A stretch of DNA of 63,817 nucleotides, counting the filler, from Perkinsus chesapeaki ATCC PRA-425 (Eukaryota > Protista > Perkinsozoa), in assembly GCA_013115145.1 (NCBI GenBank). It is 8 parts of 8 records of this genome, joined end to end, with 100 filler letters (N's around TTAATTAATTAA, not from the genome) between each part and the next. Parts side by side here need not be neighbours in the genome. Positions count along the whole stretch, not along the records: positions 1 to 26,304 come from JAAPAO010000510.1; positions 26,405 to 47,006 come from JAAPAO010000616.1; positions 47,107 to 52,388 come from JAAPAO010001174.1; 5 more parts are not named here. One strand, given 5' to 3'. Shown one piece after another: positions 1 to 63,817 of the stretch. The notes under the pieces are model-generated. The model saw nothing but the letters and a program-made list of their open reading frames with translations. It had not been told where the DNA came from and did no database searches. Position 1 is the stretch's first letter. Each line of letters begins with the position of its first letter. Made by a program: the position numbers and the translations under genes.

Positions 1-523
1 CATTGGCTATGATCTCAACGGCATCGTTCTTCCATACACCAACACATGAGTATGTAGTACCAAGATCAATTCCGATAGCAGGTACTTTATTAGAAGATGA
101 CGACATAGTGTATTTTAAATTCTAGGAAATGAATGAAACTAATTTGATTTGTTGTATAGTAAGTTACCCTCATTATTTAGCTTTTTGTGTGCAAAGCTAA
201 GCTGGATTAGTGACTTGCGTGCTTTTTGTGTCATCACCATATTTTAACCATATCTTGTCAGGGGTCATATTGTCCCTTCTCTATACCACTCCCTCAATAT
301 TATTATCATTATTTAGACATCTTAAAGTAACCTAACCTCCTCACCACCAGGCAATTCTCCAAGTCATGTTAAAAGCGCGCGCCCTAGTAATCGATTGTTT
401 TTAAGATGATGCGCAAGAATTACTCGTGTGGTGTTGACAGCCTTTTGGTGTTACTTATCGACTTGAGTTGAGTAGCATTGGCAATTTGGACATATAAAGT
501 CAGTTTGGTGGTTACCTGCGCCA

Positions 524-1480
524 ATGGAGGGCCAGACTAACACGATATTTGTCCGTAATCTAGCGGTACAGGCAAATGAGCAGAATCTCCGTGATCTCTT
601 CTCGCGGTTGGACCGGGTCCTAAACGTTCAGATAATGACCTTCCCGGGCACAACACTGAGGTAGCAATACTACTGGGCACCGCACTCGAAAGAATATTTA
701 GATACGCTCGGGTCGACTTCGGTACCTCTAATGGCGTTACTGCGGCCCACTCCTTGAACGGACAACCCTTCCACGGGGTAAGTAATTTACCATCGGAGCC
801 GTCCATAGCCATCCAGGTACCTTTAACTGTCTCCGTCACCGATCCTGTTGCTGGTAATCCCTCCGCGCCAGCTCGAGCTCCTTTGCCTAATCTGGTACTA
901 GTAACAACCTTATAAAGGGGAATTTGGTCTTTTTAGGGTACTGTTGTTCCGCAGCAGCTTTCTGGTGCTGTTACTAGTGTAAGGGGGCATCGGGCCTGCG
1001 GTGGGATATATTACTATTAGATACGCCCACAGCCAGGAGTAGGCGTAACGACCATAGGGGGAGGAGTGAGAGATTCTGGCGAGGAACTTATACTGAATAG
1101 GACGGTGATATTTGGGGGATGATTGGAGGAAGGAGCGGTATGAAATTGATAGGTTTATGTATCGGGTTTGGCGAATCAAGTCACATTAGAGGAAGTGAGA
1201 GGAATGTTTGGCCATTTCGGGGAGATCAAGGAGTCGTCTATCGATGTGGTAAGCGAAAGGTCCCTGGTTCGATTCCCCCCTACAGCACCTTCGCTCAGTC
1301 GCCCTATGACCAGGCGCAGTTTGCCCTGGTTGAGTTCCGTAACGAAGCCGCTGCCCAGGTATGATACTCCAAAGGCATGAGCATCATTATTATGTTTAGG
1401 AGGCGATTAGGGTAGGCGAGATACCGTATCGCGGAAGAGTTGTTCGAGTGGAGAAGGCAAAGGAAACTGTGAAGCTGTAA
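524..1480 (+). CDS. RNA-binding protein with two RRM domains (multi-exon)
   Basis: Spliced reading MEGQTNTIFVRNL...YARVDF...SLNGQPFHGVPLTVSV and VYVSGLANQVTLEEVRGMFGHFGEI...AQFALVEFRNEAAAQEAIRVGEIPYRGRVVRVEKAK; RNP2/RNP1-like motifs and GT-AG introns keep frame. Confidence 0.85.
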
Positions 1481-1499
1481 TGGTGGAGGAGGCCTGGGA

Positions 1500-3860
1500 T
1501 GGATATAGGTCATGTCGAGGTTGGTCTTCGTAGGTACCCACCAACAGATGTTGTTTTCGGCAAGCCAATGACAATTGGACGGCATGTGACACCACTGCTA
1601 CCCGGTAACCCGGGCTCACAGATATCGGGGGCGATGAGGACAAGGTAGGGAGAGGGCGGTGGAGGCAGGGAGAAGTCATAGGGGAACGGCAGATGCTAGG
1701 AGCAGAAGGCCCAGGACGTGCTCTTGTTGATCTACGGCCATATTCACGGGGAAATTTCCACTGTGTTAGAGAGGCTTTTCTGCGAGGGCAGATGACTCCT
1801 TGGGAAGGGGAGGACATAATAGGAGGCTGATAGACAGCGGTTGTGTGATGGGGATATTCAGTGGTAGAGCTGGTATGATTGCTGCACCTAGTTGATACTG
1901 GGTGGTAGGGAGATACAAAGCAAAACAGGGCCACGCTTGGAATACGACGGTACTGAAGCCAGGCAGGCGATGTTGGGCCGTTCATAGTAAAGCTGTAGAA
2001 GGAGCAATGTTTTTACTGATGCTTTGTTGGAACGGCCATGCTCATGTGGTCTAGAGACTCAATGGCACAGCTGGCGATTAGGGGGGGATGGTTGTGGAGA
2101 TGAATGTGTTTTAGGCGTGATGAGATTATAGAGGAAGTGGGAGAAGCGGCGCTGCAGATAGAGGACTGGTTGGAGTCGCGAGGGTGAGGATGGTGAAGGA
2201 GGCATGCAGTAGGTTGTTGATACAGGTATTGGCATCCATCCGAGGAGGCAAGGAGAGTTAGGGACGAGTTTAGACGGAAACATCATGGGCACCACTCGAG
2301 GGATAGTGATAGGGGCTCCCGACGGGGAAGTCGATCATCGAGGGGAGGACATCACCGAAGCCGATCGAGAGAGGATAGGGGGAGAGGTAGTAATGGGGGT
2401 AGGATGGCTGATAGGGGATAGTTGAGGGTTAATAAAGGGGTGATAGGGGATAGTTGAGGGTTAATAATAAAGGGGTGATAGGGGATAGTTGAGGGTTAAT
2501 AAAGGGGTGATAGGGGATAGTTGAGGGTTAATAAAGGGCTGATAGGGGATAGTTGAAGTCCTGGGCGGGCAACCGTAGATTAGGTTGCGCTGCAGCTTCT
2601 CCTCAGATTCTCGAGGAGGATACGAGAGGTCGTCAGAGTCTAGACGTTATAGAGATAGCAAACCATCGGGATACCCTCAACCAACTAGTAACGATGAAGC
2701 TGAGTATTGGAGGGAGATGCGCGGTAAAGGTGGTGGAGGAGGAGGGGGTAGAGGTAATATAGGCGGTGGTATGGGGGGCATCTGTTAGACATCTTTCGGG
2801 GCCTCTAGGGGCATAGTGAATGGACCGTTGATAGCCAGTAGGCGTCTAAATACCGGTATTACCTGCTTTGTTGTCGTCGGTGAAATGCACTCTCTCCCCG
2901 ACAGATGGTTGTGTGGCATAAGCGTCGTTATTGATGATGGCGGTTGTTGTCAGGTTATGGCGGGTATTAGGTCACTGAGCAGTGGGGCTGTTATTATTAT
3001 TATAGTGCTTACCATAAAGGGTATCCTGAACCATTGGTGTTAGTGTTGTTGGAGGGGTGTTATGACGATATAGCTTTATATTATATTTATGACCTCCACC
3101 TCCTTCTTTATTATATGTCGAATAGGGATATTGTTAATAGGAGTTGACGGAGGAGCGGTAGGATGTAGCGGCAGTATGCCACGGAATGCAGGATGCTTTA
3201 ATGAGGAGTGAGTACCGTACGGATAGGGGCAGTAGCAGAACCATGTACGCTGCTGCGGGGCTTGGGGTGATGGGCAGCAGTTATACAGAGGTGCGTGTGG
3301 CTTGGATTTGGTAAAGTAGTGGAACTCCAGGGGATGTTCGTATAGCAGTAAGCTGATAACTATACGAGGGTGGAGGCGGGCTAATTTGGTGACCTACCCG
3401 CTCAGTGTCTGTAGGAAGGGTCGTCGTCTGTGGAATATAATAATAGGCCAGCAAAAGTTAGTTATTCGTGCCTGTCGGTTTCGGGTCGATTGTCTACCAA
3501 GAATGAGCTGTGATGTGTGTCCACATATCTCCAAGGCAAGCGAGTCCTCACCGTGGAGGCCGTTGTGGTTAAGCAGGAAGTGGGGGATAGGGAATCTTTT
3601 GAACTGGCATTTGAACTCTCGAACTCGCCTTACTATTGTTCGATCTGTCAGGTATACCTGCGAGGGTTGCTGCGATACTCTGAGGAGCCCTCGAGGCTTT
3701 TGGGGATGCTGGCATTCGGGCTTCTCCTACGAGGAATGCTGTCCACAGTGTCCGGTGAGACAGTGAATTTCGTGGCGCAGTGACGGTATTCTTGGCAGTT
3801 TCGATCAGATCCTCACTGTTTTTCTCCTAATACACCAATAGACTGTCCATCATGTTGTCG
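1500..3860 (-). CDS. probable multi-exon hypothetical protein (Pro-rich segments), structure unresolved
   Basis: Exon-like fragments and GT-AG signals on the minus strand; no recognisable domain. Confidence 0.25.
2409..2556. repeat. 32-bp tandem minisatellite, about 4.5 copies
   Basis: Unit tgataggggatagttgagggttaataaagggg repeated; one copy has an extra aat. Confidence 0.95.
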
Positions 3861-3898
3861 AGTAGGAGGTGAAGATGAGTGTAGGGCGGATAGGGGGC

Positions 3899-3951
3899 AA
3901 AGATATCTTAAGTTGATGCTTACACTGTAAGCATCAACTTAAGATATCTTT
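3899..3951. repeat. perfect inverted repeat, 26-bp arms, 1-nt spacer
   Basis: aaagatatcttaagttgatgcttaca-c-tgtaagcatcaacttaagatatcttt. Confidence 0.95.
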
Positions 3952-4345
3952 AAGCCTTACACGATACTATTTCCAGACATTCTTAAAGAAGCTCTAGAGC
4001 AAATATATCGCTATAGCAAATAAGAGCTACTATATTATTAAAATTAGTGGTAGCCCTATCTGTTCCTCCACGAGCCAGCTCAACTTTGGTACCTAGAAGA
4101 ATGGAACCAATCGGCGAGATTGTCCTTCCATATTTGTGGTTACCGAAGTTATCTAGCTCCCCGTCGTTTAGGGTCATAGCGACCTGAGTTCGCCACCAAT
4201 AGTGATACCTCTGTAGTGTCCGCAGTATACAAGTAACATGCTTTGAGCCATTGTGTGTTTAGGGCACTGGATTTGACTGTAAGGCTGACTCATTGGAAGG
4301 GCTCTAGAGTATTCATAATATCAGCATGCATATAATTACTTCACT

Positions 4346-5095
4346 GTGTTGAAGTATTCATCCTTGTCAGGTAATGCAGTGCTAGCTGCCCTTGGGTTGT
4401 CGTATCGTCATTGTTGTGAGGGCCACTCTACTATATGTGGTCGTGATGAGGTTGTCACTAATGCTCAGTACGGACAGGATACTTTCGTGGCTGAGTGGTT
4501 CGGATGTGACGCTGTGACGCCGAGAAGGTATATTGATATCGGCGCATTCGATGGGAGAAACTTGAGCTCGACCTACGCACTGGAAAGATACTTCAACTTC
4601 TCTACGGGTATCTGCATCGATGCGCACCCGAAAGATTTTACTGGTCGTAAATGCAGTGTGATTAAGGCGGTGGTCGGCAGTGTCGACGGTGCTGAGGTGG
4701 TGTACAGGAGGATCAGCACGGGACTGCTGGAATCACAGGAAAACTCGGGGAGCGTCTCGTGGGTGGTTGGAGTCCAAGACCAGATGGACAGAACGAAGGA
4801 CGGATTGTTTGTCGATGAGAAATCGATCACGCGATCGATTGGGAGTATCTTACTCGAAGCCCGTTGGCTGCCTGGACCGATAGACTTTATCTCGTTAGAT
4901 GTTGAAGGTTCGGAGCTTGCTGCTTTGAAGGGATTCCCTTTCGACATGTACTGTGTGCGGCTGTGGCTCATCGAAGAGCAGCAGCAGCATTCATCGTATC
5001 ATGAAGCTGTCTCTGAGTTCATGGTAAGTCATGGATATGTAGCAGGTCGACTGGTAGGCCTGGACAGAGTGTACACACCTCAGTTTGAGTGTTGA
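4346..5095 (+). CDS. FkbM-family (Methyltransf_21, Star-like) SAM methyltransferase; true start uncertain
   Basis: AQYGQD, YIDIGAFDG, STYALE and IDFISLDVEGSE motifs in one uninterrupted exon. Confidence 0.85.
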   Translation: MLKYSSLSGNAVLAALGLSYRHCCEGHSTICGRDEVVTNAQYGQDTFVAEWFGCDAVTPRRYIDIGAFDGRNLSSTYALERYFNFSTGICIDAHPKDFTGRKCSVIKAVVGSVDGAEVVYRRISTGLLESQENSGSVSWVVGVQDQMDRTKDGLFVDEKSITRSIGSILLEARWLPGPIDFISLDVEGSELAALKGFPFDMYCVRLWLIEEQQQHSSYHEAVSEFMVSHGYVAGRLVGLDRVYTPQFEC

Positions 5096-5379
5096 AGGTT
5101 GGTTCGACTTGAGTTCAGTTGAGACTAAGGGAAGTTGGACGCCTGGATGGGGCGTCGATCTCACTAGTAGATCCGAGTTAGATCTGAGATGGGGAGTAAT
5201 CGCTGATGGGAGGGCAAGGGAAGAGGAGGAGGCCAGTTGCTTTGTTGGGGGTGCGGGCTGACCTGTTGGTTGGTAGCGAACTGAAACATTACCATAACGA
5301 ATAATAATAAGTTATTTAATTAATAACGTTGCAATCATTTACGGTAAATAATACCAATATATATCGGCAAGGCTCTGTG

Positions 5380-6480
5380 TTGAGTAGTTCATGCTTTGGT
5401 CAGTGGAATATGTTATCACTTTTGGTAATTGTAGCAGCACTCTCAGTGAGGTCCAAGAGTAACTGGTGCCCACCATTCAGGCCAGCCAGCGGAGGGTGCT
5501 ATGACGGACAGTCGACCATGTCGAATTGGTACTTTACTGTCTTACTTCGGTTACTTTACCGATCATCGGTTGATCGAAGGGGGGAGTAGTTACCGTACAA
5601 GGGGATGACATGGTTTGACATTTGGACAGTTGTGCAGTCGGCAGCAGCTGAGGGCAAACCACACAATTCGCCAGGGCATTAGGGCGGTTAGCTCAGTCCT
5701 TTGCGTAGAGTTAGGGCATCTTTCCGACCAGGTTACTGTGCTATAACGTATCCTATATCTACGAGGAGGACGGCATCCAACCAGTGGTGCCTACGACCAT
5801 CGAGATCAGATGCTCCAACGTATCATCCACCCCAGGGTCAGGTTTAGCTCGCCTTGAATGCCATGATGGTAACTCGACAGTAGCAGTTGAGTTGCTGACC
5901 TCCGAATAGGTCAATGGGGGCCTCTTGATCAGCGATGTCGCGCTGGGGAGGGTCTGGTGTGGGCGCTGGAGCTACCTTCGACGCAGGTGGCTGTTGCTGA
6001 GCTCAGAGTGTTCGAGGATGCTGAATGTCTGATGGAGTGAGGGGTGGTATATAGCTCTGTGGCTGGGAAGGGATAAAGGATATAATAATAATTATTAGGG
6101 GGCTGATGGTGGTGGATCATTTAGTACATTCAAAACATTATAAGATTATGATCGAGTGTCAGTATTTAATAATTAGATTGATTATTGATTGGGATGTATA
6201 ATAACTAGCAATTGTCTGGTCCCTCGAGCAAGTGGACGACAACATCTCATGGAGCCACAGCAGTGTTTGTGCAAGGCTGCTGTCAGATTGGCAATCAATG
6301 ACATCATTGACGTTCGAGAGAGCTACGCCGAGGCTCTATACGACGGTCGCCCTGATACCTATTACTCCTTTAAGACGGAGGACAGGGAGCTTAAGACGGT
6401 TGTAGGGTGTGAAGGGGTGGGCAAGGGAGTCATGCTTGTTGCAGTACTTGCATTTTCGGAGGCAATTGAAGAAGGTTGAC
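5380..6480 (+). CDS. probable multi-exon Cys-containing hypothetical protein
   Basis: Exon-like stretches NWCPPFRPASGGCYDG and LCYNVSYIYEEDGIQPVVPTTIEIRC; exon chain not fully resolved. Confidence 0.3.
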
Positions 6481-6742
6481 TGCGTCCGATTGAGGCAGGT
6501 GGCACTCGGGAGGGTTTGCCTGCTCTGAAAACCAACTGATATAATTTCTAGGATCGCTGAATTGGTTCAAAATCTACACCATGTGTCCTGTGGATCTATG
6601 GAAGGTGTCTTCGCACGGTCAGGGGCCACGTAGTGTTATTAGGTCGGCGGTGCAGCTTTGCAGCAATTCACTCTGTCGAAGTGGACAGGCTCTTTGTGGC
6701 GTAGCGTAGCTGTGATGATAGTAGAGGAAGATACGACAAAGA

Positions 6743-7788
6743 ATGGAGGTTGCCACAATGCGGGATCTTGTGGAGATACTGCTGATAGGTTGGCTCAGTT
6801 GGTCAATTGCGGATGAGCTGCCACCAGCAGTCATGTGTTTGGATGACCCAATCGACCCCGGCAAGTACTGGATCCACGCCTCCAGTGGAGAGTCCATCGT
6901 CGGTAAGGGAGGGGGGGGCCTCCTCGGCCAACAGGGACGCCTAAGGCTCTCAGGATCTGAGCGGACGGTTTCATGCGCCCAGGGCTTCACGTCTGCAGCG
7001 GTTACGAATACTTTGACAATAAGGTGTACAGATAAGGGGGAGTGGAGCCCATGGCCAGTGCCCACGGAAAGGCTAGAGTGTAGTTGTTGGTGGAGGTTGA
7101 GGCTAAGGGCTTACAGTGCCCTAGGTGTACCATCTGATCCATATCTGCTGGATAGTGGGGGAAGTGATAGGGTTGATAAGGAGGGAGGAGGCGGCGGCGG
7201 TGGCGCTGCGTTAGGTGTTCTTGGAGGCCTGTTGGCGGGGATCTTAGGGGTAGGGTGGTGATTCATGTGGATTCATTTAATAAGGTCAGGCAGCCTCCTT
7301 TTGCTATGTTGCCAGGAGAGTTGTTAACCAGAAGCGTGTGGATAGGTTGGCACGGAGGGACAGGGAGATGGCTGACATTGGGTTGAAGGCTCTGCAGGAG
7401 GAGACCAACGGTGAGGGATGCTGCTGCCCCTGAGGCTGAGCTGGTTGTTGAGGAACTCTGCGGGGCGGTTGAATGAGTTCGACTATATGGTATTTTTTAT
7501 CAGTGACTCCGCCGCCGTCCCTACCGACTTTCACCATCAAGGTGAAGGACAAGATGGATACTCTCCCTCTCATGGAGCGTGGCAGTGTTGGGTTGGCAGC
7601 GAAAGCGCAGCAGTTGTTACCTTCGAGACGATCGTCATCTGAGGATGCTCCGATGCTGAGAGGAGATGTATCCTACCGGGGCCGAAATAGCGTAGGCAAG
7701 GTGTCATGTCTGCTATTACTACTCCTTGTTGATGCAGGGCGGCAAGATGAGGACATCGTCTGCTATGTTGGGGAGGCCATCCGGGTGA
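6743..7788 (+). CDS. single-pass membrane protein with signal peptide and sushi/CCP-like module
   Basis: Hydrophobic N-terminus, TVSCAQGF...TIRCTDKGEWSP, TM ALGVLGGLLAGILG..., then spliced charged cytoplasmic tail to TGA 7786-7788. Confidence 0.6.
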
Positions 7789-7796
7789 GGTAGGTG

Positions 7797-8185
7797 TCAT
7801 GAGAGACTCTTCATTCGATGTGAGTAGGTTGGAGGGTCGGCCTCAGATGGCCGGGATACCATCCCCTCCTCCAGCACCGCAGACGATACCGCGTAGGAAT
7901 GAGAGGTGAATCTACGAGGAGCTGATTCGATCAGGCGCGGCTTCGGAGAGATCTCTCCACGGAGCGCCTGCTGGACGGAGGCGTCGGTTGGAGGAAGGAG
8001 CCACGGGTCGACACCGGAGCGAGTCGTCCACTTCGAGGAGCTATCGTCCATATCATGGCATTGATCCACGTCGAATGGGCTGATGACATTGTTACCTTAT
8101 AGAGGAGGTGTTGCGTTGATGCATATTGATGGCAGCCGTTGGGTCGAATCGGATCGCGCACAGGGGGGTTTACCAATATCTTCAT
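7797..8185 (-). CDS. small two-exon hypothetical protein
   Basis: ORFs 7931-8185 and 7797-8069 appear joinable by an intron. Confidence 0.3.
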
Positions 8186-8336
8186 CCAGGATCAGTTCGG
8201 GCTATAGAGTTTTGAGACAGCAGATGGTGTCCTTCCAGAGCCATATTGAAAATACGTGGGCCAGTGAGAGTCCGCCATCATTCGTCTGGTCAACGCCATC
8301 AGTCTTTGCCTCCTGCAGACTCTACTTTACCTTCTC

Positions 8337-10194
8337 ATGAGCTTCTGCTTCAGCAAGGCGGCGACGTTCCTCCTTTTGTCGTGTACGATATCCCTACTAG
8401 TGTCCGCAGGGCCATCCTCCTCCTCATCCACCACCCCGACGGAGCCCTTCGCGGTGCCGAGCCGTATAAGGTTCTCAAAGCCGTTGGCTGGTCCTTCCAG
8501 TCCTTCGTCACGTTACGGAGGTGCATTCATCTCTATGGGAGAAGACTCGGTCTACCTCATCGGTGGGTGCACTCTTCGCAGTGATGGCTCTAAGGTGCTC
8601 CACAATGACATGTGGGAGCTTCGGCTTGGCCCTGAGAATCAGGCTGAATGGTTCCAAGTGGCAGAGGCCTGCCCATGGGCCCCTCGCATGCTTCACGCCG
8701 TGGTCCAACTCGATGATGGTTCCTTGGTCCTCAGCGGTGGTGAGACCGAAGAGGGTCTGGCCAGCGACGTGTGGATCTACTCTACAGAGACCAAGCAGTG
8801 GCGGCTTATAACCGAGTCGGCGCCATGGAAGGGTAGAGCTGGTCACGTGATGATGGTGGCCGAAGACTACGTCTACCTCAGCGGTGGGTTTGTGCACCAA
8901 CGGTCCGAGGGAAATTGTGATATATGGCGCGCAAGCCCTTTTGCCCTGGAGAGATGGAAGCTGATCAGCACCTACTCGAAAGCCAAGACATGTCCGGTGT
9001 TCCCGGGATACGCCATCCCTCCGCCGAGCATTCCCGAGACAGTATCGATGTTCGCAGGGAGGAGTGTGAGGATGTTGGACTCCCAGGTCACATTCCACAA
9101 TGCCGAATGGGAGGTGACACCCTCGGACAAAAGCTACAGCGGGTGGCGCATGGTGCGAAGCAAGGCTCCATGGGATCCGAGGTTCGCTCCCGGCATGGCA
9201 GCCACTGAGGACGCGGTAGTCCTGGTCGGGGGTCAGGCGTGCCGGGCCAACTCGAAGGGCAAGACCTGTGACCCGGAGCCACTCGGGGATATCTGGGTAC
9301 GAATGAAGGGCATGGAGTGGATCCCCGCACCAGATGAGCTGCCAAAGGCAGTGGCCTTCCCAGCTGTGGTGGCGCTGCAGAACAAGATCATCATCTTCGG
9401 CGGCCGAGGCTCCGATGGCACTTCAGATGACCTCTACGTCACCTGTGACTACGGCTACCAGGTTGATCCAACTGGCTGGGACTGCCAGCTCTGTCCCAAT
9501 GGAACGTCCCCGGGAAGGGTAGGTGGTGCAGCATCGAAGTGGCGTGAGAGTGTTGTGGTTTAGTTTGGGGCGTGCTTGGATGACAGCGAGTTGCAGAGGA
9601 CACCCTTCCAGATCACCGAGCAGGACATGCGGCGTCGACTTACTGAGAGAGCTGGTGAGGAATCCTTAACAGTGCGGCGGCGGAATGAAGCGTATCTTAG
9701 GTCAAAGAACGACTGCAGACAAGATCAATGATTTCGTGGTTCTAGTATTGCTTATCATATTCTTCGCTCTCGGAACGTAACGTATCTATGTTGGACCCTG
9801 CAAGATTCCCCCGAGGTCAGGTACATGAGCTGCAGGAAGGCCCAGTGGAAGAGAGAACAAGCAGCGCTGAAGGAGGAGGAAGAACGGAAACGTGAGGAGG
9901 AGGATAAGGCTAAGAAGGCAGAGGAGGAAGAAAAGGAAAAGAGAAGGAAAAACAAGCACAAGCATGGCAAGAAAGCGGATGCCATCGAGGACAAGAGCGC
10001 GGAGCCAGCAGCAGCCCCCAGCGAGGAGTAAGCCCCCTTCACGGCGTGTGGCTCAGTGTTTGGCATTCAGGTCCTTGGATGATGATACCAAAGCAGAGAT
10101 GATGTCTAGTGATAAGCAAGAGGAGCAGCTGCGCCAGCGGCCTGTCAAGACTGGAGATAGTTCAGCGAAGAATAGAAGTCGAAGCCTTGATTAA
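8337..10194 (+). CDS. secreted kelch-repeat beta-propeller protein with Cys-rich module and charged C-terminus
   Basis: Signal peptide; repeated YLIGG/LSGGE/YLSGGF/LVGGQ/IFGGR with WxxR motifs; CDYGY...CQLCPNG; spliced Glu/Lys-rich tail ending at TAA 10192-10194. Confidence 0.8.
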
Positions 10195-10300
10195 ACTGAT
10201 GTGTTTCACTTCTTCCTTCTCACGCCTGCCTTTTGTTGTTCAATACACTAGGGACAGCTAGAGGTGTCAGAAACCTTAGCTTTCGGCAGCGCTCGGCATA

Positions 10301-13272
10301 ATGCTTCGGCAACTGTATGATACTTCCATACAGCATTTGAAGCGGCATCCAGCGGCCCCATTGGAGGCATTGGCGGTGAGGATCCTCCTCCACCACCTCG
10401 TGGCTCGCTACTTGCTTTGCCAGGCGCACCACCGTAACGTGGCCCTCGGGTTCTTGCAGCAGTTTTCTACATTCGGCGTAGAAGTGTGCGGGTGTCGAGC
10501 TCCCAGCAATCGGGCTCACATGAGGCGGGCTGTGTGGTAGGCAAGCGTCGAGTCTGAGGGCACGGCATTGGCTTCATCAAGGCAACGAACGGAATGCGTC
10601 AACTTGCCCGAATTCGTCAAGGCGCAGACGGTCAGGGATCCCAAGTTCCTCGACCACCTCGCCGCCCTGGCAGCAATGGAGTGTCCAGTTGTCATTCCCA
10701 GCAAAGGTCGGCAGAGGTGGCTTAATGAGGAGGGGGGATGGGCTCTTATTAGGAATGATTAAAGTGGCGGCCCAGGAATCTGCCCCGCGTAAGATCATAT
10801 ATGCGAGCAAGAGACTGAGGCGATGGATTGACCTTACGGAGGTACACTCCTGCAGGCAATGCAGCAAGAAGGACCGCTGCTCCCTCTTCAAGTAAGAGGT
10901 GTTAGAAACTCAGACCAGCGAAATGATCGAACGTATCATATTCTGTCGATGATCCCTCGGCTTTGATGATGACGATCTTTTTGTCAGCTTCGGTTTTCCC
11001 GACTTCAACTACTATGTCATGAAAACCGTTAGAAAATAATAGAGCATTACAGGATTTTCGTCTGTCCTGATTTACTCACTCTAGTGGCTCAACTGCCAAA
11101 GAAAACCTCAACAAACTCCTTGTCAAATTGAAGCAATTATTTATATAAATAATTACAAAATTGCAGAACAGCATGACATAATTCTGCCATGTTCTGTTGT
11201 TTCGTACCGGCATTTATAATGTCATTTGGACATTAAATGGTATAAATATATTCTGTAAATGACTATAAAGAGTCGTTGCAACTTTGCTTTCCTGTTGCGG
11301 GCGGAGAGGGAATCGCTGTAGCTTAGGGTGCTGCCACCAGAGTCGGAGGAGGGTGAGAAAGCTACAGTGGGAGATGTTGCCAAGATACTGTTTGGTCTCG
11401 CGCAGATTTGTCGGTAAGGAGGGGGGGCCTTCAGAAGAGGATGTGCATGGTTTGGTAGGATACATATCCAGCGCCCGGATGCATATCCGATCTACCATCT
11501 ATCGGGGGCGACTTTCGAGACCGCATCTTATATATTGGAGAGGATGTCCTTGTAGGAAAGGGTATCTTTTTGCGCAAGAAAGTCATGGTTCAACCTAAGA
11601 TACCTCCGGGAGACGTCAGAAATGAAAGATATTCCGCTGGCTGACAGGAAGACCGCCGGTGAATTAATGCGTAAAATGGCGAAGGATAAGTTCCAGAAGA
11701 AGGAGCTGGTAGCGCGGCTTTGCCATCCTTCGATCCCAGTGCTGCTGCTGTCAGGAGGAAGATGCAAAGAAATACAATATGCCACAGTGGATGGTGGCGA
11801 TGTTGAACCCGTCCAGCGAAGAGTTCCCGAAAAAGTTGAGCCGAAAACAGAAGGTAAGTGGTTCATTAGTATGATGGTGGAGGCATTGTGGTTCTGAAGA
11901 TAATATATAACCAAATGAAAGTAGGGGAAGAGGGAGAGGCTGACGAGTGGGTGAAGGAGGACCGGGTAAGTGTTGTGGGTGCTATTAGAGCCCATTTGCA
12001 GCGTAGGTGGAAGGGTTGATGAAACCCACAGTGGTGCTAGATGAAGATGACGAAGCTGTCTCGCCGGTTGGTTCTGGTGAATCTGCCAGGTTGTCGGATG
12101 GTCAGTGCTACTGCGCCTGCCCCTCCGTGCTGATCGGCTGCTTCTGCTGCTGTTTGGTAGGGTCACTGGTGCAACTGGATTCGCTGGATGATATTCCTAT
12201 ACCTCGAAGATTCGAGCACAAACTGCGCGGCGAGGATCACGATCGAATCCAGTTTGTTAATCGGCAATATCTAAAGTACTCCCTGGCATTTTCGGTGACC
12301 ACCGAGGGTCGACAGGTACCAGAGGGCTGCCCAGACCGAGGCCGACAAGCGCGCCGAAGCTCGAGTAGATCTGGATGAGCTCCCCAAGCGACCGTTGTAT
12401 GAGCGAATGGCGCAGTCTGGCGGGTATGTTGATGTGAGCCCAGAAGATATCGAGAGGATTGGCGAGGGAGAGGCGGTAAGTATTAGGAATTGTCCGAGCA
12501 ACCCAATCGAATACGATATTAGAAGGAGAACTTGACTTGTTACGTTTAGAAGGGCATACTGTGCACGACTCTGAAGGGGGAAAATTGTTGTGTGAGCGCA
12601 CATCATCCCGGGGACAGTCTCTACAGAGGCAGAATGCCCCCATCCTGTCCGGGAGCATGCAGGGAATAATGCTCCTTGTGGCTATCGCAGGTGGATAGTA
12701 GGGAATATGATGAAGAGGAAAATGCGCTCTGGGAACTGAGGTTCAGATACGCGAGCAACGAGACCTGGCGGCCCTGCTGTGCTCCTACCATGACGACCAC
12801 GATATCTCAGATGACAGGCGATCGGCTCTCTTGAGCGAGATGCAAGCAATAGTCCGAGTTGACCCGGTGGCATCGCAGGGAGTAGTGTAGGTTTCGAAAG
12901 GATAGGCTCGGCTTTCAAAGTCCCTTTCAGTTTTTACAAGAATCCAACAGCGTTGTCGAAGCCCGGCGAGTTCCTTAAGTTGTACCCCAATTTCGCAAAG
13001 CATCTCTGGGCAGAGTCGGACAGTCGGTTCAAAGAGGACAAGGTGGGTGGCGCTCCCATCCCAAAGATGCCACTCATGGTCAGATGCTGTCCTTCCTAAA
13101 GCGCATTCCACTTGATTCCATGACGGCTACTGGTCGAGGACAAGTCAGCGGGGCGCGTCAATCTCCGTCGAAGATCCCAAGGGCGAATTTGCTGGAGCAG
13201 CTTGAGGTGAGATCGTTGCTCGTACAGCAGACGAGGATCATTTGGCGTTTTGGTGAACCAGCGATCTCCTAA
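10301..13272 (+). CDS. large multi-exon hypothetical protein with a CxxC...C cluster
   Basis: Exon chain incl. VHSCRQCSKKDRCSLFK, MKDIPLADRKTAGELMRKMAKDKF, LDELPKRPLYERMAQSGG; ends approximate. Confidence 0.4.
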
Positions 13273-13786
13273 ATATGCCCCCTTTCAGTGCTTCTTGTAT
13301 CTTGTCGACTTCGCGGATTTTTCAATTCTGCCATAGTTCACCTTGTTGAGGTTCTCATGGGCCTTTAAATACCATCTCAATTCGACCTCTGGGAAAGCTC
13401 TGGGTAACTTCGGCTGATCTCCAGTGGGTTGTTACCCCCCCACTGTGAGCCCCCCAGCATTAAGAAGGTACCTAGCATTGCGGATGCGTGATGAGATTAT
13501 AGGTAACAGCTTCGATGAGCTGCCAGATATTCCCATACAGTCTGATAGTCCGTAATGGTGGCACCCACCACAGTTCGGCCTTGCCGCCCACAAATCTTCC
13601 TCCATCGGTGCGCGAGCTTCGAAAACCGATAACCACCTTTATTTTCGCAAATACATAAGGCAAATGTGAACAAGCAGTGGCCATTGAAGCTCACAATAAT
13701 TGGAGCCCCTCGAGTGTTTTCCGCGCACTGCCTCACTATCTTAATTTCAGAGCAACACGTCTATAGAGGCGCCCAATAGGAGGGAG

Positions 13787-15628
13787 ATGTTGGATAGGGA
13801 TGACATCCTCACGGAAGCCAGCCTAGCTTTGGAGAGCATTGGGGAAGATGACGAAGACGATGGCGTCACGTCACAAGATTCTGTCATGCGAGATGCAGTC
13901 TTACAAATGGCACTAGAAGAGAAAAAGGAGGAGATGGCGAAGGGAGGGGAAGGTCGCAAAAGTAAGTACCATTTCAAATTACGATAGACCCTCCTATATG
14001 GTCTAACTATCAGCCCCTCTGATGTGTGCAGAGCATATATATTGCTGTTGCTACACTGCTACTATCAACTGAGCAATGAGAATGGATAACCTTCTACCAT
14101 TCATTAGGGGATCCAACTCCGTATCCACTATGGTTTTCATATACAACTTGCTATCCTCGAACTAGGACAGTGGCGTGGGCTAGTTTTGGCGCCGTTTACC
14201 TCCTCAACGGTCCGGCTGGCCCGGCAACCCAAAACCATTTTCAGCTTAGTATGGCTTGGAAGGGTGGAGAAATCCTTCCGTTGTTGTTGAGGTGATATGT
14301 AATGCGGCAGGTAAACGGCGAGACGCACCTGAGAGGAGCTCCGAGCGAGTGAAGAGGAATGGGGAGGACTTTAGGTTTGAACAGTGGAGTAAGCTGAGAT
14401 CGAAGGAAACGTTGAAGTTGGTCGAGCCTGATGTTGATATCGGGTAAGTCGTGTCTGTCAGAATTTTCAGCGGTTTCCTATTTTTCTATCAGAACTTACC
14501 GTACGTCTCCTCTGGTTGCTCCAAACTCGTCCATGCCTGATCCTGGCTCAACGAGTGCCATTGACGACGTTGTCCATGCAACTGAAGCCAAACCGGATTG
14601 GTCTCCGCTCTTTGACTCCTCCAGTAGGCAGGTAAGTCTAGCAAAGGTTGTTGCGTGACCAGGCGGAGTGGCGCTGTTAATATAGGAGAAGATTGAGGCG
14701 GCCAAATCTGAGATGTCCGGCATTCGGGAGGAGGGGGATCACATCGCCACAAAGAAGCTCAGGTGGGTACTGGAGAGGAGACGAGCTCTTTCATTTGGGC
14801 AGGTTCCCGAAGCTGGCCTCTCTGAATCCTCATCACGAATCCTATCATAGTCGAGATAAGCCTACTGAAGTTGTTCAACAAAAGTGAGCCATGAAATATT
14901 TACCCTAACCGTAGGCACGCCAGCAAGCCTGCAGAATCCCTAGAGTCTTTTTCTTTCCACTGGAGAGCCTCCAGCCCCCAGTCTTCCGGGCGTCTCATCA
15001 TGCAGATAAGATTCGATAGCTTCCTCCAAACTGTATTCAGGAGAAAATGTTGTTTCGATTCGTCCCATCCGTTCTATGTGTCAGGATGCGACCATCGGTA
15101 TCGGTGAGCCCGCTTAAGTTGGAGAAGTCACGCTTGGGAAATCTTGACCGACTGATGAAGAAGAATGATGGAGCCTCTTCCTCGTCAATCTCCGAGAAGA
15201 AGCCTAGATTCACTATGACCAGGAGCAAGGTGGAAACACCGGGAGTAGATCCTGTGGTTCAAGGTGAGACTACAGTTCTATCATCCGAAGGTCGACGGGA
15301 GCCACTTACTTTCTTGTCAGAGCTGGCCGACCCGATGAACCTGATGGATAGGCTGACAACTGAGGAAGTTAATCGAAGCTCGGCAGCTCTCAATCGACTG
15401 ATGAAAAAGCAGAAGAAGCAGGATGCAGCAATTAATAAAGCTGAACGGGCTGAGCCTGAACCTAGAGCCACAAAGTCGGCCCAGGTATCGCTGGTCATTC
15501 CCGCTCCACCCCCATTAATTCGTCTTGTTCAGGCGGGGGCTTCTGCGACGCCCCGAGATCACCAGACACGACGAGCAAGGTTTTCACCGTCTGAGTTATC
15601 TGGTACCTGGTCCGTTACTCGACGATAA
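13787..15628 (+). CDS. multi-exon low-complexity charged hypothetical protein
   Basis: Acidic first exon (MLDRDDILTEASLALE...) and long last exon in ORF 15047-15628. Confidence 0.5.
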
Positions 15629-16455
15629 TACGTTATTCAATTCATTTCATTCACCAAGACATGCCATAATCCATTTGTTTCAGCGTCAACAGTTTCTGAT
15701 AAGCTCCATGATCGAGTTGTCACATACGTTACTCCATAGTCGTTTCTGGAATCCTTACCTCATCAAACCGAGCTTCGGCCTACGGTGACAAGAAGTGTCT
15801 TTCTGTTTTTTTTTCTGACCACCGAAACGCTCGCGTCAGCATGGTTGCGGAGCCCACTGGCCTCTACTTGTTGTTGTTTTTCATTTACTTCGTTTCATGG
15901 ATAGTCGATGACTATTTCGATAAGTTCAAAGCAGCACCGGAGCTCGCGTTGAGAGCGAGCGTTTATGCGTTCACAGTCTTTAGCTATATGATGGATTAGT
16001 TGCTGCTCTCTCGTATGGGTTTGCGTGCTGTGCGGTGTGCGTACCGATGCTTGGGCACGCATGCGCAAGTATATCGGTTCGCGAGTTTTTGTCCACTAGA
16101 GGCATCATTAGTCGATCGTATAGATTATCTATCAGTTCGTTATTACCTGTAGACTTGTCTACCGCGTTGGTATATTCACCATACTGAGTAGAATCAGATG
16201 AACTAGCCCTGGGGATCATCCCCAACCTCGACGCTTTTTCTCGTACATTAGCAATTTGCGAATGCATGAAGGGCGGGTTTGCAAGCATTCGCAAGCATCC
16301 TCTTCATTGTTTCTGTACAGATGAGGGGGGACTTTCTGGGTGACTTGGGAGTGATGTGTCATTAACGCAAACGGAGAGCTGACAACGTATCCCAACTTCC
16401 ATTGCTGTTGAAGTGCTGAGCACAGTTGGACTTTGATCAGGCATTATTCTCAGAA

Positions 16456-19400
16456 ATGTCCTCCCTCTTATTTTCAAGTCTGTGCATTATCCTTCTCCCT
16501 GTCGCTGCGCACGGCGGCTGTTTTATAAAGTAACCTTAGCTCCCTCAAAGAGGCAGGAGGTATCTTCACCTATCAGGTCTCCCCATCGAGACTCCCTGGT
16601 CTTGTCCCCTACACCTGGCGAGATGCTTCTGAAAGGAAGACTTGGCAAGCTGCCAGAGTCGGTTGATTGGAGATCGAAAACCATCGATACGTAAGCCCAT
16701 CAACAGCAACGCATCTCATATTTCTCACAGACCGGACGGTCCACGTGAAGTCAACTTGGCTTCGGCTGCTCGCAATCAACACATACCTCACTACTGTGGA
16801 GCCTGTTGGAGCTTCGCTGCAGCTAGCTCTTTATCGGACAGAATCAATATAGCGTGAGCTTATCAGGCATTTCCCTCGGCAGTAACTTCGGTCAGGACCG
16901 GGACGACTAAGCAAACGAATCTTGCCATGCAAGTGATATTGAATTGTGATACATATGATAACGGCTGCCATGGTGGAGATTCGATCACGGCTTTTAAGTT
17001 CATCAAAGAAGCCGGAGGAATCCCGGATGAGACTTGCCAGGGGTGATCGGAGTTGGCTCAGCCATCCCTCATTCTACTGCGTTCTTGTCTTGTAGGTTCG
17101 TGGCTGAAGGCCGGGATACTGGGCGAAGCTGCAAGGCAACTGACATTTGCCGAGACTGCAATGACGATTCCTGCTTTCCTAAGAAAAAGTCAGGAGGCCT
17201 CACTCGGTCGAGTTGCATTATTTTCTGGTCTGGATAGTCCTAAAGCCAACTTCGTGCAACGCTTGCTAGGAGTCTTGCGATCCTCGAAATTGTAGAAACC
17301 TCATCGAGGCTTTTTATTTTTTTATTCAGATATCCGGTCTGGGATATAGCCGAATATGGCGAAGTGAACGGAACCGAGGCCATGATGGCAGAGATCGCCC
17401 ATCGAGGACCAATAGCTTGTTCAATGGCTGTCAGCGCAGCATCCATCTTTCCCTTGCATTTTCAGCTTCTAGGTCACTGAAGCCTTCGAAAAGAACTATA
17501 CGGACTTCAGGGTTTTCGAAGACACTACAGGTGGGTCTGCCCAACGACACAGTCTCCTAACCGCGTGGATCAGGGTTGACTGATCCCATGCACGAGATCT
17601 CCTTAGTCGGCTATGGGACGACTCCGGAAGGTGTTCCTTACTGGATCGGCCGCAACTCTTGGGGGCACTACTGGGGCAACAATGGCTTCTTCAGATTGGT
17701 GAGTTGCAGGAGGACTAGCTAGCGATATGACCCTCCTCAGGTCCGTGGGAAGAACAATCTGGGCATAGAGTCAGATTGTGCCTGGGCAGTGCCAGCCGAT
17801 GGAGGCAAGCCTAGACATGTAGGGTTTGATCTGTGTTGGTAGCTTACCATGACAGGAACTCGCCCGATATCTCTGCAGTGATCCCATGCTGTTCTTGAAA
17901 CCATGCTCCTAGGCTGACTCCGATTAACAATTATTGTTACCAATGCTTGCCACATCTTGTATAGGTTCACCTCGATGTCGAAGCGTCGTCCTCCACATGG
18001 AGGCCAGGTGTTGCAGCATCCCGTGCTGGCTGCCGCCGGAGTAGCCGCATGCCCTTTCCTCGCCTGGGCGGCAGGCGATCTATTTTGCCGGAGACTGCGG
18101 GAATCAAGAAAGTCCCAAAGGCGTTCGATTGGAGAAATGTCAGTGGAGTGACAAGCTACAAGAGCTGGGATAAAAACCAAGTTAGTTCGATCTTCTCTAT
18201 CCATCACCGAACCCTTGCTCAGCATATTCCCCAGTATTGCGGATCTTGCTGGGCGCAGGCAGTGACGTCTATGCTGTCAGACAGGATCAATATACAGAGA
18301 AACGGTACCTGGCCCCCGATTAATTTAGCTCCGCAGGTGAGAGGGTCAATACGGAAGTTCAGCTGCCACCTTAGTCAGCTTGAGTTATATGACTTAACAA
18401 TTGGGACTGCCAAGCACGATGCTTTCAGAAACTCATAAAATCGGGCTCGTAGTAGTCGCTGCTGCTCCCGAGTAGCCGCATGTGAATATCCAAACAATAT
18501 TCCTCTCTCTACTGGTTGCTTTATCTTTCTCGTTTACTTTCAAGTGCTCATAATATGGTACTAAAATCAAATATCCGAATCATAGAGTTGCCGGATACTC
18601 ATGCCGAATGAGTCGTTTCCGAAATCCAACGTTTCCGAAATCCAACGAACGAGTCATTCTGCCGGGAAGTTTCTGGCAGAACGGAGAATAGCTTTTATAA
18701 CTGGCATGCATAACCTTACTTCACAGCAAAAGGAGTTACAAACCATGAACTGTAAATGCGATGACAGTGCACCGATAAGCACCATGCAAAGAACCCGGGC
18801 AAAACCAACAAGGGGAATACGTTGGTCTTATCATGAATATAGCATATATAATACTCTTGTTTATGCTGGATCTAGCAAGGCTGAGATCTTTCCTGGGTCA
18901 TCAATGGAAGATTATCTCCACCGAACCATAGCCCACTGGCTTTGACTCGGCTGCAGTGACGCCGATCTTAATAGAACAGCCGCCTCGTTCCATCCTCACA
19001 ACCCGAAGTTCAGGTTTTGATCAACTGCGAGTACGGTGGAAGTTGTGAAGGAGGGAATCCTTATGAAGCGTAAAACTCGCTCGTCTGCGGCTACTTGATT
19101 GTGCCCGGCTTCTTAGGCTAGCCGAGATCAAAGAGCATGGCTTACCCGATCAAACCTGTCAAGCTTACCTGGCTAAAGATACTAACAAATGTGATGATAT
19201 TGACTATTGTGAAGAATGTTTCGGCGGGAACACTCCCGATACGCTATGGCCCGGCACTTGTCACGCTATCAAAAAGTAAGCCCAACAACGCCTTCACTTG
19301 GTGCAAGCTTCAAGCTGTGGATATGCCGTTTACCCTCGCAGATATAACAAGTGGTATCTGAGCGATTTCGGCAATGTTGAGGGAGCTGAGGATATGAAAA

Positions 19401-19805
19401 AGGAGATATTCGACCATGGGCCAATATCGTGCGGGATCTTCGCCACGGAGAAGTTCGAAGCCTATGAAGGAGGAGTAGGTATAATGACACTTACTTTTTA
19501 TCATAGTTGGCTCAGGTATTCGAGGAGAGCAGTGTGGAGTTGGTTAATCATGAGATCTCAGTGGCTGGCTGGGGAGTTACCGATAAAGGCGTTGAGTGAT
19601 GAACCGTCGGTGTGTTAGATCGATCAATATATTTACGTTCAGATACTGGATAGGGAGGAATAGTTGGGGCACTTATTGGGGAGAAGATGGATGGTTCAGA
19701 ATAAGGATGCATGATAATAATCTCAACATCGAGAGCCAATGCTATTGGGGGATACCCACGTCCGCCAAACCCGCGCACGGAAGTAACGTGGAGCTTGTGC
19801 TGTGA
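16456..19805 (+). CDS. double-domain cathepsin X/Z-like papain (C1A) protease
   Basis: Signal [22 protein letters not shown]; domain 1 [27 protein letters not shown]; domain 2 [27 protein letters not shown]; HIP insertion before CG-x-CW is the cathepsin X signature. Confidence 0.92.
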
Positions 19806-20129
19806 ACAAGCTATTCATGACGATGCTGATGACTATGAGGTAAATGTTTCAATTCTGGCTTTTCATTTTCGCACGTATTTGTTCGGTTGCGTTCGTTAAT
19901 AATTCTGAATAGGAATTTCTAATACCCAGTTGAGTCTGTGGATCGGCAAGTCGAACTCGGCTCAACTCACTGTAGATGCCATGCGACCTCAAAACTGATG
20001 TGAATGTACCAGACTTCCGGTCTCAGCCAGGGAGCGCCCTCTCGGCCAAATCATTGCTTAAGCGCTGGTATGATCAGTTGGCATGGATCCATGGCAATGT
20101 AAGAGACTGATAGTCACGTAGCGGAGTTC

Positions 20130-21440
20130 ATGTCGAATCAGCTGCTTGGGCATCCCTTACATAGGAGTCCGACTCGCGGGTTCACTGAAGAGGCGGAAAT
20201 ACCACATCGCGCTCAATCCCGGTCAGATCGAGTTGAATTTTTCACCAGCAACGGAAGAGACAGTCGATCATTCCAACGAAAGGCATCTCCCAAGCCCAAA
20301 GCGCGACAGAAAAGCCCGAACACATCCCCTGCGCACACGTACGTTCTTGACGAGGTCGAACCGGCGGAGGAAGATACTAAAGATGCGCAAACGGTCGAGG
20401 AATCGCCCAATAGGCCAGTGAACGACGAGGCAGACGAAACTGCAAATGGTTTCACGGAAGAAAACGGTGCCGCCGACTTTTCGAAGGAAGAGCCGATGGA
20501 AAAGCTTCCGGACTTGGGATTGAAAGAGGGCCCGGGACCACACTTCTCGGTATTTGTGAAGCCCAGGCCAATTGAGGTTCTGAAGGAAGTACCGGAGGTG
20601 TCTGTGATTGAAGAAAAGTGTAAACAATCTAACAGTCTCATTTTGCAAGAGGGACAATTAAAGCACTCCATCGCCAACGACATAGCTCGGTTGCGTACTG
20701 TTATTGACTCTTTATTGCCTAGACCTCATATTGAAGGATATGATAAAGTGTATATAACGAGGTCTGGATGGGAGCTACGCCGATCACAATTGCACCACTC
20801 CAAGCCGAGAGGGGGAAGTTGCGTTCATGTGTTTGATGTCGTTCCTCTTGACAACATCACACTTCTGCATGACGGTAAGTCATGCTCACACGAGTGGGTA
20901 ATTATCCTCTATTTCCAGTGCTGGAACTGCAGACAACCTTCCACATCAACCTGATCAATCACTACCGCGACAAACTGCTGCCAGTTCTTGGCAACTGTTA
21001 TGCGTCGCTGGAATGTTCCCATGAGAGACTCAGCAAGGAAGGTGTTCTGAAAGTCAACGTCCATGTGAGATACGCTCAAGCTTGGTCGCCCAGGATCCTT
21101 CAGGTCGACACGTCATTCACAGAGTCGGCTGTTGAGAATTTCAGGGCTGCATGGATGAAACTGCTACTTATGCTGGCCATTGTTAAGGTAGGCCAAAAAG
21201 TGAGCTGAGGATTGTAGAAATGTTACCTTTGCCGAGGGCGAGTCACACTCGATTGTCATAAACGGTTTTTTGTCATGCCCGCCTGCAGGATGAATGTTTT
21301 GAGTGGTAGTCATTTTTACAGGTTGATAGTGAAAGAGCTGAGCGGCAGGATGCTCACGTGTTGGACGTCCGTATCGCCACGGGAGAATTGAGTTCAACTG
21401 AAGATTCTCTCGAGATAGCCTTGAGCTCTACGATAAGGAA
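20130..21440 (+). CDS. multi-exon hypothetical protein with acidic disordered N-terminus
   Basis: 274-aa ORF plus downstream exon-like ORF 20882-21208; end approximate. Confidence 0.5.
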
Positions 21441-21504
21441 AACCGTCGAAGCTTCTATATCAGTATTCCCGGACTGACACGGCCAAGTCTGCTCAACATT
21501 CAGT

Positions 21505-23690
21505 TATTTGCAATCAACGGCTTGAACACTCTTTTCGTTGATGTCGTTCTCGCTCTGTCGTTTGCACAATTACTACTGTATTTCAGAAAGCTTTGCGTTA
21601 CATTCAATAATATCCCCTTTGCTAGTCACATATGGACTGTAACAAGGCTTCCGATACCTATTACGAACGAGCAAGTCTTCTGAACGAAACACGCGAAAAC
21701 ACGACAGTGTAAAGTGGCGCAAACGCAGGAAACACACTTGTGGCTGCAGGTTTGGTCGGCAGGGAGGGATGAGTCGAGTTTTGTGTGGGAACTGTGATCG
21801 GTCGAGTCTTTGCATCTGATATACTGACTCGAAACTGGCGAGGATGGGAATTCATTTCGAGTAAAGATGGCGATGGTCAGGCCACCAACTCTGAGCTACA
21901 AGCCAGGATCTTTTACAGAGCATTGCTACATGGTGAAGCAGAAGAAATAGAGAGCACTAGCCTTGTAGCGACAATACGGAGGTCCAGGAGAGATTCAAAA
22001 GATTCGTGACCAAAGCAGTTGCTAACTTAGACACTCCCGACTGGAGGCCGAAGAAACCGGTCGAGATGTATGGACTGTCGCCAAAATCGAGTTCCACTAC
22101 GAGCAAGATTGTTAACCGTTGACCAAGTACCGACTCCAAACTGCGCTCTGAGGCACAGTACAATTCTCAACCTGCCGACTGTGTCGAGTACGTTGAGCTA
22201 CCAAGCAGCATGCACCTTTACATTGGTCGCTAGTTGGACCAGAAATGATACCGAGTTAGACTCGCGGTAGGTGACACCGTCCATTGCCGAGGAGTTCAGG
22301 CAAAACAGCACGCTGAAAGTCGGGCATGTCCTTCACCGTATTTCGATATTGAATTCAGAGATATCTTGTTTACTTTGAGAAGCTGGGCATCGTGACAAAC
22401 GCAACCAACAGAAGTTGTACAGAAATCTATCTTGCTATTCGTATGCGACCAACTCCTGGTCGTTTGGGAGGCGAAACCCTTTCCCCTTTGACCACATCGG
22501 CCTGTTCATCATCAGCACTTTCACTTACTTTACTGTCGGCCTTTTCCGTCTTTCCTTGCACGGCGGCTGCAAAGGCCTGAAGGCGGCGGAGCATACGACT
22601 TGACGTTTGTGCATCGGACCTACCTTAGCTTCAGCCGTCTTCTCATTCTCATCAGCTCCTTTCTTATCGGGTTGAAGCTTCCCAGAAGATATATTCTTCT
22701 GAAGTTCGGTATAGCCCTTAACGATCTCACGGTTCAACCATGAAGGGAAATGCGCCGGTACCAGTGGCTTAGCTGGCCCTGAGTTCGCATCGTCGGACCT
22801 ATCAAAGTTAATTCCGACCTCCTCGTTCAACAGCTCATTTACCCTTTCCCGGTTTGATAGTTATCATCTGGTCTGATAGTGGGCATTGAAGGTTGTGGCA
22901 GGGCTTGTGGTATAAGACCCCTTGGTGAGCATAGCAATGAGCGCGTGATCTCATCACCAGTTAGCTGTGGACACTCCAACAAAGCATCTACCGAGCACGA
23001 TGCTATGCCCTCGTGAGATGAACCATAAACCTACCGCTTCCTCTATTTGGGCGTTTGTTGGACGAGCCGGTTGCCGGGTTTATCAGCTCGATTTGGCATT
23101 TACGCTTCAGGCGGCGATTGATTGCACCAGACATATCAGCCGTAGAGGATCTCGAGAAGTTGGAGGCCGCCGCGATATCCATAACACCTGGAATGATGGT
23201 AAAGAATACTCATTCGTGCCTTCCTAGTAGCCTCACCAATCTCATGTCGATTACTAGCAGTAGCCAGAGCAGCAGCCGTTGCTCCTACGGTCTCAGCTAC
23301 GTACCTAGAATAACAGCTCTAGTGTAGAACCCGTCAATAATAGATGGAGAACAACCGGTGGGTGGTTTGAAATGTGGTGAGATAATCTCACTGAGATTTA
23401 ATAATAAAAAGAAGGCAGGCTACAAACCACTGGACTAGTAAAGCGAGGAAAGCTTTTCTGTCAGCTCCTAGGCGTATCCAAGAGGACAGGGCTCACTTCT
23501 CGACAACAGTAGCCATGAGATCAAGAGCCCTCTCCTCCACAGTCACATCAACTGCTGAACCAAAACCTGCATCCGCTGATTCAGCTGCTGAAGCCAAAGC
23601 TAAGCAGCACACCCTACGGATGACAGAATGGCACACTGCGGGGTCAACGGACATTTAAAATGAATGATGGCTCCCTAGAGCAAAAGACGA
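21505..23690 (-). CDS. probable multi-exon membrane protein with long charged loop
   Basis: Exons incl. LNVLDTVGRL, YISTGFFGLQSGVSKL, LRVGGLTIAIF and charged segments at 22400-22830; family not assigned. Confidence 0.3.
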
Positions 23691-23795
23691 CATAAGCGAA
23701 CGTCTCAAGTAGCCCATCCGAATTACTCAAGACTAAGACACTTTCAGACGGTAGAAAAATACATCAGTATTTGGGAAGGCAATTTACATCATGAC

Positions 23796-26064
23796 TCACA
23801 AACCAGACAGGCGTTCATTATCCCTCTCATCCTCCTCTGCCTTCTGCTGTTGTTCCATAAATACTCTCACAGACTCCTGTGCATTCAGCGGATGCTTCTG
23901 CTTCTTTACCGGACTTGTCCAACTAGCAACGCCTTTAAGATTCGGTATCCTACAACAGGGGCAGTTAAGGTATTGAAATCATAACCAACCAGCCTACCTT
24001 CTTCGATGCGGTCTCGACCAAATACCAGCTGTCGGTTTAGCAATCAATTTGGGGAGAAGTGTTCGGCCAATATTTGGAGAGGATGCTTCATCTGAGTGCG
24101 GAGGGAACCATGCATTTTTCTAATTCTTTACCGTGATGTACTGAAGGTGTCGGGGTTCTCCAAGCAGCAATGGCAGAGCCGCCGTTCGGAGCTATCGGAG
24201 GCAGAGCTACGACCTAATGACGAAAGCTCCACTTCGACCAGCGGTGGCGACCGATGGTGTGGCACGGCTAATTGCGGATGATCAGATACTAAGGGACCGA
24301 CAGTCAAATACGGTTCTAAATGCAAGAAGCCTCTTAGCTGTTCTCCAGCTCTTCGGAGTACACTCAACCTACTTGTCCGGAAGATGACATCTCAACCGTA
24401 GGAGTGAAGCTCCTCTGGCTACTAGCTGTCGTGTCCGGCCTCGAATGGGGGCTCTGGTCAGCACTTGACAACAAGGGAGGGAATCGCCAAGTAGTTGTGT
24501 TCGTGTTGTTGTTCATGACCCTTGTTCCGACATCCTGAGGAGGAATGCATGCATGGACTGGAATACCGGAGTCGGCCAGGTTACCGGTAGCGAGGCTGCC
24601 CCAGCTGCCTCAATGCTCGGTGCCATCGAGATGCCAATTTTGGTGGAAAACTAAACGAGATGGCACTCTCATCGGCGAGTGACTAGGCGATCCTCACCAA
24701 GGATGATATCCGTTCTTCCGCTTCGATGATGTCGCTTAAATCCACTTCACCCATCCCATCGTTGATACCATCCGAAACAGCAGACAACGGTCGACTGTGA
24801 ACCCTTTGGTATCTAGTCATACTCGTCAAGATGGGCAAATAAGAGGACTCCCTCACCGCTGGAATTGGCGATGGCCGCGGAAGACAGCCTGGATCTTTAC
24901 AGCAGCACTGTGCTTCACGGTGTGTTCTGCCTTGACACTTATGCGACATCGACTACCGCGGAAGCAAGATTGGATCTGTCGAGAAATCAGCTGCGTATCT
25001 CCGGAACCTTTGATGCCACAATAGATTTACGTGATACCATATATACGTGCTGTCGTCCACTTATGTTGGCAAGGGACGAGAAATTCTCCAAATTTTTCTC
25101 ATTTTATGTTTGTTATTTCCTGTAGCGAATCGCTGAGGAAAAGTAGGGCTTGGCTGACCACGGACGACATTGCAATTCCACCAATATGGAATAACAACAT
25201 ATTACTCACGGAGCTCACCTTCAGTATCCCCTCCAGAGCGGTGAGGTAACGTAGCCTGCCATGATAACCTCGCCAAAGTGCTTGTAGTCGCCTGGCTGCA
25301 TGCCTTCGTCTCTGAGGCCTTGGTCATCATCATCCCTGCAGTTGGAATTACCCACCTCATCTCGACGTCTCCGCACTCCACGAGCAATAGTCGTCACAGC
25401 CCCGTCCGCCTTCCGCCACCACAGGCTCGGGGCCTCCTCGTCGGACATCCAATAGCACCTCAGGGGACGGTCAAGTGTCGTTTTATGGAAGCCCTACTCT
25501 CTCAGCTCTCCACTCTCGGCATCCTTAATGGCCATATGACAGCGGTTTCGGCGGACAGCCTTCAAGTAGCTGACGGCGAGTGAAGATGGCAACAATGTGC
25601 TAACAAAAGCTCTACATTCTGTAGGCCCTGGATTCGTGCATTGCTCGCATCATCCTCCTCCCTTCCATCTCCCGCTAAGCACGACGGCTTCCTATCACCC
25701 CCTTCCGTGTTGGCATACCCGATCCTCCATACGTTGAGCTGCGGAGTGATCATCTTCAGCAACCATTGAATTCCTCTCCAGATGTTGTAGTCGTATCCAC
25801 TCCCTTGCTGCATTGTCGGCCGCTTTCATCGCCCTCCTCTCAAATGCAAGCTCTCGCTGTTGGGCCTCCAACGCTGAGACGCACTAGTTTCAAGCCAATG
25901 GGATAAATACCGCTTGGCTTTACTACTAGAAAGTGGGGTTCGAGGAACAGGAGCCCCGAGCTCAGAGCCCTATCAGTAGGCTTACCCAGCTGATAGGCTT
26001 CCCATTGCCGGCACCTTGAAGCTATTCCATCTTCCCACCCCATCCTACGCCTCTCCTGAACCAT
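23796..26064 (-). CDS. multi-exon hypothetical protein
   Basis: Last exon ...EQQQKAEEDERDNERLSGL-stop at 23796; first exon MVQERRRMGWEDG; several internal exon-like ORFs. Confidence 0.4.
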
Positions 26065-26348
26065 TAACGATACCTAAAAAGCCATAAAAAGTCTAGGAGT
26101 CTAGCAGACCGCATCACATGGAGAAGGACCAGGGAGTCTTCCTCTGCCATCTTTTGGAGTTCACGACGCCGCATTCGACTAGAAGTGAGGTCAGACTTCA
26201 ACCGCTAAATAACAAACCTCGGCTACGCTTCCAGGGTTTTCGCCAGGCGTATGGGGCGCGCCTACAGGGGCGGGTTTGGGAACCCACCCTTCCCTAGGCG
26301 CGTGNNNNNNNNNNNNNNNNNNNNNNNNNNNNNNNNNNNNNNNNNNNN

Positions 26349-26360
26349 TTAATTAATTAA
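26349..26360. other. artificial contig-joining linker TTAATTAATTAA inside N gap (also 47051, 52433, 56730, 58707, 60840, 62281)
   Basis: Identical 12-mer with stops in all six frames embedded in N runs. Confidence 0.97.
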
Positions 26361-26404
26361 NNNNNNNNNNNNNNNNNNNNNNNNNNNNNNNNNNNNNNNN
26401 NNNN

Positions 26405-26477
26405 GAGGAGATATAATAGAAAGGAGTTTGATAGGAAATATGTTACTAGTGATACGGAGGAGGAGATATAATAGAAA
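26405..26477 (+). repeat. 55-58 bp satellite family, copy at contig edge
   Basis: ggaaatatgttactagtgatacggaggaggagatataatagaaaggagtttgata; same unit at 60660-60796 and reverse-complemented at 62337-62408. Confidence 0.95.
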
Positions 26478-26514
26478 ACGTTATATTTGCGAACACAACT
26501 CCGGCTAAACTGGA

Positions 26515-28138
26515 CTACTTCCTCACCTTATCCATACATCTATCCTCCGACTCACGACGAGGTGCCTTCTTCCTCCTATCAAGGCAGCAATCTCCGAGTT
26601 CCTTTGGCATTCCAACTCCCCAAAGGCTCTCCATCAAACCCGGCAACCGCTGCAAGATATCCAGACACTCTCTTTTCGCCTTTCCAAAGAAGTCTGTGAA
26701 GACTGTGTGATACAAACACCTGCTATATCGCAGACCTCTCCCGTCATCTCCCGAGCACAGGAAGGCTCTTCCATCGCCACTCCGGTCAGCAGGTCCTTCG
26801 ACGCTATATGTCCTCAAATAGGGCCCGAGTGCTGATGTTACAACCGACACTTTCAGGGACAAATTACGCTCATAAAGTTGAGTTGAAACCTGCCTATTCA
26901 CATTATCGAAACCTTCAAGCTGCCTCACCTCGTCCGAAAGGTACGCTTCAAGCTGAGATACCGTGAGGGAAGATTCCCAGTCGGTCGTCGAGGCCATCAG
27001 CACCAGCTTACCAGCAACCCTACTACTATGTAACACAATACAAAGGGAAACGGAGAATGTTGTATAGAACCCTAAGATGTAATGCTATTTAACCAGCGGC
27101 ACTGCTCATGTGCCGGTGACGACAGGTAAGACCATTCTTTAGTCGATACAGATGTTACAGTGTGTCACAAACCACCAGTGACAAGTAGGCAAAATTACAT
27201 TGACATAAAATTAGTCAATCCTACTGATTACCAGCAGCGGCAGCCTGAGCATTCTTACGCGCCCGACTGGATATCAGAGCCGCGCATGTCACTATCACTT
27301 GGGCCTCGCTCAGTTTATTTGAGAAGGGTTGATGGCCCACACCGTAAAGCTCACCCAACTTAACGAACGGCCCTCCCTCTCGAATGGTCACTTCAAGGTC
27401 TGTCGTAAAGTATCCCTTCTCATACCAATTCCGCATCTCGGCAAAGGTGAAGGGTCCCCGCTCGACCCCCCTAGGATCTTTATACCTCCACAGCTTGTGC
27501 CCAGCCGGTATAGCATTCGAAGCCCTCGTGATCGCCTCGACTCGATGCTGCAGTGCTAGCTTCTTCGCAATCTCCTGCTGCTGTTGCTGTTGAGCAGCGT
27601 TCTTCTTGGACCATTCCTCATAGTCCCTCTCAGCCTGAGCTCTCATGTCCTGATGGCTGCTAACGCCCCCTCTGGCGCCCATCGAGCTCGCGTTCGCTGT
27701 GCCGTAGAACTGCCCCGGCACGAACTCCGCCGCGTTCGCCGAGAGAGCCTTCTTATGGGCTTTCGCCGCTCCAGGAAGTCCTCGTCTCAAACCACTGCTG
27801 GTTGAGCTGGTATTGTCATTGATGCTCAGCAGGAGGGTCTTCAAGTCATGGTTGATGCTGGTGTCGTAGATATCAATATCGTCATTCTTTTGAGCATAGA
27901 CCAACTTATCGAGCTCCTCCTCGGTGAGTCTGTGGAAGGTGGTGGCGTCGTTGCCGGACTCGTCGTTGGAGGAATCACTAGGCTGCTGTTGCTTGGAAGG
28001 TTGCTGGGCCTGCTGGAGAGCGGCTAAGGCAGCTTGGTAGGACGGAGTGGCCTTGCTGGCTTCTGGGGAACTGCTTGCATTATGGGGAGGGGTTGAGGAG
28101 CTGGAGTCATCATTAGGTGAAGAAATATCTTGCCCCAT
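26515..28138 (-). CDS. GYF-domain protein with PAM2 motif (GIGYF/CID-like); 3' end approximate
   Basis: LSANAAEFVPG (PAM2) and WRYKDPRGVERGPFTFAEMRNWYEKGYFTTDL (GYF) in the 305-aa first exon; further exons downstream. Confidence 0.85.
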
Positions 28139-28449
28139 GGCTGGGACTGATAACTGAACAGAAAGATACTTTTCGAGGTTGAATGCATACCTTTGGGAAA
28201 GGACGGTGTTGGAATTCTGAAAGAAATGCTAGTCGATGTGTTCCTACCGTTTTACGCTACTAAAACCCAAATTGGGGCGATCCAATGAAGAGCTCGGAAG
28301 ATACCTCATTAAATGGCTAGGAGAAATCGGCATGCGTATGTTATGGAGGTACAAGCAAGCGATGAAAGGCTGGTGCAGGGATATAGCGATCTGAGAATCC
28401 GTTCAATGGTGATGCACTTGCTATCTTTGTAAATCCTCAATTTCCTCAA

Positions 28450-28489
28450 GAAAATCCGGAGGTCTCGGGTTCGATCCCCGGCAGTGGCA
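28450..28489 (+). pseudogene. isolated tRNA 3'-half-like sequence (Phe-like), no 5' half found nearby
   Basis: gaaaatccgg aggtc tcggg ttcgatc cccgg cagtggc a: variable loop, 5-bp T stem, B-box loop, 7-nt acceptor strand and discriminator A. Confidence 0.75.
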
Positions 28490-28654
28490 CTTATCGACCG
28501 GGAGAAGTGCGCAGCGTCAGCGCTCCTTTGGACAACCAAAGTGTCAGAGGGACGAGGATAGATCGGTAATAGGCAGTGACACTAGAGGAGTAAGCTGATA
28601 AGCCTGCAAAATGGCTATTGCACGGATCAACCTTAAGATACTCTTCTATGTTGA

Positions 28655-29720
28655 ATGCAGCCTTTAATGTTACTCTCTAGTAATGGTCAGCCATTCACAG
28701 CCTTTCCCCCACCAAACGCTCAAGGGAGGCCTTCGAATGGATCACATAATCTCCAACAGGTACCCTCCAAAGAAAATATCTTTTCACTGATCGTCTGTTT
28801 GGAGTCATTTCTCACCACAAAATTTATTGGTCGCCGATTTCTGTTGTAGGTGATCCGTAATCCAGTCGCTTCAGGAGGCCCCGGAAAAGTCCCCAAGAGT
28901 AGCAGGCGTTTGAGGGCAAAATTGAGGAATGTGTTCTCAGTCGATTTGACCCACCGACTGATTTTCCCTGGTTGTGTGGAGACGCCTCGACAGCCTTCAG
29001 TTGGTGACAATACCGTATGGGCCCAACAGGCTAGGAAGGATGCTACGAAGCTGCAGCTGGCAAGGTGGTGAACATTAATGAACGGGAAACTACTTCCACT
29101 GTCATTTTAAAACTAATAAAAATCGCTCCAACTTGCGATCTGAGACTAGCCTGATCAAATCGAAGGAGTAAATTACACAGCAAGGTGTACTTATAGAAAA
29201 GCTACTTCAGTTTTCTCTCATCGACAATAATTATTTTGCCCTCTCGAATGCAGGAGTATCTTGGGTTTCAGATTAGAAGCTCGAGTTAAGGCCGAGCAAC
29301 AAGCTTCAGAGTTGCTATTTGAAGAGACAGAGTCTCTGGAGGAGCAACTGCGAGCCCAGCAGCATGCAGCTGATGGTCAGTTCTTCCAGTTGATCAACAC
29401 CACAGGGACACTTCAGATTTCACGGAGGAGTTAGGGGTCGTCGAGGAGGCCGCTAGAGTGGCCTTGTCCGAGAGCATTCTACTTCAAAGAAAATTATGCG
29501 AGATTTGCCGGCATTTGGAAGTAGAACTTTTGTGGGTATTTTCCTGGCAGCGCTGGATTTTAGGTTAGAGCAGCTTTCGAGGAGTCCATTTCGAACGCTG
29601 CTGGTGCCTTCTGCAAAAGCCAGTTTGCCTCTACCAAAAGCCAGTAATAGCTCGAGCCGTTCCTCTACCTCACCAGCCGTTTCAGATTCGGTGGTCCTCC
29701 TCCAAGCAGCCGATCGGTAG
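28655..29720 (+). CDS. multi-exon coiled-coil hypothetical protein
   Basis: Exons incl. RLEARVKAEQQASELLFEETESLEEQLRAQQH and ELGVVEEAARVALSE; end uncertain. Confidence 0.4.
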
Positions 29721-32700
29721 TGCATAACCGATGGACAGATAATTCCTAGTAGTGCCGGTGTGACGCTTGCCTTTGGATGCATTTGCTTTTGTCAGTCCAT
29801 CTATAGACTTTCAAAGTCGAAGGTCCCCACGAGATGTAGTGACATCTTCGGCGTAAGGAAATCTTTAGAGTGCGTGTCCTCCTTAGGTTAGCGGATCGCT
29901 CGATGCCGATGATGAGTTCTGGGCATCTTTGAGGCACCAGATTAATATTATTGACCATTCCCTCGGTTCAACGGGCCGAAGTGTCTCAGGTAGTAGTAGG
30001 GAGTATCTTTTGGGGATGTGAAAGCTGTGCATCGAGCTATGGATACTTTGATATCTGTGCTGAAGGCACTTCTCACTTTGTCAAGAATCGTGTTCCAAGA
30101 GATTCATTTCGCTTTTCCGATAACATTTGGGACAGAGTACACAATCTCATGCGGGTGCAAGATCTTTCTCAGACTGGTTCACATCGAACCATTCAACTTT
30201 CCGAAAATGTTGTTGTTCTCTATTCAATTGCTCCTGTTCAATTTGGACCATTTCATCCGCCCCTCGACAAGGCACGGAAATCGGAGGCAGTTGGTTATAT
30301 TTTTTTCGTCGGCATGCGTTTTCTCGTCCGATATCCTTGGAGCTTCGCTCGTGAAGGGAGCAGTGTGCCACCAGCGACAGCTGCATTTTCGAAGTGCGCC
30401 GCCGCAGTTGGCCAACATTCCATAGAAGTATCTTGGATAATGGCTTTATAGAGATCTGCCTTTCAACGCTAGCACTAGGGCCGCGTTTCAGACAGCAGCA
30501 ACAGGCCTGGTCCCTCCGCCGCAGGTAAAGGATTTTCTTCGTCCTATGCAAGTGTCGTGCGTGAAGGTAAGATACCATTATGGATAGTGGGGAGAGAAAT
30601 CGCTTACATGGCAGGATCGTCGAGATCGGTTTGCGAACGGAAACGGTTGCCGTTAAAGTGCCAATTGCAGAATGCATTGGAGTCGAGCAGCATTATGTGC
30701 GGTAAGACCGTTACTGGTGGGGAGGCATAGTCGGATTAAACAGCTGTAGTCTTTCATAGGCATTGGACTTTAATATATTAACATAGTTTAGCATAGTTCG
30801 GCGTTATCGTGGGCAACCGCGAATCACGGAACTAGGCCACTTATTTATTTATATCTGGTTAAGAAGAATTCTTAGTTTTCCTTGTAAGATTCTCGCCTTC
30901 CGTTGAGGTCAGCCTATCAACCTTGCGCGAATCTTACGGTTTCCAACTTCCGCTATCCCCTCCAGCTCGAACTGCCCTGCTCATATCTAAGCTTGATGGT
31001 TGGTTTGACGACTCAACCGAGCCAGAGCTCGGCACTATGCTCAGGAATGAGAGGTGATTTCGCGGAACTTCCGACGATTTCGATTTACGGTTTTCCTATC
31101 AGTATTGATCTCAAGGAGCCTTCGTCAGCTCAGGGAGTTGGGAGAAATGTTGAAGGCGCTGGATTATGGGTGAGCTGCGTAGCTGAAGTAGTTGAGACCG
31201 CAGTGAACTGTAAAATATTTCTGTAGTTGAAAATGGTGCTATTATACAAAAATTGATAGTTGTGACGAGGAGACGGCATAGATGTGCGAATAACCGATTC
31301 TGATGAAATTACAGTATTTGCAGGAATGTGTACGTGACTATATAAAACTTAATTTTGAAACTAGCCTTGTCTTATTAATTGTTATCAATATACGCTATCG
31401 ATCGAGCGATCGATTTGGTTTGTCATGAAGAATACGCATGACTCTTGTGTGTACACAAGATGTATTAATTTCGCTTCGACACTCTTTCTATTCGTTGAAG
31501 CATACCGGTTGTCCGAATTTGGCTAATTACTTTGGATGTGTACTCGTTGGAAATATACCTCCCAGCTCTCCGGGATAGTGAAACGCACACTTTATGATTA
31601 AACCAATCGTGTTGTAATTATTATTGTCAATTTGATGATGTTTCTTTTTCATAGGACTTTGACGGTAATGAGCGTCGAGTGTCTATAGCTGGAAGCGCGA
31701 CAATTGCGAGGGACAACAGCCCGGGAAGCATCGCGGTTAGAATGCTATCGGATACGTCATCATCCTCGCATAACCGTCAGCTGGTGAGTGGGGATATTCC
31801 TTACCATGAAAAGCCATGAGCTTCCAAGATAACACTCGGTTCGCCGTTTGACGCTTCACTTTGCTTCTCTCGTAGTGATGCTTTTTCCTATTGCCATATG
31901 GGGTGGTTCGACAGGGGGGATCATAGAGGAAAGTGATACGTTACCAGAACTTGTGGGCCATTTGATATTTCAGCTGATTCTGGGGACATACTTTCTGTGA
32001 TAGCTTCAACTTCGCAAAGTGAAGTAGAAGAACTTCCTTTTCTCCGCACTAGAAGCCAACTGCTTTTGTCGTATAACGTCACTGTATAAGACAAAAGCGC
32101 GTAATTTACGTGTCGTATCATCAACCTGCTGTGAGTTTGTTCTTGTTAGATCCAGCAGTTGCCGCCTTTGACTAGCGTTCGTACACCGTCTACTGGGGAC
32201 AGCTCGGTGAACTCGAAGTAAGCTGAGGGTCTTCCGTTTGCATTTAGTGGATTTTCCGTGCTTCGCTCCGCTGAAGTCATGTGAATGTTTGACAGCGTTG
32301 TTGTCATTGTGCTGTATTGCTTACAGTGCATAGAAAGGACAGCTTCGGAGATAAATGTAGAGGCTGATGAAACGGTTGATCGATATGTCGTCAAGTTGTC
32401 TTTGTAAATCACATACATGTTTTTCTGGCCTCGCGAACCTTATGGCGGTAGAAAATTAAGATTCAATTTCCTTAACAAATGGTCACTAGTATGTCTGGTA
32501 AAGGGAACTAGTATTTTGTTGGATACGATAGTGTCTCTCAGAGTGGCATCAATAAGGGGGGAAGGCTTAGGGTTCTCAGCAGCTGTAGCTAGTTGGGCTG
32601 ATAAGGGCGTGCCATACACCCATAGATGATTTCATTTGCCTTGATGCATGATGATGCCGATGTTGTTGAAAGGTGTGACATTATGAAGAGGTTGTGGAGT

Positions 32701-33214
32701 TTGAGTGTCAATGAGATAGGTTAACGAAGTTCGAGTCGACCCTTAAGCCTTGCGGGAATGTGGTCCATAAGTCAGGAATAGTTCCTGATAGGCATTGTGT
32801 ATGATAGTAGTGTAGTCATATAGTATCATACTTCTTATAAACCATACCATTGAACTTTGTAATTGGTCACTGAAATGATAAATTATGATAGGGGTTTCCT
32901 AGCATAATTCCCACTACATCTAAGCAAGTATCGAAGTTGTACAGGGCACGAAGTGCATTACATGACCAATTATAAAGTGCATTGGTGTGGTTTATTAAAA
33001 GCAATGAGCCATGCACAGACACCTTTGAAGGGAAGGAAATTCAGCTCACAGTTAGTATCGTTGGATGCCAATAGGGGAGCAGTCGGAAATGTGTTCAGTA
33101 TGAATCTGAGGTTCAACCTTACTTGACTGTGGCTGTGAAAGGGTGGCGTGCCCGATTCTGGGCTTGGACTTGGCTTTGAGCAAGTGGCAAGCATCAGTTC
33201 TTCTGGCGTTCTCT

Positions 33215-36200
33215 ATGGCTTCTGCTGCTGTGGAAGGTATAGTTTCTAGCAACCTGCATGCAAATAACGAGGAGCTTGTCGAAGGTAAACTGCTGGACAC
33301 AATACTCGGCCATGTATTGATTACACAGTTGATGATGATGCAACTCCTGAGCTTCTCGAGTCCATTTTGAACGCTGGTGACGAAGAGGTCTTGGAGCGCA
33401 TTCAAGATGGCGACAAAGACGAAGGTGAAGACTCTCGGGCAGTCCCATCTGCATTTTACTCTTAGACGACTTGGATGATTCACTGGGTGATATCGACAAG
33501 CTGCTGGAAGAGACGAGAGCCTCACGTAGGGAAGCATCTCGAAATTCTTACCGTCTTCATCTCACGTTGGCTATGAAAAAGCTGATTGCCTTCCGGAGCT
33601 TTTACCGTAACCTCAGCGCTGATTGTATGTGTGTCTCGTTGGCGAATGGCAGTCCGAGCAGCATTGATAGTGAAGCCCGAAGCAACTTGCTGAGAGAGGC
33701 TTCAGGAACTTCTCCTCCGCCGGAGCCAGTCGAAGAGTTTCGGCTTTCCTTCACACGTGGCTTCTTCCCTCTAACCAGGCCGTTGTGCTTAACATGATCT
33801 GTAGTCTCAATGTCAACTTAGCCACTGCCAGTGGTGCCGAATAGTTCCAATAGGAAAGCCCGAAGCAATTCCATGGGAGATTCTACAAATTTCACCTTCG
33901 CTACGTTTGTTCGAAGACTCTTTGTGAAGGTTTCTGACTTAGCTGACCATTACACTTAACGCTCGAGCCCATTAACTTGTTCCAACGGTACCGCTACCAC
34001 TTTGGCGGGACTGCGGGCTCTACGTAGTGTTAGTCCTTTTGTGCGGTACGGAGCATGTTGAGTGTTCATGGTCAGGGTCGGCGGAGAAGAGGTCCCCGTT
34101 GAAAGCAGACGTCAGAGTTCGACCGCCAGTCGTCGACGACTTTATACGCAATTTTTTTATAAAGTACCTCACGCGGGGAAGTCTCGCCATCATCATCTCG
34201 ATCTCAGAAATGGTTTGAAGCGTTCCCTGGATGCATTCCAGAACGAATGGTACAGTCTGCAGCTGTCAGGCAAGCTTAATGCGACGGCTATGGAAGAGGC
34301 GGTCCCCGATTTGTAAGTCAACGGGTGCCGGTAATTAATTTCCTACCGTTACACAGTCTACTGTCGAGTCACAGTCGAGTGTTCGACACAGTCAGCGAGA
34401 AAGTCTTTAAAGATTCTTTTCGCGGCAGAAAATTTCGAGGCCGCCGCAGTTGGGAAACTTCCTTCCACTAGAGCCAGTCAAAAACACTGATTTAGGTTTT
34501 CTTCGTGGAATCTTTTTGTATGCCCTCATCGTCATCCAACCTAGTCGCGTATCTTCCTCTTCAGATACATGCGTAATCAACAGCTCCTGGACATTATACG
34601 TGCGCAGGAGGTTGAGATGAAGAAGCTCCGCACCGTCGCGGAAAACGCTAAGTAGCTTTCGAGCTCCGATGGACAGTGTCGTCGGCGGAGGGGACGCCAG
34701 TTAGGATGTTTTCAGGAGCTTCTTTGATAAGCTTCGTCAACAGAGGGACTTTCATAGGATGCATCATCGCAGGGTGGTCCAGGAGAAGGAGAAACTTATC
34801 AGTAGGTGCTCGCCCTTGTTGAGGGAATCTAGCCAAAAGAAGACTTTCTTTGGACGCTGCTGGTTTAGAGTGAAAATGTGGCTAGATCTGCGAAGGGAAA
34901 ATGAATGAGAAGATTAAGCTGGACGGTGTAATCGATTTGGGTCTACTTACGCATCGAAGACATAAAATTGATTCTCGAATGGCTAACTTGCTATTACACT
35001 GGCGGTGGATCGTGCTGGTTGCCATGCTCCTTTGTTGATGAGCTAAGATCTTGTCAAGGTGATTTCAAGCGGCTTCGGAGGCACTATGAGCAATACGAGC
35101 CGACACTGACCGAACTGCGCCACAAGTACGAGGTTGCCATGAAAGAGAAGTTCCTGTTGAAGCTGGAACGAGACAAATATGTGAGATTAAGGAAGAACTG
35201 ATTCCGAGACAAAGACGTTTAATATTACTACCGAACTGTGTCATACACGGATGGCTAGAGGTGTCAGAATAGTATCATTTCAGTTGGCGAGGGCATCTGG
35301 CCTGGAAGAGCAACTTGCCAATTCTGAGATAACCAACTCCGCACAGGATGAGTCTCGAGGTAAAGTCTCGTGAGCTTCGAAATCACAATCATCTCCAAAC
35401 TAGACGCCCCCGTAACCCCTCCAGCGGCCGCTCCAGAGACCGCGACGTCGAGCGGTGCGACGGTTAGGAAGGCCGGTGACTCCCCGTGGCCCACTGAGGT
35501 TCGGATGTGACTCGATCTGTTTCGTGATAAGATTTGCTCAGGCTGCATCACAGCAAGCGGCTGCGGAGATGATGGAAAGGCTGGGAGAAAATCCCACTGC
35601 GATTGATGCAAGAAAATGCCTTTGCCGGGGATCGAACCAGAGACCTTTAGGTTACCGACTTGCGATTAGCCAGAACTTTCAAGGCCCATGATGATGGGCT
35701 ATGTAAAGTGGCGCTACATCCTAAAGTCCCTATGGGTGAGCCCATCGACACCCCCATGCGAAGTGGTTTCAGTCATAGATCCATTCAGCCTTACGGAAGT
35801 GTGTTCCTAACGGGAAGGAGAAACAATGAAAATTTTCCCAGACAAATGCGCTTTTATATCAAAAATAAAACATCGACTGCATTCCATCTGGGTCTAGCAT
35901 GCTTTGTCTTAGTTGCCACCACCTCGGATGACTGCACTTGGAAGCTGTGGGCGCTGCCTAGTGGCGAGATACAGATGAACGGCCGAGGCCACAAGGTGAG
36001 ATTTTCGACGCGGGTTTTTTGTACATATCTTCTCGCAGGCGTTCGTTTCCGATATCGCTTTCCATCCAGGCGGGGAGGTGTTCGTCACCACCAGTGGCGA
36101 CCGCAGCGTCAAGGTCTGGAATGTTGTGAAGGTAGGTAACGTGGGGCGTTCCGGCGTAGGAGGAACCCTTCAGGAGCTCTGCTTGACAACGCTCACGGAC

Positions 36201-37492
36201 CACAGCGAGACAGTTTGGAGCGCAGATTTCCACCAGTCCGGAAGCTTCTTTGCCACTGGTAGCACTGACCAAACGGTAAAGATCTTTGACAGCAAGGTGG
36301 GAGAAAGATACTTCTAAGGTCGATGTGTCGCACTTACCGAATACCCGCCTTTTTCTCTATCGAATAGTACCATCATTTTTTATCCAATTTTTCAAGCGTC
36401 AGCGCAACATACCTGCGGTGTTGTCCCCCTCAGAGCCTCCGCTGCCGACAGACGCTCCGAGGACATGTGGATGCAGTCAACAGTGTTCAATTTCAACCGT
36501 GAGTTCTCCGCACCAGCTGGCTCCTCATCGGCAAATCGATCTGTTTGTGGCGCACATACTCCGCAACTTCTCCCGTTAATATTGATCTTTCATATAAGCC
36601 TCACCAGAGATTCACGACTTGTTCAGATTCGCTGGCAACTTGGCGACCGGGTCAGCTGATAAGACTACGTCAGTGTGGGACATGCGAACTGGATTGTGTG
36701 TCCAGACATTTTATGGCCACCGAAATGCTATTAACCATGTCCGTTTCGATTGCAAGGTACCGGAGGCTCTTTTTCTGACACCTCTAGCCACTCCTGATAG
36801 GGCATGTACTTGGCCTCCGCCGATGCTGATGGTGTTGTAAAGGTTTGGGATTTGCGGATGGTCGCGGAGGTGCTTCAAATAGACACCGGCCACATGCCGG
36901 CAAACGAGGTCGATTGGGACATCGCTGGCAAGGTAAGCTCGCCCGCGCCGTGGCTATTAAGACTTGCTGAGGATCCTCCACTCGAAGCCCGCCTTACCTC
37001 TGTGAGTGGAATTTCTACCCCACTGAGTGGAGTCTACGCCGACCAGATTTTCTCGTTTTCTTACTCTCGAGTTTGTAGCCTCATCGATTTGTTACCAGCA
37101 GCACTTTGCTTTTTCGGTTATTTCTTGCCTATCACTTTCCTGCTGAACTTTACCGGTTCACAAGGATTGGTGGGCATGTCAGGTGCTATGTGTGGCATCT
37201 ACGGACTCATCCATCAAGTTCTTTGATGTTTGGCAGAGAAAGTTCTTAATAGCTTTGGAAGGCCATGAAGATTCCGTACGTCTACTGTGGTCGATGGCGT
37301 CATCGAATAGCTGACTAAATAGATTATTAGGCAAAGCTTAACAGTTGCTCGGGATGCTGTTATGAATATCTTGGCGACGGTAATTCACTCTATCAGGTGC
37401 AGTCTGTATGCTTCGACAACAGTGGTGAGGCTCCGAGTCGGTACCTGGTATCGGGCGGTATGGACGGCACATTCAGACTTTGGCAGAAATAG
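33215..37492 (+). CDS. PF20: flagellar central-pair WD40 protein PF20/SPAG16
   Basis: N-terminal VVDDFIRNFFIK and coiled coil ELRHKYEVAMKEKFLLKLERDK, DSPWP, then WD repeats RTFKAHDD...ATTSDDCTWKLW, TDHSETVWSADFH, FYGHRNAINHV, ADADGVVKVWDLRM, YLVSGGMDGTFRLW. Confidence 0.9.
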
Positions 37493-37699
37493 GCATGATC
37501 TTCGTCACCGAATTATGTGGTGTAACTGTGAGTGTTGTGTTGACTAGTTGGTTGGGAATACAATCGTACACCCAAGAAGACGACCGAGCAAGTGAATGTC
37601 AAACCTGCGCGCCGCCGGGGAGCTCTCTCGCTTCACAGAGGTCCGGAGCGACCTTGAGGTTGGACTTCACGGTGGAACGGTTGCGATTGCCGGTATCAG

Positions 37700-39249
37700 A
37701 TGTCTGATGACGATCGGTGCGGAGAGTCAACGGATAATTGGAACTCTGATGACGAGCCACCTGAAGAGCAAGTGAATGACAAGATGATTATCAGTCGAGA
37801 TGGTGCGTCATGTCGAGGAAAAGATGCCCCAAAATAGTCGACGACAGTCCTTAAAATGGTCGCTTAGTGATTTTCTAACGAGTTTGCGGCCAATGAGTAT
37901 TCCGAGATAGATACTTCCGACTTCGCTTGTTTGATGATTCGCCACAGCAGCGATGACTTAACGTGGTTACCTCAGGTTCGTTGGCTCGCACTGTGGTGCG
38001 AGTCGGTAAGGCCGTCGACGGTTCTGACCGTCCCGGCAAGTATGACAGAGTTTGCGTGAAGTAAACAATCATGGCTCAAGTAGGGTCGAGTTATTTCGGC
38101 CCAGGTTCCGAGATGTGTCGGTCAGTGATGACAACGAATGGGTAAGTGTCGACTTCGAGGTAGGGTCATGCGACCCCCGAGTGCCAAGTGCTATCGATGT
38201 CGGTGTGAGGTGAGTGGTGACGGCTGTGGGACTTGCTCCATGCGACTAAGGTACATGACGATTGGGTCCCAGTGTAGACTGGAGTCGTATAATGCAGCTT
38301 GGAGGCATCCTTACCAGGACGAAGCGGATATGTTACGGGGAAAGAGCGTTGCACCATCGAAGAAGAAGTGTGGCTCCTGCTATGACCGTTCTAGTGGAAA
38401 TGATGTTTATTATTTTTCGTTATAAACTTCATAGAGCATCGCTTCATAGAACCCTCAACAGTAGACTTCGAGCGCCGATCTAAGTGTAGGTGATCTAGGT
38501 GTAAGCTGCTCGTTAGTAACCTAGTGCTCAAAGGCCCAGTCCGCACTCATGGCCAAACTGGCAAGCTTAGGTTCCAGTTCATGCTTTCCCCACCGAGCGC
38601 ATCGCCTGTGCTGAACAGTACGCCGATAGGCTTTATTGTGGAGCTCGAGTCTCTCAGTCGCTGTGCTGTATTGCGGGATGACGGTTTGCTCCGGAAATGG
38701 GTGAGTCAAAAGGGAACTTCCTCCTGGAACGCCGAACCGATTTTAGACTATCAAGAAGCGCGACCCTCGAATGGTCTGGAAGGCATCACCGAAGGTCGGC
38801 GATACTATCACGATCGTAAAGGTGAGGACTGCTTAGTGCTTGTGGCGCACAGAACGCGCTCAGGATGGTGGTGCCCCTGAGACTCGCCTGATGAGGGATG
38901 CGTATGTCGACCGAGCGATGGAATCTATGAAGGTGGGCAGGGACGATTTCTTCACTCTTCTGCTCGCCCCTATCATGACAGATCGGCGAGGTTGCACGAA
39001 TCGAAGTCCTGGTTCCTGGCCACCTCGAGACAGTCAACGAGCTCGAGCTTCGAGAGGTTCCTTGCCAATGCGGCACATCTGTTGACTAGTTGGTGGCAGG
39101 TGTACCCCTTTAACGAGATAAAACATCCGCGCGATGATGCAGCTAAGCTCCTTGGGAAGCAGGAGATGCCTCAAGCAATGGGCTTACCGCTGAGTAACGG
39201 CTATCTAGCTCACACTGTGCATCGCGCTCAATGCGTGCAAGGTCAATGA
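37700..39249 (+). CDS. multi-exon hypothetical protein
   Basis: Chain of exon-like ORFs (38524-38880, 38840-39085, 38992-39249). Confidence 0.35.
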
Positions 39250-40110
39250 GACCTACGAATCTGTCTAGCCGGCGCGAAGGTTCAGGAAGCTCGCGATCGT
39301 TGTGCTCTATTGCCAGCACGAGTCTGGTGCAGCCGCTTTGGCTACACTGCTTCAGACTCATCATCGCTGGGGCATCACTTCACTATGATCATTGGGTCTC
39401 AGTGCGCACGGTAGAAGAATAGGATGCTCCATAGTCCGCCTCTGAATTTCCGCAGACGTGCAGTCACGCGCGTGCAGCGCAGTTTGTTCCTTGGTTGATG
39501 CGTATATCTCTATCCTGGAACAGTTGCTGCCGTATCGGCATGTGTGCAGAGCCAACGTCAGTTCTTCTTTGTTGTTTGAGGCCAATGTGGCCTCGAGCTC
39601 GTCAGTCGGGAGCCGCGCTACCGTACAATGTACGGCGTACATCTGCGTGATTTACGAATTATTTTCTCAAGATGGAGATGACATCTCATTCACGTTGGTT
39701 CGCAGTATATTCTCGTTCTCCACGGCAGGTCGAACCCTCGTTGTCGAGGATGACTCCACGGTAACAGTCGGTATTAAAGGGCACTGTGGAGACATAGCTC
39801 ATGTTTTAAGATGGATGTAAGGATCATTCTTCGTTTATTGACGAAGAGCTGGTTGTTGTCACCACCGAGTACCCACCTCTTAGTGACTACATACAATAAA
39901 TGTTCATTATTGGGCGTATCATTTTCGGCAGATGCGGTCGGTACATCGTCCATCCCATTTTCGACGTCATCGTCAGAGGCATGCGCGTCGGCGAGAGGGC
40001 TGAATTTACCGTAGGAGGAATACTGCCGATTAAGACATCATTTCACTCAGGTTCTCCCGGAAGCTGATACGGCGTATTTGTCCGAAGCGAAACTATGCGT
40101 TAATTCCGCC

Positions 40111-41255
40111 ATGGGAGTGGATGTGTTGGCCTCGGGCACGACTACGGAAGAGGCCGTCCGAAAGTGAGTTGCTCCGGAAATTTGGAAGCATCTTTTATCA
40201 GTTGGCACGCTGCAGAGATGAGTTGCGCAATCGAGGAGAAAGTCTCTCTGAGTGCCTTTACTGGTCCCGTTTGCGAAATTGTTCTCATCACTGTGGGAAA
40301 TGATCACCAAGTTGATTCTGAAGGTACACGGATATTGTACTTCATCTTCTATCTGTTTCTTATTCTTCAGGTCAGCTAGGCCGTGCTGCTCTTAGCAAAG
40401 ATACAGGAAACCGTTTATTAGCTCTTGGTGCTCTTGGCGAGGCAAAATCCGAGTAGGAGCAAGACCTCCTTTCCGCCGTGTACTTTGCTCAAGATACATG
40501 CGTGCTCTTGATTCACTAAAGATGGTGTGCACAACTCAAAGTCCTGAATTTTCAGAGGGGAATCCTCTCGAGACTGCTGTAAGCACCGCCTTCAAAGATG
40601 CCCCTGTAGCAGGCCCCTGGTGCAGGTGAACCTAAATCTCGCGTTGGTATGCCTCAAACAAGGGCACCCGGCTGCTGCTGAGGGTTTCGCGAAACGGGCA
40701 AGGGAATTGGATCACACCAGTGTCAAAGCTAAGTGGGCATTACTGCGCAACTCAAGAAACGTGTATTGGTAGATATCGGCTCGCGTTGGCTTTGATAGAA
40801 CAGCACAAAGAAGAGGATGAAGCTATGAGCATGCTCAAAGTACGTACTTCGACGATGCGATGAGGCACCTACTGTCATACCGCGTTTCATAGAAAAGTTG
40901 GTTCCTCGTCAAAGCCAGTATCCCGAATAACCGAGTGCCCTGTTCTTGGCTGTCTTTCCCAAATCCTTGTACATCTTGTATTCCCCTTGTGTTACATTGA
41001 TGTCTTGTATTCCACAGGAAGGCGGTCTTGTTCTCGGTTCAAACAATCTCGCTTTTTCTTTGACTATTATAACTTCACCACTGCTTGAAAGGTGTTCTGG
41101 CGGCTTGTTCGGTGAGGGCCGCTACCGTAGCAAGCTTTTTTCAGGAAATTCGAGACACGTCGGCTGAAGCTCAAGCGCTTATATTACGTCTCAAAACCGA
41201 GCAGAAGATGAAAAAGCGGAAAGAGAGAGAGCTGTTTCAGTCCATGCTGAAGTGA
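40111..41255 (+). CDS. TPR co-chaperone-like protein (FKBP/AIP-type TPR)
   Basis: Spliced KDTGNRLLALG...YMRAL, NLALVCLKQG, KAKYRLALAL, ending KRKERELFQSMLK-stop. Confidence 0.7.
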
Positions 41256-41604
41256 ACTACTTCAAGTGTGTTGCGTTGGCTCTCCGACACGTTCGTGTGA
41301 CGTATCCCGTTTGTGACCGTCCCCGTTCTGTCCCTAAGAAATCTTAAATAAGATGTTTTTCGGTATATCAATCAGACTGCTTCGCACGCGGGAGACAGCT
41401 GATCTGCCCTTACACAATCGAGATACTATCTTCATCCTACAGAGCTTCTTGCGCCTTATCTTATCTTTTCGCGCAACTTACACTCGGCCTTTGCGAATGG
41501 GTGTGACATGGCGCTCATCCGATGTCATGTCTCCGATTCCAGTGGATACGTCTCTTCTTCAGCGGTTGGCAGATAATATCTCTTTGTAGCCCTGCTTTTT
41601 TAAG

Positions 41605-42942
41605 ATGTGCTTACCCTCGGATATGCCGCATCAGGTCGCTATCGAGGCAGCTACCACTGACGTTCTCCATCCTTACGGGGTTAACATAACACGCATACTA
41701 TCACACTGGTTCTACCGCTCATTGTACCTCGGTAGCCGAAGTCCGAGTATGCACCGATACACTCGACGTGTTCCAGAGCTGGATGCTTTCATAAGCCATC
41801 CTTGGGCCCAATCTGCTGGGATGAAATATTTCGCTTTATCTTTACGCTATAATTGTTATTCCGCCTATATTATAACACTACTTGCAGCCTTCTTACTCTC
41901 CTTACTTCGAGTGCGGGCTGAAGCTGCTATTCCTTTGGTATGGGTTATGCTAGTTCTCGGTATGTCTGGATTCGGCAAGCTTTCAATAGGCCAGCCAATG
42001 GTGTTCTTTGACCAGTTCTGTATCCCACAGGACGACAAAAATGCTATGCTTGAAGGTATCATGAACATTGGCCACTATGTTGAGCGGTCTAAGCGTTTAA
42101 CGGTTCTATGGTCTCGAGAGTACAATCGAAGGTTATGGTGTATGTTTGAACTGGCCAGCTTCATTAAGAGGCGTGGGATATCGAATGTTGAGATTTGCCC
42201 GGTTGCAGGGGCTAAGGTCGCTTTGATGTTAGTAAATGTATCATATCTTTATCTGACGTTCCGGTTTTTCTTTAATCTTACTGCGTTCGACTGGATCGTT
42301 GATTACACCTACTCTGCATTATACGTTATTTACTGGTGCTTTTTTTACCTGCCAGAACGTTGCTCAATGCATCGCTACTTTCGCACTGTGGACACCAAAC
42401 ATCTCAGTTGCCTAAAAGATTCTGATCGGATCATGTTGATGGGTCGTATTGAGGAACTGTATGGCAGCTTCACAAACTTTGAGGATCATGTTAGAGATGT
42501 CTTCCACCGCCTACAAGACCAATGGCACTCCAGTGCTTACGTCATAAGACTCTTACTGGTGACGACTTGCCCATTCGTGACAGTGGCTATCTTGACTGGC
42601 AAAATAAGTACCATCCTATCTATAGTTCTGTTGCGGGTCACACTACAGGTTCTCTTAATTATCCTATGTGATGCGAGTATGAAATATGGTATGAGACTGT
42701 CGCGGTGGGCAACGGCTTTTTGCTGCTTGCCTTTGATAGTTGCGCATGGCGAGCTTTTAAGGTTGGCTTGGAAAATGGGAAATTTTCCGCAGGACACTAC
42801 GTCCCCTTCGGTATCATTCTGGGCTACTGCTGTTGTTTTTGTGATGGTCGCGATCTGGGTGAAACGTATTATAAAGCCAGTGAAGAATGTCGAGAACAGC
42901 TATGATTCTTGGATGTGTCCTGAGGTATCATATGGCACCTAA
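41605..42942 (+). CDS. intronless polytopic membrane protein with TIR-like domain
   Basis: 445-aa ORF: LDAFISHPW, VFFDQFCIPQDD, SKRLTVLWSREYNRRLWCMFELASF, interleaved hydrophobic helices. Confidence 0.85.
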   Translation: MCLPSDMPHQVAIEAATTDVLHPYGVNITRILSHWFYRSLYLGSRSPSMHRYTRRVPELDAFISHPWAQSAGMKYFALSLRYNCYSAYIITLLAAFLLSLLRVRAEAAIPLVWVMLVLGMSGFGKLSIGQPMVFFDQFCIPQDDKNAMLEGIMNIGHYVERSKRLTVLWSREYNRRLWCMFELASFIKRRGISNVEICPVAGAKVALMLVNVSYLYLTFRFFFNLTAFDWIVDYTYSALYVIYWCFFYLPERCSMHRYFRTVDTKHLSCLKDSDRIMLMGRIEELYGSFTNFEDHVRDVFHRLQDQWHSSAYVIRLLLVTTCPFVTVAILTGKISTILSIVLLRVTLQVLLIILCDASMKYGMRLSRWATAFCCLPLIVAHGELLRLAWKMGNFPQDTTSPSVSFWATAVVFVMVAIWVKRIIKPVKNVENSYDSWMCPEVSYGT

Positions 42943-44364
42943 TTTCCCCGGAACATTCGGTATGATGTATCGATTATACCGATGTCGCTCCCAATTAGAC
43001 TACTACGGTCCTTTTAGCTTTACATATTATCGTCAATAATCTATTCACAGTCGGAGCCCGTGAGGATGCTGCATAGTTGTATAATCTTTGCCGTCTACTT
43101 GCCCTCGCGCTTCATCAGCTATGTTGTTGTGCTGAGTATGTAACACGATATCTGAGCAATGATTGTACGATTACACACTTGCGGTCGATTTCTCGGGAAC
43201 TGTCTGTACAAATGTTATTTCCATAGTCTTATGTGATGGCTACGGTTCAGTGTTCCTTGGATGGCTCTGACGGCGTTGTTAATGTTGGTAGTGTTCACCA
43301 ATGTGTATTCCCGTTCAACTTGCTTCTTATGTGTTTGGACCAAATACGGCGTGTTTTATCTGAATTAACAGTATTATACTTTTCTCAACCTTTAAATATC
43401 GTGTCACCAAGTTGGGTGGACGGTGTGCCACCATTTGCTTCGGTACCGTCGCGCAGTGCACAAACATGCCGTGTGTTGCGATCCAGGCGGCGATATTGTT
43501 TTTGCGCCAAAGCGTTGCTAATGCTATAAGTTACTATTTGCTGCCAAAATCTTATCTTATTTGAACTATCTTTGTGTTTATATTCTAACTAAATAAACCC
43601 TTGACGTATCGGAAGACTCAGAACTCAAGTTCTGCTACGCCTTCGGCGTCCGCCTAGCGCTAGTAACCGAGTAAGACACAGTTTAGGGATTTGTTTCCTC
43701 CCTCAACCGTGTCTTCCAGCTTCGTCACATTATTCAGATCGTAACTGCGACTGTACGACAACGCTTACTTTCGCTGTGTCGTAGCCCTTCGCGGAATGTA
43801 TTCAATCAAGCAAGTTCCCAAATCGTATGAGTTCCTTGGTCATCTTTCTACTCACTGAGTCTTTTGCAAGTTGCGGTCAATGAACACACGGGATTTGTGC
43901 GCTCCGTGTCTCGTGGTTTGTACGTAGCTAAATGTGCCGAGAGTGCTGGCAGGGCCAGATCGAAGCCCGCTGCCTTAATAGCACTATATAGCAGCCTCGT
44001 AAAATCCTTCTACTAGCCACAAGGGGTTAATATCTAATTCACCCTTGCTCAGTCGCGAAGCTGCCATGCGGGAGCGGTGACGCGCGCCATGAGCAATCAG
44101 CGCGTGTACTTTAGCGCGCGCCTAGAAATCAAATCTTAGGATACAAAACGTAACGGGTCGTTGACTAAGGAGTCCGAGGGTCTCGAGAACGTACATTTAC
44201 GTGTCGCCAATAGCTTGAGTTCATTACGAAAAGGCCCCGGAGTCATCTCGGAAGCTATTATATAGTACGAACCGAACTCGAGTCCAGCTGCTCTGGGCTT
44301 TTCCTGGCCGTTGTCAGTGCTGGAGATATAATTCGTTCTTTGTCATCAGATTGTTCAATATGGC

Positions 44365-46699
44365 ATGACCTCTCCTTCATACTCTTGCTCTTGGCTATCG
44401 CTCATCCTTGTAAGCAAATAACGTTTTACTGCCTCATTAACGTATTCATTCTCTAGTAGTTGCTAACTCCTGGCCTTGACCGCCATTTGCTAGGGATAAT
44501 GTAGCCTTCTCAGATACCACTTATTAGCTCTAAGCTCCACAGCGGTCGAAAAGCTCTTCACACAATACCCCTTCAACCGTCACTAGCTTCAAGTACATCC
44601 TCGTATACCGAAATATAGCAGCATCGTTCTTGCTCAGGGCGGGCTACCAACACGCTGTCATCACTCCTTCAATTGCATCGGTTAGCTCAGACAGAAACCG
44701 TTATGAGTGAGAGCTAGACGAACAAAAGAAACACATTGCGAACTTTTCAGCGGAAATCCCCCTGGCCAATCTGCGGGACACTCAATACGTCGGACCGATA
44801 GGCGTTGGAACATCAGACGATGAAGGCCCCGAGGAAACTGTTAATGTTGTCTTTGACACTGGTAAAATAGAAAGCTTGAAATGGAAGCCTCAGTGCAGTT
44901 GACAGGCTCCACGAATATCTGGATACAATCTGAGTTATGCAAATCACCAGCGTGCATCAATCTTCATCGATTCAACGAGCTTAAGAGCAAAACGTTTATC
45001 AAGTCAAAAAGGTACACCGTCAGTAAGGATAGGCTTCATTCGCCTAGCAGAAGCCGCTACCTTGACATTCTCTTTGGCACGGGCGAGCTACGAGGACTAA
45101 TAGGCGAGGATACGGTATCGGTCGGACCGTACAAGGTGTGGTGGCAACCGAAGGGAGACGGCAGTGGGGGCTTCCGGGATTCAGGTCAGGAACCAAAGCT
45201 TTGCTATGATCAAGCAAGAGATAGGGAAGATCTTTAAGCAAATACCTTTTGAGGGGATACTCGGTTTAGCCTTCCCTAAGATGGCCGCAAGTGAGCCTTG
45301 TGCGAAACATTCCGAGTCGGGCATTGGATTGAGCAGATGGACAATTGCCATTTTTTGATAATGTGATGAGACAGAACGCGTTGGGTGGGCAGAACGAGTT
45401 CAGCTTTTATTTTCAACCGTCACCTGGGAAAGGGTCCGTCATCCTTTTTGGTGGAGTGGATAATAGGTAGGGGCGTCGATCGGGCAATGCAGGGAGCGCA
45501 AAACGGTACTCACTTCTGCAACATATCCGCCGAAGTCAAGGTGAATACCACGAATTGATTAAAGCACTGACAAAGATTTCAGCAATCTGCTTTGGAGTTC
45601 TACAAGTTGTGGAAAAGGACTTCGTTTCGTATTGTAACGCTAATACAGCGATGTTATAAATATATTTGATGATAAGTGATCCTCAATATTGTATTGATAT
45701 CTTTAGTAAAGGTATTATTAGTATCAACATGCATATCTAATTGTCCTATCAAGCTTATGCTTGAGTTGCACGAGCAGTTAGTTGCATAATGTTCTCTTCG
45801 CTGGATTATAGATAGACGCTTTAAAGGATGATAATACGAATAATAATATAGTTTATAATGATAAACGATAATAGATAACCACCGACGGCGCAGTTAATGT
45901 TATTTTTGTAGGCTCTACGATGGACCGATTCGAATGTTCCCAGTTGTCCAAGAATACTATTGGGCAATTGAAGTAGTAGATTTCAGGATTGGTAGGTTGA
46001 GTACCCTAGTTAATATGGAGCATTTACATTAGGTGAAGAATCCTTTATCAGCATTCCATCATTCAGTGCCAGAACCAGAGGGTAGGGGAGCAGACCAAAA
46101 TCGTGGACTCTGTTCGGCAGTTGCGGTTCCGTAGAAGTGTAATTTTCTTAGTTATCGACAACGACCGTCCAGCGTGAATAAAGTCATTTTTGACACTGGC
46201 ACCACGTATTTTGCAGCACCCTCGGCTCTCCTAACACAGTAGAGCTGACAGATTCACCATCGGGCATTTTCTGATTCTCAGGATCTCAAGGAGGCTTCCT
46301 CCAGCACCGTGCGTGGCTGTGGCTGCCCAACCTTGGCAGTACCCAGAAATACATTACTTGCTGAAGGATGAGAACGGCGGACTATTTGATGTGGTGAGAC
46401 ATGCTTACCATTCAAGGACTCTCACCCGCTTCCTCAGGCCGTGCCTGCTACCGAGTACATGCTCGACGCTGGAGCCGGACAGTGTGTTCTTGCATTCATG
46501 CCGATTGATGTCCCAGGAAAGTAAGGCAGAAACGACAGATGCATCCCCTTAGGAATTCATCGCTAGATATGGCCCTGCATTCATACTTGGTGAAGTGTTT
46601 ATGCGGCATTGGTTCACAACGTATGACAGAGGCGACGGCACTCCAGGCAGTGCATTCGTTGGTCTCGCCAGAGCGAGGCACGATTCAAGTGAGCGATAG
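44365..46699 (+). CDS. A1 aspartic protease, plasmepsin IX/X (TgASP3)-like; start uncertain
   Basis: TQYVGPIGVG, VVFDTG-STNIW, LFGTGELRG, IPFEGILGLAFP, EFSFYF, PVVQEYYWAI, VIFDTGTTY, FILGEVFMRHWFTTYDR. Confidence 0.9.
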
Positions 46700-47106
46700 G
46701 TCGAGACGGACGTGGTTGTAAGTGACGGAATTGTTCAGGTTGGTCGCTTCATTCACTTTAATGAAGTGAAAGCCACGCATGAGTGATATCTCAGGCAATC
46801 CTGAGCTCCATGATTTTGCCATCCTCGGAGTTGTTCCAATAATCCGATATGCGTTGTTGTTAAGCAGTTTATACAGTATGATACGCATTGCGCTTTCCGG
46901 TGCAGTTGTTGTTGGTACCAGCCCCCGGGCTGTCACTGGAGAGAACGCGACCCGCCATACGCTAGAGGGATACAGGTCAACCAAAAGTACACTGAGACCT
47001 TGAGCCNNNNNNNNNNNNNNNNNNNNNNNNNNNNNNNNNNNNNNNNNNNNTTAATTAATTAANNNNNNNNNNNNNNNNNNNNNNNNNNNNNNNNNNNNNN
47101 NNNNNN

Positions 47107-47989
47107 ATGCATTAGATATCTCTTCAAGTATCGCTCGCCCAAAGATATTGCACAATTTATGCGCAGTGCGACGCATCAACAGTACCACTACCGTAGTGCT
47201 ATTCCGAATCAGACCATGCAGTGTAAGCGGCCCTGCTGGTATCATTCCAGCACTAGGTCATACAACGAACTAACACCACTGACGGTGATCTATACTATAA
47301 ACAAGCAACATACCTATTAATTATTTAGATAAACTTACTTGCTATTCTAAGCAGCAAAGACCCAGCCTCTCCCAAGGCGATCATGTTACTAATAAGAGTT
47401 AGGAGGAACTGGACGCCGATTATCTGAGCAATGATACTTTCGATGCGCTCAATATATACGTTATTTCCGTACACCGGTGACCATTGAGCGACCCTTTTCA
47501 CCGAAGAGCATCTCCGCAAGGAAACCGTATTCGCGATCTAGAGGCCCAACGCCGTGAGCGCCGCCATATCGTTTGACCTGCAAAAAGACACCCCTAGGGA
47601 TCGAACCAGGGTCGTTTTATTACCGTTTCACAACGCAGGATTCGGACGAGCGTCCATACCATTCCGCCAACTAGACCAGTGAGAAGTGGCGCGAGAATAA
47701 GGCTGAACCAGCCGACGCGAGAAAAGACATATGGAGTCGCGAGATTGGTGGATACTAGGGCGTTGATGCATATCAACATAAATGACCTGAACTTCAACGC
47801 GTGTCTTTCGTCGGTACGAAATGCACGCTTTGACCTCATTTTAATAGACATTATGCCATCCTCCTGCTCCTCCTTAACTACAATAGGCTCTTCAACGGCT
47901 GGCAACTCCGTCATCTGGAATATCTCCGTGGAACTCAACGAAAACCTCAACTTTCTTTCCACTGTGGGAGGGTCTTCTGCAAATGACAC
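47107..47989 (-). CDS. amino-acid transporter (Aa_trans/AAAP family), truncated by gap; upstream exon likely
   Basis: FMLICINALVSTNLATPYVFSRVGW, spliced EYGFLAEMLFGEKG, IIGVQFLLTLISNMIALGE. Confidence 0.7.
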
Positions 47990-49352
47990 CTAATAAAATA
48001 TAAGTTTTACAGTTTAAACGCTTGATCAGTTTTATCGTAAATAGATGCCAAGGAAACTCGATAACTCTACTAAAATTCGCAATGTCCACTATGCGAATCA
48101 CTTACAACATTATACGTAACGATAGTTCAGCGTTTATATTAATAACAAAAGTAATAAAATTTATAGTAGACGTCTCTTTCGATAACACTACCATTAAAGC
48201 TATATAGACATCGTGTAGGTCGTAGACACATAAAATACCAATAAACATTACTTTTAATAACAACACCCAAAACGCTCTTAACGAAGCCTTGTGACCGACT
48301 GATCTACAACCCTGGGGAGGTTCATATATCAACCCCTACTTTCTACCACCCCATACTTCCTGATTTATCGAAACACCGTGAGGATAGCGACATATGGTAC
48401 AAATTAAACCACTCCTTCCCCCATGAGACGCTCAATAGAGGAGCACTCAGACTTGAAGGAATGGCCACCAGTGAACCAAATTTATAAACCAATGTTCATT
48501 TTTCAGGTGCCATTTTAAGGTGCAAAATGTTCCATCAAATAGTTGCGGACAGTTTCGGAAATCGGATGCCTTTCGCGACTTCAGGGACGCTGCTCACTCT
48601 CCGACTTTCAGCATTTCTCGCCATCAGTAGATGAGAACTATCACCAGAAAGATTGGGATATATGCTACTATTAGGCGCTTCCTAGCGTATCCTCCACAAT
48701 GAAGCAGCGTATCGGAACGTCGCCGTTGGCCGTGCTGCGAAGTTGTCCAGGCGTATATGCGAGCCCCTAGTGATATCCGGCATGAAATACATTATAAAGC
48801 TGCTGGAAAATTCTGGAGAAATTGCGCAGCAAATTTTCACTATTCTTTCAAATTTTGAGCGAATTGACAAGCAATAGTATGCATATAGAGAAGTAAACGA
48901 ATCAAGCTCGAATGAATCTTACTACCTTTGGACCTCCCTCTTCGCCTTCAGCAAGATGCGATGACGTTTCAATAATGCAAAATAAAACTTCCAAGAATCA
49001 TACACGCCCGTTCCGAAGCGTTAAGATGCTTTGCAAGTTCAACCTTTGGATTGTGCAATGAAGGCGGCATTCAGGTATGCCTCAACCAATCGAAGTTCTG
49101 GCCTTTTTCTCTCACCCCACCGTGGAGTGAACACGCATTTTCTGAATCGGGCACGCCATTCTAATCGATTTGCGTATGTGTTTTTGTTTTGGTGATCTTG
49201 CGTTCTTAAGGTGAAGTCGACCTTATTTGTATTTTGCGCGCTCAACTTATGGATACTGGGGTGTTGAGAGAAGTCGAGGGGTATCCTTCTTATCATCGAA
49301 GATACAAAACTGGTCGAGTTTTATGCTGTTAGTGTTTGCGCTCGATTTGAAG

Positions 49353-50100
49353 ATGTCCTTTCATCGGGCTTTCGCAAGGGTCGTCTGCAACTACAACAAA
49401 AGTATTGAAGGATCCGTTCCATGGTAATATGGTATCTTAAGTTGAAGCTTGACTTTCATAATTAGGTATCAAGTGAAGCGAGAGAAGTCTCCTTTTCAAC
49501 AGGTTTGGGATGAAGTCTTCACCCCGATATGGTTCAAGCTCGTCAAGGGACCGTAAGATTCCCCCACTCAATCTCCAGTGACTAGCTTCAACGTCAGATA
49601 CGAGCGCTGGGAATATAACGCTCTCGTTGCTCGCTATAGAGGAATGGGTATTATGGCCGATGATGCCATGAACGATAAGGTACCCCGGTTCGATTCTTGG
49701 CGGCGGCATCTCGCTCTCAGGATATGGTCGTTGAACGTGCACTAGATATAATTCCAGAAGATATCAGAATACAAAGGTATAGGCGGATGATGCGAGGTGA
49801 GCAATCCAACCTATAAAGTATTTTTTAGCCGTTTCACCCGTAGGTGCAACCTTAGCTGGTCGTAAGCTTCATTTACCTTTGGAACTACAGAACTACGATC
49901 CTATGGTACCATATATGGCACCGTACATCGAAGAAGCTAAGTTCCAAATGCAAGAAGAACAGGAACTATTGGCATATCATCCTTGGGATCGACGATTGTA
50001 AGCTTCCCTATAGATAACCCATTTTATTTTCCTTAGGTACACTGCGGGTGTGTCGGGTTTCGGCGAGACGAGTATGCACTCTACGTTCTTCACGATGTAG
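49353..50100 (+). CDS. QCR7: cytochrome bc1 complex subunit 7 (apicomplexan-type)
   Basis: Spliced YERWEYNALVARYRGMGIMADDAMNDKDMVVERALDIIPEDIRIQRYRRMMR...LQNYDPMVPYMAPYIEEAKFQMQEEQELLAYHPWDRRLY. Confidence 0.88.
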
Positions 50101-50249
50101 TTTGCTCCCCAGAAGTATTGGTACATTCGTCGCTTAGTGCGACGATCATTAGTGGCATTATTGGCGCCAAAGGTGGAGGATACATTTTTATTTTGAGAGC
50201 TTAGTGGAGTTCGAGTGGTTAATAAATTTAGCAGGAAAATAACGAAAAG

Positions 50250-51560
50250 ATGAACATAGATGATTTAGACGATCCAGTGGCATTCGTTGCCGCTGTCAAG
50301 CAACGAGCGTTGAAACAATCGGGGCGAGATATTGCCGAGCCCGAGGATCGAACCTGCGCCGCTTTCAATGAACGCGACCCGAGTGATGAACACGAGGAGG
50401 TACACCCGTGTTTAATCTTCCGGGTCTAGATAGTTCTTAACAGGCGTTAAGTCGACTGCGAGCTATGCACGCTCCTGTGATAGCGTCAGTTAGAAGGCAG
50501 AGAGATGAAATGAGACATAACAGTGTCCAAAGAGAATCGAAAGACGAGGGAATAGAGGCGGGCTTTTTAAGCGGGAGCGCCAGAAATCGTCGAAGTGACG
50601 AAATCTCGGAGGTTGCTGAATTCCAGGAGAGGGAGAAAGGGAGGAGCTATTCGAAAGAAACGAGAGAAAGTCGTCAAAGAATAGAAGTCAAACCAGCTTC
50701 CTATGCAGAGTGACGTTGAAAAGCCTTTCTATTAAAGGATGTTGTTTTAATAGGTATGTTGCAGTGTGTGAGCCTCACTTGGGATGGCGGACATTTGGAG
50801 GGCTGGGAAGGGGAAGGTTGGAGCGAGATGAGGAGCTTATTAGGAAATTGGCCAAGCAGGCTAAGTTACGAAGGGTGACACGACGGAGCAGAAACTCTTG
50901 GCGAATGGCAGCACCGTGATGCTGACACTAGTTCACTGTATTCAAAGCTAGACAAAAAAGTGACTCACCGAGTCTTTAGGAGAGAAAATCAGTAGCATTG
51001 TTGGTTGATAGCACTTCTGATGGTTGTGGTAACATCGCCCAGTGTTAATGGGCGAACCATTGTGTGGTATTGAAGCTAGGCTAGAGCAGCAGTCGTTCGC
51101 AGGTAAAACACTTCAGTCAGCAATTGCGGAAAATAAATGCGGCAAAACGAGGGTCGCCGAATCGAAGCCGGTCCAGGAAAGATACCCAGGTGAAGTTGTT
51201 ATTGGATGGGTGAGGCTCTTCCGATTCTCGGTAGGGTTCAATGGATGCGCGCTCACGAGCGATTGAGTACCACCGGCAAAATAGGGAAAACCGAAAGTCA
51301 ATTGAGAGGAAGTGCAGCACTCATGCCAAGGCGAAGTCTCGGGAAACCTCGGGTGAGCGAACCCACACAATTGAAGTACTTTCCTGACGCTATTTTCAGA
51401 GTCAAAGAAGTGCGATCAAAGGGCTGAGCGCGAGAGGCTAGAAGAGCTACTTCGACAACACGACGAAATTTGTATGAGAGTACAGAAGTTTCGGCAAGAG
51501 TAATCCGAGCTTTGTAGAGTTGTAAGTGTTGAAATAGCACTTCCACGATGGAAGTTGCTT
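50250..51560 (+). CDS. multi-exon charged hypothetical protein; end approximate
   Basis: MNIDDLDDPVAFVAAVKQRAL... followed by exon-like ORFs at 50465, 50710, 51042, 51206. Confidence 0.4.
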
Positions 51561-51787
51561 AATTTGTCCGATGGAGCATATCATTGCATACCAACCCTCT
51601 CAAAATTGAATCACTTTTTCCTCGAGGACTAGCCCCAACAGGGACAGCGCCACTGGATGAGGAACAGTATTAAGACAATACACTAGTGCATACATTTGGC
51701 TATTCTCTTTTTTGCTTCGATGCTATACGAAGTACCTGCTTTGCCATTTTCCGTTTACTTAGTAGTTTGGTCCTTCTTTCAAGTATA

Positions 51788-52388
51788 ATGTTTCCACCTC
51801 ATCTTTTAATCCTTTTCAACCTAACTTTGATCATCTCAGCCAGTCTGTTTGAGCCTAAAGGTGAGTCACTACCTGCCCAAACTTTTCATAGCGGCGAGAG
51901 TACCGTGAACTCGGATGGTAATGAGCAATTCGCGTCGGTTGGAGTGGCCACGCGACGACTTCCCGCCGGAGGCAGCTGGACAACAACTATCATTCCTACT
52001 ACAACGGAGCCAACGACTACCACTATGGTTACTATTCCTACTACCACTACTACCACATCGACGACGACTATTGTTTTGCCTTCGTCTACAAGTGGAGAAG
52101 GGACAACAGCATCATCTACAAGCAGTACCGCGCCAACAACGGTTGTTCCTACCACAACGGAGCCAACGACTACCACTACGGTTACTATTCCTACTACCAC
52201 TACTACCACATCGACGACAACTATTGTTTTGCCTTCGTCTACAAGTGGAGAAGGGACAACAGCATCATCTACAAGCAGTACCGCGCCAACAACGGTTGTT
52301 CCTACCACAACGGAACCAACGACTACCACTACGGTTACTATTCCTACTACCACTACTACCACATCGACGACAACTATTGTTTTGCCTT
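51788..52388 (+). CDS. secreted Thr-rich mucin-like protein with 51-aa tandem repeats, truncated by gap
   Basis: Signal MFPPHLLILFNLTLIISA; 153-bp unit PTTTEPTTTTTVTIPTTTTTTSTTTIVLPSSTSGEGTTASSTSSTAPTTVV, about 2.5 copies visible. Confidence 0.85.
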
Positions 52389-52506
52389 NNNNNNNNNNNN
52401 NNNNNNNNNNNNNNNNNNNNNNNNNNNNNNNNTTAATTAATTAANNNNNNNNNNNNNNNNNNNNNNNNNNNNNNNNNNNNNNNNNNNNGTAGGCCTATGG
52501 TCACTG

Positions 52507-52956
52507 GTGGACGGACTAAACTACCTGGTTAACTGTATCACCAAGGTCGCAAGCCAACATGGATGGACTATCGCTCTTAAGTACGACGAGGCGGTGCGGT
52601 CGAGATGGGCAACGAAGAGCCTTTTCGGCGACACCTTCAACCTCCAAGCAGAAGCCGCTCACGTTGACTTGGAGTCCCTACTTATGGTGAAAGGCGCTGC
52701 CGAGAAGGCAGCCAGATCTGAACCAGGGCGCATCTGTTTCGGCTTCAGTAAAGCGGGGCCTGAAGGATGTAGAAGGAAGAATTGTACTTTCATACACCGA
52801 TGTGGAATCTGCCGCAGTTTTAAGCATGGTACTTCGCAGCACAAGAAGGGCGACTCTGGTCCTAAGAACCCCGTTGATAATAAGGAGTCTGCGGTGAACT
52901 TGACGGCCAATAAGAACAAGGCGAACCCCCCTGGCAACGCTAAGCACAACGCCTGA
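52507..52956 (+). CDS. gag-like ORF C-terminus with CCCH and CCHH-type zinc motifs (5' end in gap)
   Basis: CFGFSKAGPEGCRRKNCTFIHRCGICRSFKHGTSQH. Confidence 0.75.
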   Translation: MDGLNYLVNCITKVASQHGWTIALKYDEAVRSRWATKSLFGDTFNLQAEAAHVDLESLLMVKGAAEKAARSEPGRICFGFSKAGPEGCRRKNCTFIHRCGICRSFKHGTSQHKKGDSGPKNPVDNKESAVNLTANKNKANPPGNAKHNA

Positions 52957-52983
52957 CGGTTATGCGGAAGCCCCGCATCAGGC

Positions 52984-55201
52984 TTGCACGACGACGACAT
53001 GAAGCGTCCCCATCCCAAGGCTAACATCGATCAGCGAGAGGCACCAAGCTATGCTCCAACGACGAACAAGAAGGACGTCTTGCCTCCCGTGGACCATATC
53101 CGCAAAGCCGTTGCCAAACCAAACCCCCTAAGCACTGCACGTGATGCCAAGTCCATTAAATCTACTATAGCGAAGGCCTTCGACTTGGGTGACAACCTCA
53201 ATAACTGGAGGCTGCTCAAGCTGCGTCTATGGGAACTGAAGGCAAAATCGCCTACAATTACAAAGAGGAATAATGATATTATCAACGAGGCCCCCGACTC
53301 GGTGAAGCCCATCATCAAGCATAAGAACCTGGCACTGTTTCAAGCTATGCTGGATAGTATCGGTGACTGCGACTCTGACCTACCCAAAGATATCTCGGCG
53401 GGCTTCGCCATGTGTGGTACTTTATCATCGAATGGTGTCTATGAGCCTCGAGACGAACCACCACCTCAAGATAAAGATGAGCTTTTAGCTAATGCAAGTC
53501 ACATACGCTTGATGACCTCCCGTAGGAAATATGATGGTGACCAGCGAACGCTGGCTGAGCTTTGGCGAATGGCGATGAGCGATGTGGCGGCGGATAAGCT
53601 CTCAGGACCATACACTGAAGATGATATGAAGGGTTTCTTCGGCGATAAATGGCTTTACTCGGAGAGGTTTGCTAAGGAGGAGGTCGATAAGACTAGAGCT
53701 ATCGACGACCTTACCTCTTCCAGGGTGAACTCGTTGACATCCATACCGGAGCGGATTTACTTGGACACCATTGATGATGTCATATATGCTCTCAGATACA
53801 CCTACATGGAGGGACAGAGGAGAGGAAAGCCCCCTAAGCAACACGCCATGTTTCGGGTGGACCACGCTCAAGCCTACAGGCAATGTCCTGTAAGGGAAGA
53901 TGATGCCGACATCTTGGCCATTCGGCTTACTATGCCCGACAAGTTAGTGGACTCTGAGATCTCCAAGGATCGGTACTTCATTCATCGCTGTTTACCTTTC
54001 GGAGGGCGAAGCTCGGTGCGTATGTATACCAGAGTCTCAAGAGCGATTGTGGAAATCCTTAGGAAGGAATTCCTAGTATTGGGCTTCTGTTATATCGATG
54101 ATTTCTTTGGGGTAAGCCCCGAAGACCAGGCCTCAATATGCTACGCCATCATGAAGGAGGTGAATAGGTTACTTGGTTTTGAACTGAAGGATACTAAGTG
54201 CACCGAGCCTTGTGCCGACTTGAAGCTCCTTGGTCTGCGGATCGTGATCAACACCACAACAGTAGTCCTCGACATTGACGACAAACGGCTAGAGGAACTG
54301 AGTCGAAGCCTAAAGACTGCTTACGCTCTTCCTTGGCTACCTCANNNNNNNNNNNNNNNNNNNNNNNNNNNNNNNNNNNNNNNNNNNNNNNNNNNNNNNN
54401 NNNNNNNNNNNNNNNNNNNNNNNNNNNNNNNNNNNNNNNNNCCCCATGAAGCTTCTAGGTTGGCGGGGAAATTGGGATTTGCTCTCACGGCCCTCCCTAT
54501 TCAGGAGAGCAAACCAAACACATCCACTGAAAGATGAAGCGTCCTTGGAGAACGAGCTGAAAGAGTCGTTACAGTGGTTCCTATGGGCTCTACAAGCGTG
54601 CCCCCGTCGGACGATGATGTTGAACAGCAATGTCCCTTCGGTGGTTATGTACTCAGATGCCGAGTTCTCAATCGAAACCGACGTCAAAGGCAACGTTACT
54701 AAGCATGGCTGTATTGGTGGCATTTTGGCATTAAGTTCGACAAACGTCACCGCACTTTCATGGGATGTCCCTGATGAGTTGTTGCACTATTTGGATGACA
54801 GGAAGACTGATATCCATCCCCTAGAAGCACTGGCTGTGCTGGTATGTCTCGAGCATTTTCTCAAAGTGGACGAACCTTTAGGCCGGCTGATTGGCCGAAC
54901 AGCTGCGGCTAATATTGTGTGCTACATTGACTCTACTGTCGCAGAGGGATGCATAAGAAGAGGGTACAGCAGCTGCAGAGACCTCAACCTGATCAGCAAA
55001 GAGGTCTGGAAAACAGCGGCCCAAAGCAAGGTCGACATATGGACACTGAGGGTACCTTCGGCATCGAATCCTGCTGATCTTCCGAGCAGAAGGAAGTTCC
55101 GAGAGATGAGGGAACATGGTTGGCAGCTATCGAGGACGACTCCAACCCCATCATGGAGGAAATGGTTGCAGGTGGATACCCACTCAGAAGTCGCCGATTG
55201 A
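52984..55201 (+). pseudogene. pol: reverse transcriptase plus DIRS-type RNase H, with internal gap and frameshift near 54495
   Basis: RAIDDLT, DHAQAYRQ, LPFG, YIDD, LLG; RNase H YSDA, LEALA, IDS, NPADLPSR; frame switches from LAGKLGFALTAL to LFRRANQ. Confidence 0.88.
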
Positions 55202-55561
55202 AGTCTGTGAGTGCCGTGTATGGCTGATTAACTTGGGTGACTCGAGTTGAGTCACTCAACTGATACTACTTGAAATTGTTTCTCTAAGACTATATGCAGT
55301 TCGACTCTACCTCAATAATATTCAAGTTATTGTGCATTCTTATAGGGCATGCGTATAACTGGGAATCCAGTATATGGCTAGCCGCTAGCGACAATGCTGG
55401 TAAAGGGAGGCCCTGCAACTTGCTGGATAAACCGCACCATCGCTAGTCATGTGGACAACCCGTGACTGGCATCTCCGAGCAAGGGGATGAATGACATGCT
55501 TGTCACTGGTTATCCACTCCTCAATAATTATCCATGTTCAGGTGCAAATCGACCTTCACTT

Positions 55562-56576
55562 ATGGCAACGCTGGATATGGAACGGGCTTTACGATCTCTC
55601 TCTAGCATACGGCCCTCCACCCTCAAGACCTACCTACAAGGGGCAAAAAAACTATGTCGGTTTCTGCAAAGCTTTGGACCTCCAAGTCTTCCCGGTCAAC
55701 TCCGAAGTACTATGCTTGTGGTTGCAAACCTTCAGGAACAAGAATACTATGAAAAACTATAACAGTGGTGTTAAGTTCTTCTCCAACCTACTATCACCGA
55801 CCCATGATGGACAATCGCCATTCAGGAGTGAAGCTATCACTGCCACAAAGAGGGCTGTTAAGATGACCAGCCCGCCTACGAGAAAGGCCAAAGGTATCCA
55901 CCTAGAGACTGTTAAGAACATCATGATCACGGCCGAACGGAGCTGGGCGTCGGCAGTGGAAAGAAGAACTCCCAACTTGTCAGAGCTTCATAAGGCGGCC
56001 CGCTCTATGCAATTTGGGGTTGCATGTTTGGTGGCATATACCTGCGCCATGAGAGTTAAGGACGAGACCCTATCACTCCAGCTGGATGACATCACCATCA
56101 AAAAGAAGTGTTTCATGCTCAAGTTAACAGCACGGAAGAACAAGAACCGCCCGACGAAGATCGTCCGTCCGTGCATCTGCTCTGAGGCTGAGAGGCTAGT
56201 ATGTGCTCACCACAAACTCCGCAAGCTGAAAAAGATAATTCTAAAGTTGGCCTCACTACAAGGACTTACCACACGAAGCCCTACACTCTAATTCCCGTTC
56301 ACGCTCGGCTACTTCAACCAGCGCTTAAGGAAGACTCTAAGGCTATGCGGTATAAAGAATACAAGCAAGTACGGTTCTCACTCCTTCCGCCGTGGCTCGA
56401 CTGAAGATATTACTAGTGGCGGGGGCAATGCTACGATATCTCAGGTCCTAAAGCACCAGGGTACCAGGAGCACCTCCTTCCGAGAGTATGTCAACCAGCA
56501 CAAGATGGAAAAGCTGGATTTCCCTGGACTCATCAAGAACATCTCCGAGAAAAGACTAAGAAGCCAAGGAAGATAG
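55562..56576 (+). pseudogene. tyrosine recombinase, with A7 frameshift (55645-55651) and in-frame TAA (56289-56291)
   Basis: RPSTLKTY..., CAMRVKDE, and after the TAA in the same frame GSHSFRRG ... LKH ... FREYV. Confidence 0.85.
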
Positions 56577-56785
56577 ACTGAGTGTAAGCACCCGCGGGCC
56601 ACCCCGAATCGAGGGAGGTTATCGTGCCCCGGGTTGCCAAACACTCTGTCTTTCTACCCTTGAGCAATGAGGACTTGAGTTATGTNNNNNNNNNNNNNNN
56701 NNNNNNNNNNNNNNNNNNNNNNNNNNNNNTTAATTAATTAANNNNNNNNNNNNNNNNNNNNNNNNNNNNNNNNNNNNNNNNNNNN

Positions 56786-57380
56786 GTTTTCGTGGTTACC
56801 ACAAGACCAATATCGCGGTAATTCGCGGTAATCGCGAGGAGCGGCAAGGTTAACGCGATTACCACACCACTATGTAAAACCGCGGTAAATATCGCGAAAA
56901 GTAACGGTAATCGCGGTAAAACCGCGGTCTAGAACAGCGTAACTGCGGACCTTACGATTATAAGCACAGCACTTTATCGCGTTGCACTACAGATCTCCGT
57001 CGCTAGCACAGCATCTACATATATCTTATGATATATATCTTAGATATCTTATATACTAAGTGCAAAAGCCGCCTCCGCCGAGAAGGAGGTCGCCCATCGA
57101 GACCTGTTTGTGCATGCCGGATACTCGTAAACTTTGACTATCTTTATCACGATCGCATGGGAGTCGGCGCTGCTAACTGAATTTTTTGTCCTGATATTCT
57201 CTTAAGCTTGTGTTTTGAGAACCTAAGTTTAATTACCGCCTAGAGAGGTAAGATTTCGTGGTAACCGTCGCGAAGTGAAAACCGCGTTGGGCGGTTTTCG
57301 CCGTTTTGTGTTTTTTTGCGCGGTTTTCGTGGAGTGGTAAGCGGTATTGGGTTACCGGTAGTGGTTACCATATCGCGGGT
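56786..57380. repeat. repeat-rich segment with inverted subterminal-like CGCGGT(AA)/AAAACCGCG motifs, possible MITE or DNA-transposon remnant
   Basis: Clusters of cgcggtaa/aaaaccgcgg at 56800-56940 and gcggtttt/gtggttacc at 57255-57380 around a unique core. Confidence 0.4.
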
Positions 57381-57424
57381 GCATCTCCAATGATACATGT
57401 GTGTTACATTGTACATGATGTAAT

Positions 57425-57714
57425 GATGGTGTAATGATTGTAAATTACNNNNNNNNNNNNNNNNNNNNNNNNNNNNNNNNNNNNNNNNNNNNNNNNNNNN
57501 NNNNNNNNNNNNNNNNNNNNNNNNNNNNNNNNNNNNNNNNNNNNNTACAATTTGTAATACAATCATTGTATAGTAGCCATTCAGTACGCAGTTTTCTTAT
57601 GGGCAGATCTGCAGTAGTAGATGGTGTAATGATTGTAAATTACAATTTGTAATACAATCATTGTATAGTAGCCATTCAGTACGCAGTTTTCTTATGGGCA
57701 GATCTGCAGTAGTA
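57425..57714. repeat. 95-bp tandem repeat spanning a gap
   Basis: tacaatttgtaatacaatc at 57546 and 57641; unit start also seen before the gap. Confidence 0.9.
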
Positions 57715-60659
57715 AAGTTGAAACCTGATGGTTTCTTCTTTCTTTAAGCCGTGTCGGAAGAGCAGGCTAACGGTGTGGAGGAAGACCTATGGGTCACCCT
57801 GGCCCCATAATGGGTGTACTCGTATCGCATCTGTTCCCAGCACTAGGTTGTGCACTCATGTGCACTACATGCATATTGCACGAACGTTTCCCCAACGAAC
57901 CGTAACCAAAGTTCCCCCCAGAGAAACCTGAACAGACTGAGCAGAGGAACTGATCTCACCCTTTTCATCAGTGGGAATTATGCTGCAAAATAACAATTTA
58001 AGCCTCATTTCTGGCCAAAAAAAACAATCGTAAGAAAAAAATTCAAGCCTGCGGCTTTTTTGTTCCCTTTTTTACGTTGTTCCCGGGAGCAATACCAACT
58101 TTTGTTTCTTCTCATTTATTCCTTGGAACAATTCTTGGAAAGAAAAAAATTGTTCCCGAATGTACAACCCTGAGTTTTAATAACTGCTTCTGTGGCTTCG
58201 GTTGTAGAGATAGGAATTTATCAAGCTGGCCATGTGTATGTGTGACTCAGTGGCAAGCAGTGACAACCATCATGGTTGTCCAATACGGGGATTGAACGAC
58301 AATTCGATATAGTGCAGATAGTGTCGTTCATTGACTCAGTCAATTCGACTGCAAAGTTATTGAGAGGCGGGCGGCTTCCAGTGGGCCGACATGCTAAGAT
58401 GCGAATATGACTTCGTTAGCGATTCTGGCAACTTGTTCTGGTTTGACTGAGTCATCTCAGATCTGAGATCCATCAACACAGGAATGAACGAAACTCGATA
58501 AGACTGCCAAGTGATATCAAACTTTGTTGCAAATTATGAAATGTTAACCACCATTTGATGCTGCATCAATTCGTTCCTTTCTTTCAACCGCTCTATCCAA
58601 CTTCGCCTTTGTGTCGTTGTCCCATGCCACAGAGTCACATTGCGGTTCGCTTCTGCTGGGCGNNNNNNNNNNNNNNNNNNNNNNNNNNNNNNNNNNNNNN
58701 NNNNNNTTAATTAATTAANNNNNNNNNNNNNNNNNNNNNNNNNNNNNNNNNNNNNNNNNNNNTGACTCACTGTCCTACTTAGGCTGGTTTTGCTTATTTC
58801 TATATTTGCCTGCTCTACACACTCAATCATTATGCCTGCACCCTTCAACGAGTTGCGTCAAGAGAATGAACGTGATATCTTAACATAAAAGAATATTCGC
58901 TTTTTTAAGCCACACCGCGCAAGCGAGTGCGTAGTGGGAAGATATAACAGAAAGTATGATAGAAAATATGCTACTAGTGCGGAGACATCATAGGACCAAT
59001 TTTTGTGGTTGAACGATCTCTCTCTTCAACATTCGTCCTTGTTCTATCTTAGTGTAGTATCCTTTGTTATCGCTTTGTCTATGCCTATAAGTAATACTAT
59101 CCCATATGGGAGTGATAAGGCTGCCAGTAGCGAGGCATCGGATATTCCCACTGTATCTGATACAACTGACGAAGGTATTGCCCCTGTTTTTGAAGGTCTT
59201 ATAGGAATTGTCGGTATCAGGTCAACAGCAGGATGCTGCGCCAATAGTAACATTATCAAGGCATCTTATAGCAGACTATAATGATGTCAATGACATAAGC
59301 AGAGTTGATTCGGCAGTAGATGGTCATCAAGGGTAATAACCAATTCGGGAAGATTCAGATCTTTTTATTACAACGGCGAAAAGGCTGAAGAACCGTCGTA
59401 AAGTTATAGGTATTCGTATCCACTACTAGCTTGTATTAATAAGGCTTTTTGCACGTAATATTATCCTTACCTTGACTCTATACTAAACGAAATCCTCATC
59501 AGCTTCAAATAGCCCGTAAATTCATTGCTCCCAATCTAACAGCGCCGCCTCTTTGAAAGTCAACTTTGTGGTTGTTAGCCTTGAACAGCTCGTTGTTTCC
59601 TACGCGAATTTTAAAGATATTATCGATAATGTTAATGTTCTCTTCAGTAGTAGTATACAAACAAGGGTCGTGTGCAACGATCAATGAGTCATAGAGTAAC
59701 CTCAAACTGATGAGTAACCTCTAACCTCAAAATGAAAAAATGATACTCTCCTCTGAGTAAAGCGTCTAATCATAGCAACAGTACAAAACGGAGAGAAAGG
59801 AATATCTTTTAGTCCCTTCCCTCGGTTTTACGAATCGCCGGGTAGACACCGTTATAAGTTATTTTCCTCAATACAGCGGTCCGTACGAGGCCTTATTCCA
59901 GGTACGTAACTGCTAGATTTGACAGCGAGTTTGATAGTGACTCGGAGGGCAGCGACTCGCCTTTATCCTCCTTATGCGCTTCGTCACCGCCCCCCAATAC
60001 GGATGAGGGGCCACGCTATGTTTCGGGCATTCTATCTCCGGATATAGTCCCACCTAGTCGGGAGGGGTCTCAACTTAAATCGCCGGTAGCAGCTGTGGAG
60101 AGGTAGTAAGGGGGATTTTGAAGAACACATTTTTGGTAATACCTGCGATGTGGATAAAAAGTTCACCGCGGAATGAACGGGCCTTTGTAGCTAGGATGCT
60201 ACTTGAAGCGCATCTTAGCGGATTTGCTAATATTCAGCCTCCTAATGCTAAGGGGAGTTGACAGGATCAGGACAATTCTGAGTTTAGCATCCTGTTGAGT
60301 ATCATACACGCTTCATATTGATATATATTACATTATTGAACTCACAATGAGAACTTTATAAGAATCCTTTTATTTAACGCACCCTGTAGATTTTCGAGAT
60401 TCGTCACCAACGTTCTTCAGGACCCAGCCCTCTCTATGGTTGGATTTGTCTGATATGTGGAAAGAGGCTACGGACGCCATGGGTGGGCTGATACAGCAAG
60501 CGCGGAGCATTCAGTTCCCTAAGTCATGCCAGCAGTACACGTATCGCATACCGTCTCCGCGAAATAGTGATGAAGATGGATGGAAGTAGCTGTCCAGATG
60601 GAATAACAATTTGTAGCATTCAACATTTATCTTATCATCAGATGTGGGTTGAGTGATTT

Positions 60660-60796
60660 GGAAATATGTTACTAGTGATACGGAGGAGGAGGAGATATAA
60701 TAGAAAGGAGTTTGATAGGAAATATGTTACTAGTGATACGGAGGAGGAGATATAATAGAAAGGAGTTTGATAGGAAATATGTTACTAGTGATACGN
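60660..60796 (+). repeat. 55-58 bp satellite family, tandem copies at contig edge
   Basis: aatatg recurs at 60663, 60721, 60776. Confidence 0.95.
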
Positions 60797-60895
60797 NNNN
60801 NNNNNNNNNNNNNNNNNNNNNNNNNNNNNNNNNNNNNNNTTAATTAATTAANNNNNNNNNNNNNNNNNNNNNNNNNNNNNNNNNNNNNNNNNNNN

Positions 60896-61012
60896 ATCAA
60901 TCTTTAGTTCTGCCTTGCTGTGTCTATGCTACTTTAATATCAATCTTTAGTTCTGCCTTGCTGTGTCTATGCTACCTTAATATCAATCTTTAGTTCTGCC
61001 TTGCTGTGTCTG
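60896..61012. repeat. 43-bp tandem repeat, about 2.7 copies, at contig edge
   Basis: atcaatctttagttctgccttgctgtgtctatgctactttaat. Confidence 0.9.
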
Positions 61013-62336
61013 TGTATCGCTGATCACTGTCAACACAAGCATAATTATTTTCTAAGTATATTTTATGGTATATTTCAATAATAGATTTTATATTTTATTA
61101 TTATTTTTATAATATTATTATTAATTATGTATCTTATATTGAATAGTTTATTTATTTTCATTGTATATTGCTAACAGTATTAGTACAATTACTGTCGACA
61201 GCCTGCATTTTACATTTGGTCAGTAGTAACACATTTCGCTCAACACTTCATATTCAGAAACGCCACAATCCTTTTTGACACATCACCGCGAACAGCAGGT
61301 AAAGTAGCCACTGGACGACTGATGAAACCGTTACAGTGGGCGGTCTGGCAGGCAGATGAGAAGCAACGAATTCTAATAAGTCATCCGACGCACGCTTGTC
61401 ACGCTTGCAGTATCCAGCATCTTGGTGATGATCTCCTTGGGTGGACCCTCGGGCTCAATCTGCAGGGAAAAAGATCTACGCGGGCGACTGCAATTCGGAG
61501 CAGTTTCCTAGCAAACTCGCAAAAATTAAGTCGAAATATGCATACAGTGAGGCAATTCATACCGATTTTTCCGCCGAACAATTGCACTTCTCCTCGCCGA
61601 GGAGCCCTCGGTATCATGATTCGAGCTCAATCTGAACCTAACAACGTTAGCAGTCATCCGCCAGATATCACCACGGGCGATTGCTTATTTCGGGATTTCC
61701 GCCGAACTCACAAAACTAAAGTGCAGCCAGTGAGGAGTTTCGCGATAGCCTACTAAACAACAACACACAGTGCGTAAATGAGGACACGATAGTCATTCGG
61801 CATTAAACAAGCAATTTCGAGTGGCCCCGTAGCATTTCTGTAGCAGAGACCATGTTTACTGTCAAGTGATCTAATCGCACCGACAAGCGTCTGTCTTTGG
61901 AATGATTATCCTATCGCTTGACGAGATTCTCTTCGAGATTTCAAGGCTTGAAGTTCAAGCTCTTGTGAAATCTTAACCGCAAATCAAATGTCCGAGCAAC
62001 AATGTCAATTCCCAAGAATGACAATAAGTATTCATGTTTGACACGAGTATAAGATGTCGGGTCCAATGAAAATGAAGGGAAGGTTGTGATTCCTAAACCG
62101 GAGTATAGGGACCTTCGAGTGAATGGTATCAGGCTGAGTTTTGCACACTTGCATCTGACATACATGGCGGTGGTGGTGAACGAGCGTACTGCAACTGTAC
62201 TGGCTCGACATGATGGTAATCTGATGCTCATTGAAGNNNNNNNNNNNNNNNNNNNNNNNNNNNNNNNNNNNNNNNNNNNNTTAATTAATTAANNNNNNNN
62301 NNNNNNNNNNNNNNNNNNNNNNNNNNNNNNNNNNNN

Positions 62337-62408
62337 TCCGTATCACTAGTAACATATTTCCTATCAAACTCCTTTCTATTATATCTCCTCCTCCGTATCA
62401 CTAGTAAC
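62337..62408 (-). repeat. 55-bp satellite family, reverse-complement copy
   Basis: tccgtatcactagtaacatatttcctatcaaactcctttctattatatctcctcctccgtatcactagtaac. Confidence 0.95.
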
Positions 62409-62452
62409 GCTTTTCGAGCCTCCAGGAAGACCCTCTAATGTATATTGTTGAA

Positions 62453-63730
62453 GGTATATGATAATTGACTTCAACAAGTTCTCTCCTAACAAACCGTTGA
62501 GCGAGAATCTTCTCTGGGTCGTTGAATCGGTACCAGGTGAGCAACCCGTGACGTATGAAGATACAGGAATGCTTTTCTAATTAGGCCTGACTATCGGCGC
62601 AGACCTCACGGAAGCTCTGCGATGGGGCTACTGGGCATCGTAGGTTGCTAACGATAAACTGAGCCCTCGTGGTTTGCTATCCCTTACAACATGGCGTTGT
62701 TTTCATCTTCGCTTATGAGAGCCCCTTCCTTTGCCACTATAATAGTATAACTTTGCTCCATTGGAAAAAGCGGTTTGAAGTTGAAGTCGCTCTCTACTGA
62801 AAATAGGACCGACCATGAACAGGTATAACTCGCCTTACTTCCCGGAAGTTCGTAAGATATCTGGTTATGATGGAGCGTAAGTGTTCACTGAGTCGAGTAT
62901 AGATGGAGTGGGCTGCAGGTACAATAAGACACATAATCCTTCATTCACGTTCGATCTAGCTGCAAGAGGGGAAATCTTCAGACGGGACAGCCACTTAGCT
63001 GCTTCGACGAGCGAGGTATGGTCACCGTTTTATCGCTACAGTAAATGATAAAAGCACAGCTATTCAACCGTATAGATGAGCGTAGATTGAATACTCTAGA
63101 CCATTGTGGCGTTGAGGACAGGAATATTCGTTTTACGTTGTAAATCTTCATTCAGCTGCGCGAGCTTCATGTTGGCATTTCAGCCAAGGAATGCGGTATG
63201 AATTTGAATTGTATATCTCGAATGGAGCAACCATTATCGACCTCGGATCGGGTCGGACGAGAATGCCGAATCATGTGCCAGAGAGCGCACGTGAGTTTTG
63301 CAGGTCATGGATCTTGCCGAGCTCATACGGAGCAATCGGTACACCGAGGATCCATTTTCTAGGAGTGACCCTACCTTAGCGCTCTGCGCTCGAGGGGATC
63401 TTTCGGATGGCACTCCGGTGAGCAGCGCTGTGTCATTCACGGCACGACGGCATATGTCAGCTGGCCAACGGGTGCTATGATACCAAAGCGACCAACTACA
63501 GTTGGGGGTATCAGCACATGAGAAGTGTTATTCAGGCTGGACCTACGATGTGGGTCACTAAAGGCGCAGCTGGGGTTTGGAAGGTTCAGCGCAGGTACGG
63601 TCCTGACTTGAAGCCATTTAACTGGGAAGAGTATGAGAAGAAGGAAAATCGTACAGCGGCATCGCATCGAGGCCTTCCAAACGAGTAAGGAGTGGGTTGT
63701 TGTTACTACACCATTTCAAGATCTAATTAG
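62453..63730 (+). CDS. phospholipase B-like (Ntn-hydrolase, PLBD2-type) protein, C-terminal exons; 5' part beyond gap
   Basis: YMIIDFNKF, LWVVESVPG, WGYWASYNSPYF, ARGEIFRRD, IRSNRYTEDP...CARGDL, YDTKAT, GPT, FNWEE...SHRGLP. Confidence 0.85.
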
Positions 63731-63817
63731 TAGAAGCCAAGATGAAATTAATATAGCCCAGAACAGATTAGTAAAAGCCAAGACCAAATTAATATAGCCC
63801 AGAACAAATTAGTAAAA
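63725..63817. repeat. 41-bp tandem repeat running off window end
   Basis: aagccaaga(tg/cc)aaattaatatagcccagaaca(g/a)attagta, two copies. Confidence 0.85.

What the first reader, a model, noticed from the sequence alone, without database searches (positions are those of the whole stretch)
1249..49720. Candidate class of tRNA-3'-half-derived spliceosomal introns
Seen: the B-box 10-mer GGTTCGATYC occurs six times by eye on both strands (1266, 28468, 35630 minus, 47600 minus, 49687, 50345 minus). A hand estimate under uniform composition is about 0.25 expected. Four hits lie in 41-65 nt introns of unrelated genes (RRM, PF20, Aa_trans, QCR7), placed by conserved reading frames. Most keep tRNA spacing: GGTC-like variable loop, T-stem, TTCGATY loop, 5+7 nt, then GC plus discriminator A. 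All start near the anticodon region and none has a 5' half. Known: T-arm/B-box geometry; tRNA fragments seed SINEs and retropseudogenes; isolated B-boxes bind TFIIIC. Inference: tRNA 3' halves were inserted and supplied splice sites, an intron-gain route I do not recognise. Alternatives are intronic TFIIIC sites or a source of tRNA-like small RNAs.
Basis: partly seen in the sequence, partly recalled or inferred. Interest (0 to 1): 0.85.

Follow-up and report, generated by a model that had tools for sequence, protein, structure and literature searches.

The report
tRNA-tail mini-introns carrying intact B-boxes
This stretch of shellfish-parasite (Perkinsus) DNA holds six perfect copies of the signal that marks tRNA genes, three of them clearly inside leftover back halves of tRNA genes and four filling tiny introns (one seen spliced, three predicted); these leftovers likely helped create some of those introns and are likely kept as docking sites for the tRNA transcription factor, neither of which is yet tested.

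Summary
In detail: 6 exact GGTTCGATYC matches against 0.17 expected, in Perkinsus chesapeaki-like DNA. Five of six carry GCA at tRNA positions 71-73.

Three (RRM, 28468, PF20) match tRNA 3' halves from position 33-36, also when the B-box is ignored. The other three show little beyond B-box, C48 and (in two) GCA. No 5' halves were found.

Four fill 41-50 nt introns. QCR7 is seen spliced. PF20 is a 43-nt GC-AG intron with the element antisense. RRM and the transporter intron are predicted from reading frames. The RRM donor is the anticodon GT of a tRNA-Thr-like half.

There is no excess of decayed B-boxes, and yeast TFIIIC contacts bases on both sides of the B-box (PMC11724288). Selection as lone TFIIIC sites is therefore likely, but unproven. 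Intron gain is plausible but not shown, because no orthologous genomic DNA was available.

The scan noted the same pattern before in other Perkinsus DNA (10 unchecked notes). My paper searches found no report of it. Verdict: new variant of a known kind; interest 0.6.

The parts
1249..1298 (+). Predicted 50-nt GT-AG intron of an RRM gene (alternative in-frame acceptor at 1313). Bases 1249-1287 are a tRNA-Thr-like 3' half, positions 35-73, in sense; the donor GT is anticodon 35-36; B-box at 1266-1275; outer T-stem pairs 0 of 3.
   Evidence: Splicing restores the RNP1-like motif and frame (RRM_1 positions 2-30 on the upstream exon). nhmmer E=7.7e-7, model 33-74. 19 of 20 viral loci with the intron's first 14 nt plus B-box spacing are tRNA-Thr.
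28450..28489 (+). tRNA-like 3' half (positions 34-73) with paired T-stem and GCA end; B-box at 28468-28477. Not in a demonstrated intron; lies about 300 nt from the apparent start of a GYF-domain ORF on the other strand.
   Evidence: nhmmer E=9.2e-6, model 36-74; flank-only score 17.4, second best in the window. No homolog found for the overlapping ORF (weak evidence).
35608..35650 (+). Predicted 43-nt GC-AG intron of the PF20-like WD40 gene. Its reverse complement is a tRNA-like 3' end, positions 40-73, followed by TTTT. B-box at 35629-35638 on the minus strand; the acceptor AG is antisense to positions 40-41.
   Evidence: P. olseni proteins P0003-P0006 align gap-free across the junction, exon ending 35607 and next starting 35651. 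nhmmer E=5.5e-5; best library match is a tRNA-Phe at 22 of 30 non-B-box positions. The database's P. chesapeaki model uses a longer intron 35499-35650, so the element is intronic in both readings.
47578..47623 (-). Predicted 46-nt GT-AG intron of a transporter-like gene. B-box at 47607-47598 in sense; ends GTC then a T-run, no GCA; flanks not significantly tRNA-like.
   Evidence: The unspliced frame stops inside it (ORF ends at 47597); the spliced frame is open. The downstream exon is covered by contigs, but this junction is not. Flank p=0.07.
49680..49720 (+). 41-nt GT-AG intron of the QCR7 (UCR_14kD) gene. B-box at 49687-49696 in sense, GCA at 49706-49708; the donor falls in an AAG|GT variable-loop-like context.
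   Evidence: Contigs of runs X1 and X2 skip exactly these 41 nt (one study, RNA status a guess, contigs 90-95% alike). Weak UCR_14kD match on the upstream exon, E=0.18. nhmmer 8.7 bits against a shuffle maximum of 8.1.
50333..50362 (-). B-box (50354-50345) with GCA extension, antisense inside a possible coding exon (ORF from 50250). No short GT-AG intron fits around it.
   Evidence: Coding status unconfirmed: the three representative-library hits are unrelated repeat proteins.

Best explanation
These are B-box-bearing pieces of the 3' end of tRNA genes (shown for three, likely for the other three) lying in both orientations, which likely created some of the mini-introns they fill and are likely kept by selection as lone TFIIIC docking sites (ETC-like). 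Inferred route: short DNA copies of tRNA-gene tails, sometimes with the T-run terminator, are captured into genes, for example as repair filler. A tRNA tail is about the length of a minimal Perkinsus intron and carries ready-made splice signals: GT-AA in a Thr anticodon loop, AG|GT in the variable loop, a T-run as pyrimidine tract, and in antisense CTAAA read as TTTAG. An exonic insert can therefore be spliced out and survive. Without an A-box it would make no tRNA, but TFIIIC's tauB module would still bind the B-box and its flanks. Shown: motif excess, tRNA likeness of three, intron context, both orientations. Inferred: insertion, intron gain, selection, binding.
For: Motif excess 6 vs 0.17. 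tRNA likeness without the B-box: the two best flank-only scores in the window are 1266 and 28468 (19.0 and 17.4; shuffled top mean 13.5, max 17.5); best identity 23, 23 and 22 of 30 against a null maximum of 21 in 1500. Thr register of the RRM donor (89 of 104 unique loci with GTAAG-N4-AGGTC spacing are Thr). TTTT directly after position 73 in 2 of 6, background 0.4%, one of them antisense where splicing does not need it. All 4 intronic elements are in introns of 50 nt or less, though such introns are only 23% of intron DNA in the one region mapped (P about 0.003). For selection: one-mismatch hits 5 vs 5.6-6.5 expected and two-mismatch hits 73 vs 75-86; all 6 GGTTCGANNC hits are the single variant GGTTCGATYC (34 of 159 library tRNAs); GCA in 5 of 6 vs 15 of 143 tRNAs; stems broken around a perfect B-box; neutral decay rejected if divergence is 10% or more (P=0.016; 5e-5 at 20%). 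Antisense copies and no shared RNA fold point to DNA-level reading. Yeast tauB contacts bases upstream of the B-box, and tau91 contacts bases downstream that are conserved among ETC loci (PMC11724288). P. marinus has hundreds of copies of some tRNA genes as source material (PMC3706591).
Against: No orthologous genomic DNA, so neither intron gain nor cross-species conservation of the motif was tested. Only 1 of 4 introns was seen spliced. At 5% divergence the missing-halo test is not significant (P=0.11), and true divergence is unknown without Perkinsus tRNA genes. Real tRNA-Phe genes can have a 51:63 mismatch (L402, L441, L444) and yeast tRNA-His has T62 (sequence in PMC11724288), so some 'decay' may be native. 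The library is mostly phage tRNAs; if 35% of source tRNAs ended in GCA, 5 of 6 has P=0.02. The 10-mer was chosen after seeing these hits. Three elements lack clear tRNA flanks. One borderline tRNA-like stretch without a B-box exists (56992-56943, 9.0 bits vs shuffle max 8.1). No evidence here that Perkinsus has TFIIIC, and I did not see the letters of the yeast ETC extension. Several earlier scan notes read such elements as functionless relics.
Confidence: 0.4

Rival explanations
1. Neutral intron-forming filler: tRNA-gene tails were captured and spliced out, and so made introns, but bind nothing useful. The B-boxes look perfect only because the copies are young and were found by that very motif.
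For: 28468 has a fully paired T-stem, and PF20 is close to a real tRNA-Phe end. 28468 and PF20 share 17 of 20 bases next to the B-box. The halo test is not significant at 5% divergence. Mini-intron enrichment.
Against: RRM has 0 of 3 outer T-stem pairs around a perfect B-box; only one B-box variant occurs in 6 of 6. A B-box-blind scan found no equally good relic with a damaged B-box. Neutral insertion should leave many more copies in long introns and spacers than in new mini-introns.
Confidence: 0.3
2. Lone TFIIIC sites in old introns: the introns pre-date the elements, which arrived or evolved inside them and were trimmed to minimal length; the splice-site register with tRNA positions is chance.
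For: Both orientations; two copies have no intron. 41-50 nt is the ordinary intron size here (23 of 38 introns are 52 nt or less). TFIIIC contacts explain the variable-loop and 3' likeness. [quoted passage not shown]
Against: tRNA likeness at positions 34-43 in three elements and a T-run in the antisense PF20 copy. An insert into an existing 40-nt intron would give 70-80 nt unless trimmed, yet all four are 41-50 nt and three reach a splice site in tRNA register.
Confidence: 0.23
3. RNA-level role: excised introns yield tRNA-like small RNAs, or T-loops are read by tRNA-processing enzymes.
For: Three intronic elements are in sense; two introns fold somewhat better than shuffles (z -1.95 and -2.02).
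Against: The PF20 and 50354 elements are antisense to their host transcripts; predicted folds do not form a common T-arm; T-stems are broken.
Confidence: 0.05
4. Chance matches or an assembly artefact.
For: The pattern was chosen after the fact; the scaffold has gaps.
Against: 6 vs 0.17 expected, with independent flank signals; sites lie within genes that align to database proteins and contigs.
Confidence: 0.01

Closest known systems
Extra-TFIIIC (ETC/COC) sites of yeasts (PMC3395662, passages read; PMC11724288, sections 26-27 and a supplement legend read)
   Same: Lone B-box with no A-box or tRNA; extra conserved bases about 10 nt downstream; orientation-independent.
   Different: Budding yeast has eight such loci, mostly between divergent genes. 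Here there is about one per 10 kb, mostly inside 41-50 nt introns, with visible tRNA-gene ancestry. Binding is untested, and whether the yeast extension letters equal GCA was not seen.
[quoted passage not shown]
   Same: tRNA-derived sequence carrying TFIIIC motifs, over-represented in introns.
   Different: Those keep both A and B boxes and form a repeat family inside introns; these lack the A-box, are diverse, and make up the intron itself.
Introners and other intron-generating elements (PMC9860276 and PMC12130899, term searches only; PMC7789003, passages read)
   Same: Extra sequence in genes that is spliced out using sites at its ends.
   Different: No terminal inverted repeats or target duplications seen by eye, no near-identical family (8-17 of 20 flanking bases shared). 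The word tRNA occurs 0 times in either of the two introner surveys.
Dada transposons targeting tRNA genes in Perkinsus marinus (PMC3706591, parts 1-2 of 4 read)
   Same: A Perkinsus process that splits tRNA genes; the paper also documents high tRNA gene copy numbers.
   Different: Three of the families insert at the A-box sequence TAGCTC, which would leave much longer 3' pieces than the position 34-73 halves seen here; no Dada-like neighbour was identified.
tRNA-derived SINE heads and tRNA retropseudogenes; orphan tRNA 3' ends at bacterial integration sites (recalled; look-alikes seen)
   Same: tRNA pieces with an intact B-box and a broken stem, or 3' halves starting near the anticodon arm.
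   Different: No A-box, body, tail or CCA end here, and no integrated element next to the fragments.

Membership tests
ETC site | B-box consensus without A-box or tRNA gene | tested here: met
   Five of six have no A-box-like motif within about 110 nt upstream; the transporter site has one in its exon, within chance (6.5% per site).
ETC site | Conserved 3' extension about 10 bp beyond the B-box | tested here: inconclusive
   GCA at that distance in 5 of 6, but the yeast extension letters could not be read (papers not held; logo figure not visible).
ETC site | Bound by TFIIIC without TFIIIB or Pol III | not testable with these tools
   Needs chromatin binding data; TFIIIC in Perkinsus was not documented in the searches.
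ETC site | Motif conserved across related species | not testable with these tools
   No genome held; no Perkinsus contigs found in metagenomes.
Spliceosomal intron | GT/GC-AG ends, removed from mRNA | tested here: met
   QCR7 junction seen in contigs. PF20 supported by ortholog alignment. RRM and transporter supported by frame only.
Newly gained intron | Absent at the same position in outgroup orthologs | not testable with these tools
   Only proteins of relatives were available.
Introner | Family of near-identical introns, often with terminal or target-site repeats | tested here: not met
   Pairwise identity 8-17 of 20 outside the B-box; not reported as a repeat family among the 20 largest shown.
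tRNA gene, split or permuted tRNA gene | 5' half present, cloverleaf can form | tested here: not met
   ARAGORN 0 genes; no RF00005 hit; no 5'-half hit above shuffles next to any element.
tRNA-derived SINE | A-box plus B-box head, body, tail, repeated copies | tested here: not met
   No A-box or shared body.
tRNA-gene fragment | In-register likeness to tRNA outside the B-box | tested here: inconclusive
   Met for RRM, 28468 and PF20; not significant or borderline for transporter, QCR7 and 50354. Source genes in the same genome could not be checked.

The most novel reading that the evidence does not exclude
Perkinsus builds new spliceosomal mini-introns out of tRNA-gene 3' halves across its genome and keeps them because each carries a TFIIIC site. 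At the density seen here, about one per 10 kb, this would be a grid of thousands of intragenic chromatin-organising sites, and a route of intron gain fed by the cell's own tRNA genes rather than by transposons.
Probability: 0.3. Interest if true: 0.85.

Novelty: new variant of a known kind. Interest (0 to 1): 0.6.

Why it matters
The source of new introns is an open question, and known mass sources are transposons. If tRNA-gene tails seed introns here, presence/absence across three sequenced Perkinsus species would give a direct test with traceable donors. If the B-boxes are selected, a relative of dinoflagellates would have lone TFIIIC sites inside genes at far higher density than yeast's eight, which bears on how chromatin was organised near the origin of the dinoflagellate nucleus. 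If they are neutral, they remain a useful marker of repair-mediated insertion.

Tried and rejected
No whole genome is held for this window, so genome-wide tests were not possible.

The look-up of sequencing runs listed no holder on record as RNA. The two runs laid gave no cover at PF20 or 28468, nor at the transporter junction or 50345. These blanks are no evidence either way.

The metagenome scan with the PF20 alignment found no relative among 596 pattern matches. A second metagenome scan for B-box plus GCA with a 51:63 mismatch gave 119 loci: 47 were ARAGORN tRNAs and the rest looked by eye like SINE heads or integration-site halves; none was recognisably Perkinsus. It showed that this mismatch can be native to tRNAs.

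Homolog searches for the transporter exon, the ORF over 28468 and the ORF over 50345 found nothing useful.

Rfam gave no tRNA match at any site tried. Permuted or split tRNA genes were rejected for lack of 5' halves. Dada-made halves were rejected because the insertion site is the A-box. A common RNA fold was rejected.

A link to gene starts was considered: distances to apparent start codons run from about 100 to 2400 nt and two starts are tentative, so it is not claimed. The stem and end counts for set C were mis-indexed and are not used.

A search for the motif in a Perkinsus intron paper's supplement found only a table of lengths.
Full report
Source. A PF20-like WD40 gene in the window matches a protein named for Perkinsus chesapeaki almost letter for letter in exons, and P. 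olseni proteins at about 69%. The window is therefore P. chesapeaki-like. No whole genome is held.

The motif. GGTTCGATYC occurs 6 times against 0.17 in 100 shuffles and 0.15-0.33 under Markov backgrounds. Five of the six have GCA 19-21 bases after the first G, that is tRNA positions 71-73. Background is 1.6%, and 0 of 5 one-mismatch and 0 of 73 two-mismatch hits have it. All six GGTTCGANNC hits in the window are this one variant. GGTTCAANNC occurs 0 times (2.0 expected). The other five RGTTCRANNC hits begin with A and lack tRNA-like flanks, although two have GC at 71-72. ARAGORN finds no tRNA and Rfam gives no RF00005 match.

Gene context: introns with outside support. QCR7: intron 49680-49720, 41 nt, GT-AG, skipped by contigs of both runs laid. 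The two runs are one study, their RNA status is a guess, and these contigs are 90-95% alike, so they may come from a second copy. PF20: the gene is on the + strand; P. olseni proteins align without a gap from an exon ending at 35607 to one starting at 35651. That gives a 43-nt GC-AG intron whose reverse complement is the element plus TTTT.

Gene context: predicted and non-intron sites. RRM: intron 1249-1298 (or to 1313) restores the frame and the RNP1-like motif. Transporter-like gene: intron 47623-47578 removes an in-frame stop. The sites at 28468 and 50345 are not in demonstrated introns. 50345 is antisense within an ORF of unconfirmed status, and the ORF over 28468 has no homolog found.

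Intron size. In the one region mapped, 23 of 38 introns are 52 nt or shorter; they make up 12.5% of the span and 23% of intron DNA. Four of four intronic elements falling in such introns has P about 0.003. This is an estimate from a single 8-kb region.

tRNA ancestry. A matrix from 143 mostly phage tRNA 3' halves scores positions 34-43 at p=0.001, 0.005 and 0.004 for RRM, 28468 and PF20, and 0.63, 0.40 and 0.07 for the transporter, QCR7 and 50354. With the B-box ignored, 1266 and 28468 are the two best sites in the window and PF20 is sixth; three unrelated sites in between are at shuffle level. An HMM of 307 tRNAs hits the first three at E=8e-7 to 6e-5 over model positions 33-74, 36-74 and 35-71; the other three score 4.9-8.7 bits against a shuffle maximum of 8.1. 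Best identity outside the B-box is 23, 23 and 22 of 30 against a null maximum of 21 in 1500 draws, and 15, 17 and 15 for the rest. The library under-represents short-variable-loop and eukaryotic tRNAs, so the weak three may still be tRNA-derived.

Splice sites in tRNA register. Of 20 viral loci with the first 14 bases of the RRM intron in B-box register, 19 are tRNA-Thr, with the intron's GT at anticodon positions 35-36. With four bases left free, 89 of 104 unique loci are Thr, 14 are uncalled and 1 is Glu. The PF20 acceptor is antisense to positions 40-41, and the QCR7 donor falls in a variable-loop-like AAG|GT. A T-run follows position 73 in 2 of 6 (background 0.4%), and none ends in CCA. 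This points to gene copies rather than mature tRNA (inference).

Selection, for. There is no halo of decayed B-boxes: 5 one-mismatch hits against 5.6-6.5 expected and 73 two-mismatch hits against 75-86. Outer T-stem pairs hold in 1, 4 and 4 of 6, against 141, 135 and 142 of 143 tRNAs. Under neutral decay the shortfall has P=0.11 at 5% divergence, 0.016 at 10% and 5e-5 at 20%. No common RNA fold was found, and two elements are antisense to their host frame.

Selection, against. Some tRNA-Phe genes have a native 51:63 mismatch, yeast tRNA-His has T62, 28468 and PF20 share 17 of 20 flanking bases, the motif was picked after the fact, and one borderline B-box-less relic exists. Selection is favoured but not established.

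What TFIIIC reads. Yeast ETC loci are B-boxes with a conserved 10-base 3' extension (PMC3395662, passages). In the yeast structure, tau138 contacts a base upstream of the B-box and tau91 contacts downstream bases conserved among the eight ETC loci (PMC11724288, sections 26-27; the logo figure and the original ETC paper were not visible). [quoted passage not shown] So the variable-loop and 3' likeness fits both ancestry and selection. Likeness at 34-43 and the antisense T-run fit ancestry better.

Mechanism. I commit to a combined model at 0.4. tRNA-gene tails captured into genes survive as mini-introns because they are the right length and carry splice-like signals, and their B-boxes are then kept as lone TFIIIC sites. 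Rivals: neutral intron-forming filler 0.3, TFIIIC sites in old introns 0.23, RNA-level role 0.05, chance 0.01. P. marinus has large tRNA gene families and tRNA-targeting Dada transposons, but three of those families insert at the A-box and do not explain halves starting at the anticodon (PMC3706591, parts 1-2 of 4; its FASTA supplement could not be read).

Literature and earlier notes. Ten searches listed no paper whose title or abstract describes tRNA-half introns or lone B-boxes in Perkinsus. Two introner surveys never mention tRNA (PMC12130899, PMC9860276; term searches only). The P. olseni and P. chesapeaki genome paper, which I recall, did not appear in the library and could bear on this. 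Also seen: PMC6950938, PMC3101222 and PMC7789003 (passages), and PMC3945056 (term search, no alveolate mention). The scan's own notes record the same pattern in other Perkinsus DNA ten times. They are unchecked AI notes, most read the elements as relics, and they are not counted as support.

Verdict. The feature is real and unusual. It is a new variant of known kinds (ETC-like sites; introns from captured filler DNA). Intron gain and TFIIIC binding are untested. Interest 0.6.

Noticed in passing
window 56992-56943 (minus): Borderline tRNA-like stretch (model positions 5-53, 9.0 bits vs shuffle max 8.1) with no B-box; may be a decayed tRNA pseudogene. Rfam gave no tRNA match.
   Followed up: partly
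window about 47680-47580 (minus): A-box-like motifs 62-71 nt upstream of the transporter B-box, in the coding exon, with a T-run after the element. This is a formal Pol III unit, but about one such case in six sites is expected by chance.
   Followed up: partly
window 27187-27946 and 49465-50169: The laid runs hold both identical contigs and contigs about 84-95% alike for genes of this region, suggesting a second diverged gene copy or haplotype.
   Followed up: no
window 33215-41252: Database model P0002 fuses the PF20-like WD40 gene with a downstream gene and skips exon 35542-35607, probably because of the GC donor at 35608.
   Followed up: partly
window 51981-52439: 153-nt tandem repeat that by eye encodes a Thr-rich, mucin-like stretch running into an assembly gap.
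   Followed up: no
window 3898-3954: Near-perfect 25-bp inverted repeat with a 4-nt loop.
   Followed up: no
window 2374-2566: Purine-rich tandem repeat of about 32 nt in a strongly G-skewed region.
   Followed up: no
window 26405-26477 and 60689-60761: Identical 73-nt AT-rich repeat at contig edges beside gaps.
   Followed up: no
L405, L411, L417, L422, L434, L442, L458, L492: Metagenome loci with orphan tRNA 3' parts starting at model positions 26-29 and ending in CCA, as expected (from recall) at integration sites of bacterial mobile elements.
   Followed up: no
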